Shown: piece after piece, positions 1-64,000 of the stretch
How the letters are laid out: every line of letters starts with the position of its first letter
Position numbering within the stretch: position 1 is the stretch's first letter
Sequence record: MZ311864.1
DNA length: 64,000 nt
Source of the DNA: Escherichia phage vB_EcoM_LNA4
Reading direction: 5' to 3' (one strand)
The notes under the pieces: model-generated
What the model was told of the DNA's origin: nothing
Seen by the model: only the letters and a program-made list of their open reading frames with translations
Database searches by the model: none
Made by a program: the position numbers and the translations under genes

Positions 1-1
1 C

Positions 2-499
2 TGGAACGAGAAGGCTTGGGACGGCTATGAGGCTCGTGCTTTCTTCTGTGTGTGTCGTTGCATCTATGAACTCTCTCAGCGTGGTGAGTCCATTCCTAGC
101 AAGCTATTTACTGTTGCGAAGAACTGGGTTGATTATCTGAAGTGGTTCCAAGACAACAACGAGGGCCGTACCCCAACAATCTTTAACCCTGACGGTACTG
201 TTCTGGCACCAGAGGATGACTTTACAAGCCACATGTCAGCGTTGTTCATGGGTGGTTGCTCCATCCTCGGAATGGCGGGGATGCGTAACCGTATTCCTAA
301 TATTGACATTGTGGCGGAGCGTTGTTTCAGTCTGATCCAAGAGAACTACATCATTCTTACTGCCAATCACCCTATGAATGGTAGCTGGTCTGTTGCCCCT
401 CGTGCAGATACTGACAATGGGATGTTCTTTGGCTTCCATGCTGGGGAACTGTTACGAGGATTTGGACTGTATGCTATGTACAGAAACCTTACAAGATAA
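2..499 (+). CDS. structural protein, 5'-truncated by window edge
   Basis: Frame is open from the window start; ORF track 50..499; immediately upstream of tailspike gene. Confidence 0.4.
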   Translation, partial: WNEKAWDGYEARAFFCVCRCIYELSQRGESIPSKLFTVAKNWVDYLKWFQDNNEGRTPTIFNPDGTVLAPEDDFTSHMSALFMGGCSILGMAGMRNRIPNIDIVAERCFSLIQENYIILTANHPMNGSWSVAPRADTDNGMFFGFHAGELLRGFGLYAMYRNLTR

Positions 500-508
500 G
501 AGGAATTA

Positions 509-2647
509 ATGGCAGAACTATTACCTACCGTCAAGATTTCGGACCTGCCGACTGCGACGGATTCTTTCGAGGGAGATTTTCTGGTTGTTGACCAATCGGA
601 TGCTACACGTAAATCCACATGGTCAAGCCTGTTTTCCCGCTTCGGTGTTATGCGTATGTTCTCATTCCAGGATGGTGGTACGCTGACCTCCGCTAAGGAC
701 CAGGTAATTGACCGAACAACCAACAAGGTATACCAGTGGACGGGGACTTACCCTAAGCTGGTCCCTGCTAACTCAACCCCGGAAAGCACCGGGGGTGTTG
801 GCACCGGAGGGTGGTCAGTTAACGATCCTTCTCTCCGTGGAGACCTTGCCGGGATCAACGGATCAACCTACGTTGGTGGCCCTGCGGGTACGGTGGCACA
901 ATCCCTTGATGGGTTTGTAACACCCTCTCAGTTTGTTGGGAAATACCCATCAACAAGTGAAGCAGTAACTGCAATGGTTGCTTATGCGAAAACCAACAAG
1001 AAAGCTATTCTGGCTTGGGGCTGGGAACTGACACTAGAGACAAGTGTTTACATCGACGGTGTAGAGTGGTATGGTGGTGCATTCAACCAGTCCGGCGGTA
1101 ACCGCTATATGTACTTGTCAAACAGTACATTCCGTTGGACTACCTTTACTGGGGTTTGTACCCGCCACTACGGTGGGCGACTGATCATCACTGATTCTGC
1201 TTGGTTAAACAACACAAACACAGCAGCAATGCTGATTCAGGCACTCCCTGTTGATGGTACAATTGACATTCTTGACAGTGATTTCCGTGGGTGTAAATAC
1301 GGTATCCTGCAACAAGGTACTGGCGCTCTGATCACCCGTGCTCGTTTTGCTCGACTGAACTTCAATGATTTGACAGGCGATGCGATTGAGTGTAACGTTG
1401 TTAACCGTCACTACAAAGCGGGTGGTTTGACAATCGAAGATATCAACATTGACAATATCAACAACACAGACAACTCTCCTAACTGGGGTATCGGTATCGG
1501 TGTTGCTGGTCAGGGTCCATACGGTGCCAACGCTTCCGATGACCAGTACGTCAGTGGGATCATCATTCGTAACGTCAAGATGCGCCGTGTACGTCAGTGT
1601 ATCCACTTCGAACTTTGCCGAGATTTCAAGGTAGAGAACGTAGAGGTTTACCCGGACGCTTCCGTTTCTAACGGTACACTTCTGGCATCGGGCGGTGTTG
1701 TTTGCTACGGCTCTAAAGACTTCATCATTGATGGTGTTCGTGGAGAGATGGTTAATGGTGCAACACGCTTCATTTACTTTGGTTGGGGTGTTAACGCCGG
1801 AACATATGCTGCTCCGTGTCGTGACTTTACGTTGAGAAACGTTAGAACCCACACTGGGCTGGTAGACATCCCTGTGAGTGCCAGAGATGACTGGACTAAC
1901 ACTGTGACGGTTGAGGATGTCGAGTGCGACACCTTCAAATACCGTGGTCTTGTTTCACGTCTTCGTCTTGCAGACATCCGTTGCAATCTCTTTGATGGTA
2001 TCGGTGACTACGAGGCAGGCCAAGGTGAGGCAGGTGGGGCTATGAAACGCTGGGCTTGGTGTTCTGCCGAGATCCTGAATATCAACAGCCTTGATGCTAA
2101 CGGTGTTGCGAACGGTAGTTTTGGACAGGTTGGCTTCGACCATGTTACGACATACGGTTGTAACTTTGACGTAGTTCAACACTCCAAGACAAATGGTAAC
2201 CGTGGTGTTACACTGTTGAACGCTGGGAACATTTACATCGCTGATAACGACCTTTTCCCACAAGGTAAAGAGTTCGTGAAAGGTGACATCATTCTTAAAA
2301 AGACTGGTGGTTTATTCGTTGTTGAAACTGGAGGTTCCTACATTGAAGCAAATGACTTTATCCGTGCTACAACAGTCGGATCTAAGACCATTCAATGTGC
2401 TGCCGATTCCGGAGTAAGTCAGCCTTGGGCGACTCGTGCGTTTAAATCCGCAGGTCTCCAGTTGACCATCCCAGGAGCAGGCGCTGGAGGTACAGACCTG
2501 AAGACAACCGTCATTCGCGCTCCATATCAAAACGGGGCCTGGACAACACCGTTCTATCTGGATATTGCTGATCCTATTCAGACAGCCACTCCTGATAATA
2601 CGGCTCTTGTTTCAACAAACCCGGTAGTATACAGCGAAAGGACTTAA
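509..2647 (+). CDS. tailspike / tail-fibre protein with beta-helix-like repeats
   Basis: 712-aa ORF with Gly/Asn/Thr-rich repetitive beta-helix-like segments; terminator follows. Confidence 0.6.
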   Translation: MAELLPTVKISDLPTATDSFEGDFLVVDQSDATRKSTWSSLFSRFGVMRMFSFQDGGTLTSAKDQVIDRTTNKVYQWTGTYPKLVPANSTPESTGGVGTGGWSVNDPSLRGDLAGINGSTYVGGPAGTVAQSLDGFVTPSQFVGKYPSTSEAVTAMVAYAKTNKKAILAWGWELTLETSVYIDGVEWYGGAFNQSGGNRYMYLSNSTFRWTTFTGVCTRHYGGRLIITDSAWLNNTNTAAMLIQALPVDGTIDILDSDFRGCKYGILQQGTGALITRARFARLNFNDLTGDAIECNVVNRHYKAGGLTIEDINIDNINNTDNSPNWGIGIGVAGQGPYGANASDDQYVSGIIIRNVKMRRVRQCIHFELCRDFKVENVEVYPDASVSNGTLLASGGVVCYGSKDFIIDGVRGEMVNGATRFIYFGWGVNAGTYAAPCRDFTLRNVRTHTGLVDIPVSARDDWTNTVTVEDVECDTFKYRGLVSRLRLADIRCNLFDGIGDYEAGQGEAGGAMKRWAWCSAEILNINSLDANGVANGSFGQVGFDHVTTYGCNFDVVQHSKTNGNRGVTLLNAGNIYIADNDLFPQGKEFVKGDIILKKTGGLFVVETGGSYIEANDFIRATTVGSKTIQCAADSGVSQPWATRAFKSAGLQLTIPGAGAGGTDLKTTVIRAPYQNGAWTTPFYLDIADPIQTATPDNTALVSTNPVVYSERT

Positions 2648-2654
2648 ATAACAA

Positions 2655-2676
2655 GGGGCTTCGGCCCCTTTTCTCA
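2655..2676 (+). terminator. rho-independent terminator
   Basis: GGGGCttcgGCCCC hairpin followed by TTTTCT. Confidence 0.6.
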
Positions 2677-2755
2677 TTATAAGCCTTTATAATTAAATCA
2701 CAATATGATAAAATAGCAACATCTTAGAGCAAAAATCTAGCAAGAGGAGGCGTTC

Positions 2756-4249
2756 GTGGCTGCTCAATATGGATTAAACGACTACGGCTTTGCGATCCCA
2801 TCCCTTGATGATCTAATCGCAGATACAAAGCAGTCACTAATCCGAACTTTCGGTGAGAACTTCAACACACAGTCAAACACTATTGTTGATAAGCTTACCA
2901 CAATTTTGAATGAAAGGGAGTACCAGTTAATCCTTCTGGCTGCGGCTGTGTATTCTGCACAGACCCTTGCAGGTGCTGAAGGTATTTACCTGGATGAACT
3001 GCTTGGTCGTCGTGGTATTTATCGTCGTGGGAAAACAAGAGGCTCCGGTACGGTACAGATGGTTGTAAACAACACTGTGCCATACAACATGATCTACAGT
3101 GCTGCAACATATAGCATCGACAGTGGCAACTTCGTACTTAACCAAGACACCCCGGTAGCTGGTAATATCCTTGCACAGCAAATCCTGAACCCGGACTGGG
3201 TGCTTGGTAACTACACCTTCCAGATGATGAACCAGAATGATGGTACAACTAAGACAATGGCCCTGACCCTGAGCAACAAAACGCCTAACAGCGCTCAGAT
3301 GAATGCCTTTATGTCTTCCATCAAAGACTTTATCATCCAGAACACCACGCAGTTAAACGAAGACAGAATCTTCATTGATTCTGCCAACGGTGCTCTGTAT
3401 ATTGGTTATGATGCCAACAAAAAAATGATCGGTCTTAACAGCCGTGTTGATTTTCGTTCCTCCCCAGTTATCGGGCAGAGAACGATCACGATGGATGTTA
3501 TTGCCGCTGAAGCTGGTGAGATCTCTCGTGAAGCAAACACCGTAACAAACATCAGCCCAACCCCAAGTGGCTTTATCAGTATGACGAACATGGCTGCATT
3601 TAACGATGGGTCAGACGTTGAAACCGATACAGACTACAAGGTCCGTGCTGCTAACAGTACAGCCGCTGGCGCTGCTGCTACCCGTCCTGCTGTCATCTCT
3701 GCTGTTCTTAACGTAGAGGGTGTCAGCAAGGTCCGTGTGTTCTCTAACAACACCGGATCAACGGATCAGTATGGTGTGCCTGCATATAAGTTCGAAACTG
3801 TTGTGTATGGTGGTTCAACTGAGGATATCAGTCAAGCGCTTTATAACACAATTGCATTATCCAACGCAACCTATGGTAATGTCTTCTATGATATCACCAC
3901 AGAGGATGATCAGACAGAACGAATTTTCCACAGTAAGGCTCAGGCCCGTGAACTCGCACTTCGCGTTCGTTACAAAGGGAAACTTCTCTCAGTCACAGAG
4001 CAAAACACAATCAAAGATGCTTTGAAGGCAGTTGTTGATCCTTTAAACATCGCAGACACCCTGTACAACATTCAGTTGGTATCTGCGGTAGGTTCTTCAA
4101 TCTCTCCTGGTCGATTCACTCAACTGTTTGTTGATGTAAAGAATGTTGGTCAACCAGACAGTTCCTACACAAACAGCGATGTGGTGGCCGGGATGACACA
4201 AGTCTTCGCACTGGATACAGACGACATCACCTTCCAGCAAATCATCTAA
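2756..4249 (+). CDS. baseplate J-like protein
   Basis: 497-aa ORF with AGGAGG RBS; N-terminal region resembles baseplate J family; sits among tail genes. Confidence 0.5.
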   Translation: MAAQYGLNDYGFAIPSLDDLIADTKQSLIRTFGENFNTQSNTIVDKLTTILNEREYQLILLAAAVYSAQTLAGAEGIYLDELLGRRGIYRRGKTRGSGTVQMVVNNTVPYNMIYSAATYSIDSGNFVLNQDTPVAGNILAQQILNPDWVLGNYTFQMMNQNDGTTKTMALTLSNKTPNSAQMNAFMSSIKDFIIQNTTQLNEDRIFIDSANGALYIGYDANKKMIGLNSRVDFRSSPVIGQRTITMDVIAAEAGEISREANTVTNISPTPSGFISMTNMAAFNDGSDVETDTDYKVRAANSTAAGAAATRPAVISAVLNVEGVSKVRVFSNNTGSTDQYGVPAYKFETVVYGGSTEDISQALYNTIALSNATYGNVFYDITTEDDQTERIFHSKAQARELALRVRYKGKLLSVTEQNTIKDALKAVVDPLNIADTLYNIQLVSAVGSSISPGRFTQLFVDVKNVGQPDSSYTNSDVVAGMTQVFALDTDDITFQQII

Positions 4250-4259
4250 CGAGGTAAGC

Positions 4260-4892
4260 ATGGCAGATTATCTAAAGGATGTCAACCACATCCATACTCT
4301 GCCAGATTTCGTACAGGGTGGTATTGATTACCTCCCTGGCGATTTTCTGAAAGAGAAAGAAAACCTTGTCAAGTTCATGACGGTATATCTCGAAAGACTT
4401 AAAGCAATTGACGAAATGTGGGTCAATCTGTCTGAAGGTAGATTACTGAAGAATGCAACTGGTGTCAACCTCGATGAGATTGGCAAGCAGGTGGGGATTG
4501 AGCGTAACGGTCTTAGCGATATGAACTATCGTGCGATCATCATCATCCTCCTTGCGAGTGCTGCGAAGCACGGTACAAGACCAGAGGTTATTGACACACT
4601 TGACCAACTGTTCGGGACAGGAAATTTCACCACGTATAAGGGTGACAACTACCGTTTCGACATTAACATTTCAAAGACGTGTTTTGAATTGGAGACAGCC
4701 CTCCAGGAAATCCAAGACATGTTGCCTATGCCTACCCACCTGAGACTCACAGAGTCCAGCGGTACGGCTTTTGGTTTCTCAGGCGATAAGTATGCACTTG
4801 GGTTTGGTTCAGTCCACTCAGGTGGTCGTACAGGTGAAGGTGGCCTTGCACACCTGACATATACGTCTGATGAAGAGAATACCTTGATTTAA
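4260..4892 (+). CDS. baseplate/tail protein
   Basis: 210-aa ORF tightly packed after baseplate J-like gene. Confidence 0.45.
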   Translation: MADYLKDVNHIHTLPDFVQGGIDYLPGDFLKEKENLVKFMTVYLERLKAIDEMWVNLSEGRLLKNATGVNLDEIGKQVGIERNGLSDMNYRAIIIILLASAAKHGTRPEVIDTLDQLFGTGNFTTYKGDNYRFDINISKTCFELETALQEIQDMLPMPTHLRLTESSGTAFGFSGDKYALGFGSVHSGGRTGEGGLAHLTYTSDEENTLI

Positions 4893-4903
4893 GGGAGATA
4901 GCA

Positions 4904-6016
4904 ATGGCAGCGCCAACAGTACCTATTGAAATTTGGGCCTATGGGAACATTGTCCTCCCTAATACCCACGAGTTAAACAAATCCCGTCCTATTGATGACC
5001 TTTGGAACAAAGGTTGGGACATGGGTGAAAAACCTTCTTGCGAAGAGTTCAACTATGTGCTAAACATGGTTACGGCATGGGCCAAGTACATCACTGGTGA
5101 ACAGATCCCCGCTCTTGATAGCCGATTCCTACGTGTTACTCAGAACTTGGCTGATGTACCCAACAAGGCCACTGCTCGTACAAACCTCGATGTGTGGAGC
5201 AAGGGAGAGTCCGACACGCGTTATGTGAATGTGTCTGGTGACACCATGACCGGGAACCTTTCTGTTCCTCGTTTAGATTTGCAGGCATCTTCTTCTGACT
5301 TTGCCTACATCACCACAACTAACCCAGCATCTGACTGGACATACTTTGATTTTGTTCTTGGTGATAATCCAGGGACGGCAGGGTCTTCCGGTGTTGATAC
5401 AATGCGTTTCCGCTTCACACCTTCTGGTGGCAGCATCTTTAACATGATGGAGCTGAACGCTATCAGCGCCACTGCTGCCCTGTGTCGTGTAACAGGTAAC
5501 ATCATCGCGAGCGGAAGTATTCAGGGTTCTTCAATGACAGCAACCTCTGCAACTTTCACGAACGGTACAGTAAGCAACACCTGGACGGTAAACACCCTCC
5601 AGTCAACAACAACCCGTGCGACCAACGTTGTGGCTACAAACAACGTATCCACCGGGACACTGAACGTAAGCTCAACAACCACAACTGCTAACCTTGTTGT
5701 CCAGAACAACAGTGCAACGGTTGGTGGTCGTCACGTTGTCCGTGCTGTGAACGGTAACACTGCTGATGGTAACGGTAACGTAACAATCTCCCTGCCTCCG
5801 CAAGGTGTTCAGGATGTTCGTCTGGGTTCAGAGATCTCTACGAACCGTTATTCTCTTGGTGGTGAATCCTTTGTGTATCGTGCGCCTGGGGGATGTGTTG
5901 TGACAGGTTTCAACATCTGGTCAAAATCTGGTAACAACGATGAATTCCGCGATATGTATTCTCGCCCAATCCAGAAGTATATCAACGGCGGTTGGTACAC
6001 AATCGGACAGCTCTAA
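4904..6016 (+). CDS. tail fibre protein
   Basis: 370 aa, Thr/Asn/Val-rich repetitive fibre-like sequence. Confidence 0.5.
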   Translation: MAAPTVPIEIWAYGNIVLPNTHELNKSRPIDDLWNKGWDMGEKPSCEEFNYVLNMVTAWAKYITGEQIPALDSRFLRVTQNLADVPNKATARTNLDVWSKGESDTRYVNVSGDTMTGNLSVPRLDLQASSSDFAYITTTNPASDWTYFDFVLGDNPGTAGSSGVDTMRFRFTPSGGSIFNMMELNAISATAALCRVTGNIIASGSIQGSSMTATSATFTNGTVSNTWTVNTLQSTTTRATNVVATNNVSTGTLNVSSTTTTANLVVQNNSATVGGRHVVRAVNGNTADGNGNVTISLPPQGVQDVRLGSEISTNRYSLGGESFVYRAPGGCVVTGFNIWSKSGNNDEFRDMYSRPIQKYINGGWYTIGQL

Positions 6017-6027
6017 CAGGAGGCTAA

Positions 6028-6543
6028 ATGGTACACCTTAAGAATGTGGAGATCTATACTCCTGAGAAAGTACCTGAAGAACTCGCAACCTACGGGGTGA
6101 TGTTCTTTAGATCTGAGGATGGTCAGGATTTCTACGAGGCCATCAAAGACATGAAAGAAGACACAATGAAGGTCTTATACGCAGATGGTATTGTAACAGG
6201 GTTTTCCCTTGATGCAAGCTCTCTGTATCCACCGGGTGCCTCTCTCGTTGAGGTCCCTCTGGATAAAGTCCCTGCGGATCTTGAACTTGGTCGGAAATAT
6301 CTCTTTGATGCAAAGACTCTCAAATTCAAAGTCAACCCTGACTTCTTGACAAGAGATCTTGACATCCAGAAGCAAAACCTACTGGCGCTGGCGAACGATA
6401 AGATCGCCCAGTATCAGGATAAGGTGGATCTGGAGACCGCTACCAAGGGAGAGGTAACCGCCCTTAAGAACTGGAAAGCCTATAGAATCAAAGTTCGTGA
6501 AGCGACTGACGTGGGTTCTCTACCAAAACAACCACGCGTGTAA
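6028..6543 (+). CDS. tail fibre assembly (chaperone)-like protein
   Basis: 171 aa directly downstream of a fibre gene; resembles Tfa-type chaperones. Confidence 0.45.
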   Translation: MVHLKNVEIYTPEKVPEELATYGVMFFRSEDGQDFYEAIKDMKEDTMKVLYADGIVTGFSLDASSLYPPGASLVEVPLDKVPADLELGRKYLFDAKTLKFKVNPDFLTRDLDIQKQNLLALANDKIAQYQDKVDLETATKGEVTALKNWKAYRIKVREATDVGSLPKQPRV

Positions 6544-6552
6544 GGAGCTACC

Positions 6553-6867
6553 ATGTCCATTGATCTATTTGCTATCCTGAAAGCTGTCTGGGGCGTTGTC
6601 ACGTTTGTCCTGATTGGTGTCCTTAGAATCACATACTCCGATTACAAAAAAACGCAAGAACGCCTTGATGAACTTGATAAAGATATCATAAGGATTAAGG
6701 CAGAGATGGTCACAAAAGAGAAACTGGATGAGATTCTGGATAAGAAACTCAAGACTGTTCGTGATGACGTTTCAGAATTGCGTAAGGACATCAAAGAAGA
6801 CGTGGGTGATCTGAGAGCAGACCTGAGCAATCAGTTTAAAATGCTCATGGAGCGTCAACTTAGATGA
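6553..6867 (+). CDS. membrane-anchored coiled-coil protein
   Basis: N-terminal hydrophobic helix then charged heptad-like region. Confidence 0.45.
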   Translation: MSIDLFAILKAVWGVVTFVLIGVLRITYSDYKKTQERLDELDKDIIRIKAEMVTKEKLDEILDKKLKTVRDDVSELRKDIKEDVGDLRADLSNQFKMLMERQLR

Positions 6868-7337
6868 TAAGTTCAGCACTGTATTTTATTTGCTTTGCAG
6901 TGCTGCTGCTTAACGCTGACAAGGGAATACGGATCATGTCGATTTTTGGTATGATCCATATTCTTTTAGAGAATGCACTGTACTGGTGGTTCTCTGCTCA
7001 CGGCGTTTATTTTGATTTGTCGTTGTATATGACCCTGTGTTGGTTGCTCGACATCGCCCTTTTATTCGGTACAGCGTGTGTATTGTCGGGATGGAAGAAG
7101 AAGTTGACACTTTCAGTGTCAGTTCCGATACTCTTCTGCCAGATAATAGTCATGCAATTTCCATTCCTCTTACCCTTTGCATTGAACTTTGTCATCAACT
7201 CGTCATATCAGTCCTTAATGGAAGTGCTGATCCTTTGCGCCTCTTTCAAGGATAACACAATCAAAGAGTGGATAAAAACTGCAACAGTGGTAAGCCTCGT
7301 GGTTCTTGCAAGGTTCCTACCCATGTTAGTTCATTGA
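6864..7337 (+). CDS. multi-pass membrane protein
   Basis: 157 aa, several hydrophobic segments; start overlaps previous stop. Confidence 0.45.
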   Translation: MISSALYFICFAVLLLNADKGIRIMSIFGMIHILLENALYWWFSAHGVYFDLSLYMTLCWLLDIALLFGTACVLSGWKKKLTLSVSVPILFCQIIVMQFPFLLPFALNFVINSSYQSLMEVLILCASFKDNTIKEWIKTATVVSLVVLARFLPMLVH

Positions 7338-7352
7338 GAATCTTGAGGAAAT

Positions 7353-7622
7353 ATGTTAAAATCAATAATGAAATTTTTGAAGGATCTCGTTAGGTCACCA
7401 GTTGATCCGGCGAAGGCCTCACACACAAAGTTCTGGAGCAATATCGGCCTGGCATCTATGACCGCAGTATTCCTCTATTGGGGATTCAAAGGCACGTTGA
7501 CAGAGTGGTACATGTGGGTTTATGCACCCACTGTTGCTGCACCGCAACTTATCAGCAAACTCATCTCTCTCCGCTGGGGCGTAACAGAAGCCCAGCGCGA
7601 AGATCAAAAGTCAGACCAATAA
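7353..7622 (+). CDS. small membrane protein
   Basis: 89 aa with central hydrophobic segment. Confidence 0.4.
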   Translation: MLKSIMKFLKDLVRSPVDPAKASHTKFWSNIGLASMTAVFLYWGFKGTLTEWYMWVYAPTVAAPQLISKLISLRWGVTEAQREDQKSDQ

Positions 7623-7632
7623 GGAGACTCTT

Positions 7633-9441
7633 GTGGCAGATATGACTCAATTTGAACAGGCTGTTGATCAGGTCATCGAAGACTCTGAACGCCTGCACAA
7701 AGTTGTCAACGGAACGGCTTCTGAAACTGTTGTTACTGAAGATGGTAGCACCATCCCAACAGTTCGTAAAGCACTTCTCGACAACTTATTTTTCAAGACA
7801 CCGCCTATTCCTTGGGTAGCCGGGTCTCAGGCAACGGTCTTTAACCAGCTTTACGCATTCAACGGTACAAATGGTATCCAGTGGTGGTATGCACCTGGTG
7901 CAACAGCAACCACCCCTGTAACCCTGCCTGCAAACCCATCTACCAGTGTAAGCTGGAGACTGTATAATGATGCGGCTGCGATGGCTTCCATCTATGCCCC
8001 TATCAACAGCCCGATCCTGACTGGTAACCCGCAGGCACCTACCCCTGCTGCTAACAGCAACAGCACCACGATTGCAACAACAGCCTTTGTGACAACAGCA
8101 ATTGCAAGCGCACTGTCCAGCATCTCTGGTGGTAGCGTTACTTTTGCAAACGTAACTGTCTCTGGGGCAACAACACTGAATACCCTTACCGTCAACGGCA
8201 CAACTACGTTAAACGGTCCGGTGAACGCAGACAACTCTACGGGTCGTTTCCAGAACCTGATCTTGACTAAGCAGGCCTCCAGCCTGACATTTGTCTACAC
8301 AGATGCTGCTAACCCGACATTCTTCAAGACACGTCTTGATCCTTACGCGATCCAGACCCATAACCTGCAAACAGACATTATTGTCAACGGTACAGTTTCC
8401 GCTGATGACACCACAATGTCAATGACGGGTGTTGGTAACAACGTCTTCGATTATGTTTATATTCGCGGTAATAACGCGAAAGATATCTCTGCTCCACGAC
8501 TGAAAGTTTCAGGGATGACTGAGGTAGAGAACCTTCACATCACAGGCTCTGTAACTGGTTTAAGCTTCAGTGTAAATGGCTTAGATATCAGCCCTAACTC
8601 TGTAACAACCACAGCAGGTATCACCGTAGGTTCCGATCTGCAAGTGAACGGGTCTGCAACGCTGGGGAACACCACGGTTTCAAGTCTTGAAGTGATCAAT
8701 ACCCTGAAGGTAGATGGTTCTACAACGCTTGTTGACTTCACAGCTTCAAGTGGTACAATCACAGGGCCTTTCACTGTCGGGGGACTAAGCAACCTGAATG
8801 GTGGTTTCACTACAGGATCAGCCAACGGTACAATCGGCGGCAACCTTTCTGTAACCGGATCAACAGAGCTTCTTTCTGGTCTGAATGTAACTGGCGATGT
8901 TGCGATCACTGGTAACCTATCAGCGACTGGCGATGTCAACCTGAATAACGGTTCCGGAACAACAACTGTCAACAACCTTGTGATCCAAGGTACTGTGACA
9001 GGGCTTACTGTTGACCTGACCGGACAATCCATCAGTGTGGCATCCTTGACCGCAACAGGATCTGTGACGACAGCAACACTGACTGTTCAGGATAGTGCAG
9101 ACCTTCCTAATGCCCGTGTTGGATTCTTGACGCTGGTTGCGGAAGATGTTGAGAGTTCCACTGCGAACTGGACCCCAAGCGGGACATCCAACATCTATAC
9201 GGTTCTGGTTGACGCAGACCTGACAATCGGTGCATGGCCTTCTCCACCTAACGCATTCTCTGCAATGATTTACCTGACGCAGGATGCAACCGGAGGACAC
9301 ACGGTAACACTCGACCCTAACTATCTGGTGCTTAACAGCGAAACAATTAACCAGACAGCAGGGTCTGTGACTATTCTTCAACTTACCTACAACGGGGTTG
9401 AAGATGGGGTTATCGACACAGTGATTGTTCGTCGTCCATAA
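7633..9441 (+). CDS. tail fibre protein
   Basis: 602 aa; fibre-like motif NSPILTGNPQAPTPAANSNSTTIATTAFV and long Thr/Gly/Asn/Val repeats. Confidence 0.6.
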   Translation: MADMTQFEQAVDQVIEDSERLHKVVNGTASETVVTEDGSTIPTVRKALLDNLFFKTPPIPWVAGSQATVFNQLYAFNGTNGIQWWYAPGATATTPVTLPANPSTSVSWRLYNDAAAMASIYAPINSPILTGNPQAPTPAANSNSTTIATTAFVTTAIASALSSISGGSVTFANVTVSGATTLNTLTVNGTTTLNGPVNADNSTGRFQNLILTKQASSLTFVYTDAANPTFFKTRLDPYAIQTHNLQTDIIVNGTVSADDTTMSMTGVGNNVFDYVYIRGNNAKDISAPRLKVSGMTEVENLHITGSVTGLSFSVNGLDISPNSVTTTAGITVGSDLQVNGSATLGNTTVSSLEVINTLKVDGSTTLVDFTASSGTITGPFTVGGLSNLNGGFTTGSANGTIGGNLSVTGSTELLSGLNVTGDVAITGNLSATGDVNLNNGSGTTTVNNLVIQGTVTGLTVDLTGQSISVASLTATGSVTTATLTVQDSADLPNARVGFLTLVAEDVESSTANWTPSGTSNIYTVLVDADLTIGAWPSPPNAFSAMIYLTQDATGGHTVTLDPNYLVLNSETINQTAGSVTILQLTYNGVEDGVIDTVIVRRP

Positions 9442-9446
9442 TATCA

Positions 9447-9474
9447 GGGGCTGTCTTCGGACAGCCTTTTCTTT
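9447..9474 (+). terminator. rho-independent terminator
   Basis: GGCTGTCttcgGACAGCC hairpin plus T-tract. Confidence 0.6.
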
Positions 9475-9485
9475 AGGAGGTTTTA

Positions 9486-11189
9486 ATGTTTCCTATTCCA
9501 AGCCTGTTCCTGCTAATGGCGGGTGGTGGTACAACACCCCTACCTCCTGGCGGGGTGAAAAAGATCGCTTTCTCCAGAGAACAAACAACTGGTGTAAAAA
9601 GGTCTATGGCTATTCTTCTAACAGACGGAAGACTATACACCCAAGGTGATAACGCGTGGGGTGAATGTGCAGACGGAACAACAAGCCCGTTCTACGACCA
9701 CTGGAAACTCGCTGCAAGTAATGTAGCAGATGTTTTCGGTGTTGGGAAGGCTTTTGTAGTAAAATATAATAATGGTGGCTGGCAGTATGCGGGGGACCAA
9801 GGACAATTTACAGGTGTCACCTCTAACATGATGGCGTGGACAAGTTTCCCATCCTCAATCACAGGGACTGTGAACCTTGCAAACCTCTCCAGTGTTATTG
9901 GTGGGGGTGGTAACACGTTGTGGTTGATGAACAATGGAACGCTGTATGGTAGCGGGTCCAATGCGAATGGGTGCCTTGGGTCAGGAAACAGTAACTCAAT
10001 CTCTATCCCAAGAACCATCAGCACCTCTTGTGTCAGGGCATACGGTCTACAGGCCTGTACTACATACCTCAACAACGTCGGTGTTCCTCGTGTCTGCGGT
10101 TCTCCATACGGGATCAATGGCTCGTTTGTTGCTATTATGAGTTATGCAAACGTAACGTTCCCAGGTGCCACAGGAACAATCTACGCAAAAGAGTGGATGT
10201 GTAACGAATCAAACACCATCGCCATTGCCTCCACCGGGGCATCAGACACAGATCACTATCTGTATACTCGTGGTATCACAACCAGTAATGGTGCATACGA
10301 GAAAGTTGCCGGGTTTGGGCCTTTCACAACCTTCCGTGTGATCGAGGGCGGTCAGTCAAGATTCTTTATCGCTGATGATGTTTTATATGCTCTTGGTGAT
10401 TCACAGCGTACCCTTGGGCTTGGAGACACCACAACAGCGGTAACTGTGCCGACTGTTATCCCTGTGCCTACCGGGGCAGATTGGGACCTTAGCAAGCTGA
10501 CTTACGTGGCTGACATGAAAGGCGATAACCTGTCACAAGGTGGGACTATCGGGCACTGGATAGTTTATGATGGGAACCTATTCTACACTGGGAGCGCAAA
10601 AGGATTCTTCGGGACCACAACCTCTGTCGGTAAGTTCACCAACGTTCCAGAGAACTCTTTCGAGGGTATCCGTGCCGACTCTATCACAACAGGATCAATT
10701 GGCGTGGCGATTGTTGGTACTACGAAACAGCTTACGTGGTCTATTGATCCACCGGGGGCTGAAATCTATGACCTACAGTTTAGCTCAAGTCATCCAGAGT
10801 TTGCAACAATTGATGCGAATGGGCTTATGACCTTCGTTGCTGAGGGGGGTTTTGACATCACCATGACGGCGAAGACAGGGACAAGCGCAACAACCTTGAC
10901 AGATACTTCAGGGGGTTATGCTTCAACACTTGGAATGGCTACTGATAGCCTTTCTGCGATGACTGTCGGTGAGACAAAACAGCTTGTTTATACGGTAACA
11001 CCAGCGGGTGTTGAGAACCTTGACGGGTACTCTATCTCCTTCTCCAGTGAAGACCCAACGGTTGCGACAGTAAGCTCTACCGGGCTGATCACAGCAGTTG
11101 CTGATGGTGGGACTCGTATCCATGCGACGGCAGCGGTCCAGACCGTAACAGCAGACGATAGCTCTTATCTGTCAGTGAACGCACCATAA
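9486..11189 (+). CDS. tail fibre/adhesin with RCC1-like repeats and Ig-like (Big_2-like) domains
   Basis: 567 aa; repeated GxxGxLG propeller-like motifs then two Ig-like segments. Confidence 0.5.
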   Translation: MFPIPSLFLLMAGGGTTPLPPGGVKKIAFSREQTTGVKRSMAILLTDGRLYTQGDNAWGECADGTTSPFYDHWKLAASNVADVFGVGKAFVVKYNNGGWQYAGDQGQFTGVTSNMMAWTSFPSSITGTVNLANLSSVIGGGGNTLWLMNNGTLYGSGSNANGCLGSGNSNSISIPRTISTSCVRAYGLQACTTYLNNVGVPRVCGSPYGINGSFVAIMSYANVTFPGATGTIYAKEWMCNESNTIAIASTGASDTDHYLYTRGITTSNGAYEKVAGFGPFTTFRVIEGGQSRFFIADDVLYALGDSQRTLGLGDTTTAVTVPTVIPVPTGADWDLSKLTYVADMKGDNLSQGGTIGHWIVYDGNLFYTGSAKGFFGTTTSVGKFTNVPENSFEGIRADSITTGSIGVAIVGTTKQLTWSIDPPGAEIYDLQFSSSHPEFATIDANGLMTFVAEGGFDITMTAKTGTSATTLTDTSGGYASTLGMATDSLSAMTVGETKQLVYTVTPAGVENLDGYSISFSSEDPTVATVSSTGLITAVADGGTRIHATAAVQTVTADDSSYLSVNAP

Positions 11190-11190
11190 C

Positions 11191-11224
11191 AAAAAGGCTC
11201 CCAATCGGGAGCCTTTCTTTTTAT
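11191..11224. terminator. bidirectional rho-independent terminator at strand switch
   Basis: AAAAAGGCTCCCaatcGGGAGCCTTTCTTTTT; convergent genes on both sides. Confidence 0.7.
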
Positions 11225-11652
11225 ACAGCGTTCTTTGCTTCGCCGTGTTGCCTGTGCCACTCTTCATGATGAATAGGGCATAGCCACATAACCTCTAAAG
11301 GTTTATCATAATCACAATGATGAGCCTGTACATCTTCACTTCCGCAAACCCCACAGGGCTGTTTTAATAGCTTGCCGTCACGGATTGCGTTACCTGTTTT
11401 TATATGCACAGATCTCTTCTTCGGATTCTTCTCAATATACTTCCGTTTTGCACGAGTCGCAGCCTCTTTCCCGATACCTTTAACGTATCGCTCTTTCATT
11501 GCTTTACGCTCAGGATTTTGGTCCCTTACCCGATCACGCTCTCTGAGACAAACCCTACACGAAGCGGTTAAGCCATCTCTCGATGCTGCCCTTTTTCCAA
11601 ACTCTTGCGGGGATTTAAGCTCCCCGCAATTGCTACAATGCTTATAAGTCAT
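11221..11652 (-). CDS. HNH endonuclease
   Basis: Paired CxxC motifs and His-rich HNH-like core (CPIHHEEWH). Confidence 0.55.
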   Translation of the reverse strand: MTYKHCSNCGELKSPQEFGKRAASRDGLTASCRVCLRERDRVRDQNPERKAMKERYVKGIGKEAATRAKRKYIEKNPKKRSVHIKTGNAIRDGKLLKQPCGVCGSEDVQAHHCDYDKPLEVMWLCPIHHEEWHRQHGEAKNAV

Positions 11653-11657
11653 TGATT

Positions 11658-12794
11658 CTAAAAGGGAATATCGTCATCGAAGTCCATTGGGGGAGTGTCG
11701 TCGAAGTCAACAGGCGGTGCCTGAACTGTACCGCTCAGAGGCTCCTGTACGGGCTGTGACGGCTTCTGACCTTCTTCCTGTGCAGTTGCACTAGCATAGG
11801 CATAGAACGTCGCTGCAAGGGCATACGCTTCGCGTGTTGCCTTCTCAAGTTCATCTGCGTCGATAGTCTTGCCTTTAACAGCAATTGTCGTTACAGCAAA
11901 CTTAACCGCATTGCCAACTGTCTGGCCTACATCCTTACCTTCAACCTCTGACAGTTCTTTAATCAGCTTGGTTGTGACATCATGTACCACCTTACCAGCA
12001 GCCTCTACATCACCTTTAAAGCCGGAAAGCTTCAGGTTAACGAGGGCATTCATGGCATGACCAGCAGACACACCGACAGGATCATAAGGTGTACGCTTAC
12101 CTTTTCCCCCTGCTCCACCACCCTGACCAGCAGGGCCATAGGCCTTGAAGCTGTTGATGATGTTACCAGTTCCCAGATCAACGAATGCCGCCAGACGACC
12201 ACCTACAGATACCTCTGCCAGTTGCTCATCAGAGAGAACTACACGACCCTCACCTTGTTTCTCATCGTTCACAACTGCAACGTTGCCTTCGATAGACAGG
12301 ATTTCGCCGTAGATCTTAGCACCCTTTCCACCACCAACCTGTGCAGGAGCACTTGACTGCGGAGGTGCGGCATCTGCCGGGGCATCAACCAGGATCTTGA
12401 TGTCCTTCTTCTTACCCTGATAAGAGGTATTGGTTTTGCCGTCTTTCTCATAGGTCTGTTTCTGGACCGGGTAGATGGAGATCTCCGCACCCGGTAACAG
12501 GTCTTTATAGCTACCGTCAGCCTGCTTCACCTGGAACTGGTTTTCGTATTTCAGGTTCTTAACTTCACCTTCACCGAAAGACACAAACTCATCAACGCCA
12601 CCTGCGGTAAGCAGGATAGAGTAACGGTGAGTTGAGGAAATAGTTTTCCCCGCATTAGGACCCTTGTTGATGTGGGTAACCTTGGCAGAACCATCAGCGT
12701 TGATACGCTTGATGAATACACGCTTGATCACGCCTTTAGCTTTCAGTGCAACGGAATCATCAGCCGGGTTCACTACTTCAGTAATTACGCTCAT
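11658..12794 (-). CDS. single-stranded DNA-binding protein (SSB-like)
   Basis: Gly-rich linker and C-terminal tip MDFDDDIPF identical in style to the E. coli SSB tail; start set at ATG after AAGGAG. Confidence 0.55.
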   Translation of the reverse strand: MSVITEVVNPADDSVALKAKGVIKRVFIKRINADGSAKVTHINKGPNAGKTISSTHRYSILLTAGGVDEFVSFGEGEVKNLKYENQFQVKQADGSYKDLLPGAEISIYPVQKQTYEKDGKTNTSYQGKKKDIKILVDAPADAAPPQSSAPAQVGGGKGAKIYGEILSIEGNVAVVNDEKQGEGRVVLSDEQLAEVSVGGRLAAFVDLGTGNIINSFKAYGPAGQGGGAGGKGKRTPYDPVGVSAGHAMNALVNLKLSGFKGDVEAAGKVVHDVTTKLIKELSEVEGKDVGQTVGNAVKFAVTTIAVKGKTIDADELEKATREAYALAATFYAYASATAQEEGQKPSQPVQEPLSGTVQAPPVDFDDTPPMDFDDDIPF

Positions 12795-12807
12795 TCTCTC
12801 TCCTTTA

Positions 12808-13155
12808 TTACTTAGTTTCTTCAGTCTGGGTTTCAGCATTCACACCCAGAAGTCTATCAACAATCAGGTCTTCAACCTGGCTCAACAGGTTCATCGCGAA
12901 GGACGATGCACCGTTCAGTTGCAGCAGGTTGTTACGATGACCACGAACCCATGCTAAAGCCTCTTCAACAGTGCCGTACTGACCACTGTTGATAACTTTT
13001 AGCATTTCATCACGCATACGATCAGACCCGATGAATTGGCTCATCTGAGCGCCAGCGCTTGAAAGGAATACAACAGTTCCAAACTGAGCCTCATCGAGGT
13101 CAAGGAAGTGTAGTTGTTCAGGTTGTTTGTCGATAGGGGTTACTTCTTCAGTCAT
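12808..13155 (-). CDS. hypothetical protein
   Basis: ORF with GGAGG RBS; start at ATG rather than adjacent TTG. Confidence 0.45.
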   Translation of the reverse strand: MTEEVTPIDKQPEQLHFLDLDEAQFGTVVFLSSAGAQMSQFIGSDRMRDEMLKVINSGQYGTVEEALAWVRGHRNNLLQLNGASSFAMNLLSQVEDLIVDRLLGVNAETQTEETK

Positions 13156-13217
13156 CAATCCTCCATTTATGAGTGAACGGGTATCTTACCCGTTTACACT
13201 CGGTATGTCAATAGCTT

Positions 13218-13424
13218 TTAGCGATTTTTCTTCAGCTTTTCAATGATGCTCGAAACACCAGCCACCCCAAAAACACCAAGGATGAAGAGCACGATCACAC
13301 CAACAATAAAGGCAATACCGAAATAGAGCGGTAGAAGAACAAGCCACCAAGACCAGGTGATCACACCACACAGTTTTAGTGTGATGAATACCAGCGCTAA
13401 TAGCGCCATAAAACCAATTTTCAT
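13218..13424 (-). CDS. small membrane protein
   Basis: 68 aa, two hydrophobic helices. Confidence 0.5.
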   Translation of the reverse strand: MKIGFMALLALVFITLKLCGVITWSWWLVLLPLYFGIAFIVGVIVLFILGVFGVAGVSSIIEKLKKNR

Positions 13425-13439
13425 TTTATCTCCCGTAGG

Positions 13440-13706
13440 TTATGAGTGCATCCACGATGGTATGGCTGAAGAGCCACCCATGAATACAGTGCCTGAAGCA
13501 GCAAATGTGTCCAGTGTGCTATCGAGGCCGTTATCAAAATCAACAGCCTGTGGCTTATGCGTCGTCGCTGGAAGCCCACAACATGAGCATTCAAGTGTTG
13601 ATACATAGCCCTCAACCACAGCGTCTGTCTTATGTCCGTGAGGACACCAGAACGATGTCATCTGTTTCAATCGCAACTCCCACTGAAAGAAGAGCTTGAA
13701 TCGCAA
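13440..13706 (-). CDS. hypothetical Cys-containing protein
   Basis: 88-aa ORF overlapping the next ORF in another frame. Confidence 0.3.
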   Translation of the reverse strand: MRFKLFFQWELRLKQMTSFWCPHGHKTDAVVEGYVSTLECSCCGLPATTHKPQAVDFDNGLDSTLDTFAASGTVFMGGSSAIPSWMHS

Positions 13707-14173
13707 GACGAATACGAGTCGTGACTACTTGATGAATGACTCGGTGTATGATGGGAATACGTGTCGCTGATCGTTGTTGTGTTGATGAACACAGCATCAT
13801 CATTTCGACGACGATAACTATCATCATCAGAAACAACACGACTCCGTGGTGGTGCCGGAGGAGCAGGTGGTCGGCTCTTAGACGCAGTTACTGCCCTCTT
13901 CAACTCTTCTGCCTTCAATGGCTTTGCATTGGGTCCAGGAGATGTCTTCGCAGGTGATCGTTCCACAGCAATAGCTTTGGTAACGATCTTCTGTTCTGCA
14001 ACAGTATTCACGGCTTTTGTTGCAATCTCCGAGATCTCTTCCTTTGTCAGGGGAGGGATCTTTGTGACCGTTGTGGTTGTTTGCGAAACAAACGTTGTGT
14101 TGCCGTTACCGACAGTTACAACCGTGTTGTCGGAAGAAAACAGACTCGCCAACCATTTGAAAAATTTACGCAT
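13667..14173 (-). CDS. hypothetical protein with low-complexity C-terminus
   Basis: 168-aa ORF, N-terminal hydrophobic segment; 3' part overlaps 13440..13706. Confidence 0.35.
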   Translation of the reverse strand: MRKFFKWLASLFSSDNTVVTVGNGNTTFVSQTTTTVTKIPPLTKEEISEIATKAVNTVAEQKIVTKAIAVERSPAKTSPGPNAKPLKAEELKRAVTASKSRPPAPPAPPRSRVVSDDDSYRRRNDDAVFINTTTISDTYSHHTPSHSSSSHDSYSSCDSSSSFSGSCD

Positions 14174-14444
14174 AAAATTCCTCCAGTACCTTCCAGATTG
14201 TGTTCAGTTCCCCGCCAGACATCAGGCTCCAGATCACCATGTCCTGATAACCCTTTCGGCAAACATCCGTCTGACGGAATGCTTTGTGGAAGCTCGTTGG
14301 ATTATCCCAATCAACCGGGAGATCGTCAACGTTCTTTTTGAAATAAGAGAGAACGAGTTTCTCTTCCATGTTTGGATTTTCACCCAAACTCGCTTCGTAC
14401 ATCTCTACAAACTTCTGCCCGGTACGTTCTGACTTCATAACCAT
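14166..14444 (-). CDS. hypothetical protein
   Basis: 92-aa ORF in operon context. Confidence 0.45.
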   Translation of the reverse strand: MVMKSERTGQKFVEMYEASLGENPNMEEKLVLSYFKKNVDDLPVDWDNPTSFHKAFRQTDVCRKGYQDMVIWSLMSGGELNTIWKVLEEFYA

Positions 14445-14806
14445 TCGCCAGTCTCCATTTGTTTTGGTGTCAGGGTTTTAACCTGGTTGTCGTCAACTGG
14501 TGCGAACCCAACCACAGGTTTGAAGCAACGCTCTTTCTGTGCATCGAACACATAGAACGCCTCTACCGCCGCTGGCTTGGTACACGTTGTCCAGTGACGC
14601 TTATACATCCCGTACCCGTCAAGGTATGTTGAAAGGTAGTTAAATAGCGTACCGCCACCACCAACCATAAGTGCAATAGCGATCACATAGGTCTTCCATG
14701 AAGATCTGAAAGAAATAACCAGCGCCCAGATCAACATCATTACATACATCATAACCGCTGGAACCCAGTTATTGTGCATGGTAAGCCATTCCCAAAATCC
14801 AATCAT
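14435..14806 (-). CDS. membrane protein
   Basis: 123 aa with hydrophobic segments. Confidence 0.5.
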   Translation of the reverse strand: MIGFWEWLTMHNNWVPAVMMYVMMLIWALVISFRSSWKTYVIAIALMVGGGGTLFNYLSTYLDGYGMYKRHWTTCTKPAAVEAFYVFDAQKERCFKPVVGFAPVDDNQVKTLTPKQMETGEWL

Positions 14807-14809
14807 TCC

Positions 14810-15379
14810 TTACCCTCCAAAAGATGAGCGACTGCTCACAGAGCTACCAAAACCACCACGAGAAGATGTGGTGCTACGAGAAACCGTTGTACGAGGAGAC
14901 TGCACTGTCGGCTTTGCAGCAGAGCTTGTCACCTTGAACGTTTGACCAGGACGTGCATTGTAGCTACGGAACTTATTGTCCATATACTGCCCTGAACGAT
15001 CCTGATACAGCGGTGCTGAATGATAACCGGAGTTCATGCTGTTACCCATCATGTACCCCATCATCAACGGCATCCATGAAGAACCGCTGTCTGAACTGCT
15101 TGGGTTGTGTCGGCACTGATCACCGAACTCAGCGTAGCAGTCAGAGTAAGTAGCATAGCGTGGCGCTGTTTCATTTGCAACCTTTTCTGCTTCCTGTCTT
15201 GCTGCACGACACTGATCTGGTTTGTGCGTATCTGCAATACACTCATCAACATTTTTGTACATCTTCATGTCGATGTCTGCTTGCTCACAACCTGCAACTG
15301 TGATTGCTACCGCAAAAGGCAGGGCATAGCGCCCCACCTTCCGGAAAGCATTCTTATTGATATGCTTTGTTCTTTTCAC
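14810..15379 (-). CDS. YgiB-like (DUF1190-like) lipoprotein
   Basis: Signal peptide with lipobox VAGC; conserved-looking PRYATYSDCYAEFGDQC and WMPLMMGYMMG motifs; Ser/Thr-rich tail. Confidence 0.6.
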   Translation of the reverse strand: MKRTKHINKNAFRKVGRYALPFAVAITVAGCEQADIDMKMYKNVDECIADTHKPDQCRAARQEAEKVANETAPRYATYSDCYAEFGDQCRHNPSSSDSGSSWMPLMMGYMMGNSMNSGYHSAPLYQDRSGQYMDNKFRSYNARPGQTFKVTSSAAKPTVQSPRTTVSRSTTSSRGGFGSSVSSRSSFGG

Positions 15380-15393
15380 TTATCCACCTTTAC

Positions 15394-15573
15394 CTAAACT
15401 AACGAGGGCATCACTGCAACCAGTGCGCCTGCGACCATCCCGATAAACATTCCGCCACCAACTAACCAACCAAAATCCCCTGTTCCAAACTTGAGGCCAC
15501 CGCAAAATGCTGTAAGCACAGAACAGACAGTGATTAAAAGAAATACACTTATGAATACCAGTACCTGTTTCAT
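15394..15573 (-). CDS. small membrane protein (59 aa, below ORF-track cutoff)
   Basis: GAGGA RBS then ATG; hydrophobic MKQVLVFISVFLLITVCSVL... Confidence 0.4.
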   Translation of the reverse strand: MKQVLVFISVFLLITVCSVLTAFCGGLKFGTGDFGWLVGGGMFIGMVAGALVAVMPSLV

Positions 15574-16277
15574 TTTGATTCCTCTTTACGCCACTTGTAA
15601 GCACCATACACAGAGTTTAGCAGGAAAGTGACCCACATTGCAAGGTTTGCTGCTCCAGCACCTTCGTGGTGTAACGTCAGGTTAACCCACATACCTACCG
15701 CAACGATATTCACAATGATCCACACATACCACTGTTCAGCATAACGAGTCATCATTAAGTATGTTGCCAGTACAGACAGGATAGCTGTCGCTGCATCTGG
15801 ACCTGGAAGTGAGCCTTTCAGCAGGGAGATCCCTTCGGCATACAAACCAATCACAATCAGTGTACTAATACCCACCAACCAACGTTGTTTTGTGGTCAGA
15901 TAGTTCTTGATGACATCTGCACGTTCACCGTCAGCAGAAACGTTCAGCTTACGCGCCCAGATAATACCACCAATGACCTGCATAGGGGTGAATAGGACGG
16001 TGTACATGATCGTTTCGCCATACAGTTTATATGTGAATGACACATACGCATACAGCACTGTCGCGATGAAGCCCCAATAGTAGCTGGAAAGTTTACCTTT
16101 CGCAACCAAAATTGCACCGACGATACCTGTCACGGAAGAGATAAACTCCACCATAGTACCACCAGTGACGATAGAAACTGTCGCGATGGATGCGGAACAG
16201 ATCAGAAGCCAGAGGTATTCGAGTTTTGTCCAACCATAGAAGTCTGTCCAGGTTGTTTTTACGTATAGATTCATCAT
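15570..16277 (-). CDS. pnuC: nicotinamide riboside/NMN transporter PnuC
   Basis: 235 aa multi-pass membrane protein with PnuC-like Trp/Gly-rich helices; AGGAG RBS. Confidence 0.75.
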   Translation of the reverse strand: MMNLYVKTTWTDFYGWTKLEYLWLLICSASIATVSIVTGGTMVEFISSVTGIVGAILVAKGKLSSYYWGFIATVLYAYVSFTYKLYGETIMYTVLFTPMQVIGGIIWARKLNVSADGERADVIKNYLTTKQRWLVGISTLIVIGLYAEGISLLKGSLPGPDAATAILSVLATYLMMTRYAEQWYVWIIVNIVAVGMWVNLTLHHEGAGAANLAMWVTFLLNSVYGAYKWRKEESK

Positions 16278-16301
16278 GTAATCTTTTCTCCTGTGCCTAA
16301 T

Positions 16302-16529
16302 TTATAAGGTTACTTGCTCTAACGTTAAAGAGGTTAACCCATATTTTTCTGGTTGTCCAGCAAATTCTTCTTCTGTGTAAGAAAAAGACCAGGAACTCCC
16401 ACGAGCGTCAAACATATCGAACCGTGCAGTGTTCATGTCCGGTGCTTCGATGCAGACGTAGAAGTTGCCGAGAGACATTCCATCCTTCGTCTGTTGGTTC
16501 ATCCCGAAGGTGAAGTAGTATTTGTTCAT
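16302..16529 (-). CDS. hypothetical protein
   Basis: 75-aa ORF between pnuC and nadR-like genes. Confidence 0.45.
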   Translation of the reverse strand: MNKYYFTFGMNQQTKDGMSLGNFYVCIEAPDMNTARFDMFDARGSSWSFSYTEEEFAGQPEKYGLTSLTLEQVTL

Positions 16530-16810
16530 AGAATGCTCTCCAGCCTTTTCAGAAGCACTTCGATCTTTGGATTCGCTGCACCGTTACCGTACAACTTATA
16601 CTTAAGATCCAGTACAGCGTCAAGCAATTCTGGTGCTGCTGCGATCAGTTTTGCATTTGCACGGGCCTCTTCGTAATCCGTCCCGTAACACTTAGCAACC
16701 TTCACATCATGCAGAATACCAGTCCCGACTTCTGTGCCGTCATTAGTCCAAGGACCAGGGGAATATTTAACCATTTTGGCTCCTTTGTTTAGCCCATTCA
16801 ATTGCCGCAA
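16526..16810 (-). CDS. hypothetical protein
   Basis: 94-aa ORF; start may be internal. Confidence 0.4.
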   Translation of the reverse strand: MRQLNGLNKGAKMVKYSPGPWTNDGTEVGTGILHDVKVAKCYGTDYEEARANAKLIAAAPELLDAVLDLKYKLYGNGAANPKIEVLLKRLESIL

Positions 16811-17105
16811 GTATCACATCGCAATGACATGCTACTTCTTTGTTCGGCTGTTTACAAAAGCATACAAGGTCTTTACCGTCCAAGTCAAGCAGATCTTGAA
16901 TAGTTATTTTGCCTGCGCGGATCTGTTGCCATAACCAGACACGATATCTTTCAATTGTGGCCCCACGAGGCTCATCCTTCGACAACTTATATGGGTTAGC
17001 GAATTTAGACTGCTTCAGACCAAGGTGGGGCATTGCTCGCCCCATGTACTCAGCATTCTCAGGTATCACTTTACCGATGTGGTAGAAGTTGAGCACCTTA
17101 GCCAT
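16767..17105 (-). CDS. DUF4326-like protein (CxC...CHC motif)
   Basis: 112 aa with CFCKQ...CHCDV motif. Confidence 0.45.
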   Translation of the reverse strand: MAKVLNFYHIGKVIPENAEYMGRAMPHLGLKQSKFANPYKLSKDEPRGATIERYRVWLWQQIRAGKITIQDLLDLDGKDLVCFCKQPNKEVACHCDVILAAIEWAKQRSQNG

Positions 17106-17530
17106 TAGAAATCCATCCTACTATGAAGCTCCGCTGACATCTCCTTCACCCACTGGGTGATTGGAATATCCTCGTAAACATCGTCGAGCAAAGAGTCCGT
17201 CAGCAACCAAATGATCGCATTGCGAAGATGCTCATCCGACATGCGGGTGATCCGGACAACATTACCTTCCTGTGTTTTCCAGACGAGAATCTGCTCTTTC
17301 TTTTCAGGCCTTGGAAGCATATCATACCCAGCAGGAGCAATCATAATACCATTACAACCGCACAGGCAACGTGTGATCATCTTTTCCCGTTCTAGGAACA
17401 TCAGGGCATTATCAACCACGTCAGTGCTTAGGTTCAACGCCTCTTCGATCACGTAGTGAAAGGTCCATGCCTCAGTTCTCTCCAAATCCTCACTCAGGAA
17501 CTGTAGGATTGCCAGATTAGTTTGATCCAT
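17105..17530 (-). CDS. hypothetical protein
   Basis: 141-aa ORF. Confidence 0.45.
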   Translation of the reverse strand: MDQTNLAILQFLSEDLERTEAWTFHYVIEEALNLSTDVVDNALMFLEREKMITRCLCGCNGIMIAPAGYDMLPRPEKKEQILVWKTQEGNVVRITRMSDEHLRNAIIWLLTDSLLDDVYEDIPITQWVKEMSAELHSRMDF

Positions 17531-17882
17531 CTTTATCCCCTTTCAGGTACGAGATAATCCAGTCTGCCGCCTCTTCGTACTTCTCATAACCAAAGTATTT
17601 ACGACGAGAAAAATATGTGTCGTCATCAGGAACATTGGTCTGATAGTTGAAGTTCCCTGGTTGTCCCCAGTACACATTGATCTGGTCACTGTTACGGCAT
17701 TCAGAGAAAGAAACTTGCTTCGAAAGATCATTCTCACAACTGTGATTCCATTTGGTGATGGAGAACCCTTGTTCACGACAGTTTGCGTATGCCTGAAGTC
17801 CTTCTGATAACTCTGGGGCCTTTTCCAGAATAACCTTCAAGATTCCAAAAGCCTGCTTCATGCTTGAATTACTTACGTTCAT
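17517..17882 (-). CDS. hypothetical protein
   Basis: 121-aa ORF. Confidence 0.45.
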   Translation of the reverse strand: MNVSNSSMKQAFGILKVILEKAPELSEGLQAYANCREQGFSITKWNHSCENDLSKQVSFSECRNSDQINVYWGQPGNFNYQTNVPDDDTYFSRRKYFGYEKYEEAADWIISYLKGDKDGSN

Positions 17883-17883
17883 C

Positions 17884-18957
17884 TTATTCTCCTTTGATAT
17901 TCAGCAAGTTACGGACAGCTTCTTCGGCCTTTTGAATACGATCTTCGTAATCACTGCCGGAGATAACCACCACCTTGCTTGTATCGTAAGATGCTCTGAT
18001 CATTGTGTCAAGCAAAGAATGTGTTTCTTTACGCTTTTCTGGAGTATCCTGCAAGCGAAGAGGATCAGCAACCCACGGAACCTCTGGGGTGAGGAACAAG
18101 AACAAGTCATAGAAATTGTAGCCCTCTTCACGGCTCAGTGTCCGGAACAGCAGATCTGAGTAATCGATCTTGTCTGCACAAACACCAGAGAAGTGTGTGA
18201 TCAGATTTGTGGTGTCGGAGAACATTACCCCACGGTCACCCCAACCTGCCACCTCCATCTCCTTCAGGCGGTGCTCCATTGCAATACGCAGGTAATCCTC
18301 ACGGGTCATTGCAAACTCGCTTGAATGATACTCACGCTCACAGATCAGCCTTCCGATCTCAGGAATCCAGGCAGCACCGAACGTGTGTGCCAAGTGTTCG
18401 GTCATGGTCGTTTTTCCTGTGCTCTCTACACCAATGATAGCCACCTTCTTAATGAAGCGCTTACGTGCAGGCCACGACAAGTGGTAGAAATTCTTGTACG
18501 GGTCATTACGGATCATTGTGGCTGAGACAGGAACAGCTTTACGTTCTGCGTCGATAACAACATGCTTCGCTTCAGGGAAGAACTCACTGAAGTAAGACTC
18601 GTACTCCGGCTCAGAAGAGAAAGCAAAGTCGTACTTAACGAAAGGTTGTTTTTCACGGATCAGTTTTGCATAAGCAGCACCGCCTTCAGGGTATCCGGGG
18701 ATATTCGACTCATCAACGTAGTCAACCTTCACGTTATCCAGACCCTCATCGGCAATAACATCCAGCAGGTCACGATAGCGGTCAGCAAGGCCCAACTTTG
18801 GACGAATCCACTCTGGTTGAGCGTCAACAAATTTCTGGTCATACGACAGGAACAGATACAGGCAACTTACCTGCGAGGCCGCCTGGCGAATGAACTCAAT
18901 ATGCCCGTTGGTCAGCGGTGCAAATTTTCCGAAGATAAGGCCGCGAGTCATAGTCAT
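17884..18957 (-). CDS. nadR: NadR-like bifunctional NMN adenylyltransferase / ribosylnicotinamide kinase (no HTH domain)
   Basis: GKFAPLTNGHIEFI nucleotidyltransferase motif and C-terminal Walker A IIGVESTGKTT; start at ATG after AAGGA RBS. Confidence 0.75.
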   Translation of the reverse strand: MTMTRGLIFGKFAPLTNGHIEFIRQAASQVSCLYLFLSYDQKFVDAQPEWIRPKLGLADRYRDLLDVIADEGLDNVKVDYVDESNIPGYPEGGAAYAKLIREKQPFVKYDFAFSSEPEYESYFSEFFPEAKHVVIDAERKAVPVSATMIRNDPYKNFYHLSWPARKRFIKKVAIIGVESTGKTTMTEHLAHTFGAAWIPEIGRLICEREYHSSEFAMTREDYLRIAMEHRLKEMEVAGWGDRGVMFSDTTNLITHFSGVCADKIDYSDLLFRTLSREEGYNFYDLFLFLTPEVPWVADPLRLQDTPEKRKETHSLLDTMIRASYDTSKVVVISGSDYEDRIQKAEEAVRNLLNIKGE

Positions 18958-18958
18958 A

Positions 18959-19279
18959 TTATTGATCCTTCTGGCATTTGTAGACTTGTGACACACGGGT
19001 CACAGACTTTTTGGTTGGGTTGATAGATGACCCCTGATACCAGCGAGACTCTTCGCTCAGAACATTCCCCACCTGAGCATCCTTTTTAGGGATCACTGTG
19101 TCGATGCAGGTCTCACCCATACTATCCTTCATATGGGACCAAATGCTCAGAGAAAAACGCTCGATCTTGTTGCACACCTCGACCTTGCACATAGGTTCGG
19201 TCTGGAAATCATCATCTTCTTCCGCATGGGCGGCTCCAACAAAAGCCATAGCCAGCAGAGCAATCGTTAATTTTTTCAT
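18959..19279 (-). CDS. secreted/periplasmic protein
   Basis: Signal peptide MKKLTIALLAMAFVGAAHA; Cys-containing mature part. Confidence 0.5.
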   Translation of the reverse strand: MKKLTIALLAMAFVGAAHAEEDDDFQTEPMCKVEVCNKIERFSLSIWSHMKDSMGETCIDTVIPKKDAQVGNVLSEESRWYQGSSINPTKKSVTRVSQVYKCQKDQ

Positions 19280-19312
19280 TTGAATCTCCTCTTGAGATTA
19301 TTTGTTCAGGAT

Positions 19313-19519
19313 TTAGTAACGAGACCACTTCACGCGACCACCGTCGCAGATCAGTTTGTTCTCAACGACAACACCATCAGCACTGTTTGCGAGGCGTTGT
19401 TCACCGTTAGGCTTACAATTATGGGTGACGGTATCTGCGATGTCAACAACAATAAACACCGCAACAACAATTATTCCGACAACCACCAAGGGTTTAATCC
19501 AAGGCATGTGACCACGCAT
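19313..19519 (-). CDS. small membrane-anchored protein
   Basis: AAGGAG RBS then ATG (MRGHMPWIKPLVVVGIIVVAVFIVV...). Confidence 0.45.
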   Translation of the reverse strand: MRGHMPWIKPLVVVGIIVVAVFIVVDIADTVTHNCKPNGEQRLANSADGVVVENKLICDGGRVKWSRY

Positions 19520-19529
19520 TTTATTCTCC

Positions 19530-19724
19530 TTACCAGTTTGAGGCATCAACAATCATTGCACCGAAAATCAGCACAAAGACTTCAAACATGAACATACACA
19601 ATCCGCCGCCCAGAATGTCGTTAGTTTGTTGCTGGTAGTCTGCTGTATAAGCAAGACCAAGCGTGGTGAGCATTGTCAGTGCCATAAGGCACAGGACGGC
19701 ACAAATAAAGTGCGAAAGTTTCAT
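19530..19724 (-). CDS. small membrane protein
   Basis: GGAGG RBS then ATG (MKLSHFICAVLCLMALTML...); upstream part of the longer ORF is the terminator. Confidence 0.45.
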   Translation of the reverse strand: MKLSHFICAVLCLMALTMLTTLGLAYTADYQQQTNDILGGGLCMFMFEVFVLIFGAMIVDASNW

Positions 19725-19748
19725 AGGTCCTCCGTTATTAACTCCCAT

Positions 19749-19783
19749 AACAATAAAGCCCCTCAACCGTGAAGTCAAGGGGC
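19749..19783 (-). terminator. rho-independent terminator
   Basis: AGCCCCTTgacttcacggttgAGGGGCT hairpin with T-rich tail on minus strand. Confidence 0.55.
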
Positions 19784-19790
19784 TTTAAAA

Positions 19791-20189
19791 TTATTTTTTC
19801 AATCCAACAATCCAAGTTAACACGTTGTCTGGTAATTTGGTGATGGTTTTGTACATCTTCACTTCGTCCTTAGTGAGGACACGGATATTCTCATCAACAC
19901 CCACATTATTGTGGTAATCGAAATCAGCATCTCTCTCAATTAAGGTTAGATAATTCCCCTCGCCGGACTCTGGAACATTTCGATGATGTTTAGACCAGTA
20001 GCGTTCAGCGATAAATAGATCCCCTTTTCGATCCCCCGCTAACTTGACGATAAACTTATTCATAAGCTTATCACGAAGAATTATAGACAGGGCATGGGGG
20101 TCCAAACTATCAGCCACCCGGAGGACCTCAGCATCGCCCAGCTCCACATCCACGGTTTGCACCGTGGTTTGTGTGCCTTTTACCTTCAT
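19791..20189 (-). CDS. hypothetical protein
   Basis: 132-aa ORF. Confidence 0.45.
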   Translation of the reverse strand: MKVKGTQTTVQTVDVELGDAEVLRVADSLDPHALSIILRDKLMNKFIVKLAGDRKGDLFIAERYWSKHHRNVPESGEGNYLTLIERDADFDYHNNVGVDENIRVLTKDEVKMYKTITKLPDNVLTWIVGLKK

Positions 20190-20386
20190 GCCTTATCTCC
20201 AAGCAGACCTGGGGGGACAGGAAGGTCCTGCCAGTGTGTGACTGTGAGATTATTTCTGAAATCCCCATCATCCCAGCGTCCATCTTCTGAGCGGAAGGCG
20301 ATCCACAGGTTCTCACCATCAGTGACCAGAACGTATTTACCCACTGAAGGCAACCAAACTTTGCATGAAACCCAATCAGTAAACAT
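20186..20386 (-). CDS. DUF551-like protein
   Basis: 66 aa; W..LP...GKYVLV...THWQDLPVPP pattern. Confidence 0.5.
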   Translation of the reverse strand: MFTDWVSCKVWLPSVGKYVLVTDGENLWIAFRSEDGRWDDGDFRNNLTVTHWQDLPVPPGLLGDKA

Positions 20387-20388
20387 AA

Positions 20389-20862
20389 TTAAATCCTCGC
20401 TTTGTTATTTACAATAGTGGAGATAACCGACTGATTAACTCCGTATAACCTTGCTAACGCTCTCGTTCCACGATCCCTTGAATACGGAACATATGCATCT
20501 CTGATCTCAGCCACTTGTAAATCTGTAAGCTTATGATGAGGATGCTCCTCATTCTTAACAGGCTTCAAAAGTCCGGTCTCTGAGGCATGTTCCATATTCT
20601 CTTTTACGGTTGACCATTCGAGATTATCAACATGGTTGTTCTCTTTGTTACCGTCCTTGTGATTAACAAAGGGTTTGTCATCAGGGTTGGGAATATACTG
20701 CATTGCTACCAGTCTGTGAACAAGAAAGTTCCTAATCTTCCCATCTATAGTTGTATGAACCTTCATGTACCCATTTTTAAGACGGGTTTGTTTTATGACA
20801 TTGCCCGTCTTTACCCTGGTAACAACCTTTCCGTCAACACTAACAACGAACAGGCTGTTCAT
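20389..20862 (-). CDS. HNH homing endonuclease
   Basis: HRLVA...NHKDGNKENNHVDNLEW HNH core; sits beside the DNA polymerase gene. Confidence 0.65.
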   Translation of the reverse strand: MNSLFVVSVDGKVVTRVKTGNVIKQTRLKNGYMKVHTTIDGKIRNFLVHRLVAMQYIPNPDDKPFVNHKDGNKENNHVDNLEWSTVKENMEHASETGLLKPVKNEEHPHHKLTDLQVAEIRDAYVPYSRDRGTRALARLYGVNQSVISTIVNNKARI

Positions 20863-20888
20863 AAAACTCCTTATAAATCAATAACCTG

Positions 20889-23603
20889 TTAATGGCACTC
20901 GGCCCAGTTGCGGCCTGTTAAGTAAGCCCCAGTAATCATGACCGGAGAACCCATCATCTTAGCGGCTTTCTCGACACATTTCACAACCATCTCACCAACA
21001 GGGCAATACTGGATCTTGATCTTGCCGTCTTCACCAAAGATACCTTCGTAAACGGTGTTGCCTTCAGCATCTTTGACCTTTTCCCCATTCTCATCCTTGA
21101 CAGCTTTTCTCCACTCGTGACCGTCGAATACACGGCCCTTTGCTTCCCACTCTGTGACAAAGGCGGTAGCCTCTTCAAGAGTATCGAACTTCCATTTCTT
21201 CAGGTACTTTTTAGGGACCTGAAGCTGGTATTCATCGTGGTAGTAAATCAGGCGACGAACATCGTCATCATACCATCCACGCTTGATCAGTTCCCAGTGC
21301 AGCAGGATACCAACCAAGTCGAACAGAGAAGCACCACCATTCTGCTGGTAAGCATTCAGAAGTGAGTGCTTGGAGCGGGTCCAGATTTTACGACCATCTA
21401 AACCAGGAATGTAACGTTTTCCGGTTGCTTCCCAGAAGTTTTCAAGCCACTCTTTACGACCTTTCAACCCAAAGTTACTATCCCAGAAAGCATCAATTAC
21501 CGCCTGTGCTTTGTCAAGCGAGATGTTCAGCATTGCTGCAATCTTCGCTGCCTGAGCACCGTACATGATACCGTATGTTACACCCTTACCACCGTTACGA
21601 GTAACGAGAGTTCCGGACGCTTTGGTGTACGCCTCGGCGTTTCGTGCGTGAGCATCTCCACTTTCCATGATGCGGAGATATTCACCGCCGTCAAATTGAT
21701 ATGCACCCCATGCGGCGATCATACCTTCCAGGTTGGAACCGTCAATACCTACCTGATAGTATTCATCGGTGACACCCCAAAGCCCTCGCATCTCTTTACC
21801 CAGCAACACCTTAGGATCAGGTTTAGGCATGTTTGCACAAATGGTGTGCTTACAGCGGCCTGTGTTCGTGATCCCAGAGAACCTTGCTGGAAGTTTACCA
21901 TCAATCGCCAGGCGAGGGTGGTTCAACAATCCAGTGTCGTTCTTATCCTCGTCGATAGGGTCGAGAACAGAGCGACGGTTACGCAGTGACAGCCACTTAA
22001 CAATCTGTTTAGCCAAGTGAACATCAATGCGTTCAAGGTTCGGACATAGCTTACCAAAGTTATCCTTCAACTGTGGTGAGGTAGGCAACTGTCGTGCCTT
22101 ACGTCTGAACTTCTTGAATACCTCAGCATAACCCTTATCAGAGGCATGACGCAAGTCAAATTTTCGCTCAGAGATATTAAATTTTTCATCAGAGTTATTC
22201 AAGTGCTCAAGGATCAAAGACTTGTACTCAGATTCAGCAAGCTCTTCGATGTATTTACGAACTAGTTCATCCTGTTCCTCATCAGAACGGGCTTTTTTGA
22301 ACTGGTCCTTGGACACATCCTTCACACGCCACAGCGTAGGCTTCCAGCCTGCGTCCCTGATCAGGTATTTCTTGATGTCGTCCTGGTTAGAGATCTTCAT
22401 CGGAACCATCAGGTCAGGCATCTTCCCGTTTCGCAAATCCTCTTTAGCCTTCTCCATCAGGTCAGGAGGCAACGGAACAAGGGTGTTTTCCTTGTTAAGT
22501 TGAGACCGGATGAAGTCTGCAAAGTGCATAGGGTCTTCAACACCATTTGCAATGCAGTAGCGCTCTCCCGCTGCACTCACTTCTCCGTTGGTCTTAAAGG
22601 CGGTCTTAGGTGGTCCTTTGAACTCCAAAGCTTCACGATTTACCGGATAACCCAACTTGAATTCTAGCCAGTTCCAGCCGTGGTGTGAGATGTTTCCTGC
22701 ACCATCAAACGGGTTAGCTGGGAACTTTGGCTGTTGAGATTTTGTCATCTCTTTCATAGGAAGTAAAGGTTCAACCTCCTCTTCGATCTCGTGCATCATA
22801 ACATCAATGCGATCACGAAGTTTCTCAGCCTCATGCTTGTTGAACGGAACACCCTGAATCTCTTGCTCAATCATCAGGTAATCCGTCAGCATACGGCGAC
22901 GAAGAGCGTTTTTCCAGTTAATCTGACGCATACCTTCGGGTTTATCCGTATACATAAACTGCTTATCATCAGGCCAACGAGCACCAGTGGATTCATCAAT
23001 CAATGCTTTCCACGTCAGTTCGTTGATCAGAACGTCTTCCCACACACGGTTAACGTACTCCCAGAGTGGTTGGTTACGCCAGTCATCAATCTGAACTTTC
23101 TTGTTCGCTACACGATAACCCCATGCAAGTAAGCCATGCGGCCCCACACGGTCACGCTTCCCTGTCACAGGGTTCAGTACAGAATCAGGACAACCATTTG
23201 GTAACGGGCGGTCTGGGTACAGAACACGACTCATTGACAACGTATCGTACAGGTTGACCTGGGTGTCCCCGATAGTCCCCAGGCACTTAGGGTCTTTGAA
23301 CATATCGTATTCAATGCCGGACAGCTTCTTCCAGAGGCGCAGGTCGTAACCAAAGAGGTTATGACACGCAATCCCACGGCAAGTTTTAAGGAACGCCTCA
23401 AGCTCGTCATAAGAGCGGATCGTGAGATTGGCTTCCGTCTTGCTTCGTGCGTATGTTACCGCACTTTCGTACTCTGGGTGTGCAGGATCTAAAAACAGAT
23501 TCCAGTTGTTAACACCATACTCCTTTAACAGGGTGCAGTGGTACTTCGTTACCTCTTCTAACAGGCCATCGGCCTCGTTATCGAGTATAAATAAACCTTT
23601 TAT
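20889..23603 (-). CDS. family A DNA polymerase with 3'-5' exonuclease domain (T7 gp5-like)
   Basis: ILDNEADGL exo motif; RNGGKGVTYGIMYGAQ and YYHDEYQ polymerase motifs; ORF track starts at 23303 but the frame is open upstream to the exo domain with no ATG/GTG/TTG; 5' end set at AUA after AGGAGG. Confidence 0.8.
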   Translation of the reverse strand: MKGLFILDNEADGLLEEVTKYHCTLLKEYGVNNWNLFLDPAHPEYESAVTYARSKTEANLTIRSYDELEAFLKTCRGIACHNLFGYDLRLWKKLSGIEYDMFKDPKCLGTIGDTQVNLYDTLSMSRVLYPDRPLPNGCPDSVLNPVTGKRDRVGPHGLLAWGYRVANKKVQIDDWRNQPLWEYVNRVWEDVLINELTWKALIDESTGARWPDDKQFMYTDKPEGMRQINWKNALRRRMLTDYLMIEQEIQGVPFNKHEAEKLRDRIDVMMHEIEEEVEPLLPMKEMTKSQQPKFPANPFDGAGNISHHGWNWLEFKLGYPVNREALEFKGPPKTAFKTNGEVSAAGERYCIANGVEDPMHFADFIRSQLNKENTLVPLPPDLMEKAKEDLRNGKMPDLMVPMKISNQDDIKKYLIRDAGWKPTLWRVKDVSKDQFKKARSDEEQDELVRKYIEELAESEYKSLILEHLNNSDEKFNISERKFDLRHASDKGYAEVFKKFRRKARQLPTSPQLKDNFGKLCPNLERIDVHLAKQIVKWLSLRNRRSVLDPIDEDKNDTGLLNHPRLAIDGKLPARFSGITNTGRCKHTICANMPKPDPKVLLGKEMRGLWGVTDEYYQVGIDGSNLEGMIAAWGAYQFDGGEYLRIMESGDAHARNAEAYTKASGTLVTRNGGKGVTYGIMYGAQAAKIAAMLNISLDKAQAVIDAFWDSNFGLKGRKEWLENFWEATGKRYIPGLDGRKIWTRSKHSLLNAYQQNGGASLFDLVGILLHWELIKRGWYDDDVRRLIYYHDEYQLQVPKKYLKKWKFDTLEEATAFVTEWEAKGRVFDGHEWRKAVKDENGEKVKDAEGNTVYEGIFGEDGKIKIQYCPVGEMVVKCVEKAAKMMGSPVMITGAYLTGRNWAECH

Positions 23604-23629
23604 GATTCCTCCTATGCAAGGCTGCTTGA

Positions 23630-24253
23630 CTATACTGTCGCAGCGTCTTGTCTCATTTTATAAGCAATGCCTTTTAATCTCGCAACAAGATCGGGATTGG
23701 CATAATCCTTCTCTTCGTATTCCTCAACCATCTCGGCCAGCAATTTAGATTTTGCTAGCAACCATGCTTTATGGGCCTCCAACGCAGTCGAAAATCTACC
23801 CAGTGTTTTGGAAGATATCTGTGCTCGATAAAGCCCCCTATCTAAAGAAACACCCATTGGCAATCCATTCTTACTTATGGAACAGTTAACCAATAAGGAA
23901 TTTAGTTTTTTAGGGACAAAGACACAAGTATCTGGACCATAGACCTTGTTTCCCTCCACCAAGAGGTCTTTATCAAGGTCTAATCCTTCTCCGTTGAGCC
24001 ATGCCTCGTGGCATGGTTGTAACTGGACCCACTTTTTAAAACGCGAAAATACTAACCACTCTTCACAGACATAGACATCGGCATATGTTTTCCTCCTGGT
24101 TTTGAATTTTTTAGAAATACCCCTTTCCAACATACTCCTCCAAAGAGTGTGGTACGGGCATCTCCACAAGGTTACCTTTTTTCCCTCTATTGTTACTGAT
24201 TTGGTAACGGGATAGTCAGCATCGTTTATACCCATGCCACACTTATTGGTCAT
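23630..24253 (-). CDS. hypothetical protein (possible homing-endonuclease-like)
   Basis: 207-aa ORF between primase-helicase and polymerase genes. Confidence 0.4.
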   Translation of the reverse strand: MTNKCGMGINDADYPVTKSVTIEGKKVTLWRCPYHTLWRSMLERGISKKFKTRRKTYADVYVCEEWLVFSRFKKWVQLQPCHEAWLNGEGLDLDKDLLVEGNKVYGPDTCVFVPKKLNSLLVNCSISKNGLPMGVSLDRGLYRAQISSKTLGRFSTALEAHKAWLLAKSKLLAEMVEEYEEKDYANPDLVARLKGIAYKMRQDAATV

Positions 24254-24264
24254 AATAATCGTCC

Positions 24265-26280
24265 TTAGAACGGGGTATCATTCTCGAATTCTGCGGGGTT
24301 AGGAAGCTGAACAGGAGAATCCATAACAGGCGCTGGCACGTTGACCTTGCCTACCGGAGTCTCAAGTTGCAGAGATTGAATCATACCTTCAGGGCGGAGC
24401 ATAACCACCCCATCAAGTTTGAACATCCCGTCTTCCCATACCCAACCAGACGCATCAGTGAATTGTCCGTTTTCATCCATGATCATAGTGTCAGCAACAC
24501 CAAGTTTTTTGTGTGGGCGGTTCTTCATTACAACCACACGCACACGTCCACGAGAACGGTCTGGCAGTTCTTCTGGTTCAACACCTAATACAATCCAGGA
24601 TAATTGCTCCAGTGCAGCAGAACCACGCAGGTCTTCTTTACGTACAGGATACCAGAAAGGCAACATGTTGCCGTCTTTGTCCTTCGGTAGCTGAAGTTCC
24701 TTACGCTTCATGTGGCTAATGCTGAGAATGAACACATCGTACTGCTTACAGAATGCCGCAAGCTCGGTCATGATGTTGTCCAGATCTCGACGTTCGTTAT
24801 CCGACTTAAGGCCAGAGATAACCATGCTGAGGTGGTCAAGGATAATCCACTTACAACCATCCAGGAATACCATCTGCTTCAGCTTCTGAATCAACTGGTC
24901 CGTAGGGATAGAGCCGAAGTGATCAAAGATCTTGATCTTGTCTTCCTTAATCCATCGTTGGTGAATCTCCAGGTGCTGCTCTTCGGTCAGGAACTGCTCA
25001 GGGTCTGCCACGAAAGCTTTAGGGTCAACCTTCAACTCCTCAGCGTACAAGCTGTTTACAGATTCTTCCTCGTCCTCTTCCAGACGGATGATCGCAACCT
25101 TTTCATGTTCAGTCCAACCATCAAGACGAGGGATGCTCATATCTCGAAGGTAGTTCACAATGGCATACTCGATCTTACGTGAGATTGTTGACTTACCACC
25201 ACCAGAAGGGCCAGTTAGTGTCCACAACTCACCAGTACGAGGACCTTTTGTTAACTCATAAAGACGAGGCATACCAGGTAACGGGACACCATCTTTCTTC
25301 TTCTTGCGAAGGTTTTCGATGGTAATGTTGCTCAGGCTGATCAGTTTGTCAGGGACATAGCGATCTTCTGCCTTGGAGAACATGTTCCAGATCTCACGAC
25401 CCTTACCCGCATCGTACATGTCACGAACGTCTTTAACCCCGGAAGGATCATTTCGTTCATTGGGGTAACGTGCCACAAAGATGTTGTCTGTCAGCAGGAA
25501 TGCTGCCACATCGTCTGTTGCTTCTTTACCTTTCTTGACCTTACGTTCCTTTTCCAGAGCGGTTGCTTCATCGTTATCAAAACCGAGAACAACCTTCTCA
25601 TAGCCACGAATGAACTTCTCGTTATTGGCAAAGGTATCTACTGCGTTGGCTGTGCCACAGTTTAATCCGACAAACGGTAATGTCGGAACACCTGCAATCT
25701 CTTCACCGTTCTGAATAGAGGCGATACCTTTCAGAACGCTTGCAGCCCAATCCTTAACACCCTTCGGTGCATTAGGGCTTGCTTGCAGAGCTTTCACGAA
25801 CTCAAAACCTGCCTGCCAACCAGCGGTAACATCCCCCTCGCCCTCTACAATGAAGATCTGTTTACGACCTGCGCCCATAGCGGCTTCGTGTTGACCGAAG
25901 AACTGTGAAGCGGCCTTAACAGTCCCCACAACAGAAAAGTGACCTTTCTTCTCTTTCGGCAGGGTCCAGTCACGTTTTTTATATCCAGTCAGCTTACCGT
26001 ACTTGTCGTAATATGGCAAATAGGTGGCTGTGATCGTCACACCGTCACTTGGGGATACGGATGAACGGATCTTAAAATACTTTGCTGCGTCGAGAGAGAG
26101 GCTCATTTCAGGAACTGGCAGAATGCGGGTGCCATTGACTACAGATTCCAGGGTCTCTTCTTCACGTTGCTGATAACTCACTCTTCCTCCACGATTGCCT
26201 TTACTTCCAAAATTCTGCGCTTTCGGGTTCTCCTGTCCACCTTGTCGGTAAGCAGCCCAATCCGGACCATTTCCCATCAT
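24265..26280 (-). CDS. primase-helicase (T7 gp4-like: Toprim-like N-domain + DnaB-like helicase)
   Basis: Walker A GPSGGGKST, DnaB-like motifs, acidic C-terminus ending DTPF; no N-terminal Cys4 zinc finger. Confidence 0.75.
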   Translation of the reverse strand: MMGNGPDWAAYRQGGQENPKAQNFGSKGNRGGRVSYQQREEETLESVVNGTRILPVPEMSLSLDAAKYFKIRSSVSPSDGVTITATYLPYYDKYGKLTGYKKRDWTLPKEKKGHFSVVGTVKAASQFFGQHEAAMGAGRKQIFIVEGEGDVTAGWQAGFEFVKALQASPNAPKGVKDWAASVLKGIASIQNGEEIAGVPTLPFVGLNCGTANAVDTFANNEKFIRGYEKVVLGFDNDEATALEKERKVKKGKEATDDVAAFLLTDNIFVARYPNERNDPSGVKDVRDMYDAGKGREIWNMFSKAEDRYVPDKLISLSNITIENLRKKKKDGVPLPGMPRLYELTKGPRTGELWTLTGPSGGGKSTISRKIEYAIVNYLRDMSIPRLDGWTEHEKVAIIRLEEDEEESVNSLYAEELKVDPKAFVADPEQFLTEEQHLEIHQRWIKEDKIKIFDHFGSIPTDQLIQKLKQMVFLDGCKWIILDHLSMVISGLKSDNERRDLDNIMTELAAFCKQYDVFILSISHMKRKELQLPKDKDGNMLPFWYPVRKEDLRGSAALEQLSWIVLGVEPEELPDRSRGRVRVVVMKNRPHKKLGVADTMIMDENGQFTDASGWVWEDGMFKLDGVVMLRPEGMIQSLQLETPVGKVNVPAPVMDSPVQLPNPAEFENDTPF

Positions 26281-26286
26281 CTCTCC

Positions 26287-26433
26287 TTAAAATGGCTTAA
26301 CTACCACAGCTACATACCAATTACCGTCAACGGTGATTCCACCACTAATGTGGTAACCCTTTTCAAAATAGGCATTCAGTCGGTCTTCAAGATCCTTGAT
26401 GTCACGACACTGAAGGATTTGTACATTTTTCAA
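26287..26433 (-). CDS. small hypothetical protein (48 aa, TTG start)
   Basis: Protein-like ORF after AGGAGGG; not in ORF track (short). Confidence 0.3.
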   Translation of the reverse strand: MKNVQILQCRDIKDLEDRLNAYFEKGYHISGGITVDGNWYVAVVVKPF

Positions 26434-26441
26434 CTACCCTC

Positions 26442-27134
26442 CTACTTGTTTTCTTGATAGAAAGCCTCTGCAAAACCACGAGGCGTACAGCTACGGATGT
26501 TCTTAGTCTTGATAGACTTGCCACCACACTTCTTCCATCCGGGATTATCTTTGTGCAATTCCTTCACAGGAAGCTTTGTGGGCTGTTTTGCACCATTACC
26601 CATCCAAATACACGTCTTCTTGTTGTAAGCGTCTTGTGGAGGGTATACATGCGGATACAGAGGGTGTACGTCATCAGGAGGAAGATACCCGCCGTAATCC
26701 TTTGGATCAAACATGTAATCTGGTTTGCGATACATCGACGAGAGAACTCCAACCGGGTTCTCAAAAGCCCAAGGAACGCCGCATTCATTACCCAATTTCT
26801 CTACCAGCAGGCATAACTCCATCGCTTCCTTCTGGAAGTTAGGGTTAGCGGCGCGTTTTTTAGCCCAATGTCTTGAACCTGCATTGGTTAGGTGAGTACA
26901 CTCTGGGAAGCCAAAGACGAGGTGAACACCTTCACCAACCATCTCTGCGATCTCTGATGCTTGTTCGTTGGTTTTGTCATGGAAAAACCACATACCAACC
27001 TTAACCAGATTCCCTTCCCGGTGAATGCCGGGGGAATGCTGACCATCAAATGTCCAGACTTCATAGCCAGCCCTTAACCAGGGCTGTGCCATTACAGAGG
27101 TGTAATCATAAAGAATTATGATCTTCTTTGTCAA
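26442..27134 (-). CDS. C5-cytosine methyltransferase-like protein (degenerate motifs)
   Basis: FPEC and ENP at motif IV/VI-like spacing; no clear AdoMet GxG motif. Confidence 0.35.
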   Translation of the reverse strand: MTKKIIILYDYTSVMAQPWLRAGYEVWTFDGQHSPGIHREGNLVKVGMWFFHDKTNEQASEIAEMVGEGVHLVFGFPECTHLTNAGSRHWAKKRAANPNFQKEAMELCLLVEKLGNECGVPWAFENPVGVLSSMYRKPDYMFDPKDYGGYLPPDDVHPLYPHVYPPQDAYNKKTCIWMGNGAKQPTKLPVKELHKDNPGWKKCGGKSIKTKNIRSCTPRGFAEAFYQENK

Positions 27135-27144
27135 TCAACCTCCA

Positions 27145-27408
27145 TCAATGAAGAACTCGGACAACAGTCCCGTTCTCAATTTTATATTTTGCCTCTGCGG
27201 TAACCTGATGGTCTGGCTCGCCATTGATCATCATCGCGATGTTATGGGTTGTTCTGACTAGGGTGTAGTTCAGATACCCGTCTGCTTCATGCTGTGATAC
27301 GATGGTAAAACCTTCGTCCAGCAGTTCAGCCAATTCTGATTCGATATCCGCTTTTTCTCGCTCACTGATCTTGAACTCAACCAGACGGACAGTGTTCTTT
27401 CCAGCCAT
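27145..27408 (-). CDS. hypothetical protein
   Basis: 87-aa ORF. Confidence 0.45.
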   Translation of the reverse strand: MAGKNTVRLVEFKISEREKADIESELAELLDEGFTIVSQHEADGYLNYTLVRTTHNIAMMINGEPDHQVTAEAKYKIENGTVVRVLH

Positions 27409-27689
27409 TAAAAGCTCTCCTCTCGTTCAAAGCAACCTTCAATTTCTGCATTACGCAGATGTTCACGTAGGTGATGGTACAGGACATCATTTGGAATGTC
27501 AACGTAGATCTGGGCGGTGCTTTTGAATACAGCATAATACTCTAAATCCTGAAAACCGTTATAGTCCCAGTCGCTCTCTTTACTGTAGAAATCTGGCTTC
27601 TGAACAGTATAAAGTGCTTCGACCACCACAGCACCGTGATCAGGATGATCGTACTCAAACTCAATCTCTACTTTCTGTGGTTTAATCAT
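27408..27689 (-). CDS. hypothetical protein
   Basis: 93-aa ORF. Confidence 0.45.
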   Translation of the reverse strand: MIKPQKVEIEFEYDHPDHGAVVVEALYTVQKPDFYSKESDWDYNGFQDLEYYAVFKSTAQIYVDIPNDVLYHHLREHLRNAEIEGCFEREESF

Positions 27690-28183
27690 ATTGCCATCTC
27701 CAGATCTGACTTCAGTTGCTCATTCTCTTCAATCAGTGCCTTGATGAAGTAAATCAGGTGAGTTGCTGCACTGTTGCAACCATCCCGGTTAAGCTCGTCG
27801 CTTACTCGTTCTTTTACTTCCTTCCCGTATCCGCTGAGGTCTTCCTTTAAATAGGTACTCACAGCCTTCCACGCATTGCTTTGGCTAACGCGAGAGTCTA
27901 ACTCTTTCAGCAAACGCAAGATATTCTCAGGACAAGCCGTGGCGATGTAGGTTGCATCAACATCGTTATTCCACTGGGACAGATTACCTGTGCTCGCATG
28001 ACGTACAGCAGGCCCCATGTTCGGATCAGTAATGAAGACAGTCTCCATATTCTTATCATCGGAGAAAGCCACCATTGAATGACCGTGCGAATCGATCCAC
28101 CACTGCCCCGGTGTTGCATCCTTTGCCAGACGCTCAAGGTCTTCACGGAGCTTCTCGATTGAACGTTCCTTATTCATTATCAA
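27686..28183 (-). CDS. hypothetical protein
   Basis: 165-aa ORF. Confidence 0.45.
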   Translation of the reverse strand: MIMNKERSIEKLREDLERLAKDATPGQWWIDSHGHSMVAFSDDKNMETVFITDPNMGPAVRHASTGNLSQWNNDVDATYIATACPENILRLLKELDSRVSQSNAWKAVSTYLKEDLSGYGKEVKERVSDELNRDGCNSAATHLIYFIKALIEENEQLKSDLEMAI

Positions 28184-28493
28184 CGCCCTCGTAACGGGAC
28201 ATCGTTAATTGTGTGATGCCAAGAGCCACAGGCTCAGTAGTATCCACCACGAAGGTAACAGTCAGGTTATCTGTAGATTTAGAATCACTCAGATCCACAA
28301 CGATAAAGTCACCCACTTCCGGTGCGTCAGCGCCCATGTCGAGGAAAACAACAGCCTCAGCATATTCACCATCACCGATCACACGGAGCGTGATATCGTT
28401 ACCAGGCCCACGGGTGGTAAAGTCGTATACACGCACCTGCTTAGGCGCTTCATCTTCTTTGGCAAACAGCCAGTTAAACAGCTTTTTCAGCAT
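28170..28493 (-). CDS. hypothetical protein
   Basis: 107-aa ORF. Confidence 0.45.
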   Translation of the reverse strand: MLKKLFNWLFAKEDEAPKQVRVYDFTTRGPGNDITLRVIGDGEYAEAVVFLDMGADAPEVGDFIVVDLSDSKSTDNLTVTFVVDTTEPVALGITQLTMSRYEGVDNE

Positions 28494-28653
28494 TCTTCCG
28501 CTCCTTCAGTTCATTCTCGATATCGTTCAAACGATTCCATGCCTCAAGCTCTGCCTGTTGCATCTCGTCGTGATAATCGCGAGCAACGTCACGCAGTTTT
28601 AATAGCTTCTCTGTGGAAACCTTGCTCAGGTCAGTAAAGTCTTCAACCTGCAT
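28474..28653 (-). CDS. small coiled-coil protein (59 aa)
   Basis: GAAGGAG RBS then ATG; not in ORF track (short). Confidence 0.35.
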   Translation of the reverse strand: MQVEDFTDLSKVSTEKLLKLRDVARDYHDEMQQAELEAWNRLNDIENELKERKNAEKAV

Positions 28654-28654
28654 T

Positions 28655-29164
28655 TTATTCTCCTTCTTTGTTTACAAGACCATCATCAAATGGAATACCG
28701 AAGTATTCACTATTCAGGTCATCGCAGAATTCTACCCATTTCTTCTGGGATTTAATACCGCTACCATCGTTGCCCCATTTCTTGTCACGCTGGATAGCGA
28801 CTTGCTGGACAATGCGGTTAGTCAAGGCGAACGCCATACGATTGCTCATACGACGAAGTGGGTTGCCACGATAATCACCAGCATTGTGCATATGCACCGC
28901 ATCTTCCAAGGAAAAGTGCATCGGAAGAGAGGTGATATCGTTGTTGAATGCACGGACGTAGCCGAAACGACCATCGGTGATGTTTGGGTACTCAGGCAAG
29001 CGACGAGGGACGTAACCAAAGGCAGACATCATCTCGTCAAGAGAGGCCATTTGGATGTGAACGGTGTCCATTGCCTTTTCTGCACGGAGACCGGACATTG
29101 AGTTCCAGTCTTCAATTTCCTTACGGAATTTTTTAGCCAACTCTAAACGAGAAAATGATGCCAT
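28655..29164 (-). CDS. hypothetical protein
   Basis: 169-aa ORF. Confidence 0.45.
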   Translation of the reverse strand: MASFSRLELAKKFRKEIEDWNSMSGLRAEKAMDTVHIQMASLDEMMSAFGYVPRRLPEYPNITDGRFGYVRAFNNDITSLPMHFSLEDAVHMHNAGDYRGNPLRRMSNRMAFALTNRIVQQVAIQRDKKWGNDGSGIKSQKKWVEFCDDLNSEYFGIPFDDGLVNKEGE

Positions 29165-29175
29165 GATTTTATCTC

Positions 29176-30486
29176 CTATTTGCCAGGGAAAGTTCTTTCG
29201 TAGAAGTCTACAATACGTTGGTCAACAATGATATCTTTTTCTTTGACCTTACGCAAGAGTCTTAAACCGTTTGCAGTCGTAGCACGGCTAAAGGCGACGT
29301 ATGCCATACCGGGTGCGAATGCTCCATACCCAAAGTCTACATTAAGGAGCGGCAATGTCAAGCCCTGTGCCTTATGAATTGTCACCGCCCATCCTAAACG
29401 GATAGGGAGTGCTCGATATTCACCAATGGTGATCTTCTCAAGCTCTTCGGTGATAGTCCCATCAGTATTACGGACCTTGATCGGGTTGTACTCAACGTTC
29501 TCCCACACATGCGGTTCAACATCAACAACTTTACCACACTCAAGGCGCACCTTAACACTCTCTTTTCCAAGCTCAATCACCTCACCGCGCGAGCCGTTAA
29601 CATACTCTGGCTCTTCAAACCCCTTCGGGTCGTTCACGGTGATCATTACCTTGGCACCCTCCTTCAGATATAACTCCTCCGGGACAGGTTTTTGGGTGAA
29701 ATCGCCAGTCTTTTTCGCAGAATAAAGCACAGGAAGTCCCGGAATTTCTTCAAAGCGCTTCTTGTTTACCTTATCCGCAGCAGCGTTGGTGGATGTGATC
29801 GTAATCGCATCTGGGATTGCCTGACCACCACGGTAACAGACACCGTTAAGTTCCCTCACAATATCAGGAATACGCTGTCCACGACGAAGACAGTTAAGCA
29901 ACCCTGAGAAACGCGTGCTGTTCTGGCGATAAACCTTCTCAAGAATAACCGGGTAAGGGTTAAGCTCTTGCCACGTATCGGAGAAGCAACACAATTCCGT
30001 TGGGTGGAACTGGAAGTACATTTCCTTTTCCGCCTCTGTGAGGACAGGTGGGTTCTGGAAGAAGTCCCCAAACATGCAAATCTGCAAACCACCGAAAGGT
30101 TTGTTTGGTTCTCTACGTGCAATACGGCACTTCATATCCATTTCCCAAAGCTTATCAGCACGAAACATACTGATCTCATCAATGATTATGATCTTTAATG
30201 CTTTGCTTTTCAAAAGTTTTTTTACTTTAGGCTTTAATTCTTCCGCTTCTTTCTTTGTCGCAACACCCATTGATAATCTAAACGCACGGTGAGCCGTCAT
30301 ACCATCAACGTTAATGGCAGCAGCCCCCGTAGGGGCTACAGTTAGAACGGAACCTGCGTAAAGAGATTGGATGGTCTTAATGGTGTAGCTTTTGCCACTA
30401 CCTCCGGGACCCGTAACGAATACGTTGTCACCGGACATGATAGCACCAAGGGCTGCTTCAACGCCCACGCCAAAATCAGACATCAA
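29176..30486 (-). CDS. Dda/RecD-like superfamily 1 helicase
   Basis: Walker A VTGPGGSGKS and APTGAAA motif. Confidence 0.7.
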   Translation of the reverse strand: MMSDFGVGVEAALGAIMSGDNVFVTGPGGSGKSYTIKTIQSLYAGSVLTVAPTGAAAINVDGMTAHRAFRLSMGVATKKEAEELKPKVKKLLKSKALKIIIIDEISMFRADKLWEMDMKCRIARREPNKPFGGLQICMFGDFFQNPPVLTEAEKEMYFQFHPTELCCFSDTWQELNPYPVILEKVYRQNSTRFSGLLNCLRRGQRIPDIVRELNGVCYRGGQAIPDAITITSTNAAADKVNKKRFEEIPGLPVLYSAKKTGDFTQKPVPEELYLKEGAKVMITVNDPKGFEEPEYVNGSRGEVIELGKESVKVRLECGKVVDVEPHVWENVEYNPIKVRNTDGTITEELEKITIGEYRALPIRLGWAVTIHKAQGLTLPLLNVDFGYGAFAPGMAYVAFSRATTANGLRLLRKVKEKDIIVDQRIVDFYERTFPGK

Positions 30487-31763
30487 TCCTCCTTAGTTTC
30501 TTCTTCCAGGTAGATTTGTTCCAAGATTTCACCTGCTGCACCAATTACCAGAATATCTGGTGCGCCCACTGGCTTGTCCACACCCGTCAACACCTCATAA
30601 CGACAGCAACGGCACTTCTGCTGGTTGTAGTCGTAAGGAACACTTACAACGTCAGCCGGGTTAACAGCTACCTCGATAAGGCTGTTACCAACAAAGCCGC
30701 CTGCGTATTCCAGAGAGGCAATGTGCAGACCTTGGCTACAGGAGACACTTGGATTATCTTCAACCATGTTTCGTGGCATAGAAATAATCTGGCCTTTGTA
30801 GTTTGGAACCTTCTTGGTGCGGGTATCGCGAGGACCATCAGCAGTGTTGGTGATCTTCTTGTACGCCTTAACGTCACCATTTTCAAGGATCTCAAGGTCG
30901 TTGTGCTGAATAAAATCATACAGCATCTTCACAGAGGCATAAGACGGGTTGTGCATCAGCTTCTGCATGAACTTCACATAACGCTCATCGAAAGTATCAT
31001 TGTTGATATCGTTGAGGATACGTTTTGCAAGAGTGGTCTCTTGCTTCTGCCCGTGCCAGTACAGAACACCATCCAATAGCTTCAGGTCTGGACCGAGATC
31101 AACGACCTTCTCTGCCTTCGCTTCCTTCCCTGCTTCGATCAGGGCGATAGCCCCATCAATGTCGCCCTCAATCAACAGCAGACCGACATCCGGGAAGATA
31201 TCGTTGTCACGGTTAATCGTGTGCTGAGTACCATCAGGCATAGAGATGCAGACGTTACCGGGAGTCATGATGACCACAGGGTCTTTCTTCTCGGTGACCT
31301 CTTCGTCGAAATATGTTTTCGGTGCAGACTCTTCAACAACCACACTCACAGGGACCTTGTAAGGCTCCGGCAATAGTGTGACCGTTGCTTCGATATGCAG
31401 GTCGGTTACTTCGAAAGTGACTTCCCAGCGTTTTCCCTGCTTACCAAGATCCTTAACAACACCGTAGTTTACCCCCCGGTCACCCTGGGCGTGGTCAATA
31501 ATCTTAGCATTCTTTTTGCCCTTTGCAAAGTCACGGGCCTCACCACGACTTCCGAAGAACATAGAAGACCGAGCAGGAACGGCTTCAGAGGTGAAGCTCA
31601 TGTCAACTTCTGGGGGCTTAGAAGCCCCTTGACTATCTTTTGGTACAACCATCCAACGGCCTTCTGCCAGCACCGCTGGTGATACACCACGGTCTACAAC
31701 CTTCATACCGTTGAGGGATGCGTACTCACGCGCCTTACTGCGGGATTCAAAAAGATTACTCAT
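30483..31763 (-). CDS. rIIB-like protein (putative)
   Basis: 426-aa ORF directly downstream of the GHKL ATPase gene with ATGA overlap; assignment by position. Confidence 0.3.
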   Translation of the reverse strand: MSNLFESRSKAREYASLNGMKVVDRGVSPAVLAEGRWMVVPKDSQGASKPPEVDMSFTSEAVPARSSMFFGSRGEARDFAKGKKNAKIIDHAQGDRGVNYGVVKDLGKQGKRWEVTFEVTDLHIEATVTLLPEPYKVPVSVVVEESAPKTYFDEEVTEKKDPVVIMTPGNVCISMPDGTQHTINRDNDIFPDVGLLLIEGDIDGAIALIEAGKEAKAEKVVDLGPDLKLLDGVLYWHGQKQETTLAKRILNDINNDTFDERYVKFMQKLMHNPSYASVKMLYDFIQHNDLEILENGDVKAYKKITNTADGPRDTRTKKVPNYKGQIISMPRNMVEDNPSVSCSQGLHIASLEYAGGFVGNSLIEVAVNPADVVSVPYDYNQQKCRCCRYEVLTGVDKPVGAPDILVIGAAGEILEQIYLEEETKED

Positions 31764-33754
31764 TTATTTTCTCCTTTGCTATCAATAAGTTGTCTATACT
31801 CAACCATCTCTGGTGAGTTAAAGTACTTCAGGTCAATGTATTTCAGAAGAGGATATTTTGCCTTTTTAGCAGCAAGCAAATTCTTCCCGATTCGCATACG
31901 TGCCTTGACGATGCGCTCCGCTTTTCTTTCAATATCATAGTAACCCATGATGTTAGAGAGGGCTGAAGACATATTGACCTTTTGTACATATTCAGGGTCT
32001 TCTTTCACTCCAATCCCAAAGACAGCAAGACAACTTACCATGTACCGATAATCAGTTGTCTTAGTAAATTGTTTGAGATGATACTCCATAAGATTTGTTT
32101 TAGCAAGCTCATAAAGGTCATCACGGTCAATGATTCGCGTTTCTTCTGGCAACCAACCTGAACGATTCAATGGAACGATGTACAGTTTTCCTGTTACACC
32201 AAGTTCTTTCAGGAAGGTTTCAGACTGTGTATAGCGATGAGTCAGCGAGGAAACAGACCCCAGTGGACAATCACCTTTCACCTGACCACCGCTGTAAATC
32301 ATAGCTGCGTCAATGTCATCAAACTGAGCACGAGAAATCCTTGTTTTGTGGACAGACCCATCTTGTTCAATAATCCAAACAGCGTGACCAGGCTCATACA
32401 GGCTGTAGCCACCATACTTTCTATCACCCTTCTCTACAGGCCGTTTTTCAAGCTCTGATAACTTAAAGACCATTCCCTCGAAGAAGGGATCTTTCAGAAT
32501 ATCTAAGGCTTCATAGCGTTCAGTAACAAATACACGCATATTTCTTTTTTCAGACAACCACTGACACTTAGACCGGATGCACCTATGATCATCATCATAA
32601 ACCAAAGGGTATCCGTTCATAAGCTCAGAATAGCCGTAATTTTGTTCTTTTAGCCGTTTGCTACCTTTTCCACCAAAGGTGATGCAGTCTTCTATTCTGA
32701 ATGTTCCAAAATGCTCTTTGAACTTGTCAGCGATGAAACCAGAACCAAATCGGTTAGAGAAATATCCGCCGACACGGTTCATATAATCCAAAACTTCTTT
32801 TAGGGTCGTGAATTGTTGAAGTTCTTTAACCACCTGTTCCCCACGCTTTTCAATTGCCTGGGTAACAAATCTCTCAAGGCGGTCACGAAATCCGCGATCA
32901 TTCTTACCTTCAATAGTCCATTCACGCCCAGGGTTTACGTCACAATCCCCAATAGGAATGGAAACCATCATCATAGGCCATTCTTTGTTAGTGGACAGGA
33001 AATTAGACAGATAAGGTTGTTGCCCCATAACCACAACGCTGTCGGAGTTTTTGGATACAGACCCATACATTTCCAGCAGCCAACCACTATCTTTATCTTC
33101 ATAACGGTACTGCACCGGGTAGGTACGGTCGTTAAGTTCAGACGTGACGAATGGGTCATTGATCTCAAACGGAAACTTAGCGTAACGCAGGCATTTTACA
33201 ATGGCCTGACGATATTTGTAAGTCTCAGAAGGATCGACGTTGAATTTGATTTCAACACCATTTTCTTCTTCTGTTTGTGATTCGTGCAGAGGAACAACCT
33301 CCGGGATACCCTCGTTTTTGTGGACAGAGTAAACAGTTTTAATTCCGTCCTTAATCGACGTGACCGTAAACATATCCGTCACAGTAAACGGGGCTTTAGA
33401 CCCGATACCTTTTGCGCCAATCAGATCGTTAGAATCACGCTTGGTGGAAGACCCCAACATCATAAAGGTCTGGGTGACCATATTGAAATCCATACCAAGC
33501 CCTGAATCACGCACAGAATACCACGGTTCGAGATCGGTTGGAGAGTGGATGACAATCGCTTTCTCACGGCACCCAGCCTCCGTGTGTGAGTCTACAGCGT
33601 TGAACAGCGGTTCACGCACCGCAGCCAGAACTTTATCATTGTAAATACCGTCGATCAGGATGCTGAAAGTCTCAGCATTGATTGCGATCCCTGCCTGATA
33701 GCGCTGTACGCTACCCGTTACCTGGACCTTCTCTTCGGCACGTTGGATTATCAT
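31760..33754 (-). CDS. rIIA-like GHKL-family ATPase
   Basis: GHKL motifs (LFNAVDSHTEAG, VRDSGLGMD, IGAKGIGSKAPF); no Toprim motif. Confidence 0.5.
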   Translation of the reverse strand: MIIQRAEEKVQVTGSVQRYQAGIAINAETFSILIDGIYNDKVLAAVREPLFNAVDSHTEAGCREKAIVIHSPTDLEPWYSVRDSGLGMDFNMVTQTFMMLGSSTKRDSNDLIGAKGIGSKAPFTVTDMFTVTSIKDGIKTVYSVHKNEGIPEVVPLHESQTEEENGVEIKFNVDPSETYKYRQAIVKCLRYAKFPFEINDPFVTSELNDRTYPVQYRYEDKDSGWLLEMYGSVSKNSDSVVVMGQQPYLSNFLSTNKEWPMMMVSIPIGDCDVNPGREWTIEGKNDRGFRDRLERFVTQAIEKRGEQVVKELQQFTTLKEVLDYMNRVGGYFSNRFGSGFIADKFKEHFGTFRIEDCITFGGKGSKRLKEQNYGYSELMNGYPLVYDDDHRCIRSKCQWLSEKRNMRVFVTERYEALDILKDPFFEGMVFKLSELEKRPVEKGDRKYGGYSLYEPGHAVWIIEQDGSVHKTRISRAQFDDIDAAMIYSGGQVKGDCPLGSVSSLTHRYTQSETFLKELGVTGKLYIVPLNRSGWLPEETRIIDRDDLYELAKTNLMEYHLKQFTKTTDYRYMVSCLAVFGIGVKEDPEYVQKVNMSSALSNIMGYYDIERKAERIVKARMRIGKNLLAAKKAKYPLLKYIDLKYFNSPEMVEYRQLIDSKGENK

Positions 33755-33765
33755 CCGTTTCTCCT

Positions 33766-33939
33766 CTATTTGCAGTTATTTATGGGGTTTCTTTTGCGAG
33801 CCTTCCGCACGATGTAGATACCTGCCAGCAGGCCAAGAGCGTAAGCTCCAGACACTTGCTCCCAGAACATCCATTGAGTTAAAGACAGTATCACAAGATA
33901 TGGGATAATGCAAACACAAAGTAGCAAAATACTCTTCAT
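33766..33939 (-). CDS. small membrane protein (holin-like candidate)
   Basis: 58 aa from internal ATG with GGGAG RBS; hydrophobic core then basic tail. Confidence 0.4.
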   Translation of the reverse strand: MKSILLLCVCIIPYLVILSLTQWMFWEQVSGAYALGLLAGIYIVRKARKRNPINNCK

Positions 33940-33943
33940 ACGT

Positions 33944-34474
33944 TCAGGCTCCCTGGGATTCAGGCTTTTCTTTGTAGAAAATGTGGTTATCAATCCTTAC
34001 AGTGCGAATCATAACTTTCGTCCAGTATGGCTTAACCTTCTTTGAGTGATAATACGTAGAACCCTTAGTGATGTCAAGGGCATCGTAAACAATTTTATTG
34101 GTCGTGTGGACTTTGATCAGAAATGAGGCGAACTCCTTTGCCTTTTCCCAGCGTTCCTTTTCATACACTTTGAAAGAAGAACTTCCGGATGTCCAGGAGA
34201 ATTGTCCAGACTGATAAACGATCTTCTTCACGGTGTGTGGGAACTTATCGTTGTCCTTGCGGTTCAGGGTAACAAAGGCGATAGACATCATCCCAGAGTC
34301 GCTCTCACCACGGGCTTCACGATACATATTACATGCCAAGATATTTACCGCTGAGTCATCTTTTTTGCAGAGATGAATCACCTTGGGCTTCTTTGCGTTG
34401 TCTTTAGCCAGTACAGGCGTGGTGGCTAGAGAAAAAGCACAGGCGGTTGCCAGAATAAGGTTCTTTACTTTCAA
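33944..34474 (-). CDS. SleB-like cell-wall hydrolase with signal peptide
   Basis: NMYREARGESDSG...AFVTLNR...VYQSGQFSW motifs; signal peptide; start placed at TTG after GGAG. Confidence 0.65.
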   Translation of the reverse strand: MKVKNLILATACAFSLATTPVLAKDNAKKPKVIHLCKKDDSAVNILACNMYREARGESDSGMMSIAFVTLNRKDNDKFPHTVKKIVYQSGQFSWTSGSSSFKVYEKERWEKAKEFASFLIKVHTTNKIVYDALDITKGSTYYHSKKVKPYWTKVMIRTVRIDNHIFYKEKPESQGA

Positions 34475-34488
34475 ATTACGCTCCAAAT

Positions 34489-34513
34489 TAAAAAGCCCCA
34501 GGGTAGGGGCTAT
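34489..34513 (-). terminator. rho-independent terminator
   Basis: AGCCCCtaccctGGGGCT hairpin then TTTTT on minus strand. Confidence 0.5.
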
Positions 34514-34516
34514 CAA

Positions 34517-34873
34517 TTAACGGCGGGAGATGTCGCCTGAGACAGTTTTTACATTGCCTTCTATTGTTTTTGCAAGTACATCTCCGGACACAGTGGTAAC
34601 GTCACCAAGTGCGCCGTTTTCGACATGAACATCACCAGAGGTGGTTTTGATATTACCAGCTACTGTGCCGTATACGTTGACATCGCCAGATACCGTGCTG
34701 ACCCCTTTAACGTCGCCGTTAATCACGACAGTGATGTTCTTTTCTTGTGTGGTGTGGATGATCTGTCCGTTAAGGATAATGTTATCCCCGTCAGACGTGA
34801 TATGAACATCCCCGGCCACAATACTACCATTGAGAATCTTGCCGTTAATGGTAATAACATTAGAGTTTACCAT
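34517..34873 (-). CDS. bactofilin-like beta-helical repeat protein
   Basis: Repeats of GDV.V.G.V.G....SGDV; start at ATG after AGGAG. Confidence 0.5.
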   Translation of the reverse strand: MVNSNVITINGKILNGSIVAGDVHITSDGDNIILNGQIIHTTQEKNITVVINGDVKGVSTVSGDVNVYGTVAGNIKTTSGDVHVENGALGDVTTVSGDVLAKTIEGNVKTVSGDISRR

Positions 34874-34901
34874 ATTTTCTCCTCTTAATAAATCCTTAAG
34901 C

Positions 34902-35081
34902 TTATCCACGCATCGGAACAATTGGCTCTAAATCCTCTTCTGGGTACAACCGCCAGCCCAGCATATCAAAAGAATAACACCAACCATCTTGCCATTGCAC
35001 ATCGGTGATTCTCATAACCCTGCCAGTGTGTTTGTCACGAACAAAGTGATTAACTTCGAACTTCGGTTGTGTCTGCTGCAT
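34902..35081 (-). CDS. hypothetical protein
   Basis: 59 aa from internal ATG with GAGGA RBS. Confidence 0.4.
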   Translation of the reverse strand: MQQTQPKFEVNHFVRDKHTGRVMRITDVQWQDGWCYSFDMLGWRLYPEEDLEPIVPMRG

Positions 35082-35235
35082 GAATGATCCTCGCTTTTTG
35101 AACTGAGAAGACAAACGTACCATGTTCCTCTACGTATTGTCTACCCATTTCTTCATCTTCGAAGATAAGAGTATCAACCTCAGACTTCACTGGCCTGTCC
35201 TTAACAGGCCGTGAGGTGCATACGATTAGCGCCAT
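35050..35235 (-). CDS. hypothetical protein
   Basis: 62 aa; ATG overlaps stop of RNA ligase gene (TAATG). Confidence 0.35.
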   Translation of the reverse strand: MALIVCTSRPVKDRPVKSEVDTLIFEDEEMGRQYVEEHGTFVFSVQKARIIHAADTTEVRS

Positions 35236-36281
35236 TACAGAGGACTCTCGTTCAGCTTCTGCATGTACCAACCACGAGATTTGTTGCTGATGAACTTCGC
35301 AACATCCTTCATGGTCAGGGAGTTAGCTTCCAGAACATCGCCTTCTTCCTTGTTGATGTCACGGCTAACCCAGGCAATGAACTCACCGATCTTAGATTGG
35401 TCGAGACCAACTTCACCAAGAGCCTGCTCAAGGCGGTTCTCAGTCACAGCGTACTCAACGAACTCACGCATGTTCTGGAGCCGTACCGGGTCAACCTCTG
35501 CCAGGGTTTTAACCTTGGATACAGAGTGCTTCTCACCCTTCACTTTGAACCACAGGCCGGAGTCTTTAGCCAGTTCTGGTTGCAGCGGGGACCAAACGAT
35601 ACCCTCACCTACACCCTCAACACCAAAGTGTTTACCAACCGGGCAGGATGCTTCCACCTGCATCGTCAGGGTTGTCAGATCGTTCTGTACCTGCTCAGGT
35701 TCATTGAACGGAATATTCACGGACCAGAAACCAAAGTCAAGAACACTGAAGATCCGCTCTTGTGGCAGGCCAATGCCGTACTGGAAGTTTGGTGGCATCC
35801 AGTTCAGGGCGTTGCCCTCTTCATTGCGACCAACAGCAACACGGAAGATCGTGAAGAAAGGTTCAACCTCACTTACAGCCACACCTTTCTGGATACCACG
35901 ACCAGCCCACTCACCAGCGATCTCAACCGGGAAGGAGAACGGTGTGCCGTTGCATTCGCATAGGTATTTAACCTGCTCCAGAAGTTCTTTGGTATCTTTA
36001 CGCACCATGAACGCAGCAAAGCCGTTGTTGTCGTCACCGACTTGGACGATACGTTCTTTGGACTGGAAAACAACCTCATCTTCAGAGTGGAAGACAATGC
36101 TGCCATTGGTCCCGTGGATCTTAACCGTACCAATGTACGGGATCAGGTACTGATCCGGCGCAACAACCTTACGCTTGATGTTACCATTCTCATCAATCCC
36201 GTCAAAGGTCAGACGATCATGGATTGCCTTAATCACTTGGCGGAACTGGTGAGTGCTTGGGTATTTAATAGGTTTAGTCAA
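35235..36281 (-). CDS. RNA ligase (Rnl2-like)
   Basis: Motif I VKIHGTNGS and GEWAGRGIQKGV match the T4 Rnl2 pattern; start set at TTG after AAGGAG. Confidence 0.7.
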   Translation of the reverse strand: MTKPIKYPSTHQFRQVIKAIHDRLTFDGIDENGNIKRKVVAPDQYLIPYIGTVKIHGTNGSIVFHSEDEVVFQSKERIVQVGDDNNGFAAFMVRKDTKELLEQVKYLCECNGTPFSFPVEIAGEWAGRGIQKGVAVSEVEPFFTIFRVAVGRNEEGNALNWMPPNFQYGIGLPQERIFSVLDFGFWSVNIPFNEPEQVQNDLTTLTMQVEASCPVGKHFGVEGVGEGIVWSPLQPELAKDSGLWFKVKGEKHSVSKVKTLAEVDPVRLQNMREFVEYAVTENRLEQALGEVGLDQSKIGEFIAWVSRDINKEEGDVLEANSLTMKDVAKFISNKSRGWYMQKLNESPL

Positions 36282-36663
36282 CTTTAGACTCCTTTTTAGG
36301 TGCAATCGCTTGTGTGATCAGGTTGTCGATGTCGTCAACCCACTCTGGGGTGCGTAGGAACAGCATCAGATTCATTGTCTGAAGCAAATACGCACTGTTT
36401 TGTGTGATCGCATAGATATCGTAACCATCTACCAGCAGTCGTTCAACTGTCGATGTACGGATGGGCTTATTATCAAAGCCACGGCCTTGATGATCACGAC
36501 CATCTAAAAAACCACAAATACAACGAGGCCAGACCTCTACGTGGGGACGGGCATTAACCACCACCCCAGCAAAGAGCTTACCACCGATGAATTTTGGTTC
36601 AGGAACAGTCTGTGCCAGACGAATTGGATCACCAACACCAACCTCAGATTTACTCATTGTCAT
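36274..36663 (-). CDS. hypothetical protein
   Basis: 129 aa from ATG after GAGGGG RBS. Confidence 0.45.
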   Translation of the reverse strand: MTMSKSEVGVGDPIRLAQTVPEPKFIGGKLFAGVVVNARPHVEVWPRCICGFLDGRDHQGRGFDNKPIRTSTVERLLVDGYDIYAITQNSAYLLQTMNLMLFLRTPEWVDDIDNLITQAIAPKKESKVD

Positions 36664-36922
36664 TACTTTTCCCCTCAAATATGTATCGTACAAGAAGTTC
36701 ACTAATCTGAACTATGACATAACGCGTTTGTTCATCGAACTTAACCTTCACCGGGCGATCCCCGTTATTCGGATCATAGACAGTCTTGGAGCAAAGATTC
36801 CATGCGTTCTTAGCCGCCCCGGTGGTGACCCACCCAATCTTTGTACCGTTCGAGTTCCAAAGCTTACCCTCTTGAGTATCGTATATGACGAATACTGAGT
36901 CAAGGTGTTTTTTAGACTTCAT
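36650..36922 (-). CDS. hypothetical protein (paralog of next gene)
   Basis: About 90 aa; shares pattern with 36912..37154 product. Confidence 0.4.
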   Translation of the reverse strand: MKSKKHLDSVFVIYDTQEGKLWNSNGTKIGWVTTGAAKNAWNLCSKTVYDPNNGDRPVKVKFDEQTRYVIVQISELLVRYIFEGKSNDNE

Positions 36923-37154
36923 GAGCAACAATTCCGTCTGGTGTGATCGCCACCCGGACAATCTTAAAGCGTGTTTGCTCACCGAACTTACAGCGAAGCG
37001 GATTCTTCGCACTGGAAGAAAATGCGGTCTTAGCAATCCCAGAGGATGAATATGCTACACGGTTCATACCAGAGAACCAGAAAGAGTTGCTTTCAGTATC
37101 AAGAATAGCAAATAGCTCTTTCTGTTGCTCTGCGGATTTATGCTTGTAGTACAT
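36912..37154 (-). CDS. hypothetical protein (paralog of previous gene)
   Basis: 80 aa; GGAGG RBS. Confidence 0.45.
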   Translation of the reverse strand: MYYKHKSAEQQKELFAILDTESNSFWFSGMNRVAYSSSGIAKTAFSSSAKNPLRCKFGEQTRFKIVRVAITPDGIVAHEV

Positions 37155-37354
37155 TATTCCTCCAGTTTCCAGCCGCGTTTATTAAGCCACTCGTCGATTT
37201 GAATCCCGTTGCCATCACCACTTGGCTTCTCAGCACCAAGCAATAACACAACAAAACTCTGTCCACGAGGGGCTGTATATGAGAACACTGTGTTCCCAAC
37301 ATGAAGATCGATCTTTTTGGTATGTGCAACCATACCGTCTTTTAGTTCAATCAT
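37154..37354 (-). CDS. hypothetical protein
   Basis: 66 aa from internal ATG overlapping upstream stop (ATGA). Confidence 0.4.
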   Translation of the reverse strand: MIELKDGMVAHTKKIDLHVGNTVFSYTAPRGQSFVVLLLGAEKPSGDGNGIQIDEWLNKRGWKLEE

Positions 37355-37536
37355 TTCCAGTTCCCATTGAAAAGCCGCAGCACCAAGAGGTTCATGAAGT
37401 ACAGGGGCCAAAGCAGGCCCATGAACACACCACCAAGAAGATCCATAGTGTCTAATCTCCAGAATTGCTGCGCTCTTTTCATGAAGATATAAAACCCTAC
37501 AAATGCGAACAGAAGATAGGTAATCCCAACCATCAC
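37351..37536 (-). CDS. small membrane protein
   Basis: 61 aa, two hydrophobic helices. Confidence 0.45.
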   Translation of the reverse strand: MMVGITYLLFAFVGFYIFMKRAQQFWRLDTMDLLGGVFMGLLWPLYFMNLLVLRLFNGNWK

Positions 37537-38024
37537 TTTTTCTCCGGAAGGATATAAACTGTTACATCACAATCCCAGAAAACAGATTTGATCATCGCTT
37601 CAATGACGTTCCAGTCACCACCTGCAAGACCAGCACCGATTTTCGGGAAGCCGATTTTGTAGTCAGCCATAGAGCCGTCTGTAAAGCTCTGTAAGGCCTT
37701 CTTCATCTGATCCAACGAATCATACAGGGCATTGTAATCGAGGTCACGTAGGCCCTGTTTACGGCGATTATAACCATATTGCGAATACAGATTAAATCCT
37801 GCGAGAGATCCGTCCTTCATGAAGGCCACAGTGAAGGTCCCAAGTTTGGCTTTATCACCTTTCTCGGTCTTCAGATCCGCAGCGTACATTTTAGGGAACG
37901 CTTCTTTGATCAGTGGAGCTATACCGCTACCCATTGTGCAATAACAATTGCAGCCATGCGCAAAAACATTAACCTCACCAGATTTCACAGCCTCAATTAG
38001 GTCGCCTACTTTATACTTAAGCAT
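37533..38024 (-). CDS. macro-domain protein (ADP-ribose binding/processing)
   Basis: 163 aa; AHGCNCYCTMGSGIA and GFPKIGAGLAGGDW resemble macro-domain Gly-rich loops. Confidence 0.6.
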   Translation of the reverse strand: MLKYKVGDLIEAVKSGEVNVFAHGCNCYCTMGSGIAPLIKEAFPKMYAADLKTEKGDKAKLGTFTVAFMKDGSLAGFNLYSQYGYNRRKQGLRDLDYNALYDSLDQMKKALQSFTDGSMADYKIGFPKIGAGLAGGDWNVIEAMIKSVFWDCDVTVYILPEKK

Positions 38025-38527
38025 CAGTCCTCCACTATAATATCATGAATCGTTTTTACGTATGCTTGATAACATTCACTCGCTTCCTCAGCGGAGTCGA
38101 ATGTTCCAAGGTGGATCTTACTATACACAGCATGGTATCTTAACCTAGTCCACCTTTTGTCTACGAATACACCACGGAATCCTGTTTGGTTCTTCTTTCC
38201 TCTGCTGTAATTGTAGACGTTTACAAACTTCTGGACATCCCTGAGGTTAGTAATACGATTGTTATCTTTTTGTCTGTCCTTGTGGTCAATAAAATAAGTG
38301 GGCCACACGCCGTAATAAAAAGCCCAGGCCACTCTGTGTGCCAAGAAGTAAAAACCTTTACCTTCAATCTTAACACCAAGCCTTACGTAACCGTCTTTTC
38401 TTTTTGTGCCTGCAACCTTTCCAAAATGACGACGAGCGAGAGGATTGATACACGTAAACAAACCTGTCTCAGGGTCATATGAGAAGGAAGATTTAAGCGC
38501 CTGTAATGCCTCTTCACTCTCCTTCAT
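38024..38527 (-). CDS. HNH homing endonuclease with AP2-like DNA-binding domain
   Basis: AHRVAW...IDHKDRQKDNNRITNLR HNH core and GFRGV...RW AP2-like region. Confidence 0.6.
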   Translation of the reverse strand: MKESEEALQALKSSFSYDPETGLFTCINPLARRHFGKVAGTKRKDGYVRLGVKIEGKGFYFLAHRVAWAFYYGVWPTYFIDHKDRQKDNNRITNLRDVQKFVNVYNYSRGKKNQTGFRGVFVDKRWTRLRYHAVYSKIHLGTFDSAEEASECYQAYVKTIHDIIVED

Positions 38528-38745
38528 CAGTAATCCTCTTTCAGTATACTCATGATAGGCTCGATAAGATATTGAGCCTTAACCTTTTTATAACCACCAG
38601 GGTCAGGAACCTTCATTGTGATAACGTGATGTTCGCCAATGATCTCTATATCAAAGTCATCACATGAGAATGTTGCAACCCGCCCAACAACTGTCAGGAT
38701 TGATACCTGTTTTGGTCTTGAATCATCAAGAATCGTCATGCACAA
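38527..38745 (-). CDS. hypothetical protein
   Basis: 72-aa ORF. Confidence 0.4.
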   Translation of the reverse strand: MCMTILDDSRPKQVSILTVVGRVATFSCDDFDIEIIGEHHVITMKVPDPGGYKKVKAQYLIEPIMSILKEDY

Positions 38746-38912
38746 CTCCTTTCTATGAAAGCAGTCATGCTCTCACGAGCTTCTGCTTTGGTTTTAGCAC
38801 AGACAACGAACACTCGATGCCCTTTATAGGTGTATCCTCCCATAACAATGTTGGCGGTGTCAAGCCACCAACGCTCGTTTAGTTCAGATTTTGGGAATTT
38901 AAACTTAGCCAT
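38736..38912 (-). CDS. hypothetical protein
   Basis: 58 aa from internal ATG overlapping upstream stop. Confidence 0.35.
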   Translation of the reverse strand: MAKFKFPKSELNERWWLDTANIVMGGYTYKGHRVFVVCAKTKAEARESMTAFIERSCA

Positions 38913-39109
38913 TAGCGATTGTACCATGCAACATGTGTGGCCCACTCTGGACGTGGTTTCCAGCAACTTAGGTTCGACTCATACTTGTCGTTTTTGCACC
39001 AGTAACCGTCCCCATCGTCAGGGATGAATGCCCCGACCCTAACACAGTTTGTCCAGTCCTCCACGGACATAACATCAGCATAGTCCGGGATGGGTTTGAA
39101 TTCTACCAT
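38912..39109 (-). CDS. hypothetical protein
   Basis: 65-aa ORF. Confidence 0.4.
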   Translation of the reverse strand: MVEFKPIPDYADVMSVEDWTNCVRVGAFIPDDGDGYWCKNDKYESNLSCWKPRPEWATHVAWYNR

Positions 39110-39396
39110 AACTCCCCCTTCATTAAGACAATATGGTTGCGTTGAGCAAAGTCACGAACAAAGTGAACATACTCTTTGTCGTGTTCAGAAATCTTAGCCA
39201 GAATCGCCCCGGCAGATTCACCAGCAGTCCAAGAAGACTGGCAGAAACCACTGTCTTCTCGAATGTGACAGTTCTTTGCATCAGGACCGTACTGGTCTTT
39301 CACGTAGTCGATATCGAGGGAGCCAAGACGAACAAGGCGATCATCGCCCTCTTTATCAACGATGTAAATATAACCGAAACCAGGTCTACGACTCAT
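39103..39396 (-). CDS. hypothetical protein
   Basis: 97-aa ORF. Confidence 0.45.
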   Translation of the reverse strand: MSRRPGFGYIYIVDKEGDDRLVRLGSLDIDYVKDQYGPDAKNCHIREDSGFCQSSWTAGESAGAILAKISEHDKEYVHFVRDFAQRNHIVLMKGELW

Positions 39397-39545
39397 GCTT
39401 TGCTCTCCACGTAATATGGTAGGCGTCTGATCAGGTCTTCAGGAGCACCGTTCTCTGTCCAGGTAAGGCCCTGGTCACCAGACACATAGCCTTTCCCGTT
39501 GACAAACTTGCGCCAGACATTGCGGAACTGGTTTTTGTAGATCAT
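39393..39545 (-). CDS. small hypothetical protein (50 aa)
   Basis: ATGA overlaps at both ends; not in ORF track (short). Confidence 0.35.
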   Translation of the reverse strand: MIYKNQFRNVWRKFVNGKGYVSGDQGLTWTENGAPEDLIRRLPYYVESKA

Positions 39546-39763
39546 TCGATCACGCTCCAGCCTTCATCCTGCCAGGATTCTCCACGATACCAACCTGCCA
39601 TAGGGCAACCGTCTTCTGCGTAGATACGACCACCAACCATTTCAAACCACTCATCACTGGTGAAATATTGGTTGCGTACACGCTTACCTTCGCGCATGGC
39701 CTGCTGTGCTTCTTTCCAGGTTAATTTAGACACGGAATTGCCCCTTCTTGTTCTTGAAGCCAT
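39542..39763 (-). CDS. possible DUF2829/Tad2-like small protein
   Basis: 73 aa; TWKEAQQAMREGKRVRN...W pattern; from memory only. Confidence 0.3.
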   Translation of the reverse strand: MASRTRRGNSVSKLTWKEAQQAMREGKRVRNQYFTSDEWFEMVGGRIYAEDGCPMAGWYRGESWQDEGWSVIE

Positions 39764-40067
39764 TAGAGATCTTCTGACCAGCCAAGAATTTCGGATTTGT
39801 CAGACGAGATTCAAAAGACTGACGGACCTTGTGTGCCAGCTTAGAGCAGTAATCCACATCGGACAGTGCTTCTTGGTTCGCTTTAACACGGATACGCTTC
39901 ACACTCGGAACGATGGTCAGACCACCAAAGCCGTCAACGTAATAGAACTCGACCTCATAACCGTCAGTGGTCAGTTCGTTGAAGATTGGGAATGTCTGTT
40001 GCAGTGCCTCTTTATGTGCAAGAGACATCAGACGTTGTTGGTCGTTCAAAGTTTCAGTGATTTGCAT
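39726..40067 (-). CDS. hypothetical protein
   Basis: 113 aa from ATG after GAGGA RBS. Confidence 0.45.
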   Translation of the reverse strand: MQITETLNDQQRLMSLAHKEALQQTFPIFNELTTDGYEVEFYYVDGFGGLTIVPSVKRIRVKANQEALSDVDYCSKLAHKVRQSFESRLTNPKFLAGQKISNGFKNKKGQFRV

Positions 40068-40125
40068 TGAGTTTATCCTCGTTTTGTTTGGTATGCACAA
40101 AGATTAACAGCCTCCGAAGAGGCTG

Positions 40126-40815
40126 TCAAATGTTTTTCGCAGGTTTTTTAGATGATCCTCGGTTGTAGGGTATTCCTCCCCACTCCATGTTCTCAATTAT
40201 ATATCCATTGAAGCATGTCTCATCCCCACACTCGTGCTGTGTTTTTGTCAGGAATGTTATGTAATTTCGATCTTCTGTTACCATGTGTACACTGTACATT
40301 TCCCTGAACCTGTCACATCGCAAGATAGTTCCGGGGATGCTTACCTTATCCCTTGAAGGTTTGTAATAATTAGCCCGATCCTGGATAGACAGGTACGCAC
40401 CAAGACAGGCGGCCTTCAGAGAGCAAGAGACCTTCAGATTATCAAAATCACCCCCGCTGATATACCACAGCAGGAGGGGTGGAGGACAATCCTCAAACGC
40501 AACACCCGCCCATTCACCGAAGGGGAATATTCCCCTTTCGATAAAATTGAGGTGCCTGCGCTGTGTGTCTGTCTCCACATCAACATAACTTCTTTTCTGC
40601 TTCAGGTCTATGCTTCTGTCGTAACTCTCCTCTCCCAACAAAGGTAAAGACCTTTTAAAGTAGTCTTCAGCAGCAAATTCAGGACTGTAGCTCTCCGAAC
40701 CAAGGGAGATAACAGAGGCATAAGCCCATTCATCTCCACTGTTGATGCAGAGTTTAAGCTCATAAAACCCAAGCTCATGTTGTTGACGATACAGAATCCA
40801 GCGATCTACAGACAC
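40126..40815 (-). CDS. hypothetical protein
   Basis: 229-aa ORF. Confidence 0.45.
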   Translation of the reverse strand: MSVDRWILYRQQHELGFYELKLCINSGDEWAYASVISLGSESYSPEFAAEDYFKRSLPLLGEESYDRSIDLKQKRSYVDVETDTQRRHLNFIERGIFPFGEWAGVAFEDCPPPLLLWYISGGDFDNLKVSCSLKAACLGAYLSIQDRANYYKPSRDKVSIPGTILRCDRFREMYSVHMVTEDRNYITFLTKTQHECGDETCFNGYIIENMEWGGIPYNRGSSKKPAKNI

Positions 40816-40824
40816 AAAGCCCCC

Positions 40825-42033
40825 TTAGTTCACGATTGCATCAACACCATCAGAGAAGTTCTTACGGTATTCTGTGATGATCTCCATGACAACCGGGTAT
40901 TTCTGGAGCAGTTTAGCAGGTAAACGCTCACGGTTCCCGGACATTAAGATCGCTTTACCGAAGGAGTTCTCCTGGATGAACGACATGAACACAGAACTAA
41001 CGAAGTCGCGGTTGGATGCCGTATCATGCTGACCGAAGTTATCATACATATACTTCAGGAAGTTCGCAGCGAACGCGATTACCTCATCGTCGGTATACTC
41101 TTTGTTCTGGATCGCCTTGCGTAACCAGATAGACCCCTGAGAGCCTAGAGTCCACAGGATATCCGAAGAGTCAGCACCCGTATGTTTGGTGAGTTTGCCA
41201 CTCATAACATCTTGGATAGAGACCATTTTGGAGATACGGGTATGGTATTCCCACAGTTCGTTAGCCAGAGGCTTACCGATACTGCCCTGCAACGATGCCA
41301 GAGCCAGACGAGCAGACAACAGGCCAGCGTCATAATCGTACAGAATATCACTTGCCGTTACCCAGGTGCGTGGTGTGGCGTATGAAGGGGAGTTAATCTC
41401 CAGCATCTCTTCATAGTTCTCAATCTTACCTGGGTTTGCGCTCACAAAACCAACAACCGATGGATGGACATCGTTGTGCATGGCGTAGTCCTGCAACCAG
41501 ACAGTCGTGTCGTAATCCAGTTCGACGAGGATCATACGGTTAGCTAGCGGAGCTTCCAGCATACTTACCGCAGTACCATCACCAGGGCGGTTGCCTGCAC
41601 CTGCAAACACCGCACCTGCCGGGAATTTGTATGTACCGATCTTGTGATCAAGCATGATCTGATAGGCAACTTTCTGGAGATATGGTTCCGCGTGTAGCAA
41701 TTCATCCAGGAATACAATACCCTTCCAGTTCGGGTCATCAGGCCAGAAGCTTGGAATAGCATACACAGTGCGTGTAATACCATTGTCGTCGGTTACGGGG
41801 ATCTGCACCCCAACAACGTCAGACGGTTCTTTATCCGCAAGACGGAAGTCGATCAGGTTATCGTCGCGGTCACCAAACATCATGTTGGCTACCTGCTTCA
41901 TTGCCTGGCTCTTGCCAAGACCTGCACCGCCAAACATCATCAGGGCGCGTCCACGACGCTGACAGAACTTCATCAGATCAGGCACATCCCGAAGCGTGAT
42001 ACGGTTCTCGTCAAAAATGTTACGACTCGACAT
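40825..42033 (-). CDS. AAA+ ATPase (MoxR/AAA_5-like)
   Basis: Walker A MFGGAGLGKSQ and Walker B VFLDELL; start at ATG after AAGGAG. Confidence 0.6.
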   Translation of the reverse strand: MSSRNIFDENRITLRDVPDLMKFCQRRGRALMMFGGAGLGKSQAMKQVANMMFGDRDDNLIDFRLADKEPSDVVGVQIPVTDDNGITRTVYAIPSFWPDDPNWKGIVFLDELLHAEPYLQKVAYQIMLDHKIGTYKFPAGAVFAGAGNRPGDGTAVSMLEAPLANRMILVELDYDTTVWLQDYAMHNDVHPSVVGFVSANPGKIENYEEMLEINSPSYATPRTWVTASDILYDYDAGLLSARLALASLQGSIGKPLANELWEYHTRISKMVSIQDVMSGKLTKHTGADSSDILWTLGSQGSIWLRKAIQNKEYTDDEVIAFAANFLKYMYDNFGQHDTASNRDFVSSVFMSFIQENSFGKAILMSGNRERLPAKLLQKYPVVMEIITEYRKNFSDGVDAIVN

Positions 42034-42262
42034 TAGTTTGTCTCCTTTGTTCAAGATAGTTTTCGATTATCCCCTCTACATCTCCGGGGTCGATATCATT
42101 GTATAGGGTATGGATTCTCTCTGCAAGGTCTTTCGGCAATAACTTATCTGTTTGATGCACCCTACCAGCACCAAAAACCACATACCATGCACGACGACTC
42201 AGGCGGTGCCGTTGACGAGGAACGTCCCTGTTAAAATCTAAAGGCTTCACTTCTCCACCCAT
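42020..42262 (-). CDS. hypothetical protein
   Basis: 80-aa ORF. Confidence 0.4.
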   Translation of the reverse strand: MGGEVKPLDFNRDVPRQRHRLSRRAWYVVFGAGRVHQTDKLLPKDLAERIHTLYNDIDPGDVEGIIENYLEQRRQTNVES

Positions 42263-42618
42263 ACTCGATTCTCATCACACCAGTTGTAAAGATCTTTCAT
42301 GATGTCGTTGAACTCCCGCATCGGTGTATAATGCCGGATCGGATCTGCATCATGCCCCTCTGCCTCACATTCCGCAATGGAAGCCTGCCACTCAAGATAT
42401 GTAGGGACATCCCGGAAATAGATTATAATATCAACAAGGTCTGCATCACACTGAACGCTGTCGTAGCTTGCCTTGTTCGGGAATTTAAATTCCAGACGAC
42501 GAGCAATCTCTTTCGCAAGCTCATGAACTGTTTTATCAGTCCAATCTTCAGGGCCACACTCGCCGTTTCGCTTTCTCCACACATCATCAATGCGGAGGGT
42601 TTGTTTCCACTCAGCCAT
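42247..42618 (-). CDS. hypothetical protein
   Basis: 123-aa ORF. Confidence 0.45.
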   Translation of the reverse strand: MAEWKQTLRIDDVWRKRNGECGPEDWTDKTVHELAKEIARRLEFKFPNKASYDSVQCDADLVDIIIYFRDVPTYLEWQASIAECEAEGHDADPIRHYTPMREFNDIMKDLYNWCDENRVWVEK

Positions 42619-43099
42619 TGGTTATTTTCCTCAATTCAAATTCGTCACCATACCCGATCATATGCCCTTTGGCAGTGATCACCTTTTCTCCGAACACGCT
42701 GCCAGTGCATTTACCAATGAAAACTTCCGGCATATCTTCCTCAGACAGGAGAATATCTACCTTGAACTTGCCTTGATAATGTCTAGCATTGTAATGTGGC
42801 CCTTTATCATCTGTCTTGTGCCAGCATTTGCCGTTCCAGCGATATTTATTGTGCTTGTACCATGTATATGATACCCAGTTATCCTGCGCTATATGGTCCA
42901 CCTGAACAGTAATCAGTCGTCCTGTGCTGCGAAGTAGATCGTCATATTGCTTTTCGTATAACTTCGCACGATTTTTCATATCGTTGTAATACTGTTGATA
43001 GCGATCCGCCCTGTTGACCATAACCTTGAGGATACTCTCGATTGGTGTGCCTTTCTCAAGATGTTCTTCATAAAGCTGTTTGCTTGATTTGATATTCAT
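42611..43099 (-). CDS. hypothetical protein
   Basis: 162-aa ORF. Confidence 0.45.
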   Translation of the reverse strand: MNIKSSKQLYEEHLEKGTPIESILKVMVNRADRYQQYYNDMKNRAKLYEKQYDDLLRSTGRLITVQVDHIAQDNWVSYTWYKHNKYRWNGKCWHKTDDKGPHYNARHYQGKFKVDILLSEEDMPEVFIGKCTGSVFGEKVITAKGHMIGYGDEFELRKITNG

Positions 43100-43308
43100 T
43101 TAAGCTCCTTAATGGATTCCAGGTCAAGGTAGTCATCACCACCCACCACTTTCCCGTCAGTTTTGCGATACTTTACGACTTTTCCGGTCTCTGAATGCTG
43201 GTAAGACATCCAGTAACGAGGCGTTTCGCGAAGTTTCTCAGTCCACGCCCAGCCGAGGCGGGGTTTTTTGACTGTACCTTTGTGGGTGTAACCTTGATTT
43301 CTGGACAT
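43096..43308 (-). CDS. hypothetical protein
   Basis: 70-aa ORF; overlaps 43173..43529 in another frame. Confidence 0.35.
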   Translation of the reverse strand: MSRNQGYTHKGTVKKPRLGWAWTEKLRETPRYWMSYQHSETGKVVKYRKTDGKVVGGDDYLDLESIKELK

Positions 43309-43529
43309 TCTTTGCTCCTGTATAGAGTCACTTTGTAAAGATTCTGATCGTAAATCAAAAAAGGCCTTGACACCGGACCGACAGACCTGTATCTACGATT
43401 CACCTGAATGTAGCCGCGCTCCTCCAACTTGAGAACGAGCTTACTTACTTTCCATGAAGGAATTCCCAGCAGGAACCCCATCTGTTTCTGAGTATACTTG
43501 TTTGTGCGGAGCAGTGTCAATAGATTCAT
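43173..43529 (-). CDS. winged-helix-like DNA-binding protein (3' end uncertain)
   Basis: N-terminal HTH-like segment; C-terminal part overlaps neighbouring ORF. Confidence 0.35.
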   Translation of the reverse strand: MNLLTLLRTNKYTQKQMGFLLGIPSWKVSKLVLKLEERGYIQVNRRYRSVGPVSRPFLIYDQNLYKVTLYRSKECPEIKVTPTKVQSKNPASAGRGLRNFAKRLVTGCLTSIQRPEKS

Positions 43530-44035
43530 AATTGCGACAGCATGTTGATTGCTTCGTGATGTTCTTTCATCTTTGTCAGACGAAGATACATGTCATGGTA
43601 CTTACGAATACGAAGCAAGTCTTTATCGCTAAGTCCTTTCAGACGACGAACATCAGAGTTGTGTCGCAGGTCTGCGAGCTTAACACGGATTGCATCGTAG
43701 TTTCTTGCAATACCCTGGAAATACTCCTCCGGTGTCTGATTTGGTGTTTTCGTCAAAAGAACCACAGCATCTTTAACACGATTAGAGAAGCCCAACAGCA
43801 CTAGGTCAGCAGCCGTCACATCGGTATCTTCCACCACATCGTGAAGAGCCGCGATAGCCATAAGCTGAAAATCATCGCTCTTCAGGTAGTGCATCACCTT
43901 TAGCGGGTGGAGGATGTAGGGGTTACCACCCTTATCTTTCTGATTCAGGTGTCCTTCTGCTGCAATCTTGATAGCCAGGGCAAGTTCTTGCGCCGGGGTT
44001 AAAACTGGAATCGTGGAATTGTAAGTTCGTACCAT
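43526..44035 (-). CDS. HD-domain (p)ppGpp hydrolase-like protein (RelA/SpoT-type)
   Basis: GHLNQKDKGGNPYILHPLKV and AALHDVVEDT HD motifs. Confidence 0.65.
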   Translation of the reverse strand: MVRTYNSTIPVLTPAQELALAIKIAAEGHLNQKDKGGNPYILHPLKVMHYLKSDDFQLMAIAALHDVVEDTDVTAADLVLLGFSNRVKDAVVLLTKTPNQTPEEYFQGIARNYDAIRVKLADLRHNSDVRRLKGLSDKDLLRIRKYHDMYLRLTKMKEHHEAINMLSQL

Positions 44036-45027
44036 CTTTGTTGCTCCATCATGTTAAAAGGTTTGATCTTGAGTGTATCAAAACCATCAATGTTGTCAAG
44101 CCAGAATTCATCTTTATATCCAGCCATTTCCATCATCATTAACTCTTCCGGGCTGGGTGTCTCCCCTGCCATCATGTTTCTGAGTCTTTCATCCCAGCGG
44201 AAAGTGAATAATGTCTCATTTTTATTGCAAATTAATAGTGCTTCACGGGCATTTTTAATCTTAACACTACGATCACGTAGATGAAACACACTGTGACCAA
44301 TGTGATTACACTGGACATCAAAGTTATCCCTGTCTCTGAAGTCACAAAACACCAGGAGATCACCGATAGACAAGGATATACCGAGAATATCAATATCGTT
44401 TTTAGACCTCTGTGTGAATTTCGATTCAAGACCGTACCTGCGGAACTCCGCATTGATGAAAAGATCTGGTTCACAACGGCCCATTTGTCTGATAAGGGGC
44501 TTCAACAAGCCGAGGAACTCTCTTGTACGGCTTGAAAATCTCCAGGCCGAACCCTTTGTAAGGGCATCACCATCCCCATGACCACGGATAATGGCTGAAA
44601 CATTTCCCCGCGATACCTCTTCCCGCTCGAAAGGACTTGAGGTAGAGGCTCTATCTCTGATATCTACCTCAAGACGGGCTAAAAACCGCCTATCAAGGCT
44701 CTCTCGTCGATAATCTCCCCAGTCACACCCCCAGAACCAAGAGAATGGGCCATTCCTTGTGTCTACTTTCTCAAGCAAGCACCTAAGTATTTCAGCAAAG
44801 GGGTTATCTTGCATCACCGTGGGGTTAAGCCTTGAAAGAAAGTCATCACTGTCCATTCTTGGCGTATCCCAGATACCCAGCATTGCCTTTTGACGGTACT
44901 GTTGTTCTCTTTGCCAATGTTCAATCAGGTCGCGAGTTGTCTGGTCATCTTTTAACATGCTCCAGTCTATATCAGCAGTCACCTTTGGGACGGCTACCTG
45001 TCGAACATCAATGTTGAATTTATTCAT
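43999..45027 (-). CDS. hypothetical protein (first gene of minus-strand operon)
   Basis: 342 aa from internal ATG; sequence upstream of that ATG is promoter-like. Confidence 0.5.
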   Translation of the reverse strand: MNKFNIDVRQVAVPKVTADIDWSMLKDDQTTRDLIEHWQREQQYRQKAMLGIWDTPRMDSDDFLSRLNPTVMQDNPFAEILRCLLEKVDTRNGPFSWFWGCDWGDYRRESLDRRFLARLEVDIRDRASTSSPFEREEVSRGNVSAIIRGHGDGDALTKGSAWRFSSRTREFLGLLKPLIRQMGRCEPDLFINAEFRRYGLESKFTQRSKNDIDILGISLSIGDLLVFCDFRDRDNFDVQCNHIGHSVFHLRDRSVKIKNAREALLICNKNETLFTFRWDERLRNMMAGETPSPEELMMMEMAGYKDEFWLDNIDGFDTLKIKPFNMMEQQRWYELTIPRFQF

Positions 45028-45090
45028 GTTTATCTCTCTCTCAAACAAATGTACACAAAGCATACACTGTAAAAAATTTGAAATCAAGTG

Positions 45091-45119
45091 TTGACAGTGT
45101 GGAAGCAATCCAGGATAAT
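45091..45119 (+). promoter_or_regulatory. sigma70-like promoter
   Basis: TTGACA-17 bp-GATAAT upstream of AAGGAG and the 45158 start; divergent from minus operon. Confidence 0.6.
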
Positions 45120-45157
45120 TCCCCCAACAAGAACGGGAACAACCCAAGGAGTAGAAA

Positions 45158-46063
45158 ATGTTTGATGTGAAAAAGAAATTTACCGCCAGTGAGATCAAAA
45201 GTCTAGAAGAACGTTATCGTAAAAAGGTTGAGCGCACAAAGAAACGTGGCCTTGAGTTCAGCCTGACGCTTGATGACTGGTTCATGATGGGTGAGAAGCT
45301 CTTAGGTATTGGCAAATGTGACTATACCAACATGGACTTTAGTATGCGCTCTGTGCATGGTGAGAAAGACCCTCTTTATCCAACCGTTGAGCGTATCAAT
45401 GATAAGAAAGGTTATGTCCGTGGTAACGTTTGTGTTGTCCTGCAACGCGCTAACGAACTGAAAGATTGCTTGGTTGACAAGAAGACGGCAATCACTATAA
45501 TTGAACCACTTGATCGTGAGATCGTTCAGGCAATGATGCTGAACATGTCAAAAGAGCATATGGAACAACTGAAACTAAAATATATTCCACAAGAGGAGAA
45601 AGAAATGCCAGTAGATACTTCTGTAGTTGTAGATAAAGTAGAGATTTCTGAAGAGCGCACCGCGTCTTCCGCAATGGAACTTGCTGAACAACATTTCCAC
45701 AAACAACCACCTACGGCAGAAGAAACCACTGCACCAGTGGAAGAAAAGCAGAAGCTTCCAGACGATGTTGCTGTGGCACTGGCCTACGCCAACTACTGCA
45801 AAACATTCTCTGATGCGGGTATGAACGTTTCTGTGACCTATGCACAATTTAAGGCGAAGTATATTCGCAACACCTGCTCTCTGACCGGAGAGAAGTTGTC
45901 TGGAGAGCCAAAGGCGATCCTTATCATGGATCTGAAAGTCGGTTTTGCTAAAGACAACTTCATTATTGTGTCGAAGAAAATGGAAACGGCGCTTACTCAA
46001 CTGATCATTCAGACAGAAATGAGCCTCCCTAAAATCACTGCGATGCTCAACAAGGTGGTGTAA
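45158..46063 (+). CDS. hypothetical protein with internally duplicated domain
   Basis: 301 aa; two related segments ending in G(Y/F)xxxN(V/F)x(V/I)V. Confidence 0.5.
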   Translation: MFDVKKKFTASEIKSLEERYRKKVERTKKRGLEFSLTLDDWFMMGEKLLGIGKCDYTNMDFSMRSVHGEKDPLYPTVERINDKKGYVRGNVCVVLQRANELKDCLVDKKTAITIIEPLDREIVQAMMLNMSKEHMEQLKLKYIPQEEKEMPVDTSVVVDKVEISEERTASSAMELAEQHFHKQPPTAEETTAPVEEKQKLPDDVAVALAYANYCKTFSDAGMNVSVTYAQFKAKYIRNTCSLTGEKLSGEPKAILIMDLKVGFAKDNFIIVSKKMETALTQLIIQTEMSLPKITAMLNKVV

Positions 46064-46323
46064 TGTACGAAGATATCCTGGGCCGACCCGCGTCGGCTCC
46101 TGAACAAAAGATGATGGACAGGGGATTCGTTCCCCCGTTCAAAGTTGGTGACCGGGTTTGTCTTGCTAATGCTCAGAATGTGGTATCAACCATTACTGCA
46201 ACGGTTTTGTTTGCTGTACCACCCAACCCGGTGCAGCCACAGCCAGCATTAACCTGGGGATTCCGGCTTGAAGGTTGGACAGATTTTTTACCAGGTGAAG
46301 CAATAAAACCATTTGCATCCTAG
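46063..46323 (+). CDS. hypothetical protein
   Basis: 86-aa ORF, start overlaps previous stop. Confidence 0.4.
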   Translation: MYEDILGRPASAPEQKMMDRGFVPPFKVGDRVCLANAQNVVSTITATVLFAVPPNPVQPQPALTWGFRLEGWTDFLPGEAIKPFAS

Positions 46324-46340
46324 CACACAACGTGTATAAT
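46313..46340 (+). promoter_or_regulatory. sigma70-like promoter
   Basis: TTGCAT-16 bp-TATAAT. Confidence 0.5.
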
Positions 46341-46381
46341 CAGGTCATCATTAGATGGCCTTTTTTTATTTGGAGAGAAGA

Positions 46382-47818
46382 ATGTATAAAGACGAATCGG
46401 AGATGATCTCCAAGCTACAAGATTCAGCCCTGAAGCTGATACAGTCAGCACGTATTGCATTACTGCAACATCGTCCATTTTACGGAACTTTGCTGAGTTC
46501 TTTGCCGATCATCGCAGACTGGAGATGGCTACCAACCGCTGCAACAGATCACCGACATCTGTACTATAACCCTGAGTTTATTATGGGGATGCCTGCCGAA
46601 CGCAAAAAGAAAGTCTTTGAGCGTATTGACAATCACCCCTCCATGACACAGCAGGAAAAAGATGACTACAAAGAGTATGTCAATGTTTTCTATCGAAAGA
46701 AGACACCAAAAGAGGTGGTAGTCATTCTGATGCACGAAGTTCGCCACATCACCAACGATCACATGGCCCGTGGGAAGAGCTTCAACTCAAAAATGTACAA
46801 CATTGCAGCGGATCAGTACATCAACACAGATTTAGTGGCTGTAGACCTTGGTCCAAGAAACACCTCATTGAAGTTCTTCCCGTTGGGAGCACAGACCAAG
46901 TTTGACAAAAACAAAGAATTTGGGTTCCTTGCGTACTGTTATTGTGATTTCTCATTCCAGAACAAGACAGCGGAAGAGATTTACGAGATGATTTACAATG
47001 GCAAGACAGTTGTTGGTCATCCTATGGGTGCTCATATTGGGGATTATGACCCCGAACGAGACATCCTGGGGTACGTAGACCCACACCCAAGCCTCGGTCC
47101 AATAGCTAAAGATGAGAATCTTGCATGGTCAGCGGGGCTGATTGACGCTGCAATGAGTGCAGCAGGCGGTGAAGGCCCGAAAGAGGCACGGGAATTGGTG
47201 GCAAGATCTCGTAAACCACACATTGATTACATGAAAATCATTAAACAGCGTATGGTCTCTCGTGTAAGATCTCACCTTTCTTACCGTAAACCAGCACGTC
47301 GATCAGGGTCTGTGACCCAAGTTCTGCGTAATTATGGTGCAATCACCCATAAGCAGAGCGTGATTTTGCCGGGAAGGAAGCAATCTGAGACAATTGACAT
47401 CGTGGTATGCTTCGATGTGTCTGGTTCTATCAGCCAGAAAACCATGACTCGCATCTTTAACGAGATTATTGGTCTGTGTACCCTGTATAAATGCTTCCGG
47501 GTAACACTTTTCTGCTGGTCAACCGAAGTTGGCGAGGTAAAAGTATACACCCAGGACAATATCAAGGAGATGCTGGACTACCATGTTACCTCCACAGGCG
47601 GTACACGGGCTGGTGTTGCGTTTGAATACATCGAAAAGAATATCCCTGATGCAAAAGATGTGATAATCTTTACAGACGGGTATATTGAAGATCTCAGTTC
47701 CCGCAAAAAGGACTGGGGTAAGATGTGGGATACACTATGGGTATTGTGTGGTCGTAACAAATCCAAGTACGACCCACCATTCGGGAGGGCAGTTGACTTA
47801 GATGAACACGCAAAATAA
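46382..47818 (+). CDS. metallopeptidase-like (HExxH) + von Willebrand A domain protein (DUF2201-like)
   Basis: LMHEVRHITNDH zinc-peptidase-like motif and C-terminal DIVVCFDVSGSIS MIDAS-like motif; start at ATG after GGAGAG. Confidence 0.55.
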   Translation: MYKDESEMISKLQDSALKLIQSARIALLQHRPFYGTLLSSLPIIADWRWLPTAATDHRHLYYNPEFIMGMPAERKKKVFERIDNHPSMTQQEKDDYKEYVNVFYRKKTPKEVVVILMHEVRHITNDHMARGKSFNSKMYNIAADQYINTDLVAVDLGPRNTSLKFFPLGAQTKFDKNKEFGFLAYCYCDFSFQNKTAEEIYEMIYNGKTVVGHPMGAHIGDYDPERDILGYVDPHPSLGPIAKDENLAWSAGLIDAAMSAAGGEGPKEARELVARSRKPHIDYMKIIKQRMVSRVRSHLSYRKPARRSGSVTQVLRNYGAITHKQSVILPGRKQSETIDIVVCFDVSGSISQKTMTRIFNEIIGLCTLYKCFRVTLFCWSTEVGEVKVYTQDNIKEMLDYHVTSTGGTRAGVAFEYIEKNIPDAKDVIIFTDGYIEDLSSRKKDWGKMWDTLWVLCGRNKSKYDPPFGRAVDLDEHAK

Positions 47819-48188
47819 GCTAATTGTTACAGGACTCACTGTAGATGTTGACTTTATGTACAGTGGGTCAATGGTCAGAATCGGTTTTCATGAGGGAAGA
47901 GACTACATTGAGTATCTGATCTCCTCTAATCGCCGTGCATTGTCCATTAAGAGATTCAAAAACGCCAGATGGGGAACCATAATTGAACCAGACTTCACTG
48001 TAAATCCTTTGGATATCAGTGACGAAGAGGATTTTATGGTGAGTATTCTTCCGGGAATGAATCATTTCGAGCGTTCTTTGTACAAAATGGCAGGTATTGT
48101 CGCGAAAATGTGGCATAACGATGCTGATGAGAACTATGCTCGGAACTACGTCATAGAGTATCTTAAGGATTACCTGGTGGCACCATGA
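47802..48188 (+). CDS. hypothetical protein
   Basis: 128-aa ORF. Confidence 0.45.
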   Translation: MNTQNKLIVTGLTVDVDFMYSGSMVRIGFHEGRDYIEYLISSNRRALSIKRFKNARWGTIIEPDFTVNPLDISDEEDFMVSILPGMNHFERSLYKMAGIVAKMWHNDADENYARNYVIEYLKDYLVAP

Positions 48189-48481
48189 GGATAGATAAGT
48201 CTTTCAGTGTGTTGTGCTCATATGGAATCCTGTCAAACCCGAAGGTCTCACCAACAGATCTTCGGGTCTATCTGTACATCAAGTTCAGGTGGCAGTTTTT
48301 CCAGAGTAAGGGGGCTGAGTTCGTAGAGTCTGTAAGCACCATAGCAGAGGCCGTCAGTATGAGTCCCAGAAGTGTGCAGAGGTCATTGAAGAATCTTGAG
48401 TCTCTTGGATACCTGGAGGTGGTTGAGAGGTCAGGGAAAACAAGCCTCTATATTCCGCTTGACGAACTGGTTAAGAAGTAG
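48185..48481 (+). CDS. winged-helix DNA-binding protein
   Basis: STIAEAVSMSPRSVQRSLKNLESLGYLEVVERSGK HTH-like segment. Confidence 0.5.
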   Translation: MRIDKSFSVLCSYGILSNPKVSPTDLRVYLYIKFRWQFFQSKGAEFVESVSTIAEAVSMSPRSVQRSLKNLESLGYLEVVERSGKTSLYIPLDELVKK

Positions 48482-48716
48482 CCAACCCCCGACAAAAACG
48501 TAGGGGGAGGGGTGACAAAAACGACCTACGATATAATAAAGAACTAAATAATAAAGAAACAAACAAATAAAATAAGATCTTTATAAAAAAGACTTGATCT
48601 AAAGATTTGTTAGTGTATAGTTGGTTTCAAGAGGAAGTGATGGAGCAACAGCGAAACACTTCAGATGTGTGTGGAAGTTCAATGTGCTCGGAGGCATGGG
48701 CGACAGGAGCTTCTAA

Positions 48717-49145
48717 ATGCGACGAATCAACTGGGGGCGGCGCGAAGCCGACAACAAAATGGTTAACATTAAACGTTCTATTCAGCGTCTGGTTCCACAG
48801 TACCGTGTTGTTACAAGCGGTTCCGATTGCTCTTGTCATATTGATGACGATTGTGATTGTATGCCTAGCCTGTATTTGACAGAGCGTGGTTGTACTGGTT
48901 TTGGTGGTGGTCACTGGACTTACACAGACGAAACCTGTCCAAAGTCTATCGACTCTTGGGGTAAGGCTTACTGGTGTGAGTTCCTGGGTTTACCTGGCTT
49001 CTGGGCGATGGGTGAAGAAGATGCAGCAGAAACTTTGCGAGATCGTCTTGACAGCATGTGCCAGTGTGCTAATATCAACGGTGTCAACAACAAACGTGCG
49101 GAAGCACTTATTGCAGAACTTAACTCTACAAAGGAGAATAACTAA
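48717..49145 (+). CDS. Cys-rich hypothetical protein
   Basis: 142-aa ORF with GGAG RBS. Confidence 0.45.
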   Translation: MRRINWGRREADNKMVNIKRSIQRLVPQYRVVTSGSDCSCHIDDDCDCMPSLYLTERGCTGFGGGHWTYTDETCPKSIDSWGKAYWCEFLGLPGFWAMGEEDAAETLRDRLDSMCQCANINGVNNKRAEALIAELNSTKENN

Positions 49146-49786
49146 TGTCATGGGCCTTTCTGATTTACTTAATTGATGTACTCACCACTGACGGTACTTA
49201 CAGCGGTTGGGGTTTCCTGATGTTCATCTTCGCCATTGCATACGGGGTCATGTATGCATTCCAGAAGTGCTATGAAGAAACTGACGGCAAGGTACGTTAT
49301 GGATTCTTCTTAGGTCAAAACTTGGTTCTTAACCAAGACTGGAACCACTTGAAGGCTGGGGAAACCATTGTTGTGACTAATATTGACAATGATGGTACGT
49401 TAAAGGTTCGATATCCTAACGGGGAGTCCTCTAATTGGCTGCGTTTTTCTACAGTAGAGCAGATCTCCGCCCAGCGACCTAACCCTGATGCGCCGCAAGT
49501 GCCTGTTCGTGACCTGACAAAAGGACCACGTAAGGTGGCAGTTGCAGGGCTGATCGTTTGCTTCCTCGGTATTCTGTATGCTAACTTTATGCCTCAGAAA
49601 GAGACTGCGTACAAGATGCTGGCTGCATATGTAGGTCAGAATGTGGTGGAGTCACCTCGTACTCAGCAACTGGCAGACAGTACGATCAAGTATCTTGATG
49701 CTCAGATCAAGAAGTACACAGACGAGCTTGATGCCACCGCTAAAGCAGAGCAGGCTGAGAAGGCCAAAGAGAAGGAGTCTAAATGA
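49145..49786 (+). CDS. membrane protein
   Basis: 213 aa, hydrophobic helices, charged C-terminus. Confidence 0.5.
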   Translation: MSWAFLIYLIDVLTTDGTYSGWGFLMFIFAIAYGVMYAFQKCYEETDGKVRYGFFLGQNLVLNQDWNHLKAGETIVVTNIDNDGTLKVRYPNGESSNWLRFSTVEQISAQRPNPDAPQVPVRDLTKGPRKVAVAGLIVCFLGILYANFMPQKETAYKMLAAYVGQNVVESPRTQQLADSTIKYLDAQIKKYTDELDATAKAEQAEKAKEKESK

Positions 49787-50121
49787 CAGGAATCGCTGAA
49801 CGCGTACTCCAGTCCTCAATCCGGGCGCAAGCCCGGACTGTTGATTCAGTCTTCAAGAACCTCGTAGAGGAAGTTGGGGAACTATCGCGAGCACTAAACC
49901 GCCCCTGGCGTTGTGATGAACCTGCAATTGGTGAAATTGCTGATGTTCTTAACTGTGTGATTGACTTGGCATTCTTGCTTGAGTTACAGGATTGTATCAA
50001 TCCTCGTGAGGATGATATGCCAGCAATCGTAGAAACAGTTCAACGCCGCCTTGAGCACTACGTTGATAAGAAGTGTGGCAAGTGGGATCGTTGTGAGAAT
50101 GCAGATCCGGGGGCGCTGTGA
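49783..50121 (+). CDS. MazG-like nucleotide pyrophosphohydrolase
   Basis: EEVGELSRAL and GEIADVLNCVIDLA motifs. Confidence 0.55.
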   Translation: MTGIAERVLQSSIRAQARTVDSVFKNLVEEVGELSRALNRPWRCDEPAIGEIADVLNCVIDLAFLLELQDCINPREDDMPAIVETVQRRLEHYVDKKCGKWDRCENADPGAL

Positions 50122-50462
50122 AGCCATTTGAAAGTAAGCGGATAGCGCTTGACTTCGATGATACCTTCACCCTAGACCCTCAAAGGTGGGCTGAGTTTGT
50201 CCACCTGTTCTGTTCTCGCGGGTCTGGTTGGTCGGTGAAGTTTGTTACCTTCCGACACGAAACGGATCGCAATGAAGACATCGAATACTGGGCTGAGAAA
50301 CTTGGCATTGACATCATCTACTGTGGTGGTGTACAGAAGGCTACAGTTTGTGCAAAAGCGGGTTGGGTTCCGGATGTCTGGGTAGACGACTTCCCAGCAC
50401 TGATCCCGATGAAACAACAACTCCAGGGTATGATCCTTGGCATAGAGAAGAACGGAGGATGA
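50118..50462 (+). CDS. HAD-like phosphatase (putative)
   Basis: IALDFDDTF DxDxT-type motif. Confidence 0.4.
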   Translation: MKPFESKRIALDFDDTFTLDPQRWAEFVHLFCSRGSGWSVKFVTFRHETDRNEDIEYWAEKLGIDIIYCGGVQKATVCAKAGWVPDVWVDDFPALIPMKQQLQGMILGIEKNGG

Positions 50463-50463
50463 T

Positions 50464-50610
50464 GTGGCGTATTACATTTTCAAGTTCTGGGAGAAGCTTT
50501 ATGACCTGAGCTACTTCTTGTTCGGCAACCTGCCGATCACATACGATGTAAAACATAAAATGAATATGGCTTGGATGAAGTATCAGATGAGCCAGAAGCA
50601 TGGTCAGTAA
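50464..50610 (+). CDS. small hypothetical protein (GTG start)
   Basis: GGAGGA RBS 5 nt upstream of GTG; 48 aa. Confidence 0.25.
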   Translation: MAYYIFKFWEKLYDLSYFLFGNLPITYDVKHKMNMAWMKYQMSQKHGQ

Positions 50611-50627
50611 AATCTGACACCACAATG

Positions 50628-50666
50628 CCCCGTAAAGCTCACCAATCGAGTTCTACGGGGTTTTTA
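50628..50666 (+). terminator. rho-independent terminator
   Basis: CCCCGTA...TACGGGG stem followed by TTTTT. Confidence 0.55.
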
Positions 50667-50734
50667 GCATGTAAGGTAGGCGAACGTACAGCCTTTGATT
50701 AGAAACGCTCAGAAGAGCTTACAGGAGCTTTTAG

Positions 50735-51559
50735 ATGACTACAGTATTTCATACCACAGAGATCATTCCCCACAACAAGAAACGTTTTGATGTTCCGGAC
50801 ATCGAGACAGACCTGAAAAAGATCTATGAAAGCACAGAGCATGAGCTATCATATCTTGAGTTTTCAAGTGATCCTGATGATGAGACTGACTTTGATAAGC
50901 AAAAGGGCAAGGTGGAGTCGGAGCTTGAAGAACTTAAGTCCTATGCAAAGAGTTCTGAGATTGCTGATTACCAGGCCTACGTTGAGGCGCTTGAGCGACA
51001 GATTGAAGCCCTGACATGGAGCCTCCTCAATGTTGCTCGCCGTGCTGATAACATGTCCCGTGATATTGTATCACTCGACAACAGAATGGACAGGACGGAG
51101 ATTGCAGACGAGTTTGACTACATCGTGGGAGATGCCCTCAACGAACTTGGGTGCGAAATGCCTCTACGCAGATGTCTCCAGGAGCGTGGCTGGAATGAGT
51201 GGCAAAGGGATTACCTGAACAGTATCATCCCCACCAACAGGGCCATAGAGCTTTTGGTTCATGCAAGTACACCAAGTGAAATGGTTCTCGGTATTGATAG
51301 CTGGATTTCAGTGCAGGATGACCGTGTAACCATCATAAATGGCGATGACCGCATCCACATTGGCAAAGCGTCTGATGAGATTGCTATCCATACGTTCATA
51401 GATGGTAAAAGTTCTTTTTTCCTGACGGCAGACCTGAAAGATATTTTCATGGACATCCTTCATCCAACTGACGAAGAGATTCAGATGTATGAGATGGCCC
51501 ACCACAAGAGCTATGATATTTGTATGTGGCGTGATATTTTCGGCAAGAAACCCGAATGA
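50735..51559 (+). CDS. hypothetical protein
   Basis: 274-aa ORF; RBS lies inside the repeated GCTTACAGGAGCTTT element. Confidence 0.5.
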   Translation: MTTVFHTTEIIPHNKKRFDVPDIETDLKKIYESTEHELSYLEFSSDPDDETDFDKQKGKVESELEELKSYAKSSEIADYQAYVEALERQIEALTWSLLNVARRADNMSRDIVSLDNRMDRTEIADEFDYIVGDALNELGCEMPLRRCLQERGWNEWQRDYLNSIIPTNRAIELLVHASTPSEMVLGIDSWISVQDDRVTIINGDDRIHIGKASDEIAIHTFIDGKSSFFLTADLKDIFMDILHPTDEEIQMYEMAHHKSYDICMWRDIFGKKPE

Positions 51560-51623
51560 AAACTGTGTGATATTTGCCCTTGATATTTGTCAGGGCATTT
51601 TGAACTGGAAACCAAAATGAAAA

Positions 51624-51650
51624 TCGAAATGGTTTTCGAAATGGTTTTCC
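51624..51650. repeat. tandem CGAAATGGTTTTC repeat (x2)
   Basis: cgaaatggttttcgaaatggttttcc read directly. Confidence 0.6.
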
Positions 51651-51827
51651 TTTCAGGTGTCCTGGTAAATCCATTTTATTGTGAGTTAAGATCTCAAACC
51701 CTCCGACAAATTATCTCAAATCTCCCAGCGCAACATGCTGATTGTTAAGGAAATTCACAGGCACGAATGCAGTAATTATGTCAAAATTCCAGAAATGCTA
51801 AATCCATTTTATTGGTTGTTAAGTCTG

Positions 51828-52033
51828 GGTACTCGATCACTTTTTCGATTTAGGAATCGTATTTTTTCTACACCGTTCAAAAAATTTTTCTAGGTAGAGA
51901 TCGGGTTCTCGATCGATTTTTCAAAATCGAGATCGTATTTTTTCTCGCTATCGAAAAAATTTTCGCGCCCGGTTCTCGATCGACTTTTCAGTTTCAAAAA
52001 CGTATTTTTTCTATACACGCGAAAAAATTTTTT
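51828..52033. repeat. three tandem direct repeats of about 65 bp (iteron-like)
   Basis: GGT(A/T)CTCGATC..TTTTTC....CGTATTTTTTCT......AAAAAATTTT repeated three times. Confidence 0.7.
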
Positions 52034-52408
52034 GGGATCAATAATTTTCTCACACACGCACACGCGATGTCAAGATAAATTTTTATGTTGAATGGGAAGC
52101 ATTCTCATTTAGCTTTTTGAATGATAATCATTCTCGTTTGCAGAATGACGGGCACCCCCGGTGTTTTGTACTCCGGTTTCAATGTTCCCGCTATGTCATA
52201 ATAATAGCATAGCCAGCCCCAGGATCAAGCGGCTTTACAAATCTTTACAAATCTCAAAAGTCCGAACTACCGGCGATTCACCTTCCGACCTGGCACCCGC
52301 GCCCGGTACGTTAGCCCCGCCTTTTCGCCGTGGGGTGGCGTTTTCTCTTCTGTCTGATAAATATAGCCCAGGGCCGCACGGATTGCAAGCCCCAGGACAA
52401 AATATTTT

Positions 52409-52600
52409 TTAGTCTTCCCGGCTATCCCATAACACCGCGCCGGACTCACTCACTGCCTTTGTGCCATAGTAAAACCCGGACACGCTCGCACGTTCTGCAA
52501 ACGGCAAAGGAACGATCCTAACCTGGGGCGCTCCGCGCTCACTCTCCCAGGTGTACAGGGTTACCATTGTTTCGCTTGCAACTACTTTCCCGTTTGCCAT
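52409..52600 (-). CDS. hypothetical protein (early-type gene on minus strand)
   Basis: 63 aa; GAGAGGTAAACGAAATG signature as in plus-strand early genes; TTGCAT..TATAT promoter-like upstream. Confidence 0.45.
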   Translation of the reverse strand: MANGKVVASETMVTLYTWESERGAPQVRIVPLPFAERASVSGFYYGTKAVSESGAVLWDSRED

Positions 52601-52703
52601 TTCGTTTACCTCTCTTGTGTGTGTCCTTATATAGTACACGATCCCCGCCGGGATGCAACCACACCGGGCAAAAAGATTTTTAAAATATTTGCATCCAGGG
52701 GTA

Positions 52704-52732
52704 TTGACGGTAATTAGTAAAGCGTTTACTAT
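52704..52732 (+). promoter_or_regulatory. sigma70-like promoter
   Basis: TTGACG-17 bp-TACTAT. Confidence 0.55.
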
Positions 52733-52782
52733 TCATCTCATCAGGGCGACACACCGCCGCCCACACTCAAAAGGTAAAGCAA

Positions 52783-53313
52783 ATGGACACTATCGAAACT
52801 TTCAACTACTCTTCAAACGGCATTGATTTTACTGTTAACGTTGTTAACTTTAATGAGTTTACCGGGTTCGCGGATCAATGGGAAATGACCGACGATCACG
52901 AAGGTGGGGTAACGGTTCAAAATCCGCAAGCCTGCCGAAACTCTTACAAGTACGCGATCCCGCTTCAATACAGCTTGAAAGAAAGGATCGCCAACCTGAT
53001 AAGCCAGGGTGATGAGAATCCATCGGCTAACGCTTACAAGGCCGCACAAGAGGCATTAGAGCGCGATTTAAACGCTAGTGATTATGGTTTCGTGGTAACT
53101 GCTACCGCAAACGGGATCACGCTCCTGGACGGCGAAACAATGGGGTGTAGTTTCGATTATTCATATGATGATAATGAAACGTTGATCGACGCTGCAAAAG
53201 ATGTTTACAAGGAAAACGGGATCGACGCCGAAGCCCTGGAAGCTGCAAAGAAAGCAGGCGCGGATCTGCTGTCTAATATCGACGGCCTGAAAAATATTTT
53301 AAAAGTAGCTTGA
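52783..53313 (+). CDS. acidic hypothetical protein
   Basis: 176 aa, Asp/Glu-rich; AAAGGTAAA-type SD. Confidence 0.55.
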   Translation: MDTIETFNYSSNGIDFTVNVVNFNEFTGFADQWEMTDDHEGGVTVQNPQACRNSYKYAIPLQYSLKERIANLISQGDENPSANAYKAAQEALERDLNASDYGFVVTATANGITLLDGETMGCSFDYSYDDNETLIDAAKDVYKENGIDAEALEAAKKAGADLLSNIDGLKNILKVA

Positions 53314-53339
53314 TCACCAGGTTCTGATCGGTTATCTTA
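53311..53339 (+). promoter_or_regulatory. sigma70-like promoter
   Basis: TTGATC-17 bp-TATCTT, then hairpin and SD. Confidence 0.45.
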
Positions 53340-53346
53340 CTAACAA

Positions 53347-53365
53347 GCCGGGGACGCTCCCCGGC
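53347..53365 (+). repeat. GC-rich hairpin (GCCGGGG-N-CCCCGGC family)
   Basis: GCCGGGGAcgcTCCCCGGC about 20 nt upstream of ATG. Confidence 0.7.
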
Positions 53366-53386
53366 ACTAACGAAAGGTAAAACAGA

Positions 53387-53683
53387 ATGAAAATTTCCGC
53401 TAACAAACAATTGATCGGCACTGTTAAAAATTATGTCAGGAATCCGTATGAGTTCGGCGGGTATCCGAAAATTTTGATCATGCGTGATGGCGGTTGCCTT
53501 TGTTCAAAATGCGCCCGTGAAAATTTCCCGCGCCTGCTGGAAGAGTTAAGGGATGAATGCGATCCGGCCTGGATGCCTGCCGGGGTAGATGTTTATTGGG
53601 AAGGGGCGGATCTACCGTGTGATCATTGTAACACCCCGATCCCTAGCGCCTATGGCGATCCGGAAGATGACACCGAAGAATAA
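53387..53683 (+). CDS. hypothetical Cys-containing protein
   Basis: 98-aa ORF with promoter/hairpin/SD. Confidence 0.5.
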   Translation: MKISANKQLIGTVKNYVRNPYEFGGYPKILIMRDGGCLCSKCARENFPRLLEELRDECDPAWMPAGVDVYWEGADLPCDHCNTPIPSAYGDPEDDTEE

Positions 53684-53692
53684 AATTAATTG

Positions 53693-53722
53693 TTGACGCT
53701 GGCTAATGTCTGGGGCTATAAT
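53693..53722 (+). promoter_or_regulatory. sigma70-like promoter
   Basis: TTGACG-17/18 bp-(C)TATAAT. Confidence 0.55.
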
Positions 53723-53773
53723 CTCCGGACATTGACAAGCGAAACAAACAACCACACTAAACGAGGTTACACC

Positions 53774-54103
53774 ATGAATAACTATTTCAATTCCCGCGCC
53801 CTGGCTCGTACTGCTGCAAAATCAAACGGTGGCAAAGTGATCGACAACGGCACCGCCGCACCTACTGGTAAACGTTGGCAAGTGATCCCCGGCGTTATGG
53901 TTGAAGCAATCCAGGACACCGCCGATCAACGTGCTGAAATGGAAAGCGCCCCGATTGTTACGCTGGAAGTAAAAACAGGTTATCGCAACCGTAAAGCGGT
54001 GCGTGTCTCTTATGTACACGATGCAAACGGCAAGCCGATCCCAGTGATGCACAAACGATCCCAGGTTGCCGCCCGGTTAGCTGCTCATATGGCGCGTAGC
54101 TGA
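53774..54103 (+). CDS. hypothetical protein
   Basis: 109 aa from ATG after ACGAGGT SD, downstream of promoter. Confidence 0.5.
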   Translation: MNNYFNSRALARTAAKSNGGKVIDNGTAAPTGKRWQVIPGVMVEAIQDTADQRAEMESAPIVTLEVKTGYRNRKAVRVSYVHDANGKPIPVMHKRSQVAARLAAHMARS

Positions 54104-54204
54104 TGACCTGGGGGCAAATGGTTAGCGATCCTTTCTTGTGTGTGATGGGGATCATTCTGATCGGCGTGATGATAAAAATACTTCTCACACTGCCGAAAAT
54201 ATAA

Positions 54205-54234
54205 TTGACAAGCGCCGGGAATCCGGCGCATAAT
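54205..54234 (+). promoter_or_regulatory. sigma70-like promoter
   Basis: TTGACA-18 bp-CATAAT; spacer holds a CGCCGGgaatCCGGCG palindrome. Confidence 0.55.
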
Positions 54235-54264
54235 ACCCAAACCAAAACAAACGAGGTAAACGAA

Positions 54265-54462
54265 ATGGCAAAGGCTCCACGTGTTAATAAATGGCTTTAT
54301 GAAATCATCGTACAGGAAAGAACTTGTAACGGTTGGGAAGATTCTTGCGCCGAGGCAAATTGGTCTGATGCGGTAGCAACAAAGAAAGATTATCGCCGCA
54401 ACGGGTACGAAGCCCGGATCATTGAACGCCGCACACCTAACCCGGATTATGTTGCAAAATAA
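54265..54462 (+). CDS. hypothetical protein
   Basis: 65 aa from ATG after ACGAGGTAAACGAA. Confidence 0.5.
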   Translation: MAKAPRVNKWLYEIIVQERTCNGWEDSCAEANWSDAVATKKDYRRNGYEARIIERRTPNPDYVAK

Positions 54463-54464
54463 AT

Positions 54465-54493
54465 TTGCAATCCTAAGCTAGATCGATTACATT
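54465..54493 (+). promoter_or_regulatory. sigma70-like promoter
   Basis: TTGCAA-17 bp-TACATT. Confidence 0.45.
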
Positions 54494-54502
54494 ATAAATC
54501 AA

Positions 54503-54521
54503 GGCGGGAATAGTTCCCGCC
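54503..54521 (+). repeat. GC-rich hairpin
   Basis: GGCGGGAAtagTTCCCGCC upstream of AAAAGGTAATACAAAATG. Confidence 0.65.
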
Positions 54522-54542
54522 ACACTGAAAAGGTAATACAAA

Positions 54543-54836
54543 ATGACTACCACAAACAAAACCACTACCGCCCCAGCAAAATTTTTCCTCGCTCGTATCT
54601 ATTGCATGTATGACGGTAAAGAGTTCCCAGCCGTGGATCTGATTGTTGATCACTCCCTGGAAGATGCAACCAACGAAGCCGAAAACCGTTGCGCCGCCGC
54701 TCACTATTCCTTTTCCGATATCGACGAAGTGAACGAAAGCGGTTATTGGTCTGATTGTGGCGCTCATGTTGTACGCGTTAAATCTGTAACAGAAATTAGC
54801 GCCGCCACCTATGAAGAGATAAAAAATCTCCTGTAA
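54543..54836 (+). CDS. hypothetical protein
   Basis: 97-aa ORF. Confidence 0.5.
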   Translation: MTTTNKTTTAPAKFFLARIYCMYDGKEFPAVDLIVDHSLEDATNEAENRCAAAHYSFSDIDEVNESGYWSDCGAHVVRVKSVTEISAATYEEIKNLL

Positions 54837-54839
54837 GTA

Positions 54840-54868
54840 TTGACACCCCAGCGAGTAAAGCGGATAAT
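54840..54868 (+). promoter_or_regulatory. sigma70-like promoter
   Basis: TTGACA-17 bp-GATAAT. Confidence 0.6.
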
Positions 54869-54877
54869 TCTATTCAA

Positions 54878-54895
54878 GCCGGGACGGTTCCCGGC
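54878..54895 (+). repeat. GC-rich hairpin
   Basis: GCCGGGAcggtTCCCGGC. Confidence 0.65.
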
Positions 54896-54915
54896 ACTGA
54901 CCGAAGGTAAAGAAA

Positions 54916-55314
54916 ATGGCAAAGTTTAAAACCTCAATCAATCTTTATGACGCTGTGAACCGCCTGAAAGAAGTTTCACGCGAAAATCAAACCGGGGATT
55001 TTTTCGTGGTTGTTGACTCCTTTGATTTTGGGCGTGATGTTAACGGAAACACGATCAACAAATACCGCGCCACGCTCCACCGTGGGGATCTGCTATCCGT
55101 GCAAAATGGTTATACTGGTTTCGGGGTCACCGTCCTGGAATCACCACGCCGCCGCGAACAATCCCACAATGAAGGGCAAAGCGCCGCGCTTTACTGGTTG
55201 GAAAAAATCGGTTATGATCTGGCTTATGAGTCTATGACTTATGCGCCCCACACCAAAAAGCAAGGCTATCGCCACGTTTACCGGGTAACGAACAATTATT
55301 TAAAGGGGCTTTAA
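54916..55314 (+). CDS. hypothetical protein
   Basis: 132-aa ORF. Confidence 0.5.
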   Translation: MAKFKTSINLYDAVNRLKEVSRENQTGDFFVVVDSFDFGRDVNGNTINKYRATLHRGDLLSVQNGYTGFGVTVLESPRRREQSHNEGQSAALYWLEKIGYDLAYESMTYAPHTKKQGYRHVYRVTNNYLKGL

Positions 55315-55315
55315 C

Positions 55316-55459
55316 ATGTTTAATGTCGTGGTGATTAATAAGAAAACGGGTAAAAAAGTGGTGATGAATCGATCCCCGTTGTCACACGGTGAAGCCTGCG
55401 CTATGCTGTCAAAAATCACTCGTTACCCGTGGCGGGTTGAAAAAATAGAAAGTATTTAA
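55316..55459 (+). CDS. small hypothetical protein (47 aa)
   Basis: ATG 1 nt after previous stop; not in ORF track (short). Confidence 0.35.
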   Translation: MFNVVVINKKTGKKVVMNRSPLSHGEACAMLSKITRYPWRVEKIESI

Positions 55460-55471
55460 AGGCGGTGTGAA

Positions 55472-55657
55472 ATGGTTGTAAGCATGGATAACGGGCAAGT
55501 ATTGACGATCTTTAATTCTGCAAGCCGCACAATTGAGGACGTAAAGCAAGAGGCAAGCCAACGGATCGACAACCTAAAGATCCCCGGCAAGCTGTTAGAT
55601 GATAGCCTGAAAGTGATCTCCGCTTTCGATTCTTTTGGGAAAGAAATCACTAAATAG
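55472..55657 (+). CDS. hypothetical protein
   Basis: 61-aa ORF. Confidence 0.45.
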   Translation: MVVSMDNGQVLTIFNSASRTIEDVKQEASQRIDNLKIPGKLLDDSLKVISAFDSFGKEITK

Positions 55658-55660
55658 TTG

Positions 55661-55689
55661 TTGACTCTTAATAGATGGGGCTTTAAGAT
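55661..55689 (+). promoter_or_regulatory. sigma70-like promoter
   Basis: TTGACT-17 bp-TAAGAT. Confidence 0.5.
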
Positions 55690-55753
55690 AAGCCCTATCA
55701 AGTAAGAGAAATAACCCGGCAATAATGCCAAACCAAACAAAAGGTAAATTATC

Positions 55754-56320
55754 ATGAATAACAAAATCACTTTCAACGATCAAGACGTAGCCGTTTTTAA
55801 CTTCCTGAAAGAAAAAGGGATTGAATTTAAAGCAGTACACGGCGGAGTCAATAATGATCCTAGTTGGGAAGCGGATCTGTTTTTCGTGTCTTTTGAGCGT
55901 AACGGCAAAATGTACCGTTCAGAATTTAAAACTGGTACAGGTCACCGCGTAGGCCGTCATAGTGGCTTAACCTCTCAGGATAAAAAAGAGCTTGATAAAG
56001 TTGGCGCACAAATCGCCATCGTAGATCAAAAGCACTGGACACGCGACGATTACAAGCGTAATGATAATAAAGCTATGTCTTTTGGTTATCGTGTTTACGT
56101 TGCGACACCTTGCGCCGCAAACGTGCTTTACTGCCTGCTGTCTGATATGTCTTTTGGTGATGAAACTCATGCTGATTTTTGCGCTAATATGGGCTATGAT
56201 GAGGACAGCCGCAAAGGTTTAGAAATGTATCTCGAATGTCAGAAAGTAGGACAGGAGATCCGCAAAATCTTTACAGGTGAGGAACTGGAAGCCCTGCGCG
56301 AAATGTTAGAGGATTATTAA
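55754..56320 (+). CDS. hypothetical protein
   Basis: 188-aa ORF with AAAAGGTAAATTATC SD. Confidence 0.5.
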   Translation: MNNKITFNDQDVAVFNFLKEKGIEFKAVHGGVNNDPSWEADLFFVSFERNGKMYRSEFKTGTGHRVGRHSGLTSQDKKELDKVGAQIAIVDQKHWTRDDYKRNDNKAMSFGYRVYVATPCAANVLYCLLSDMSFGDETHADFCANMGYDEDSRKGLEMYLECQKVGQEIRKIFTGEELEALREMLEDY

Positions 56321-56323
56321 ACC

Positions 56324-56671
56324 GTGTTTAAAATCCTGTTTTTGGTGGCTGCTGCTGCTATCTACTGGAAGATCCCCGCTAGACTATGGCGGGGAGTTCT
56401 CTGGATTTACTACGAATACAGGATCGGCAAAGTGTATCACTATATAGAATATAAGTTTCACGGGAACCATTACCACACCCGGCGATCCGGGGCATTAAAT
56501 GATCTTGAGGGTAACGGGCTATTGTGTGAGGTGAAAAAGCGAGGCGGCAAAATCACTTATCACAAAGAAGGAACAAAAGAGCAAATCACCGAGATCATAG
56601 AGTGGCGAGCTAATGAGCTAGCAGAAAAACAAGGCCGGATCATTCAACATGCACACAACAAACGAAAATAA
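56324..56671 (+). CDS. hypothetical protein with N-terminal hydrophobic segment
   Basis: 115-aa ORF, GTG start. Confidence 0.45.
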   Translation: MFKILFLVAAAAIYWKIPARLWRGVLWIYYEYRIGKVYHYIEYKFHGNHYHTRRSGALNDLEGNGLLCEVKKRGGKITYHKEGTKEQITEIIEWRANELAEKQGRIIQHAHNKRK

Positions 56672-56685
56672 AACGAGGGTTTAAA

Positions 56686-56889
56686 ATGCGAAATATTGAG
56701 AAGATGACAAGCAAGCGTGATCGCCTGGCTTACGGTGAAGTAAACGAGCGCCGCCAACGTAACGACAAACTACACAAGCCGGAAAGGGTCGCTAAAACCT
56801 GGACGCCTGACCGTTATGATCCAAACCTCAATAAAAGGTTAGCGGATCGCAAACGTGCTTTACAGTGGCAAGCCGTACAAAATGACTAA
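56686..56889 (+). CDS. small basic protein
   Basis: 67 aa, Arg/Lys-rich. Confidence 0.45.
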   Translation: MRNIEKMTSKRDRLAYGEVNERRQRNDKLHKPERVAKTWTPDRYDPNLNKRLADRKRALQWQAVQND

Positions 56890-56894
56890 ACAAA

Positions 56895-56921
56895 GGCCGG
56901 GATAATTTCCCGGCTTTTTTC
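56895..56921 (+). terminator. rho-independent terminator
   Basis: GGCCGGGAtaatTTCCCGGC then TTTTTT. Confidence 0.75.
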
Positions 56922-57138
56922 TATGCAAAAAAGTGAATTTAAAGAGTTCTCAGGCAGGCAATGCACTTGCCAGGGTTCGACGTTGAAGCGCTTAGAGAGG
57001 CTTACAGGAGCTTTAAAGCGGTATCACGGCACCGCGCCACGCTCAAAAGGCCTTAAATTTAGTCACAAGGTGAAACTATTTGCATATGATTGAATGCTTA
57101 TGCAAAACAGTGAATATTGTAAAGATTTAATAATTTTC

Positions 57139-57166
57139 TTGCGTCCTGGCGTGAATCTGTTAATAT
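57139..57166 (+). promoter_or_regulatory. sigma70-like promoter
   Basis: TTGCGT-16 bp-TAATAT. Confidence 0.5.
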
Positions 57167-57218
57167 TTAACACGTAGGGCGACATAGTGAAGCCCACACA
57201 ATCAAAAGGTAAATTATC

Positions 57219-57509
57219 ATGTGTAAAGTAATGAATGCTCTGACTAAAAACGCCCTAGAAAACAAATACCTGGGCAAAATGGTTTATCATAATTATGGTC
57301 AAATCGGGTTCGGTGTGGTCACCGGGATCGATGACCGTGATCCCACAAAATTACGTTTACGCGTGAAGTTTACCCGCAATAATACCCCGGCGCATATCCA
57401 GAAATATGACAACCGCGCGGATCGTGTTCGTTGCCTCCTGCCTCAATCGGTCACCGTGTCCCGTGTGCGTTATGAGGATTACAACCGCACAAACCAGATC
57501 AAGAAATAG
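57219..57509 (+). CDS. hypothetical protein
   Basis: 96-aa ORF. Confidence 0.5.
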   Translation: MCKVMNALTKNALENKYLGKMVYHNYGQIGFGVVTGIDDRDPTKLRLRVKFTRNNTPAHIQKYDNRADRVRCLLPQSVTVSRVRYEDYNRTNQIKK

Positions 57510-57510
57510 C

Positions 57511-57538
57511 TTGCAATCTGCGCCGCTTATGGTATCTT
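57511..57538 (+). promoter_or_regulatory. sigma70-like promoter
   Basis: TTGCAA-16 bp-TATCTT. Confidence 0.5.
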
Positions 57539-57585
57539 TATTCATAGGCGGCAATAATGCCACCACTTAAAGAGAGGTAAACAAA

Positions 57586-57687
57586 ATGTTAGATTATACA
57601 AACCTTTGGTGTGTGGCTGCTCTTGTATCTTTCATCGTTGCGGCTTGCTCTGTGGTCGCTATCCATATTATTTTAGAGGATCGTTAA
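57586..57687 (+). CDS. small hydrophobic peptide (33 aa)
   Basis: GAGAGGTAAACAAAATG then a single hydrophobic helix; not in ORF track (short). Confidence 0.35.
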   Translation: MLDYTNLWCVAALVSFIVAACSVVAIHIILEDR

Positions 57688-57688
57688 T

Positions 57689-57907
57689 ATGTTCGGGTTT
57701 ATCGTTATGGCCTGCCATATCTCGCTAACTTCAATGAAGTTAGATTGTAGCTGGGATGTTAAAAAAACATTCCAAACAGAACAGGCTTGCAACGTGTACG
57801 AAAACGAATACACGCTAGGCAAAGGCGAGCAGATCGGGGTCTGTGATGAGTTAGATCCTGGCGTTAAAGAAGGCGATAAACGCCCTATTCTCACCCTCAA
57901 AAAGTAA
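57689..57907 (+). CDS. small secreted/membrane Cys-containing protein
   Basis: 72 aa with N-terminal hydrophobic segment. Confidence 0.45.
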   Translation: MFGFIVMACHISLTSMKLDCSWDVKKTFQTEQACNVYENEYTLGKGEQIGVCDELDPGVKEGDKRPILTLKK

Positions 57908-57916
57908 GGGTTTACC

Positions 57917-58102
57917 ATGTTTGAAGTATTCGCCGGAATGTGTTTTTATGCCGCTATGGGCTTGCAACGTTGCGATGATTTCATCGTTGAATCATACGAC
58001 GATCAATTAACCTGTGAGATCGTAGCCAATGACTACCGCACGGATCGCCGCTGGATTAATCCCGCTTGCATCCCATCGCCGGAAGTTGAACCAATGCCAT
58101 AA
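57917..58102 (+). CDS. hypothetical protein
   Basis: 61-aa ORF. Confidence 0.4.
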   Translation: MFEVFAGMCFYAAMGLQRCDDFIVESYDDQLTCEIVANDYRTDRRWINPACIPSPEVEPMP

Positions 58103-58109
58103 AATAAAT

Positions 58110-58138
58110 TTGACAACGGGGAACCGTTGATCAATAAT
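58110..58138 (+). promoter_or_regulatory. sigma70-like promoter
   Basis: TTGACA-17 bp-AATAAT. Confidence 0.55.
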
Positions 58139-58148
58139 TACCAGACAA

Positions 58149-58169
58149 GGCCGGGAGCGGTTCCCGGTC
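58149..58169 (+). repeat. GC-rich hairpin
   Basis: GGCCGGGAgcggTTCCCGGTC. Confidence 0.65.
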
Positions 58170-58186
58170 ACCTGGTGAGGTGAATC

Positions 58187-58303
58187 ATGAAAGGTTACCA
58201 AGTAGAATACACTACCGAAAACCCGGTTTACACCGAAGCGCGGATCATGTGTCGTCTGGTGTGGTTTTTCGTGATCTTCCTGCTGTTATTATCTTTATTC
58301 TAA
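58187..58303 (+). CDS. small membrane peptide (38 aa)
   Basis: Promoter, hairpin, GGTGAGGTGAATCATG; C-terminal hydrophobic helix. Confidence 0.35.
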   Translation: MKGYQVEYTTENPVYTEARIMCRLVWFFVIFLLLLSLF

Positions 58304-58318
58304 AACGAGGTTTTAAAA

Positions 58319-58660
58319 ATGGAACTGGCAAATAAATTTTTCTTCCTGGCTGGCGTATCTGACAAAGCAAAATGTGATTTTCGTCGTTTCGATGATAAAA
58401 CATTGTTGCGTTTTTGTCATGTTAATGACACTGTAAACGCTGATCGCCTGGATATCATGATCCGCACGGAAAACAGCATTGATCACGCTTCACAAAGACC
58501 TTGCAAGGCGCATTATGTATCTTATCAGCTTGAAAGTGTGAAGGGTTATGTAAAACAGGCTGATAGCCTGCCGATCCGTGATGCTCTGGACGTTTTCGCG
58601 GTAGTTGTTGAGATTGTTAATGATGTTTTTCCGGTTGACTCTGAAAATCAGATCGGCTAA
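58319..58660 (+). CDS. hypothetical protein
   Basis: 113-aa ORF. Confidence 0.45.
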   Translation: MELANKFFFLAGVSDKAKCDFRRFDDKTLLRFCHVNDTVNADRLDIMIRTENSIDHASQRPCKAHYVSYQLESVKGYVKQADSLPIRDALDVFAVVVEIVNDVFPVDSENQIG

Positions 58661-58664
58661 AGTA
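58636..58664 (+). promoter_or_regulatory. sigma70-like promoter
   Basis: TTGACT-17 bp-TAAAGT overlapping end of previous gene. Confidence 0.4.
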
Positions 58665-58673
58665 TTCTAACAG

Positions 58674-58694
58674 GCCGGGGATTGTCCCCGGTCA
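58674..58694 (+). repeat. GC-rich hairpin
   Basis: GGCCGGGGAttgTCCCCGGTC. Confidence 0.7.
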
Positions 58695-58713
58695 CAATAG
58701 AAAGGTAAATATT

Positions 58714-58947
58714 ATGGCACGTTACACTAAAACCGTGGATATCTGGGACGCTCAAACCAACGTTGCAAAATTGCAGCCGGGGCAATGGGTAGAGGCTGGC
58801 AAAGGCGGTGATCGCGGGATCTTCTGTGGTGTAAAACGCTCTGGATCTGTGGTTGTTGCCTGGAAGAATAACGCAAGCAACCATAAGCGCGGCGGGTATC
58901 GTGGCTATATTTCCGATCTGTTTTCTTATGCTAAAGTGTGGGCTTGA
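58714..58947 (+). CDS. hypothetical protein
   Basis: 77-aa ORF. Confidence 0.5.
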   Translation: MARYTKTVDIWDAQTNVAKLQPGQWVEAGKGGDRGIFCGVKRSGSVVVAWKNNASNHKRGGYRGYISDLFSYAKVWA

Positions 58948-58949
58948 TT

Positions 58950-59282
58950 ATGAAAAATAAAAATGTTTATTGGTCTTCCTCGTGCGGTCGCCTTTGTCTG
59001 ATTTTCCGTGACCGTGACCAGGTAGAAGAGATCGCCCACTCTGGGGACTGTGAAGCCTCCACCGTTGAAGCCTTGCCCTATTTCCGGGACGGCTTACAGT
59101 TTAGCGCCTACACCGATCAAATGATCCGGGATTACCTGGCCGAAACCGGGATCGAGCGTGAAGGGGTAGACGGGATCGACAACATGGATCGCCACACCCT
59201 GGAAATGTACCTGTTATGGATCGCGGCTTGCGATATGCTGGACGTGTTCAACATTGGCGATGATTACGGGGAAGATGAATAA
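58950..59282 (+). CDS. hypothetical acidic protein
   Basis: 110 aa from ATG (ORF track starts at upstream GTG). Confidence 0.45.
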   Translation: MKNKNVYWSSSCGRLCLIFRDRDQVEEIAHSGDCEASTVEALPYFRDGLQFSAYTDQMIRDYLAETGIEREGVDGIDNMDRHTLEMYLLWIAACDMLDVFNIGDDYGEDE

Positions 59283-59288
59283 AAACGC

Positions 59289-59317
59289 TTGCAAGCCAGG
59301 TGCGGATCGGTTAATAT
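59289..59317 (+). promoter_or_regulatory. sigma70-like promoter
   Basis: TTGCAA-17 bp-TAATAT. Confidence 0.55.
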
Positions 59318-59325
59318 CTTTTTGA

Positions 59326-59347
59326 GGCCGGGGAATACCTCCCCGGC
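59326..59347 (+). repeat. GC-rich hairpin
   Basis: GGCCGGGGAatacctCCCCGGC. Confidence 0.65.
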
Positions 59348-59368
59348 AAGCCAGAAAGGTAAACAAAA

Positions 59369-59758
59369 ATGCAAAATTTCATCACTATCACCAATAACGA
59401 TAAACTGCAATCTCTGATCGGTATCCTTAACGATGTTTCACCGTTTATCGTTAAAAATCTTTACGCACATTTGAAAAATGTTAAACCCGCTATTTGGTCT
59501 GCTCATTGCTATGACCAGGACGAAAGCGCGGCGGCATACATGATCGAAATGTTAAAAGATAGTATGCAACTTTGTTTATCTCAAAGCGTTATTAATGAAG
59601 TTGATAGCCGTTTATCTCTGGCTATTGAATACCAGGTGCAAGCAATGTATAATCAGTTAGACATTGAAGAGCAGCAAGATCAGGATTCATTCTGGGATCG
59701 TGCTGATGCTCAAAGCGCCTTTGATGACCGTTTAGCAATGTATGCTAACGAATACTAA
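59369..59758 (+). CDS. hypothetical acidic protein
   Basis: 129-aa ORF. Confidence 0.5.
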   Translation: MQNFITITNNDKLQSLIGILNDVSPFIVKNLYAHLKNVKPAIWSAHCYDQDESAAAYMIEMLKDSMQLCLSQSVINEVDSRLSLAIEYQVQAMYNQLDIEEQQDQDSFWDRADAQSAFDDRLAMYANEY

Positions 59759-59767
59759 ACAAAACAA

Positions 59768-59787
59768 GGCCGGGGACGTTCCCCGGC
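59768..59787 (+). repeat. GC-rich hairpin
   Basis: GGCCGGGGAcgtTCCCCGGC. Confidence 0.7.
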
Positions 59788-59808
59788 ATAATCTGAAAGG
59801 TAAAGCAA

Positions 59809-60033
59809 ATGTTAAAGAATCAAACCGGGCAAACTGAATTTTTACGCAACCTTATCGCTGGTGAAAAGGCTGTATGGTTCTGTGAAGGTGCAAACGTAGA
59901 TCCGGAAATGCGGAAAATGACCGCCACCGTGTGCAAGGCGAAACTAGGCTTTAAAATCCGTCAATCAAAAGCCCTGATCGTTACTCCTGATTCTATCCCG
60001 CAAGCAATCATCATTATTGAGCGTATATCATGA
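59809..60033 (+). CDS. hypothetical protein
   Basis: 74-aa ORF. Confidence 0.45.
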   Translation: MLKNQTGQTEFLRNLIAGEKAVWFCEGANVDPEMRKMTATVCKAKLGFKIRQSKALIVTPDSIPQAIIIIERIS

Positions 60034-60257
60034 AAAAAGTAATTTTTGATAACAAGAAAAACACGGTAACCGCTCAAAAGGTCGGGGAGTATATCGAACT
60101 TTCGGATCTGTATAGTGACGCGCCGATCCGCTTGTCACCTGCTGAATATAAAAATGCTGATTTGGTTAAACATGTTGTCGCTATGGAGTTCGAATTTTTC
60201 GAATATCTAGCCTCTTTTGAGGATGATTTTAATAGTGATGGGCTTTACGGCGCATGA
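60030..60257 (+). CDS. hypothetical acidic protein
   Basis: 75-aa ORF, ATGA overlap with previous gene. Confidence 0.45.
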   Translation: MKKVIFDNKKNTVTAQKVGEYIELSDLYSDAPIRLSPAEYKNADLVKHVVAMEFEFFEYLASFEDDFNSDGLYGA

Positions 60258-60403
60258 TCATTTACGTCAACGTTTTAAACGGGAATCGTTACCGCTGGCG
60301 CGGTTCCCGTGTCCTGGCTCTGATGTCTGGTGAATGGGTTCAAAGTCAGCACTTACGCCCCGCCGATCTCTCACATTTTCCGTTTATAGGTATCAAAGAA
60401 TGA
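60254..60403 (+). CDS. small hypothetical protein (49 aa)
   Basis: ATGA overlaps at both ends; not in ORF track (short). Confidence 0.3.
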   Translation: MIIYVNVLNGNRYRWRGSRVLALMSGEWVQSQHLRPADLSHFPFIGIKE

Positions 60404-60738
60404 AATATGAAATCACCCCGGAAGATATCAAAACACGCGCCCTTGATAGCGCCCGTTACACCTTAACAAAGCGTGAAGGCCTGCAACTATTTTCAATCTG
60501 TTTTATTCATCCTGATGATCCTGATTTTCAATCTGATCCGGTTGAGTTCTGGGCTAGTAGCTGGGAAACGGCTTATGATGAGCTGATGAATAATGTAAAC
60601 ACTTTCGAATCTTACGGCCTGTCAAGTTTTAGCCAGACAGATCGCCCCCTGGAGGATGAGAACGTTAGAGCGTGGATCAACCACTACAACGCCCTTTATA
60701 ACCTCGTGTTTATTCATGGGGAGAGTAAAGAAGTGTAA
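60400..60738 (+). CDS. hypothetical protein
   Basis: 112 aa from ATG overlapping upstream stop. Confidence 0.45.
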   Translation: MKYEITPEDIKTRALDSARYTLTKREGLQLFSICFIHPDDPDFQSDPVEFWASSWETAYDELMNNVNTFESYGLSSFSQTDRPLEDENVRAWINHYNALYNLVFIHGESKEV

Positions 60739-60745
60739 AGAGCTA

Positions 60746-60774
60746 TTGACGTGGTGATCTGCCTATAGTAATAT
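60746..60774 (+). promoter_or_regulatory. sigma70-like promoter
   Basis: TTGACG-17 bp-TAATAT. Confidence 0.55.
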
Positions 60775-60830
60775 TTATCTCGTAGGGCAAACAAACGAAA
60801 TCACACAAAACAGACTAAGAGGTAAATCAA

Positions 60831-61196
60831 ATGTTAAACGCTAAAACTGTTGCTCATGTTGGTTGGGATTCAAACGCGTATGAGGGTGAGTGGTGCGAAG
60901 ATTACCGCCGTACTGAATGGGCTTACAAAATCCAGATCGAACTGGTAGACGGTTCACGCTTTTACCTTGATCAATCCTTACTGACTTCTGAAACTCATGA
61001 TTTTGAAGAAATCAAAGCTATTCAGGATCGCCGTGTAGCTCGCATTGAAAAACATTTGGCCGCTGGCGGTTCACTGAATGAAAAACACTGGTACGAAACC
61101 GATCCGGCTTATGGCTCTGAAGCTTATCAGCGCCTGGATGATATGGGAGAGTTTAAAGCCCGTGAAGAAAAAGAGTTTCAACTGACCGGACGTTAA
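60831..61196 (+). CDS. hypothetical protein
   Basis: 121-aa ORF. Confidence 0.5.
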   Translation: MLNAKTVAHVGWDSNAYEGEWCEDYRRTEWAYKIQIELVDGSRFYLDQSLLTSETHDFEEIKAIQDRRVARIEKHLAAGGSLNEKHWYETDPAYGSEAYQRLDDMGEFKAREEKEFQLTGR

Positions 61197-61212
61197 CAGA
61201 TTAAAAGGCGCT

Positions 61213-61241
61213 TGCAATGGTGAGCGCTTTTTGATAAATTA
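61213..61241 (+). promoter_or_regulatory. sigma70-like promoter
   Basis: TTGCAA-17 bp-TAAATT. Confidence 0.45.
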
Positions 61242-61272
61242 ATGTCTCACCAAACAAATGAGGTAAACGGCA

Positions 61273-61596
61273 ATGACTAAAACAGAATTTTTCGCAATCA
61301 TCACCGATCATCTGAAAAGACTTAACGGTCAATTTAACGCTTTCGGTGAATATGTCGCCTTTGACGTTCCAAAATACACCGCCGCCGATCTTGCTCCTTA
61401 TGAGTTCCACGAAGATCCGGAAAATTACGCTAAATGGAAAGCAGAAAACCCGGATTATCCCTGGGTAGCTCATGCGTCAGGCTATACTATGAAAAATTGC
61501 TGGTTAGTCGGCCTTATCAATCATCGCTCATATGAAGCCGCCACCAAACAAGCGAAGATTTTCGCACGTTGGATCGCTGAATACCAAACCAAATAA
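61273..61596 (+). CDS. hypothetical protein
   Basis: 107-aa ORF. Confidence 0.5.
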   Translation: MTKTEFFAIITDHLKRLNGQFNAFGEYVAFDVPKYTAADLAPYEFHEDPENYAKWKAENPDYPWVAHASGYTMKNCWLVGLINHRSYEAATKQAKIFARWIAEYQTK

Positions 61597-61604
61597 ACCC
61601 ACCG

Positions 61605-61621
61605 GGGGCGCTAGTCGCCCC
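61605..61621 (+). repeat. GC-rich hairpin
   Basis: GGGGCGctagtCGCCCC upstream of GAGAGGTAAACAAAATG. Confidence 0.6.
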
Positions 61622-61645
61622 GCTATCATATGAGAGGTAAACAAA

Positions 61646-62011
61646 ATGGATCTTAAGAAAATCAATCTTTTAGCCCTGAAAAAGGGTGATATGCTGTTTC
61701 GTGGGTCTTTGTGTGAAGTCCTGGAAATATCAGCGCCGTTTATGCGTGGCTATGGTTATGATAACCATTATTACAAGGCCGAAACGGTAGCGATCAAATG
61801 TCAAGCCGTATATGATTACGATGTTAACTATTCAAAAGAAAGCGGCAAGCCATTAACGCCCCGTGAATATGTTTTTGATTATCCGATTGAATCACAAGTG
61901 ATGATCGTTACATCTGGCGAAACGGTCACCGTGACAAGCGCTACCGGGAATTTTGACGATAAAACAGGTCATTATCTGTTACCCGGTCAAACAATTAATG
62001 TTATTGAGTGA
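61646..62011 (+). CDS. hypothetical protein
   Basis: 121-aa ORF. Confidence 0.5.
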   Translation: MDLKKINLLALKKGDMLFRGSLCEVLEISAPFMRGYGYDNHYYKAETVAIKCQAVYDYDVNYSKESGKPLTPREYVFDYPIESQVMIVTSGETVTVTSATGNFDDKTGHYLLPGQTINVIE

Positions 62012-62017
62012 TGACAA

Positions 62018-62281
62018 GTGATTAACCTTGTTTATCATGTGAGCAAAACCAACATTAGCCGGGCTATCTGCCTGGCTTGCTTGTTTGCTGTTTTGTCAAA
62101 TGTTTTTTACGGTTGGCTGGCCTGCCTTGTGTTAAGTGACGCAACCGCCCAGACAGTTAACACCATGATCGATGTTTTGCAGCTTGCTTTATATTGTGGT
62201 GTAAAGCTGTACAGATTTAAACGCCTGGACCGTTACGATCTACCTTTCATCATTGGCGGATCACTGGCTATTATGTTGTAA
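62018..62281 (+). CDS. membrane protein
   Basis: 87 aa, GTG start, hydrophobic helices; last gene before terminator. Confidence 0.45.
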   Translation: MINLVYHVSKTNISRAICLACLFAVLSNVFYGWLACLVLSDATAQTVNTMIDVLQLALYCGVKLYRFKRLDRYDLPFIIGGSLAIML

Positions 62282-62285
62282 TCTA

Positions 62286-62308
62286 GGCCGGGATTATTCC
62301 CGGCTTTT
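62286..62308 (+). terminator. rho-independent terminator closing the early block
   Basis: GGCCGGGAttatTCCCGGC then TTTT. Confidence 0.7.
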
Positions 62309-62428
62309 GCATATCATAACCCACACCAAACCACAACCCAAAATCTTTACCCGCTTTTATGTTGGTTGCAATATCGCAACTGAGAATTATTCTCACCAAT
62401 CCCGTTGGCAATTATGCAATAAAGTGAA

Positions 62429-62448
62429 TTTAAAGAGATCTCTTTAAA
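62429..62448. repeat. 20-bp perfect palindrome (operator-like)
   Basis: TTTAAAGAGATCTCTTTAAA is its own reverse complement. Confidence 0.8.
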
Positions 62449-63406
62449 GACATACAACGGCAAGCCTAACAGATAAACCCTCTCAAAACGCGTTATATTG
62501 CGTTTAATCGTGTATCTTTACCCGCCTTTGACTCACTCACACCCCAAAAATGATAACGCAGGTTATCAAGTGAATAAACACCGTGTTTTTATGCAAATTG
62601 AGTGAATACGAAGCAAAAACCCTGAAATGATAACTTTTCTCATCTAACCCTTTGTGTGAACTGCCTTTTTTGAGCATAGAAATCATCTTTTGTCAAATAA
62701 AATATCGTTCGCGTAATCGTGGGGAGTGGCGCGAGCGGAGCGAGCGACACAATAACACGAAGGGTAACTCAAACGATAATAAATATCGTTTTCGTTCGCG
62801 TTATCGTGGCTCGTTAGCGCTATTGTCGCATAGCGATTCAATGTTACACATTGAACCCGTAAACGGGCAAGGCTAAGCGTTAACAGACAGGATGACTAGA
62901 ATGATGAATAATTAACAATGCAACTATTACATAGTTGAAGTATTTTATAACCTCGCCACGATAACACCGATTAGCTGATCGCTAATCGCCCTCGTGTTAT
63001 TGTGTCGCCAGGTTATGAAGATCAAAGGCATTTAATTAGCCTTTAATGGTTGACAAACCATGATTAATAGAACTGTAAACCAGGCCGCTGGCCTGCTAAT
63101 TGCTGGTTTTCTTGAGCATGAAAAGGTGTGCGAAGCTGGCTAACTGTCAAGTGTTTTATTGATAGGAAAAGTCTATTAAAGCCAGGCGTAGCAAGGGCTA
63201 AACGAGAATTGTTATCATGTGGCTAAATGCTCAAGATAGGTAGAATTGCTAAACACATATTTCCCTCTGTGTCAAGCTTTTTGTGGCAAATTTACAAAAT
63301 ATTTTCCATTTGAGAATGGTTTTCATTTCGAAACTGAAATCGAAATCGTATTCAGAATGATTATCATTTGCATTCTCATCGACAAAACACCCCACAAAGT
63401 GAATAA

Positions 63407-63425
63407 TAACAGGTGTAAACTGTCA
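63407..63425. repeat. 19-bp direct repeat, copy 1
   Basis: TAACAGGTGTAAACTGTCA. Confidence 0.8.
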
Positions 63426-63598
63426 TGCTGGTAACATGTAGCAGGCTATTGGTTGCTGTCTGGTATGGTTCACTGATGCAATGATAACATATGTGACTAT
63501 ATGGCCTGTTGCCCGGTGACCTCTGGTGCGTATAACGTGTATTATGTTAAATAGAGACATTCACACAAATATAACCAAGTCAATAGCAAATCGTGCTG

Positions 63599-63617
63599 TA
63601 ACAGGTGTAAACTGTCA
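63599..63617. repeat. 19-bp direct repeat, copy 2
   Basis: TAACAGGTGTAAACTGTCA, identical to copy at 63407. Confidence 0.8.
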
Positions 63618-64000
63618 CATTGCTAATAGTTGCACTTGTAATCATTAGTTTCGTTGCGAAATCATCATGCAATCATCGTGCCAAGAACTCGATGGGGTCT
63701 CGTGGTCAGACCTCTCAGATATTTTGTAAAGATCCTTGACAACCCGGAGGGGCTGTGATTGTCCGTCTAACACATCAGACATAGAGACAACAGATATTTT
63801 CGTCCCCAAGAGATACAGACCAGGGGCCTCTTTTATTTCCCTCCGGGCGGGGGAGGGGGTGGGTTTTAGTTAGTGATGAGCCACTGACAAGGCGATATGC
63901 TTATGCTGTAAACATGTTGTGTGGTATGTGTTTATGGAATGGCGTTTTATAGACATGACAATTTGTTAATGAAATGTACACTATGGTAGGCAGGGGCGGT

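Follow-up and report, generated by a model that had tools for sequence, protein, structure and literature searches.

Escherichia phage vB_EcoM_LNA4 (MZ311864.1), a Seunavirus-like member of the Vequintavirinae (rV5/PVP-SE1-like), encodes, within the 64,000-nucleotide stretch of DNA analysed here (hereafter, the window), a putative SSB whose last 11 residues match E. coli SSB residues 168-178 at 11 of 11 positions (PDB 1eqq_A; MG1655 ssb). We consider it probable, albeit with considerable reserve, that this protein is the replicative SSB of the phage, equipped with a genuine SSB C-terminal tip (SSB-Ct) and with partners that include host proteins, and that the tail of the primase-helicase tethers the phage polymerase. 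The initial annotation had noted the end MDFDDDIPF, like that of E. coli SSB, an identity that proves to be longer, and an acidic ...ENDTPF end of the primase-helicase, which is indeed found, as EFENDTPF, at the end of that gene. The gene for the putative SSB shares its strand and its leftward cluster with the genes for the polymerase and the primase-helicase (Table 1).

Table 1. Genes, predicted domains and C-terminal tips discussed in the text (coordinates are those of the window)
Feature	Coordinates	Strand	Remarks
EndoVII/HNH-like homing endonuclease gene	11221..11652	-	5 nt past the SSB stop codon
Putative SSB gene (378-aa tandem-OB protein, PHROG 4477)	11658..12794	-	Based on homologue starts and predicted fold
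SSB tip PPMDFDDDIPF	11661..11693	-	Followed by TAG stop at 11658-11660
Disordered acidic Pro-rich tail of putative SSB, residues 338-378 (predicted)	11661..11783	-	10 D/E, 1 K
Four-helix domain of putative SSB, residues 239-337 (predicted)	11784..12080	-	Most widely conserved part of the family
Second compact OB fold of putative SSB, residues 158-221 (predicted)	12132..12323	-	Topology b1-b3, helix, b4-b5
First beta-rich OB-type domain of putative SSB, residues 1-140 (predicted)	12375..12794	-	pLDDT about 88
Family A (T7 gp5-like) DNA polymerase gene	20889..23603	-	Candidate docking partner
HNH homing endonuclease gene (PHROG 953)	23630..24253	-	11 nt behind the primase-helicase stop codon
T7 gp4-like primase-helicase gene, 671 aa	24265..26280	-	TOPRIM and DnaB-type helicase
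Primase-helicase tail tip EFENDTPF	24268..24291	-	Family keeps only acidity and P-F

Acidic tails with an aromatic end are rare in this DNA: of the 481 window ORFs with 40 aa or more, only the putative SSB and the primase-helicase combine at least three D/E and no K/R in the last eight residues with an aromatic last residue. Among 930 ORFs of the relative GAP31, one further acidic/aromatic tail was found, that of NrdB (...EGETWDF), which we take to be the tail by which the small subunit of RNR docks on the large one. An SSB-like tip is conserved in 111 of the 112 clusters of homologues of the putative SSB, in 75 of these 111 as the exact DFDDDIPF and down to 34% identity, and the individual positions from -8 to -1 have entropies of 0-0.96 bit. 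The tip of the primase-helicase is conserved in 109 of 120 homologue clusters, with P-F present in at least 105 of the 120, and the remaining tail positions have entropies of 1.25-2.4 bits, so that, in the same genomes, the SSB tail is fixed on the host motif and the helicase tail drifts. The 11-residue identity, the scarcity of such tails among the ORFs and the conservation together rule out a chance match. Seven of the 10 degenerate codons of the tip differ between the phage gene and E. coli ssb, which rules out a recent capture of the 3' end of the host gene and implies that the tip is conserved at the protein level, by selection rather than through recent transfer. Judging from these comparisons, both tips are real, non-random and subject to strong purifying selection. 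Host-type tips are common on phage SSBs, being present in at least 588 phage records, P1 Ssb included, and the present protein adds a case to a known phenomenon; a search for related loci with a family alignment, which was keyed on the tip itself, returned mostly unrelated SSBs.

The open reading frame of the putative SSB (11658..12839, minus strand) ends ...APPVDFDDTPPMDFDDDIPF; its true start is most likely M16, at 12794, because the homologues begin with MSVITE and AAGGAG is found 6-7 nt upstream. The initial annotation had called the protein SSB-like from its tail, a label that is not borne out by any sequence model. Pfam searches detected no family at E <= 0.01, the SSB domain PF00436 included, and a PDB sequence search produced nothing significant. 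In the AlphaFold models (mean pLDDT 78.6 and 78.8), two domains are beta-barrels, a further one is a helical bundle and the tail is disordered; the predicted barrels resemble the OB barrels of known ssDNA binders, and the best Foldseek matches are the tandem-OB ssDNA-binding proteins TEBP-alpha (1k8g, E 4.5e-4), POT1 and RPA. Within the second OB fold, K160, R200, F216 and Y219 are invariant; relatives of 250-300 aa lack this domain. Residues 339-363 have pLDDT values below 50, and the tail, which includes a degenerate half-repeat, PPVDFDD (11697-11717), leads as a disordered linker to the D-D-D-I-P-F tip, where the TAG codon directly after the Phe codon leaves a free terminal Phe carboxylate.

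The family is universal in Vequintavirinae and Phapecoctavirus-like phages, with its position in the replication cluster retained, and carries the label 'hypothetical' in each of the records seen from Vequintavirinae and Phapecoctavirus-type phages. No SSB is annotated in 122 of the 148 kb of GAP31; phmmer searches with the OB domain of E. coli SSB, T7 gp2.5 and other SSB cores found no match in the window or in GAP31, and SSB is absent from the list in the rV5 genome paper (PMC3606486). We therefore propose that PHROG 4477 comprises the missing SSB of phages that are being explored for therapy and biocontrol, the protein of the window being a putative phage SSB of which the capacity to bind ssDNA is inferred from the predicted fold.

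The primase-helicase, which ends ...PNPAEFENDTPF, is clearly related to T7 gp4 (PDB 5ikn_D, 6n7i_A and 1q57_A; E 6.5e-26 to 3.8e-24) and also matches PF03796 (DnaB_C) and PHROG 239. A TOPRIM domain is indicated by the alignment with gp4, which runs from residue 201 of the query onward with an additional weak stretch at 89-152, and by a match to PHROG 47, DNA primase (E 9e-5). There is no cysteine in residues 1-200, the first being at position 208, and hence no Cys4 zinc finger. The polymerase shares 28% identity with T7 gp5 over 260 aa (E 3e-22), and its ORF is intact, with ATA at 23601-23603 where the relatives have an ATG start. At the position of the T7 front basic patch, only a GKRY..GRK stretch, presumably similar to a general Pol A motif, is aligned, and the alignment with gp5 identified no specific equivalent of this patch on the polymerase of the window. 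The parallel with T7 drawn in the initial annotation, in which acidic Phe-ended tails are carried by the SSB and the helicase, is structurally reasonable, given the homologs of gp4 and gp5 and a putative SSB predicted to combine tandem OB folds with an acidic, disordered tail.

In the mechanism that we favor, the two tandem OB folds would bind ssDNA, with the helical domain and the disordered acidic tail completing the putative SSB, and the last 8-9 residues of the tail would constitute a genuine SSB-Ct. In the free protein, the tip could fold back onto the OB folds; binding of ssDNA would release it, and the released tip would dock in pockets of the SSB-Ct type, in which a hydrophobic pocket would accept the Phe, a basic lip the terminal carboxylate and a basic ridge the Asp residues, as in the pockets described (PMC10164576). 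Since the tip stays fixed on the host sequence in a protein that otherwise diverges to 34% identity, host SSB-interacting proteins are most likely among its partners; if so, DNA coated by the phage SSB would attract host enzymes or compete for them. The contrast with the drifting helicase tail of the same genomes lends indirect support to the competition for host proteins suggested in the initial annotation. The T7-like polymerase of the phage may be a partner of the tip as well; docking to both this polymerase and the host SSB partners is plausible. In T7, the tail of gp2.5 anchors on the front basic patch of gp5, and PDB 6P7E includes a DTDF peptide mimicking gp4's C-terminal tail (PMC12339929). 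Similarly to the latter, the acidic, P-F-ended tail of the primase-helicase would most likely tether the phage polymerase, and we propose that it drifts because it co-evolves with a phage partner. The frozen tip could alternatively reflect several phage partners or an intramolecular role. One replisome bears two tails, one frozen on the host motif and the other drifting, presumably with a phage partner, which makes the question of host or phage partners directly testable.

A complication comes from close relatives of the window phage. In GAP31, PVP-SE1 and rV5-like phages, the Phe of the SSB is followed by 14-16 extra residues (15 in these), APIGLQY..., so these alleles have no free Phe carboxylate. 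The extension, A-P-[IV]-G-L-Q-Y and 7-9 mostly hydrophobic residues, directly follows ...PF. Canonical SSBs, at least four other SSB-like families and the primase-helicase carry it; the phages and prophages concerned are those of Enterobacterales, Vibrio, Pseudoalteromonas and Pseudomonas. Clusters with 90% identity or more contain both members that have it and members that do not. Over its 3' half, the same DNA also encodes the start of an EndoVII/HNH-like homing endonuclease of the same family as the one behind the tip in the window, where the endonuclease gene is inserted between the SSB tip and a shared terminator, and some alleles without the endonuclease retain remnants of its N-terminus. 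Loss of the extension through insertion of the endonuclease is ruled out, given that EC152 and 4MG have neither. We tentatively suggest that the terminal Phe, both in phage SSBs and in the helicase of the Vequintavirinae, marks a hot spot at which a mobile cassette is added in frame. Among 40 different 21-mers, the peptide formed by the first seven residues is conserved, and therefore the extension may be a functional device carried by the endonuclease; conceivable roles are masking of the SSB tip, cleavage that makes the tip available again, and formation of a new docking or degradation signal. Because the basic lip anchors the terminal carboxyl (PMC10164576), the extension should block canonical docking unless it is removed; the viability of close relatives that bear it implies that a free tip may not be essential, and that phages tolerate, or exploit, a masked SSB tip. 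AlphaFold predicts the extension to be disordered and not folded back on the protein. By-eye comparison with consensus motifs gave no consistent match to a beta-clamp motif, an ssrA/SspB-like tag or a frameshift site. When the ORFs of 49 loci were clustered in search of a conserved neighboring gene as partner, only common recombination genes (RdgC-like, methyltransferase, Rad52-like) emerged, and a literature search for APIGLQY found no paper.

The linkage between the extension and the endonuclease in the relatives points to the conserved tip-coding DNA as a homing site. A different reading is that the conservation itself acts at the DNA level, the tip-coding sequence being kept as an endonuclease target, or as a regulatory element, and not for the peptide. 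Homing endonuclease genes do lie directly behind both tip-bearing genes in the window, but among E. coli ssb, the window, EC152 and GAP31 the synonymous positions vary freely and the peptide is fixed, so we give this explanation hardly any credence. That the tip serves a peptide function confined to the phage, with wiring like that of T7, is a more substantial proposition, yet still, in our estimate, rather unlikely: both tails would dock only on the family A polymerase or other phage proteins, and the identity with the host tip would stem from descent of the tail module from a bacterial-type SSB or from convergence on an optimal peptide, without any host partner. The homology of the helicase and the polymerase to gp4 and gp5, the acidity and P-F end common to both tails and the single gp5 site shared by the T7 tails (PMC12339929) are all compatible with such wiring, and so is the little need for the host in a phage that encodes its own polymerase, helicase-primase, ligase and exonucleases. 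A co-evolving phage partner, however, should permit drift, as in the helicase tail and in T7 gp2.5 (DEDGDF), yet the exact host 8-mer is kept across phage genera; moreover, the same tip occurs on unrelated SSB families, in small phages without a polymerase gene nearby.

Binding of the tail to the protein's own DNA-binding domain has been described for E. coli SSB, T7 gp2.5 and T4 gp32. Conceivably, the tip of the putative SSB, too, mainly binds its own OB folds and tunes the affinity and cooperativity of ssDNA binding instead of acting as a recruitment signal. The acidic, predicted disordered tail fits this possibility, as does the E. coli tail, which binds weakly to the DNA-binding site of its own protein (cited in PMC5928155), and tolerance of the extension-bearing alleles fits a role that does not involve a free carboxylate. 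Nevertheless, electrostatic self-binding requires neither the exact I-P-F end nor identity with the host motif and, as weak evidence, AlphaFold shows the tail undocked from the OB folds; we regard autoregulation as the main role of the tip as improbable. It also seems improbable that the protein is not the replicative SSB but an OB-fold factor of a different kind (a recombination mediator or end-binding protein, for instance) that uses SSB-Ct to reach host-SSB sites or as a decoy titrating the partners of host SSB. Known SSBs show no sequence similarity to the protein, its architecture of two OB folds and a helical bundle is unusual, and RecO and telomere end-binding proteins are among its fold matches; against this, the window and the 122 kb of GAP31 yielded no rival SSB candidate, and both the universality of the family and its conserved place in the replication cluster favor the replicative SSB that we propose.

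Several known systems resemble the one described here in part. The best structural matches of the putative SSB, namely, RPA, POT1, Oxytricha TEBP-alpha and baculovirus LEF-3, have two OB folds per chain but no sequence similarity to the window protein, and none of them carries the bacterial SSB-Ct. E. coli SSB, likewise an OB-fold protein, shares PPMDFDDDIPF, which there too ends the chain behind a Pro-rich, disordered linker, but it contains a PF00436 domain, whereas the phage protein combines two tandem OB folds and a helical domain in one chain. In T7, as in the window phage, a gp4-type primase-helicase and a gp5-type polymerase are accompanied by acidic Phe-ended tails on the SSB and the helicase. 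T7 gp4 ends ...WSNDTDF, so that NDTDF corresponds to NDTPF in the window helicase, which, unlike gp4, has no Cys4 zinc finger. T7 gp2.5 (...ADEDGDF) shares the acidic tail and the terminal Phe with the putative SSB, to which phmmer detects no sequence relation; in place of a generic acidic run, the latter has the host motif as its tail. The same tip on an SSB of a mobile element is found in P1 Ssb and many Vibrio and Escherichia phage SSBs, and likewise in plasmid SSBs; the P1-type SSBs, however, are canonical PF00436 proteins annotated as such, in contrast to the unannotated family to which the window protein belongs. The SSB of phage HK620, too, has a phage partner: its tail (NDYPPF) is required for Sak4, the last six residues being necessary for recruiting this phage protein (PMC5928155). 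That tail departs from the host motif, and Sak4 is a recombinase; the window tail is the host motif itself.

The leftward replication gene cluster of the window encodes two proteins with acidic, Phe-ended C-termini, the SSB-like protein and the primase-helicase, and the claim of the initial annotation to this effect is confirmed, far beyond chance; among the 481 ORFs of the window, these two alone combine an acidic, base-free tail with a terminal aromatic residue. The same screen of 930 ORFs from phage GAP31 yielded NrdB as the sole additional case (tail ...EGETWDF), which is the tail by which the small subunit of RNR docks on the large one. The last 11 residues of the SSB-like protein are identical to residues 168-178 of E. 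coli SSB (PDB 1eqq_A; MG1655 ssb), and the comparable T7 proteins end in WSNDTDF (gp4) and ADEDGDF (gp2.5). The true start of the SSB-like gene is most likely M16, at 12794, because the homologues start with MSVITE and AAGGAG is located just 5' of this codon. By nucleotide match, the 14.6-kb region resembles Vequintavirinae phages of the genus Seunavirus; Enterobacter phage EC152 and Cronobacter phage GAP31 are each 90% identical to it, and Escherichia phage 4MG is 87% identical. PPMDFDDDIPF is closely preceded by PPVDFDD, a degenerate half-repeat of the tip, and half-repeats of the same kind (PAMDFDE-PPMDFDDDIPF) are present in Klebsiella and Proteus phage homologues. The GAP31 locus that harbors NrdB also encodes a ClpP-like protease subunit in a metabolic gene region.

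The SSB-like protein showed no match in Pfam and no significant match in a sequence search of the PDB; it falls in PHROG 4477, labelled 'unknown function', and across 113 homologue clusters and all named members the annotation is 'hypothetical protein', with one member mislabelled 'tail fiber protein'. An AlphaFold2 model built from a 56-sequence alignment (mean pLDDT 78.6) comprises three domains and a disordered tail, and a second predicted model, of the homologue P0017, has the same domain plan. In a Foldseek search of the PDB, the top matches of the model were tandem-OB ssDNA binders (Oxytricha TEBP-alpha, E 4.5e-4; POT1, RPA, Teb1), and the search of viral models retrieved family members and weak phage SSB matches. 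No rival SSB is annotated in GAP31 (1-100,000 and 126,047-145,434), phmmer searches of the window and GAP31 with the E. coli SSB OB domain, the T7 gp2.5 core and five other small phage SSB cores gave no match, and the rV5 genome paper names a polymerase, a ligase and helicases, with SSB absent (PMC3606486). We conclude that the 378-aa protein is very probably the SSB of phage vB_EcoM_LNA4, and that it is of an unannotated, tandem-OB type.

A profile search delineated 214 clusters of this family at 50% identity, with two architectures: a long one (360-420 aa) with two OB folds and a helical domain, and a short one (250-300 aa) with a single OB fold and the helical domain. Gp244 of Phapecoctavirus ESCO13, which likewise ends in EEPPMDFDDDIPF, exemplifies the latter; this protein and its counterpart in Pseudomonas phage PsgM04F (295-317 aa, same tip) are annotated as hypothetical and are both convergent to a tail gene; neither the family nor its synteny is thus confined to Vequintavirinae. 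Among 126 non-fragment representatives of the wider family, 91 end in ...[IVL]PF and 15 in other acidic-aromatic sequences (e.g. DLPW, LDF). Some distant members (among P0320, P0328, P0338, P0347, P0359 and P0378) end in ...DDIPFN or ...DDIPFS, one residue past the Phe; others, with DLPW, DIPW or LDF at the end, may mirror the SSB tips found in other groups of hosts.

A host-type tip on a phage SSB is, in itself, an already known and common arrangement: a tblastn search with the tip matched at least 588 phage records, including P1 Ssb and many SSBs of Vibrio, Escherichia, Klebsiella, Salmonella and Yersinia phages, so such tips are ordinary among phage SSBs. What is new is the protein family that carries it and the related tail on the helicase of the same phage. 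The exact identity to the host peptide might reflect recent capture of the end of E. coli ssb as DNA, but this is ruled out by the codons, 7 of the 10 degenerate ones beneath identical residues being unlike those of E. coli ssb, so the identity is kept by selection on the peptide. With the extension described below set aside, the terminal F is found in 111 of 112 SSB-like homologue clusters (34-97% identity to the query), 75 of which have the exact DFDDDIPF, and the entropy of positions -8 to -1 is 0-0.96 bit; the host sequence is retained in phages of Escherichia, Salmonella, Cronobacter, Klebsiella, Serratia, Pectobacterium and Erwinia. The helicase tail drifts inside the same genomes that keep the SSB tip fixed: 109 of 120 primase-helicase clusters (48-100% identity) end in F and 105 have P before it, and the other positions vary at 1.25-2.4 bits (DNDTPF, DSDSPF, MDGSPF, DEDCPF and others). 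Such drift is as expected if the helicase tail binds a co-evolving partner, i.e. the phage polymerase; we infer that the fixed SSB tip would fit at least one partner whose evolution is not coupled to that of the phage, and host SSB-interacting proteins are the candidates this suggests.

In some relatives the Phe is not terminal. Residues past it (about 15, e.g. APIGLQYANHAIYAL or APIGLPYGRNFIHCI) are present in 17 of 113 SSB-like clusters and 2 of 120 helicase clusters; this extension directly follows ...PF and consists of 14-16 residues, namely A-P-[IV]-G-L-Q-Y and 7-9 mostly hydrophobic ones. GAP31 has it on both proteins, PVP-SE1 on the SSB-like protein only, and EC152, 4MG and the window on neither. 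An exact in-frame block of 45 nt separates the Phe codon from TAA in GAP31 and is missing in EC152, the two phages being identical in the DNA that follows; both lengths also occur side by side in clusters whose members are at least 90% identical (378/393, 390/405-406 and 390/405 aa). Pattern scans found the extension also on canonical PF00436 SSBs, behind their tip, as well as on further SSB-like families and the helicase (43+5 IMG/VR loci), and on SSBs of prophages or integrative elements of Pseudoalteromonas, Vibrio, Providencia, Oceanisphaera and Glaciecola; cultured phages with it include Vibrio phage Val-yong3, Escherichia phage ACG-M12 and Pseudomonas phage PsgM04F. APIGLQY is encoded by 40 distinct 21-mers in 53 instances, and in a homology-based sample, free of search-pattern bias, this peptide varied by nothing more than I/V, Q/P and A/S changes; the first seven residues of the extension are thus conserved at the peptide level. 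A literature search for this motif found no paper. In prophage-like elements, canonical SSB genes with the extension directly adjoin a gene for a 379-aa fusion of an RdgC domain with an FtsK-gamma domain.

The extension is disordered in the AlphaFold model and masks the terminal carboxylate of the Phe. In E. coli SSB partners, a hydrophobic pocket takes the Phe side chain, a basic lip the terminal carboxyl and a basic ridge the Asp residues (PMC10164576), and by this pocket model an internalised tip would be expected to dock in the canonical way only once it has been freed of the extension. Viable phages carry such an internalised tip.

The tip-coding end also abuts homing endonucleases. The endonuclease gene that follows the SSB-like gene in the window (143-aa product) starts 5 nt past the SSB stop codon and lies between the tip and a terminator that the window has in common with EC152 and GAP31. 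The SSB-like, polymerase and primase-helicase genes are each followed by a homing-endonuclease gene within 5-26 nt; EC152 has no homing endonuclease at any of these three sites. Of 60 genes with the extension, 8 contain within it, in another frame, the start of a homologue of this endonuclease (e.g. GAP31_256, ACG-M12 gp32 and the PsgM04F endonuclease; tblastn E 1e-13 to 1e-54). In the GAP31 helicase, ATC TAT GCC CTG TAA (I Y A L stop) is overlapped by ATG CCC TGT AAG (M P C K), and in PsgM04F, MVETSCIASK overlaps QYGRNFLHCF-stop. Moreover, endonuclease-free SSB alleles hold remnants of the shifted-frame N-terminus (GAP31, MVVTSSTVSK-stop; PVP-SE1, MVETSSIAFNKKK). Given the dual coding and these remnants, the Vequintavirinae extension is at least partly a footprint of an endonuclease cassette. 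This pattern suggests that the cassette enters the tip-coding 3' end and disappears from it in repeated cycles, the conserved tip-coding DNA apparently being a homing site. The extension and the cassette are a more novel lead than the tips themselves.

Coordinates of the features discussed (L numbers, DNA loci of relatives)
Feature	Sequence	Position	Strand	Remark
SSB-like ORF	window	11658..12839	-	C-terminus ...APPVDFDDTPPMDFDDDIPF
Half-repeat PPVDFDD	window	11697-11717	-	
Primase-helicase ORF	window	24265..26280	-	C-terminus ...PAEFENDTPF
Polymerase, site of the EC152 start codon	window	23601-23603	-	ATA (ATG in EC152)
Homing endonuclease	window	11221-11652	-	EndoVII/HNH-like PHROG 2340
Homing endonuclease	window	20389-20862	-	HNH_3
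Homing endonuclease	window	23630-24253	-	HNH PHROG 953
Beta-rich domain	SSB-like protein	residues 1-140		AlphaFold2 model
Compact five-strand barrel	SSB-like protein	residues 158-221		AlphaFold2 model; helix between strands 3 and 4
Four-helix domain	SSB-like protein	residues 239-337		AlphaFold2 model
Disordered tail	SSB-like protein	residues 338-378		AlphaFold2 model
Extension	L001 (GAP31)	2453-2500, 14828-14875		
Extension	L067 (PVP-SE1)	2745-2792		
Extension	L002-L044, L070-L074			IMG/VR
Extension	L057-L064			bacterial
Shifted-frame endonuclease start in extension	L001 (GAP31)	14828-14880		
Shifted-frame endonuclease start in extension	L077 (PsgM04F)	1330-1380		
Shifted-frame endonuclease start in extension	L040, L031, L076, L073, L041			
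RdgC-FtsK-gamma fusion gene	L057	2622-3761		
RdgC-FtsK-gamma fusion gene	L061	4100-5245		
RdgC-FtsK-gamma fusion gene	15 IMG/VR loci			
Short homologue	L080 (ESCO13)	652-1539		
Short homologue	L077 (PsgM04F)	422-1375		
ClpP-like protease subunit; NrdB	L075 (GAP31)	3052-3984, 8085-9224		

The initial annotation had further proposed that the tails may dock on the polymerase as in T7 and that the SSB tip could compete for host SSB-interacting proteins; this interpretation is partly supported, both ideas being reasonable, given the gp4/gp5 homology and the fixation of the tip on the host sequence, respectively. There is precedent for a phage SSB whose tail recruits a phage recombinase (PMC5928155). 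In T7, the gp2.5 tail is anchored on a basic patch of gp5, the front basic patch comprises K587, K589, R590 and R591, and PDB 6P7E, with a DTDF peptide mimicking the gp4 tail, served as modelling template (PMC12339929). The window polymerase is homologous to gp5 (28% identity over 260 aa, E 3e-22) and has GKRYIPGLDGRK at the position of the front patch. This sequence resembles what we take to be a basic motif shared by family A polymerases at large and so is uninformative on specific tail docking. The polymerase ORF is open over 904 codons and has ATA where EC152 has its ATG start (GGAGGAATCATAAAAGG vs GGAGGAACATGAAAGG), the first ATG, GTG or TTG being 100 codons downstream, beyond the Exo I motif region. 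Either the start is non-canonical, or the sequence contains an error, or the polymerase is truncated at its N-terminus. The nearest solved relatives of the primase-helicase are T7 gp4 structures (5ikn, 6n7i, 1q57; E ~1e-25), the match covering the TOPRIM and helicase domains. The first 200 residues (window 25681-26280, minus strand) contain no cysteine, so that, by contrast with the T7 gp4 primase and its Cys4 zinc-binding domain, the window protein is without the gp4 zinc finger, although the TOPRIM region is present.

Follow-up and report, generated by a model that had tools for sequence, protein, structure and literature searches.

Escherichia phage vB_EcoM_LNA4 (MZ311864.1) carries a gene whose product, judged by its sequence, is a phage counterpart of the bacterial envelope lipoprotein YgiB, a member of the DUF1190 family. 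The gene was analysed in a window of 64,000 nucleotides, the whole stretch of DNA considered here. The genome is that of a Seunavirus-like myophage, with DNA about 90% identical to that of Cronobacter phage GAP31. We tentatively propose that the protein carries out YgiB-like envelope maintenance by way of the host ligase, a reading to which we assign a probability of roughly 0.4.

DUF1190 annotation in phages is not new. An earlier report described a ‘YgiB-like lipoprotein’ in phage Moon and gave its role as unknown (Edwards et al., 2015; PMC4319498), and the RefSeq label ‘DUF1190 domain-containing protein’ is already on the GAP31, 4MG, KNP2 and Mydo orthologues. There appears to be no earlier analysis of the distribution, selection and ligase link of the phage genes. 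New here are the single-gene island, the conservation across genera, the presence in at least six phage lineages and the ligase adjacency in 49 of 49 bacterial loci.

Identity of the gene product

14810..15379, minus strand: DUF1190/YgiB-type lipoprotein gene (189 aa, GTG start, PF06693 match)

The GTG start is preceded by the Shine-Dalgarno sequence AAAGGTGG. In a Pfam profile scan the product matched PF06693 (DUF1190) with E = 7.9e-39 and 134 bits, against a cut-off of 22. The alignment spans profile positions 3-159 of 159, which is the whole domain. NCBIfam NF008655 (2e-42) and phrog_3739 (9e-68) were matched as well, in agreement with the DUF1190/YgiB-like identity proposed in the first-pass annotation. 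The product is 99.5% identical to GAP31_241 at the amino acid level. Its NF008655 score of 145.5 bits misses the equivalog cut-off of 223 bits, which indicates a divergent family member and not an orthologue-grade YgiB copy.

The gene had also been described as a phage copy of a host lipoprotein. The family assignment stands, but the copy is not a recent one. The protein shares about 45% identity with enterobacterial YgiB, compared with 83-96% between E. coli YgiB and the YgiBs of other host genera.

E. coli YgiB (b3037, UPF0441/DUF1190) is a full-length homologue. Both proteins have an MKRTK N-terminus, a lipobox followed by Glu at +2, four cysteines, a WMPLMxGYMMG-type motif, RGGFG and a C-terminal GG. 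The phage protein is shorter by 34 residues and has no Q/A-rich linker. Its gene, unlike ygiB, is encoded by a lytic phage and has no adjacent ygiC or tolC. E. coli YjfM (b4185) belongs to the same Pfam family and shares the lipobox, four-Cys and GGxG...GG layout. However, it is only 26% identical to the phage protein, compared with 45% for YgiB, has a long extra N-terminal extension and is encoded in a PspA/DUF350 operon (yjfIJKLMC). This places the phage protein on the YgiB-type branch.

Architecture and conserved motifs

15287..15379, minus strand: signal peptide II with lipobox V-A-G-C (residues 1-31; predicted lipidated Cys31; Glu at +2)
15113..15241, minus strand: acidic domain carrying the conserved cysteines C47-x9-C57 ... 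C81-x7-C89 (all four invariant, alignments A1 and A2)
15041..15079, minus strand: Met/Gly-rich hydrophobic motif WMPLMMGYMMGNS (residues 101-113; alignment conservation)
14813..14863, minus strand: basic Ser/Thr-rich tail with RGGFG motif and terminal R-S-S-F-G-G-COOH (residues 173-189)

In the translated N-terminus, MKRTKHINKNAFRKVGRYALPFAVAITVAG|C, a basic n-region is followed by a 12-residue h-region and then by the lipobox V-A-G-C. The VAGC lipobox named in the first-pass annotation can thus be read from the translation, with Cys31 at its end in a signal of the signal-peptidase-II type. A1 and A2 show no variation at M1, R3 and C31, and the lipobox is present in 156 of 160 homologues, most with Glu at +2. 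This signal suggests that the product should be exported and lipid-anchored at Cys31. Host YgiB, a predicted outer-membrane lipoprotein, likewise has Glu at +2, and has been detected in OMV proteomes (tolA mutant).

No conserved element of the family is missing from the phage protein, which contains WMPLMMGYMMG, SRGGFG and the terminal RSSFGG. P104, M106, G108 and M110 do not vary in the Met/Gly motif, and Y109 and G112 hardly do; in the RGGFG region R174, G176, F177 and G178 are invariant. A C-terminal GG is found in 117 of 120 YgiBs, 26 of 40 phage-like hits and 41 of 49 bacterial loci. The tail has a median net charge of +7. It follows a short hydrophobic segment of GxxxG type.

A bitopic topology, with the Met/Gly motif as a transmembrane (TM) helix and the basic tail in the cytoplasm, was considered and rejected. 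No segment reaches a Kyte-Doolittle value of 1.6, and AF2 models the Met/Gly motif as a β-hairpin. The charge dipole leaves this topology as a minor possibility. Structure comparison found no solved relative of the fold, so the structure gives no functional clue.

AF2 gave a pLDDT of about 85 over the acidic domain, and exactly four cysteines beyond the lipidated one are present in 153 of 157 homologues. These cysteines and the Met-rich motif could serve as ligands for Cu(I) or a different soft metal, or as oxidant scavengers, so that the protein would act as a periplasmic buffer protecting the envelope. The invariant Cys-x9-Cys and Cys-x7-Cys pairs and the MxxMMxxMM-like motif fit such a role, and a comparative-genomics paper termed DUF1190 a ‘metal-chelating lipoprotein’. 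Loss of ygiB sensitises cells to H2O2 and slightly to copper (the copper result from a preprint, data not shown). However, four periplasmic cysteines are more likely to form two structural disulfides. In addition, the highly divergent homologue in Acinetobacter phage ZZ1 has none of the four, while its Met/Gly motif, RGGFG and terminal GG are retained. We consider metal or redox buffering highly unlikely.

Gene neighbourhood

17884..18996, minus strand: NadR-type NMN adenylyltransferase/ribosylnicotinamide kinase (TIGR01526, 1.2e-53; NF005988, 2.4e-49)
15570..16277, minus strand: PnuC nicotinamide riboside transporter (PF04973, 3.2e-37; TIGR01528, 3.5e-31; phrog_1880)
15394..15573, minus strand: p59, small membrane protein with 2 TM segments (TM scan; phrog_22580)
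14435..14806, minus strand: p123, membrane protein, 1-2 TM segments, two Cys in the C-terminal domain (TM scan; phrog_7941)
14166..14444, minus strand: p92, soluble DUF7238 protein (PF23885, 1.1e-15; no TM)
13667..14173, minus strand: p168, Ser/Pro-rich protein, no TM (phrog_17348, 3e-63)
13218..13424, minus strand: p68, small membrane protein with 2 TM segments (TM scan; phrog_1374, 2.9e-22; weak Tmemb_185A match)

The interval first delimited, 13218-15573, is bounded exactly by the end of the 68-aa ORF and the start of the 59-aa ORF. All genes here are on the minus strand and are transcribed in the order pnuC, p59, DUF1190, p123. The DUF1190 gene was initially placed upstream of pnuC; in transcription it is downstream, with one small gene, p59, between them. 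A run of at least four small membrane proteins had also been described. The count is three, besides the lipoprotein: a Kyte-Doolittle scan of the interval found TM segments in p59, p123 and p68 only, and none in p92, p168 and p88. A promoter scan gave nothing above shuffled expectation. The NadR-type enzyme is the NAD salvage partner of PnuC. The adjacency of the DUF1190 gene to NAD salvage is specific to this phage group and may be coincidental.

Homologues of p59 have been found in Vequintavirinae only. We rejected p59 as a single DUF350/YjfL repeat, which would have formed a YjfL-YjfM-like pair with the lipoprotein; BLASTP and hhalign found p59 unrelated to DUF350/YjfL. A module of DUF1190 with p59 or p123 was likewise rejected, since each is found without DUF1190 in related phages. 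In Erwinia phage pEp_SNUABM_01, p59 abuts the p123 homologue with no DUF1190 gene between them. In PVP-SE1, pnuC directly abuts p123, and both p59 and the DUF1190 gene are absent. On the basis of these two genomes, the DUF1190 gene is an optional single-gene accessory island in its phage subfamily.

The adjacency of the lipoprotein gene to p123, whose product has a periplasmic-looking C-terminal domain, could indicate a lysis function. The lipoprotein would be an Rz1-like outer-membrane spanin and p123 the inner-membrane spanin. This reading is largely refuted already, and we find it hardly credible. A separate Rz/Rz1 pair has been reported in the subfamily, next to the terminase genes (PMC7344957). 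In PVP-SE1, p123 occurs without the lipoprotein and carries an annotation of two TM segments, whereas an inner-membrane spanin has a single N-terminal one. In gene order the lipoprotein comes before p123, while an outer-membrane spanin gene is embedded in, overlaps or follows that of its partner, and the gene sits in a replication/metabolism block. Furthermore, the lipoprotein is homologous to a chromosomal, non-prophage bacterial protein.

Distribution and selection among phages

We compared the locus with that of phage KB57, which belongs to a different genus. The DUF1190 proteins are 97.9% identical (dN 0.009, dS 0.37, dN/dS 0.025), against 47% for the flanking p59, 61% for p123 and 82% for PnuC, for which dS is at least 1.1 or saturated. 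A block of 88-98% DNA identity coincides with the DUF1190 ORF. The gene is under very strong purifying selection, and these comparisons indicate that it has evidently been exchanged between phage genera. Protein identity is 97-99% across phages isolated on Cronobacter, Klebsiella, Escherichia and Proteus.

Large lytic phages of at least six lineages carry DUF1190 genes. We found 119 phage records, from Seunavirus/Mydovirus, Certrevirus, Moonvirus, Agricanvirus, the RaK2/GAP32/CBB-type giants and an Ochrobactrum jumbo phage, and the genomic context of the gene differs in each of these groups. A further 42 records are from Aeromonas phages. Citrobacter phage Moon, like the window phage, is a lytic myophage; its gp148 is 39-47% identical to the protein studied here. 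However, Moon is T4-like, and its gene lies in an unrelated context near tRNA genes. A single-protein genome scan, which relies on exact peptide patterns and supports no inference on a donor or close bacterial relative, matched DUF1190 copies of 26-37% identity, mostly alphaproteobacterial.

The gene is thus optional yet the most tightly conserved of its neighbourhood, has evidently moved between genera, and was picked up by at least six lineages. Together, conservation, transfer and repeated acquisition suggest strong selection for the gene, and a phenotype should be findable.

Link to the YgiC/YjfC ligase

In bacteria, a homologue of the YgiC/YjfC-type ATP-grasp ligase adjoins the DUF1190 gene in all 49 loci examined; tolC-ygiB-ygiC and yjfIJKLMC are the E. 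coli examples. YgiC/YjfC has been reported to ligate spermidine to peptide carboxylates, and the comparative-genomics paper placed DUF1190 in PspA/polyamine envelope-stress operons.

Phages differ in this respect. Ochrobactrum phage vB_OspM_OC and Aeromonas phage phiAS4 carry lipoprotein and ligase pairs, and Acinetobacter phage ZZ1 is a weak case; Acinetobacter phages probably carry both genes. The ligase of the Aeromonas and Ochrobactrum phages is glutathionylspermidine-synthase-like and encoded 0.5-1.2 kb from DUF1190. The DUF1190 proteins of phiAS4, 25, 44RR2.8t and vB_OspM_OC share the lipobox, Met/Gly motif and GGFG with the window phage protein, and that of phiAS4 also the terminal GG. 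Aeromonas phages additionally encode a Band-7 lipoprotein or a Kef-type K+ transporter; in phiAS4 the Band-7 lipoprotein is near the DUF1190-ligase pair. In contrast, no ligase homologue was found in the 64-kb window or related phage loci, nor in any Klebsiella, Cronobacter, Erwinia or Citrobacter phage record. Enterobacterial phages, this one included, carry the lipoprotein only.

To our knowledge, no natural substrate of the ligase has been described. The DUF1190 C-terminus, R-S-[F/Y/W/M]-G-G-COOH (RSSFGG in the phage), might be this missing physiological substrate. Aeromonas and Ochrobactrum phages would then supply the whole substrate-plus-ligase module, and the phage studied here an extra substrate lipoprotein for the host ligase to modify. 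The outcome would be a polyamine-tagged envelope lipoprotein that alters envelope properties during infection. The weak point is topology, as the ATP-dependent ligase is cytoplasmic and the lipoprotein exported. Modification would have to take place before export, or the basic tail (net charge about +7) would have to be kept in the cytoplasm. We regard the substrate proposal as unlikely.

The orphan state of the lipoprotein could also point to a decoy or dominant-negative role. The phage protein would compete with YgiB/YjfM for the ligase or for envelope partners, and so disable a host envelope-stress or abortive response. All of its interaction-type motifs, RSSFGG among them, are intact, although it shares only about 45% identity with YgiB and lacks the host Q/A-rich linker. 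In E. coli, YgiB overexpression perturbs the envelope and leaves 10-fold fewer β-lactam persisters. However, the lipoprotein and ligase pairs of Aeromonas and Ochrobactrum phages suggest that a working module is supplied and not jammed, and no defence role is known for YgiBC. Such interference seems distinctly unlikely to us.

Host YgiB and the proposed function

Published work on the host protein provides the main pointer to function. YgiB is Cpx-regulated and accumulates in a tsp mutant, and its loss causes sensitivity to H2O2 and unbuffered pH. Loss of ygiBC together with yjfMC aggravates the growth defect of a tolC mutant. These host phenotypes point to envelope-stress protection. They lend support to ‘envelope remodelling’, as the first-pass annotation had suggested, in the broad sense.

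A narrower proposal made there, superinfection exclusion or receptor masking, finds no support in the present analysis. The lipoprotein would bind a conserved outer-membrane component, blocking adsorption or DNA entry of later phages or shielding progeny from debris. TolC, a known phage receptor (PMC11762307), is the obvious candidate because ygiB adjoins tolC in the host. That a lytic phage encodes a lipoprotein here, amid a cluster of small membrane proteins, fits this idea. Llp of T5 and the Cor lipoproteins are established exclusion factors acting on FhuA. They resemble the protein described here as phage-encoded, envelope-acting lipoproteins of lytic or temperate coliphages. However, there is no detectable sequence or profile relationship. 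Llp and Cor are much smaller, phage- and receptor-specific, and without a bacterial housekeeping homologue or ligase partner, whereas the mature phage protein has about 158 aa and is homologous to a housekeeping protein.

Further evidence argues against exclusion. The PHROG scan of the product gave unknown-function families only (phrog_3739 and phrog_13808), and PADLOC found no defence-system match among ten proteins of the block. The 97-99% identity holds across four host genera and despite differing tail fibres, which suggests that the host target is conserved and is not a receptor that varies between strains. The universal family partner is a cytoplasmic ligase, carried by some phages too, which a pure receptor blocker would not need. 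We know of no reported contact between YgiB and TolC. Deletion of ygiBC leaves TolC localisation, folding and activity unaffected. Taken together, an exclusion role appears rather improbable.

Envelope maintenance is our preferred reading. The phage protein would perform the same envelope-homeostasis job as host YgiB and would depend on host YgiC/YjfC. From gene orientation alone, its gene would be expressed with the early/middle replication and NAD-salvage block. The protein may stabilise the envelope and membrane energetics over a long lytic cycle, a need that would arise once the host cannot induce its own Cpx-regulated ygiB. Acting like YgiB is a pointer, not a mechanism. The identity of about 45% and the score below the equivalog cut-off suggest that the protein may have diverged in function, and an extra YgiB-like copy might equally well work against the host protein as add to it.

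A recent review of TolC (2025) counts the function of the YgiBC/YjfMC module among open questions. Phage genetics could give a first handle on this envelope-polyamine module, since DUF1190 is tied to the peptide-spermidine ligase in bacteria and both are encoded by some phages. Many jumbo and rV5-like phages are therapy candidates against Klebsiella and Cronobacter, and the function proposed here would add envelope maintenance or manipulation to their auxiliary genes.

The DUF1190 protein and its family

The ORF at 14810-15379 (minus strand) has a GTG start preceded by AAAGGTGG, and its product is 189 residues long. The protein matches the Pfam DUF1190 model along its full length (E 7.9e-39; score 134 bits, cut-off 22). 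It also matches NCBIfam NF008655 (2e-42), at 145 bits, below the equivalog cut-off of 223 bits, and phrog_3739, a PHROG without functional annotation. The N-terminus, MKRTKHINKNAFRKVGRYALPFAVAITVAG followed by CEQ, is a lipoprotein signal of the canonical type with the lipobox VAGC. The first-pass annotation had described a DUF1190/YgiB-like lipoprotein with this lipobox, and the profile search bears it out.

The window protein was aligned with its phage homologues, E. coli YgiB and YjfM, and at least 40 further relatives. The family is defined by an N-terminal M-K-R, then the lipobox cysteine, usually with Glu at +2; an acidic domain with four invariant cysteines (C-x9-C ... C-x7-C); a Met/Gly-rich hydrophobic motif, WMPLMMGYMMG; and a C-terminal part with an RGGFG motif, then a basic, Ser/Thr-rich tail with a final Gly-Gly. 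The window protein contains the full set. Among 150 members, the median net charge is -7 in the cysteine domain and +7 in the tail. The terminal GG is present in 117 of 120 enterobacterial YgiBs, 26 of 40 phage-like matches and 41 of 49 other bacterial copies. GG-ending C-termini mostly read R-S-F-G-G; the window protein ends in RSSFGG. Its gene is near-certain to be a YgiB-type lipoprotein gene.

Orthologues in GAP31, 4MG, KNP2 and Mydo are labeled "DUF1190 domain-containing protein" in RefSeq, and several GenBank records use "putative lipoprotein". When the genome of the T4-like Citrobacter phage Moon was announced, the authors mentioned "a YgiB-like lipoprotein" and gave its role as unknown (Edwards et al., 2015; PMC4319498). 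The gene is real and was correctly identified; related phages already have annotated genes of this kind, and it does not represent a new type of system.

Gene neighborhood

The region shares ~90% DNA identity with Cronobacter phage vB_CsaM_GAP31 (Vequintavirinae, Seunavirus); its relatives among Enterobacter, Escherichia (4MG), Klebsiella (Mydovirus) and Salmonella phages are less similar. From ~11.2 kb to past 19 kb of the window, all genes are on the minus strand, the orientation of the DNA polymerase in GAP31. The end of this block that faces the tail genes is a bidirectional terminator-like hairpin (11193-11216). Features of the block include the following.

17884-18996, minus, NadR-type NMN adenylyltransferase/ribosylnicotinamide kinase, identity confirmed by profile match
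16767-17105, minus, DUF4326 ORF, one of five small ORFs between pnuC and the NadR-type gene
15570-16277, minus, pnuC, identity confirmed by profile matches
15394-15573, minus, p59, small membrane protein
14810-15379, minus, DUF1190 lipoprotein
14435-14806, minus, p123, small membrane protein
13218-13424, minus, p68, small membrane protein

The PnuC transporter and the NadR-type enzyme form an NAD-salvage pair. Transcription runs from pnuC through p59 and DUF1190 to p123, so the DUF1190 gene lies downstream of pnuC. Within 13218-15573, hydrophobic segments of transmembrane strength are found in p59, p123 and p68 only; p92 (DUF7238), p168 and p88 lack them. The first-pass annotation was therefore right in substance and slightly off in two details, having placed the lipoprotein gene upstream of pnuC among at least four small membrane proteins.

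Other genes lie at the hairpin end. A 567-residue tail-associated protein (9486-11189, plus) contains RCC1-like repeats and two C-terminal Big_2 Ig-like domains, and its gene converges on the minus-strand block at the hairpin. A 393-residue protein (11658-12839, minus) matches phrog_4477, a PHROG without assigned function, and has no Pfam match. It ends in PPMDFDDDIPF; the same 11 residues form the C-terminal tip of E. coli SSB, the part that recruits SSB-interacting proteins. Elsewhere the protein does not resemble SSB. It is a candidate for a phage SSB or an SSB-tail mimic. Between it and the tail gene, a 143-residue ORF (11221-11652, minus) carries CxxC pairs and an HH...WH motif and by eye resembles an HNH/zinc-ribbon endonuclease; a Pfam search gave no match at E<=0.01. 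This slot is empty in GAP31, and the ORF may be a homing-endonuclease insertion.

Relation to host YgiB and distribution in phages

E. coli YgiB is 83-96% identical to YgiBs from other Enterobacteriaceae genera, whereas the window protein is ~45% identical to enterobacterial YgiBs and 26% to YjfM. A rough neighbor-joining tree unites the Vequintavirinae proteins with that of Moon in a clade whose sister group contains enterobacterial YgiB and the jumbo-phage copies. Judged by identity levels and tree position, the phage protein is YgiB-type, old and divergent, and was not captured recently from the present host.

A tblastn search found the gene in 119 phage records, and a second search, started from a protein of an Aeromonas phage, added 42 more, all from Aeromonas phages. 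Nearly all carriers are large lytic myoviruses.

DUF1190 homologues in phage groups (tblastn, identity)
Seunavirus and Mydovirus, 95-99%
EspYZU-type Cronobacter phages, ~87%
Certrevirus (CR3-like), 47-48%
Moonvirus (T4-like), 39%
Ochrobactrum jumbo phage, 33%
Erwinia Agricanvirus jumbo phages, 31%
Giant RaK2, K64-1, GAP32, CBB, BF group, 27-32%

Neighbors vary by lineage and include an HD phosphohydrolase, tRNA genes, the RNR small subunit and the head protease. Because the context differs in each lineage, adjacency to NAD-salvage genes is specific to the window's phage group.

Three records filed as phage (AGRM01000002.1, AFYI01000007.1 and OR851682.1) are either contigs of bacterial Salmonella or a 1.5-kb fragment that shares 94% identity with host ygiB-ygiC. 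Because of them, phage searches for DUF1190 and ligase genes give 'Salmonella' counts that are too high.

Evidence for exchange of a single gene

In Salmonella phage PVP-SE1, of the same genus, pnuC abuts the p123 homologue, and p59 and DUF1190 are both absent. In Erwinia phage pEp_SNUABM_01, p59 adjoins p123 and DUF1190 is absent. These gene orders indicate that DUF1190 is a single-gene insertion, and a module with p59 and p123 was rejected. A spanin role for the lipoprotein is essentially ruled out: PVP-SE1 has p123 without DUF1190, and the subfamily has its own Rz/Rz1 pair (PMC7344957).

The DUF1190 protein is 97.9% identical to that of Klebsiella phage KB57 (Mydovirus), with dN 0.009, dS 0.37 and dN/dS 0.025. 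The low dN/dS indicates strong purifying selection. Identity to KB57 is 47% for p59, 61% for p123, 59% for p68 and 82% for PnuC, and dS of these genes ranges from 1.1 to saturation. In a 60-nt sliding window, DNA identity is 88-98% in a block matching the ORF edges (14810-15379 against 3501-4070 of KB57 locus L008), and 57-60% upstream and 38-55% downstream. This sharp single-gene island is evidence of recent exchange of the DUF1190 gene alone. Since its dS is 3-4-fold below that of adjacent genes, we infer that the cassette was swapped between a Seunavirus-type phage and a Mydovirus after the genera diverged.

Association with a peptide-spermidine ligase

In E. coli, ygiC comes after ygiB and yjfC after yjfM, the latter pair in the operon yjfIJKLMC, which also codes for a PspA-family protein and a DUF350 membrane protein. 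YgiC and YjfC are currently named peptide-spermidine ligases in RefSeq; according to a 2025 review, neither their physiological substrate nor the function of YgiB is known. A YgiC/YjfC homologue lies directly beside the DUF1190 gene in all 49 bacterial loci retrieved (L012-L060, ~4000-5800 in each), which come from alpha- and gammaproteobacteria plus a few other bacteria. In 19 of the 49 there is an adjacent DUF350 gene as well.

YgiC-like genes occur in 144 phage-collection records, chiefly from Acinetobacter, Aeromonas and Pseudomonas phages; phages of Klebsiella, Cronobacter, Erwinia and Citrobacter are not among them. Several of the phages with a ligase have DUF1190 as well.

Ochrobactrum phage vB_OspM_OC (L061, 1481-3661), DUF1190 (9.6e-36), then an SprT-like gene, then the ligase
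Aeromonas phage phiAS4 (L062, 130-3697), a Band-7/SPFH lipoprotein, a DUF1190 protein (8e-22) and the ligase within 3.6 kb
Acinetobacter phage ZZ1 (L063, 1601-3769), a weak DUF1190-like lipoprotein (E 0.003), then the ligase

The ZZ1 protein lacks the cysteines and keeps the Met/Gly motif, RGGFG and terminal GG. In Aeromonas phages LAh_6, LAh_8 and LAh_9, DUF1190 adjoins a Kef-type K+ transporter. These sets mirror the bacterial PspA/polyamine operons described by comparative genomics, which combine PspA/Band-7, a K+ channel, DUF350, DUF1190 and the ligase.

Superinfection exclusion or receptor masking, proposed in the first-pass annotation, would leave the universal ligase partner and the phages with a lipoprotein-ligase pair unexplained. 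A PHROG profile search and PADLOC found no similarity of the DUF1190 protein to known exclusion proteins, and we consider this role unlikely.

The conserved ...R-S-F-G-G-COOH lies beside a ligase that couples spermidine to the carboxylates of peptides, which raises the idea that DUF1190 is the natural substrate of the ligase, with phages supplying the whole module or the substrate alone. For comparison, the target of Gsp in glutathione is the glycine carboxylate, and RimK acts on ribosomal protein S6 at its C-terminus. Topology is an obvious obstacle, as the ATP-dependent ligase is cytoplasmic and the lipoprotein exported, and we regard the idea as rather doubtful. No ligase homologue is present in the 64-kb window or in its phage relatives. 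The DUF1190 of the window and of these relatives is therefore an orphan that could work only with host YgiC/YjfC.

Proposed role

A Citrobacter rodentium ygiB mutant has a prolonged lag phase in unbuffered simulated colonic fluid and is sensitive to H2O2, and the mutation is additive to htpX and yebE defects. YgiB increases 3- to 4-fold in a tail-specific-protease mutant and is present in vesicles of a tolA mutant, and its overexpression reduces beta-lactam persisters ~10-fold. A slight copper phenotype of the ygiB mutant was mentioned as data not shown, and in the comparative-genomic work DUF1190 is described as a metal-chelating lipoprotein. We consider it very unlikely that the phage protein has a metal or redox role. 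We also find it improbable that the protein acts as a decoy.

The growth defect of a tolC mutant on minimal glucose is worse when ygiBC and yjfMC are lost. A 2010 study by Dhamdhere and Zgurskaya is reported to link this defect to membrane stress and depletion of NAD+. In that case the location of DUF1190 beside phage NAD-salvage genes would be suggestive, but we give it no weight.

Our leading explanation, with a probability of roughly 40%, is that the phage-borne envelope lipoprotein is functional and used for what YgiB does, namely envelope protection or adjustment under stress together with a peptide-spermidine ligase. Shutoff of host transcription by a lytic phage would leave the host unable to induce ygiB via Cpx. 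A ygiB-type copy of the phage's own, in the putative early/middle block, would restore this capacity. The comparative evidence makes the phage DUF1190 gene a better-than-average target for experiments.

Follow-up and report, generated by a model that had tools for sequence, protein, structure and literature searches.

Near-cognate start codons are a known kind of feature, confirmed in E. coli only as the AUU of infC, the gene for IF3, and of pcnB (10.1101/063800). At both, an AUH codon follows a Shine–Dalgarno (SD) sequence, is conserved and opens a level-sensitive gene, and initiation presumably uses fMet-tRNA and is sensitive to IF3 proofreading (10.1101/063800; PMC5499595). In E. coli reporters, AUA, AUU, AUC and CUG initiate at approximately 1–2% (0.02–3%) of the level of AUG (10.1101/063800). 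An AUA mRNA equalled AUG activity in vitro in an optimised initiation region, the HB-3 murein hydrolase with AUA gave 7.5%, and an AUG-to-AUA change in T4 rIIB lost about 85% of activity (leaving ~15% of AUG), showing that AUA drives initiation on phage mRNA in E. coli (PMC5499595). In enterobacterial systems, essential genes with a natural AUA start are very rare.

The stretch analysed here (the window) comprises 64,000 nucleotides of Escherichia phage vB_EcoM_LNA4 (MZ311864.1), a member of the Seunavirus/Mydovirus group of the Vequintavirinae that is related to Salmonella phage PVP-SE1. Sequence comparison indicates, with a probability of roughly 0.8, that the DNA polymerase of this phage initiates at a near-cognate AUA (23603–23601). 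The locus would resemble infC and pcnB in its AUH codon behind an SD sequence, but it encodes a phage DNA polymerase, AUU is confined to the Mydovirus lineage, with AUA in the lineage of the window, and an IF3 feedback loop is not implied for it. Unlike the laboratory mutants and constructs of rIIB and HB-3, the AUA occurs naturally and has been retained in several phage species. Our literature search found nothing specific on the polymerase start of these phages, no proteomic or ribosome-profiling mapping of it, and no description of this feature in them. The features on which the analysis rests are as follows.

20889..23603, minus strand: DNA polymerase coding sequence as proposed (family A, T7-like), 904 codons plus stop, with an ATA start
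23301..23303, minus strand: first in-frame canonical start, ATG, read as the internal Met101 and not as the start
23343..23345, minus strand: Exo II aspartate D87, in CHNLFGYD, aligned with T7 FHNGHKYD
23574..23582, minus strand: Exo I motif D8-N9-E10 of the 3'-5' exonuclease, aligned with D5/E7 of T7 gp5
23601..23603, minus strand: ATA, proposed near-cognate initiation codon, aligned with ATG, ATT or TTG of orthologues
23608..23613, minus strand: SD sequence AGGAGG, kept in all close relatives
23621..23644, minus strand: hairpin 5' of the SD sequence, GCUGC-GAC-AGUAUA-GUC-AA-GCAGC, conserved and covarying
23630..24253, minus strand: gene for a free-standing HNH homing endonuclease of 207 aa (PHROG 953, E 1.3e-78)
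23658..23660, minus strand: in-frame TAA closing the polymerase frame upstream
24265..26280, minus strand: primase/helicase gene (Pfam DnaB_C and AAA_25), so annotated in relatives

The open polymerase frame begins at 23657 on the minus strand. A preliminary description had put the open part upstream of the first ATG at about 100 codons; it is exactly 100 from the ATA and 118 from the stop. The same description's statements that this interval contains no ATG, GTG or TTG, and that AGGAGG lies 4 nt from the AUA, are both borne out on the minus strand. The chance of 118 random codons lacking all three triplets is approximately (61/64)^118, roughly 0.004, and no other open frame of 150 or more codons in the window has so long a start-less leader: the others reach at most 82 codons, the runners-up being shadow frames. 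The spacer, AATC (23607–23604), sets a distance from GGAGG to the start of 4 nt, which is the modal value among the genes of the window. The ATG at 23303 has no SD sequence upstream; it encodes the methionine of EYDMFKDP, which is conserved as an internal residue in all relatives.

Comparison of orthologous phage starts aligns the canonical start of relatives with the ATA. In EC152, 4MG, GAP31, PVP-SE1, EspYZU15 and SPLA5a, AGGAGG-N3-ATG (in the context AGGAGG-N3-ATG-AAAGG) stands at the aligned position and opens a 904-aa polymerase, and the reading frame from the ATA runs for 904 codons, as do the orthologues that start with ATG in EC152, 4MG and GAP31. The identical AGGAGGAATC-ATA is carried by six phage isolates (FENT2, SSE121, KE23, SalP219, NINP13076 and phage 40) and by the metagenome contig JACCDR011913344. 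An ATT occupies the position in the Mydovirus phages Ro1, KB57 and AV124, in K45PH128C2, in a 147,443-bp IMG/VR contig (L008) and in metagenome contigs; further Klebsiella Mydovirus records match equally, ungapped and at 90.9%, over a stretch that bears no annotated feature. More distant relatives (L014, L015 and L018) have TTG, again with a 904-aa product. The spacer follows the allele, with 3 nt before ATG and 4 nt before ATA or ATT. In the ATT lineage an in-frame TGA lies only four codons upstream of the ATT, so that no read-in from upstream is possible. In SSE121-type genomes and one contig (L030), codon 4 is an in-frame TTG at a distance of 13 nt from the SD sequence, whereas it is TTA in the window and FENT2; this TTG could serve as their start, and the use of AUA is therefore not forced in every ATA genome. 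Salmonella phage 41 was left out of the comparison (an UNVERIFIED record with many indels), and L023 and L028, which matched the SD/ATA pattern in IMG/VR, were set aside as unrelated chance matches.

The codons between the ATA and Met101 encode the beginning of a 3'-5' exonuclease domain. The motif ILDNEADGL, which the preliminary description had placed at the extreme N-terminus of T7-type polymerases, forms codons 6–14, and phmmer against the PDB pairs residues 5–177 with residues 2–145 of T7 DNA polymerase, residue 5 thus facing T7 residue 2, which bears out that placement; this N-terminal alignment is weak alone (13.8 bits, i-Evalue 0.098), with the Exo I and Exo II motifs matching within it. 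The Exo I (DxE) residues D8 (23582–23580) and E10 (23576–23574) are conserved in all relatives, and the Exo II signature (NxxxxD) matches T7 D65. Since D87 precedes the first ATG, it would be lost with a start at Met101; any canonical start in the window would delete Exo I and Exo II together. A candidate Exo III (YxxxD), EYVNRVWEDV, was spotted by eye outside the HMMER alignment. T7 gp5 chains in the PDB match the window polymerase with E 1.6e-20, mostly over the palm and fingers, Pfam DNA_pol_A (PF00476) is matched at 35.4 bits (cutoff 34.3), and PHROG 8888 and 17 (DNA polymerase) also match. Both enzymes are of family A and have Exo I within the first 10 residues, but the similarity is distant, T7 gp5 has 704 aa against 904 aa, and T7 gene 5 starts with AUG. 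Codons 2–100 are under strong purifying selection, with dN/dS of 0.013–0.073 among ATA and ATT genomes, synonymous sites between the two lineages being near or past saturation.

Polymerase starts in GenBank are inconsistent. Those of Ro1, KB57 and AV124 are set at a TTG at codon 25 and that of FENT2 at a TTG at codon 26, so that these GenBank/RefSeq proteins lack the Exo I residues. The records of SSE121, SalP219, KE23 and NINP13076 have other, mutually inconsistent starts, and some annotators have picked an in-frame GTG that lies, in the SSE121 subgroup, 13 codons upstream within the hairpin. An automated ORF caller applied to the window would drop 100 residues, including Exo I and Exo II; an exact-sequence look-up of the resulting 804-aa ATG-initiated product returned no record.

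The HNH gene sits between the primase/helicase and polymerase genes, starting only 11 nt after the helicase stop. Its last codons and TAG stop enter the hairpin, the UAG (23632–23630) falling within the inner stem and loop, with 16 nt from it to the SD sequence downstream and 26 nt to the AUA. Ro1 has the gene at the corresponding position; EC152, 4MG, FENT2 and SSE121 lack it, the last of these having an HNH gene within the polymerase gene. A different endonuclease occupies the spot beside ATG in GAP31 and beside ATA in KE23. A requirement for the HNH endonuclease in the loss of ATG, through target-site immunity or co-conversion, was considered and rejected, as ATA or ATT alleles exist without the HNH gene (FENT2, SSE121, phage 40, contig L030, KB57 and AV124). 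The endonuclease may conceivably have spread the 5' cassette described below at some time in the past.

The position of the HNH stop bears on whether the AUA works only by coupling, with ribosomes that terminate at the UAG opening the hairpin and re-initiating at the SD sequence and AUA. Termination–reinitiation is a known bacterial mechanism, and a stop inside the hairpin 16 nt upstream of the SD sequence would suit it, but FENT2, SSE121, phage 40 and contig L030 carry the ATA without the HNH gene, and in these the gene upstream stops well short of the hairpin. Coupling is therefore not the general mechanism, although it could add to expression in the window; as the sole route to the AUA it is unlikely. 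Slightly less probable again is a start at another of the in-frame near-cognate codons that lie close to the SD sequence. The AUC at 23606–23604 is just 1 nt from it and is GTC in Ro1, the AUA at 23615–23613 overlaps it and has none of its own, and the AUA and CUC at codons 6–7 are at least 19 nt away; only 23603 aligns with the ATG and TTG starts of relatives. A single A/G difference would restore ATG at that codon, yet seven or more independent sequences, whose sources are Spain, the USA, Kenya, India and one metagenome, share the ATA with its 4-nt spacer, and many more have ATT, which excludes a sequencing or assembly error for practical purposes.

ORF finders and GenBank annotations favour Met101, or an internal TTG in relatives, which would leave the exonuclease part unmade and a decaying remnant. 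This is improbable given the dN/dS values over codons 2–100, the intact and conserved catalytic residues of Exo I and Exo II and the lack of an SD sequence before the ATG at 23303; the annotators' choices themselves disagree (GTG at −13, TTG at +4, TTG at +25/26). A canonical start might instead be supplied by splicing, from a group I intron holding the HNH gene behind a tiny exon, or by a frameshift from an overlapping ORF. Polymerase genes of phage CB7, also of the Vequintavirinae, carry splicing-competent HNH introns (PMC7344957), and the HNH gene of SSE121 is located inside the polymerase gene. However, Rfam gave no match in the whole window at the gathering score, nor in 23300–24500 even at E up to 1, the 11 nt after the helicase stop leave little before the HNH start, and no group I intron core with flanking exons was found. 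Nor was any signal found for a programmed frameshift, which would need an overlapping upstream ORF with a canonical start and a slippery site; none of the reading frames of the window offers an ATG, GTG or TTG in the first 25 nt after the SD sequence, and the HNH frame stops 26 nt upstream of the AUA. The HNH gene is absent from other ATA genomes, which share the codon regardless, and the ATG relatives require no such event, making splicing or recoding more improbable still than a start at Met101. Of the explanations offered in the preliminary description, initiation at AUA is favoured by the ATG of relatives at that position, whereas AUC initiation, recoding and sequencing error are not upheld. 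Because the ATA is orthologous to ATG starts and conserved, the codons downstream are under selection and alternatives are absent, it is most likely a genuine start codon, if a weak one, overlooked by gene-finding programs.

Initiation at the AUA would proceed from the strong AGGAGG, which 4 nt upstream would place the 30S subunit, with the initiator fMet-tRNA presumably pairing with AUA at the cost of a mismatch at the third codon position. The protein would then begin with (f)Met and include the whole exonuclease domain in its 904 aa. The efficiency of initiation is probably below that at AUG, because IF3 discriminates against near-cognate AUA, and the weaker start would set a low, possibly regulated, level of polymerase. 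That AUA can be very weak, as reporter data suggest, is surprising for an essential replication enzyme. A phage tRNA that initiates at AUA was considered and rejected, no initiator-like tRNA having been found in the window or in FENT2: the window has no tRNA genes, and in FENT2, the closest ATA relative, none of the 25 tRNAs found by ARAGORN has a UAU anticodon and the two CAU tRNAs lack the initiator hallmarks (the 1:72 mismatch and three anticodon-stem G:C pairs). Compensation by mRNA accessibility was likewise rejected, the mean unpaired probability of 0.61–0.73 for ATA and ATT against 0.49–0.58 being a small and unconvincing difference.

The hairpin keeps its two-tier architecture in relatives down to approximately 64–65% protein identity, with changes on both sides in 6 of 10 pairs and 87% of cells paired. 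Its loops are RRUAYA-like (GAUACA, GGUACA, AGUACA and AGUAUA), with one GUUACA, and AAGAUA in the TTG relative L018. Folding of 23560–23670 was not more stable than that of shuffled sequence (z = −0.53), and no further copies of the hairpin, which would suggest a regulon, were found in the window. The gp43 operator of T4 and RB69 (PMC3014915) is comparable: there too a hairpin whose loop is conserved lies directly upstream of, and abuts, the ribosome-binding site of the polymerase gene carried by the phage. The resemblance is one of analogy only, since T4 gp43 belongs to family B, its operator loop is -UAAC- rather than RRUAYA, and the architecture differs.

The 5' end of the gene would exist as two alternative cassettes: Thr7 goes with ATG and a 3-nt spacer, and the ATA/ATT type combines Leu7 with a 4-nt spacer. 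Identity between the ATA and ATT lineages is 90–95% over the first 60 nt and drops to 70–80% further into the gene, in conflict with the gene tree. This pattern suggests that recombination carries the cassettes between Seunavirus and Mydovirus genomes. Tentatively, and with considerable doubt, the weak AUA or AUU start and the hairpin adjoining the SD sequence may together form a module for translational control of the polymerase, present as two 5' cassettes. Such a module could act by gp43-like autogenous repression, or as a timer sensitive to IF3 or to physiology.

On the reading preferred here, initiation at AUA, a near-cognate AUA or AUU start would be fixed on the replicative polymerase across a whole phage group, among whose members are Klebsiella and Salmonella phages now being isolated for therapeutic use. 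The locus represents a natural ATG/ATA/ATT/TTG allelic series in one conserved context, which may be used to study start-codon choice during infection.

The DNA polymerase gene of the window lies on the minus strand, in a frame that opens after an in-frame TAA and continues for 118 sense codons to its first ATG without a single ATG, GTG or TTG. Of the window's open frames of 150 codons or more, none other has a start-less leader nearly as long, and a minus-strand reading from 23660 to 23301 together with this survey bears out every detail of the preliminary description of the frame. From the proposed ATA start the frame reads IKGLFILDNEADGLLEEVTKYHC and runs on to a stop at 20889, a length of 904 codons. 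The region comprises the following features.

26280–24265, minus strand: primase/helicase gene, the upstream neighbour
24253–23630, minus strand: free-standing HNH endonuclease gene, 207 aa (PHROG 953, E 1.3e-78)
23660–23658, minus strand: in-frame TAA, upstream end of the polymerase frame
23644–23621, minus strand: two-tier hairpin, directly 5′ of the polymerase Shine–Dalgarno sequence (SD)
23613–23608, minus strand: AGGAGG, the SD
23607–23604, minus strand: spacer AATC, between SD and ATA
23603–23601, minus strand: ATA, proposed start codon (codon 1)
23303–23301, minus strand: ATG (Met101), first canonical start codon in frame

Comparison of orthologous starts, as the preliminary description had proposed, aligns the ATA with the ATG of six relatives: EC152, 4MG, GAP31, PVP-SE1, EspYZU15 and SPLA5a carry the homologous sequence CTTGCATAGGAGGA(A/G)C-ATG-AAAGGTTTGTTT. 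The annotated polymerase is 904 aa in EC152, 4MG and GAP31, the relatives for which the whole gene was retrieved, matching the length in codons from the ATA, which is therefore the positional homologue of their start codon. Two changes set the window allele apart from the ATG allele: the codon has A in place of G, and the spacer carries an additional T (AATC for AAC). FENT2 (Spain), SSE121 (USA), KE23 (Kenya), and SalP219, NINP13076 and phage 40 (India), as well as the metagenome contig JACCDR011913344, all carry an identical AGGAGGAATC-ATA-AAAGG; this recurrence refutes the sequencing error considered earlier. In the Mydovirus lineage the same position is occupied by ATT, read directly in Ro1, KB57, AV124, K45PH128C2, the 147,443-bp IMG/VR contig L008 and several metagenome contigs. 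A blastn search of 50,697 phage records with the 78-nt start region returns further Klebsiella Mydovirus records with the same ungapped 90.9% match and nothing annotated across the matched stretch; we infer ATT in these as well. More distant relatives (L014, L015 and L018) have TTG. Weak start codons thus recur in this polymerase gene family.

The gene encodes a family A DNA polymerase (Pfam DNA_pol_A; PHROG DNA-polymerase families), matching T7 gp5 structures in the PDB with an E value of 1.6e-20. The N-terminal exonuclease motif does align to the T7 N terminus: window residue 5 lies opposite T7 residue 2, and thus D8/E10 correspond to T7 Exo I (D5/E7), and D87 of CHNLFGYD to Exo II (T7 FHNGHKYD). 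Both catalytic motifs would be lost if translation started at Met101. Codons 2–100 have pairwise Nei–Gojobori dN/dS values of 0.013–0.073 among six ATA/ATT genomes, with synonymous sites near or past saturation between the ATA and ATT lineages; these codons are probably translated, because such values are unlike the behaviour of a non-translated remnant. Genomes of the ATT lineage have an in-frame TGA, created by C-to-A, four codons 5′ of the ATT, which confines the start to the stretch between this TGA and Exo I (codon 8).

Over the 25 nt that follow the SD on its 3′ side, all frames of the window are free of canonical start codons. Of the two non-canonical codons suggested earlier, AUA is favoured by its homology to ATG and its spacing of 4 nt, the commonest GGAGG-to-start spacing among the genes of the window (5/16); AUC (23606) is disfavoured, lying 1 nt from the SD and being replaced by GTC in Ro1. 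Given what is known of how bacteria initiate translation, the most likely mechanism is that the SD directs fMet-tRNA to initiate at the AUA. In E. coli reporters, AUA, AUU, AUC and CUG give about 1–2% (range 0.02–3%) of AUG activity (10.1101/063800). Context greatly affects the level of AUA initiation: an AUA mRNA matches AUG in vitro when the initiation region is optimized, the HB-3 murein hydrolase with AUA reaches 7.5%, and a T4 rIIB AUG-to-AUA mutant keeps about 15% (PMC5499595). Useful expression is therefore plausible here, where the SD is strong and its spacing the preferred one. The weak codon may set a low polymerase level, or may make that level sensitive to IF3 or to the physiology of the cell. 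Codon 4 reads TTG, 13 nt from the SD, in contig L030 and in genomes of the SSE121 type, and the SSE121 subgroup has an in-frame GTG 13 codons upstream, within the hairpin; both could contribute to initiation in those phages. In both the window and FENT2, codon 4 is TTA and the GTG at −13 is absent.

Neither an intron or other known RNA nor the recoding event suggested earlier finds support: no Rfam family matches in the window, and the helicase stop and HNH start lie only 11 nt apart. Nor is the HNH gene a requirement for the ATA or ATT allele: FENT2, SSE121, phage 40, KB57 and AV124 lack it, and in GAP31 (ATG allele) and KE23 (ATA allele) that intergenic site holds another endonuclease. A phage tRNA initiating at AUA is likewise disfavoured; the window has no tRNA genes, none of FENT2's 25 tRNAs (ARAGORN) has a UAU anticodon, and the two FENT2 tRNAs with a CAU anticodon lack the features of a bacterial initiator. 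The FENT2 cluster (26994–33932 of its sequence) includes one odd call with a 2-nt anticodon (29062–29131), and several of its tRNAs, including a CAU tRNA (26994–27069), are missing from the GenBank annotation.

Free-standing endonuclease genes have a hot spot in the helicase–polymerase spacer (window 23630–24253; Ro1 2608–3231; retrieved relatives L004 2671–3168 and L033 1–262). The 207-aa HNH gene occurs in the window and Ro1, a different endonuclease in GAP31, KE23, SalP219 and NINP13076, and none in EC152, 4MG, SSE121 and PVP-SE1. In SSE121 (2528–5574) the polymerase is annotated as two pieces with an HNH endonuclease gene (4704–5105) between them, which may represent an intron or a split gene of the kind reported in phage CB7 (PMC7344957).

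In the hairpin, an outer stem and a 3-bp inner stem, with a bulge of 2 nt on the 3′ side, lead to a loop of 6 nt; the structure is kept in relatives down to about 64–65% protein identity. Most relatives have RRUAYA as the loop (GUUACA in EspYZU15, AAGAUA in L018). Covariants of the outer stem are GGUGGGC/GCCCACC, GGUGGGU/ACCCACC, GAUGGGC/GCCCAUC, GGACGGGC/GCCCGUUCC and GCUGC/GCAGC, and those of the inner stem are GAC/GUC, GUC/GAC and GGC/GCC. Six of the ten pairs are changed on both sides, 87% of cells are paired, and the covariation score was reached by no shuffle. The unpaired cells fall in five outer-stem pairs (3–4 rows each) and are attributed mostly to mis-registered rows, including the shorter stem of the window and Ro1. 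In the window the HNH ORF ends within the hairpin, and the outer stem is remodelled, with GCUGC/GCAGC replacing GGUGGGC/GCCCACC. The hairpin has no following U-run, no second copy within the window and no Rfam match. The structure may serve as a translational operator or as a processing site, and it recalls, by analogy only, the T4/RB69 gp43 operator (PMC3014915).

By megablast the window belongs to the Seunavirus/Mydovirus group of the Vequintavirinae. Identity to Raoultella phage Ro1 is 87% over the whole helicase–HNH–polymerase junction, the polymerase 5′ part (22900–23620) is 93–94% identical to Enterobacter phage FENT2 (ATA type), and 26300–38000, on the rIIA/helicase/ligase side, is 90% identical to Enterobacter phage EC152 (ATG type). 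The window is a mosaic, with FENT2 the closest relative for the former part and EC152 for the latter. A haplotype block, of ATA/ATT or ATG type, spans the SD spacer and the initial 60 nt of the polymerase gene (window 23543–23603 compared with L001, L008, L020, L022, L005 and L002); its similarity pattern is at odds with the remainder of the gene. ATA and ATT lineages are 90–95% identical over the first 60 nt and 70–80% deeper in the gene, whereas identity of the window to the ATG phages PVP-SE1 and EC152 is 0.82–0.85 in the first 60 nt and 0.90 from nt 63 on. In neighbour-joining trees the ATA/ATT genomes do not form a single clade. The start region behaves as a cassette, which points either to exchange of the gene's 5′ end by recombination or to a constraint on synonymous sites that is specific to the haplotype.

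Database records are inconsistent on the polymerase start, which is placed at TTG codon 25 (Ro1, KB57 and AV124), TTG codon 26 (FENT2), TTG codon 4 (SSE121, SalP219 and phage 40) or GTG at −13 (KE23 and NINP13076). In Ro1 the primase/helicase (591–2596), one gene of ~670 aa in relatives, is annotated as overlapping coding sequences (591–1106 and 1061–2596), which may reflect a frameshift or a sequencing error in the record. Translation table 11 includes ATA and ATT among start codons. AUU starts are confirmed at infC and pcnB (10.1101/063800), as is an ATT start at E. faecalis ebpA (PMC4447247); a literature search found no description of a near-cognate polymerase start in these phages. Near-cognate starts are a known kind of feature, and the ATA polymerase start is conserved and most likely real. 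It would put right how a proofreading polymerase is annotated throughout a group of phages, and it belongs to a natural ATG/ATA/ATT/TTG series adjoining a candidate regulatory hairpin.
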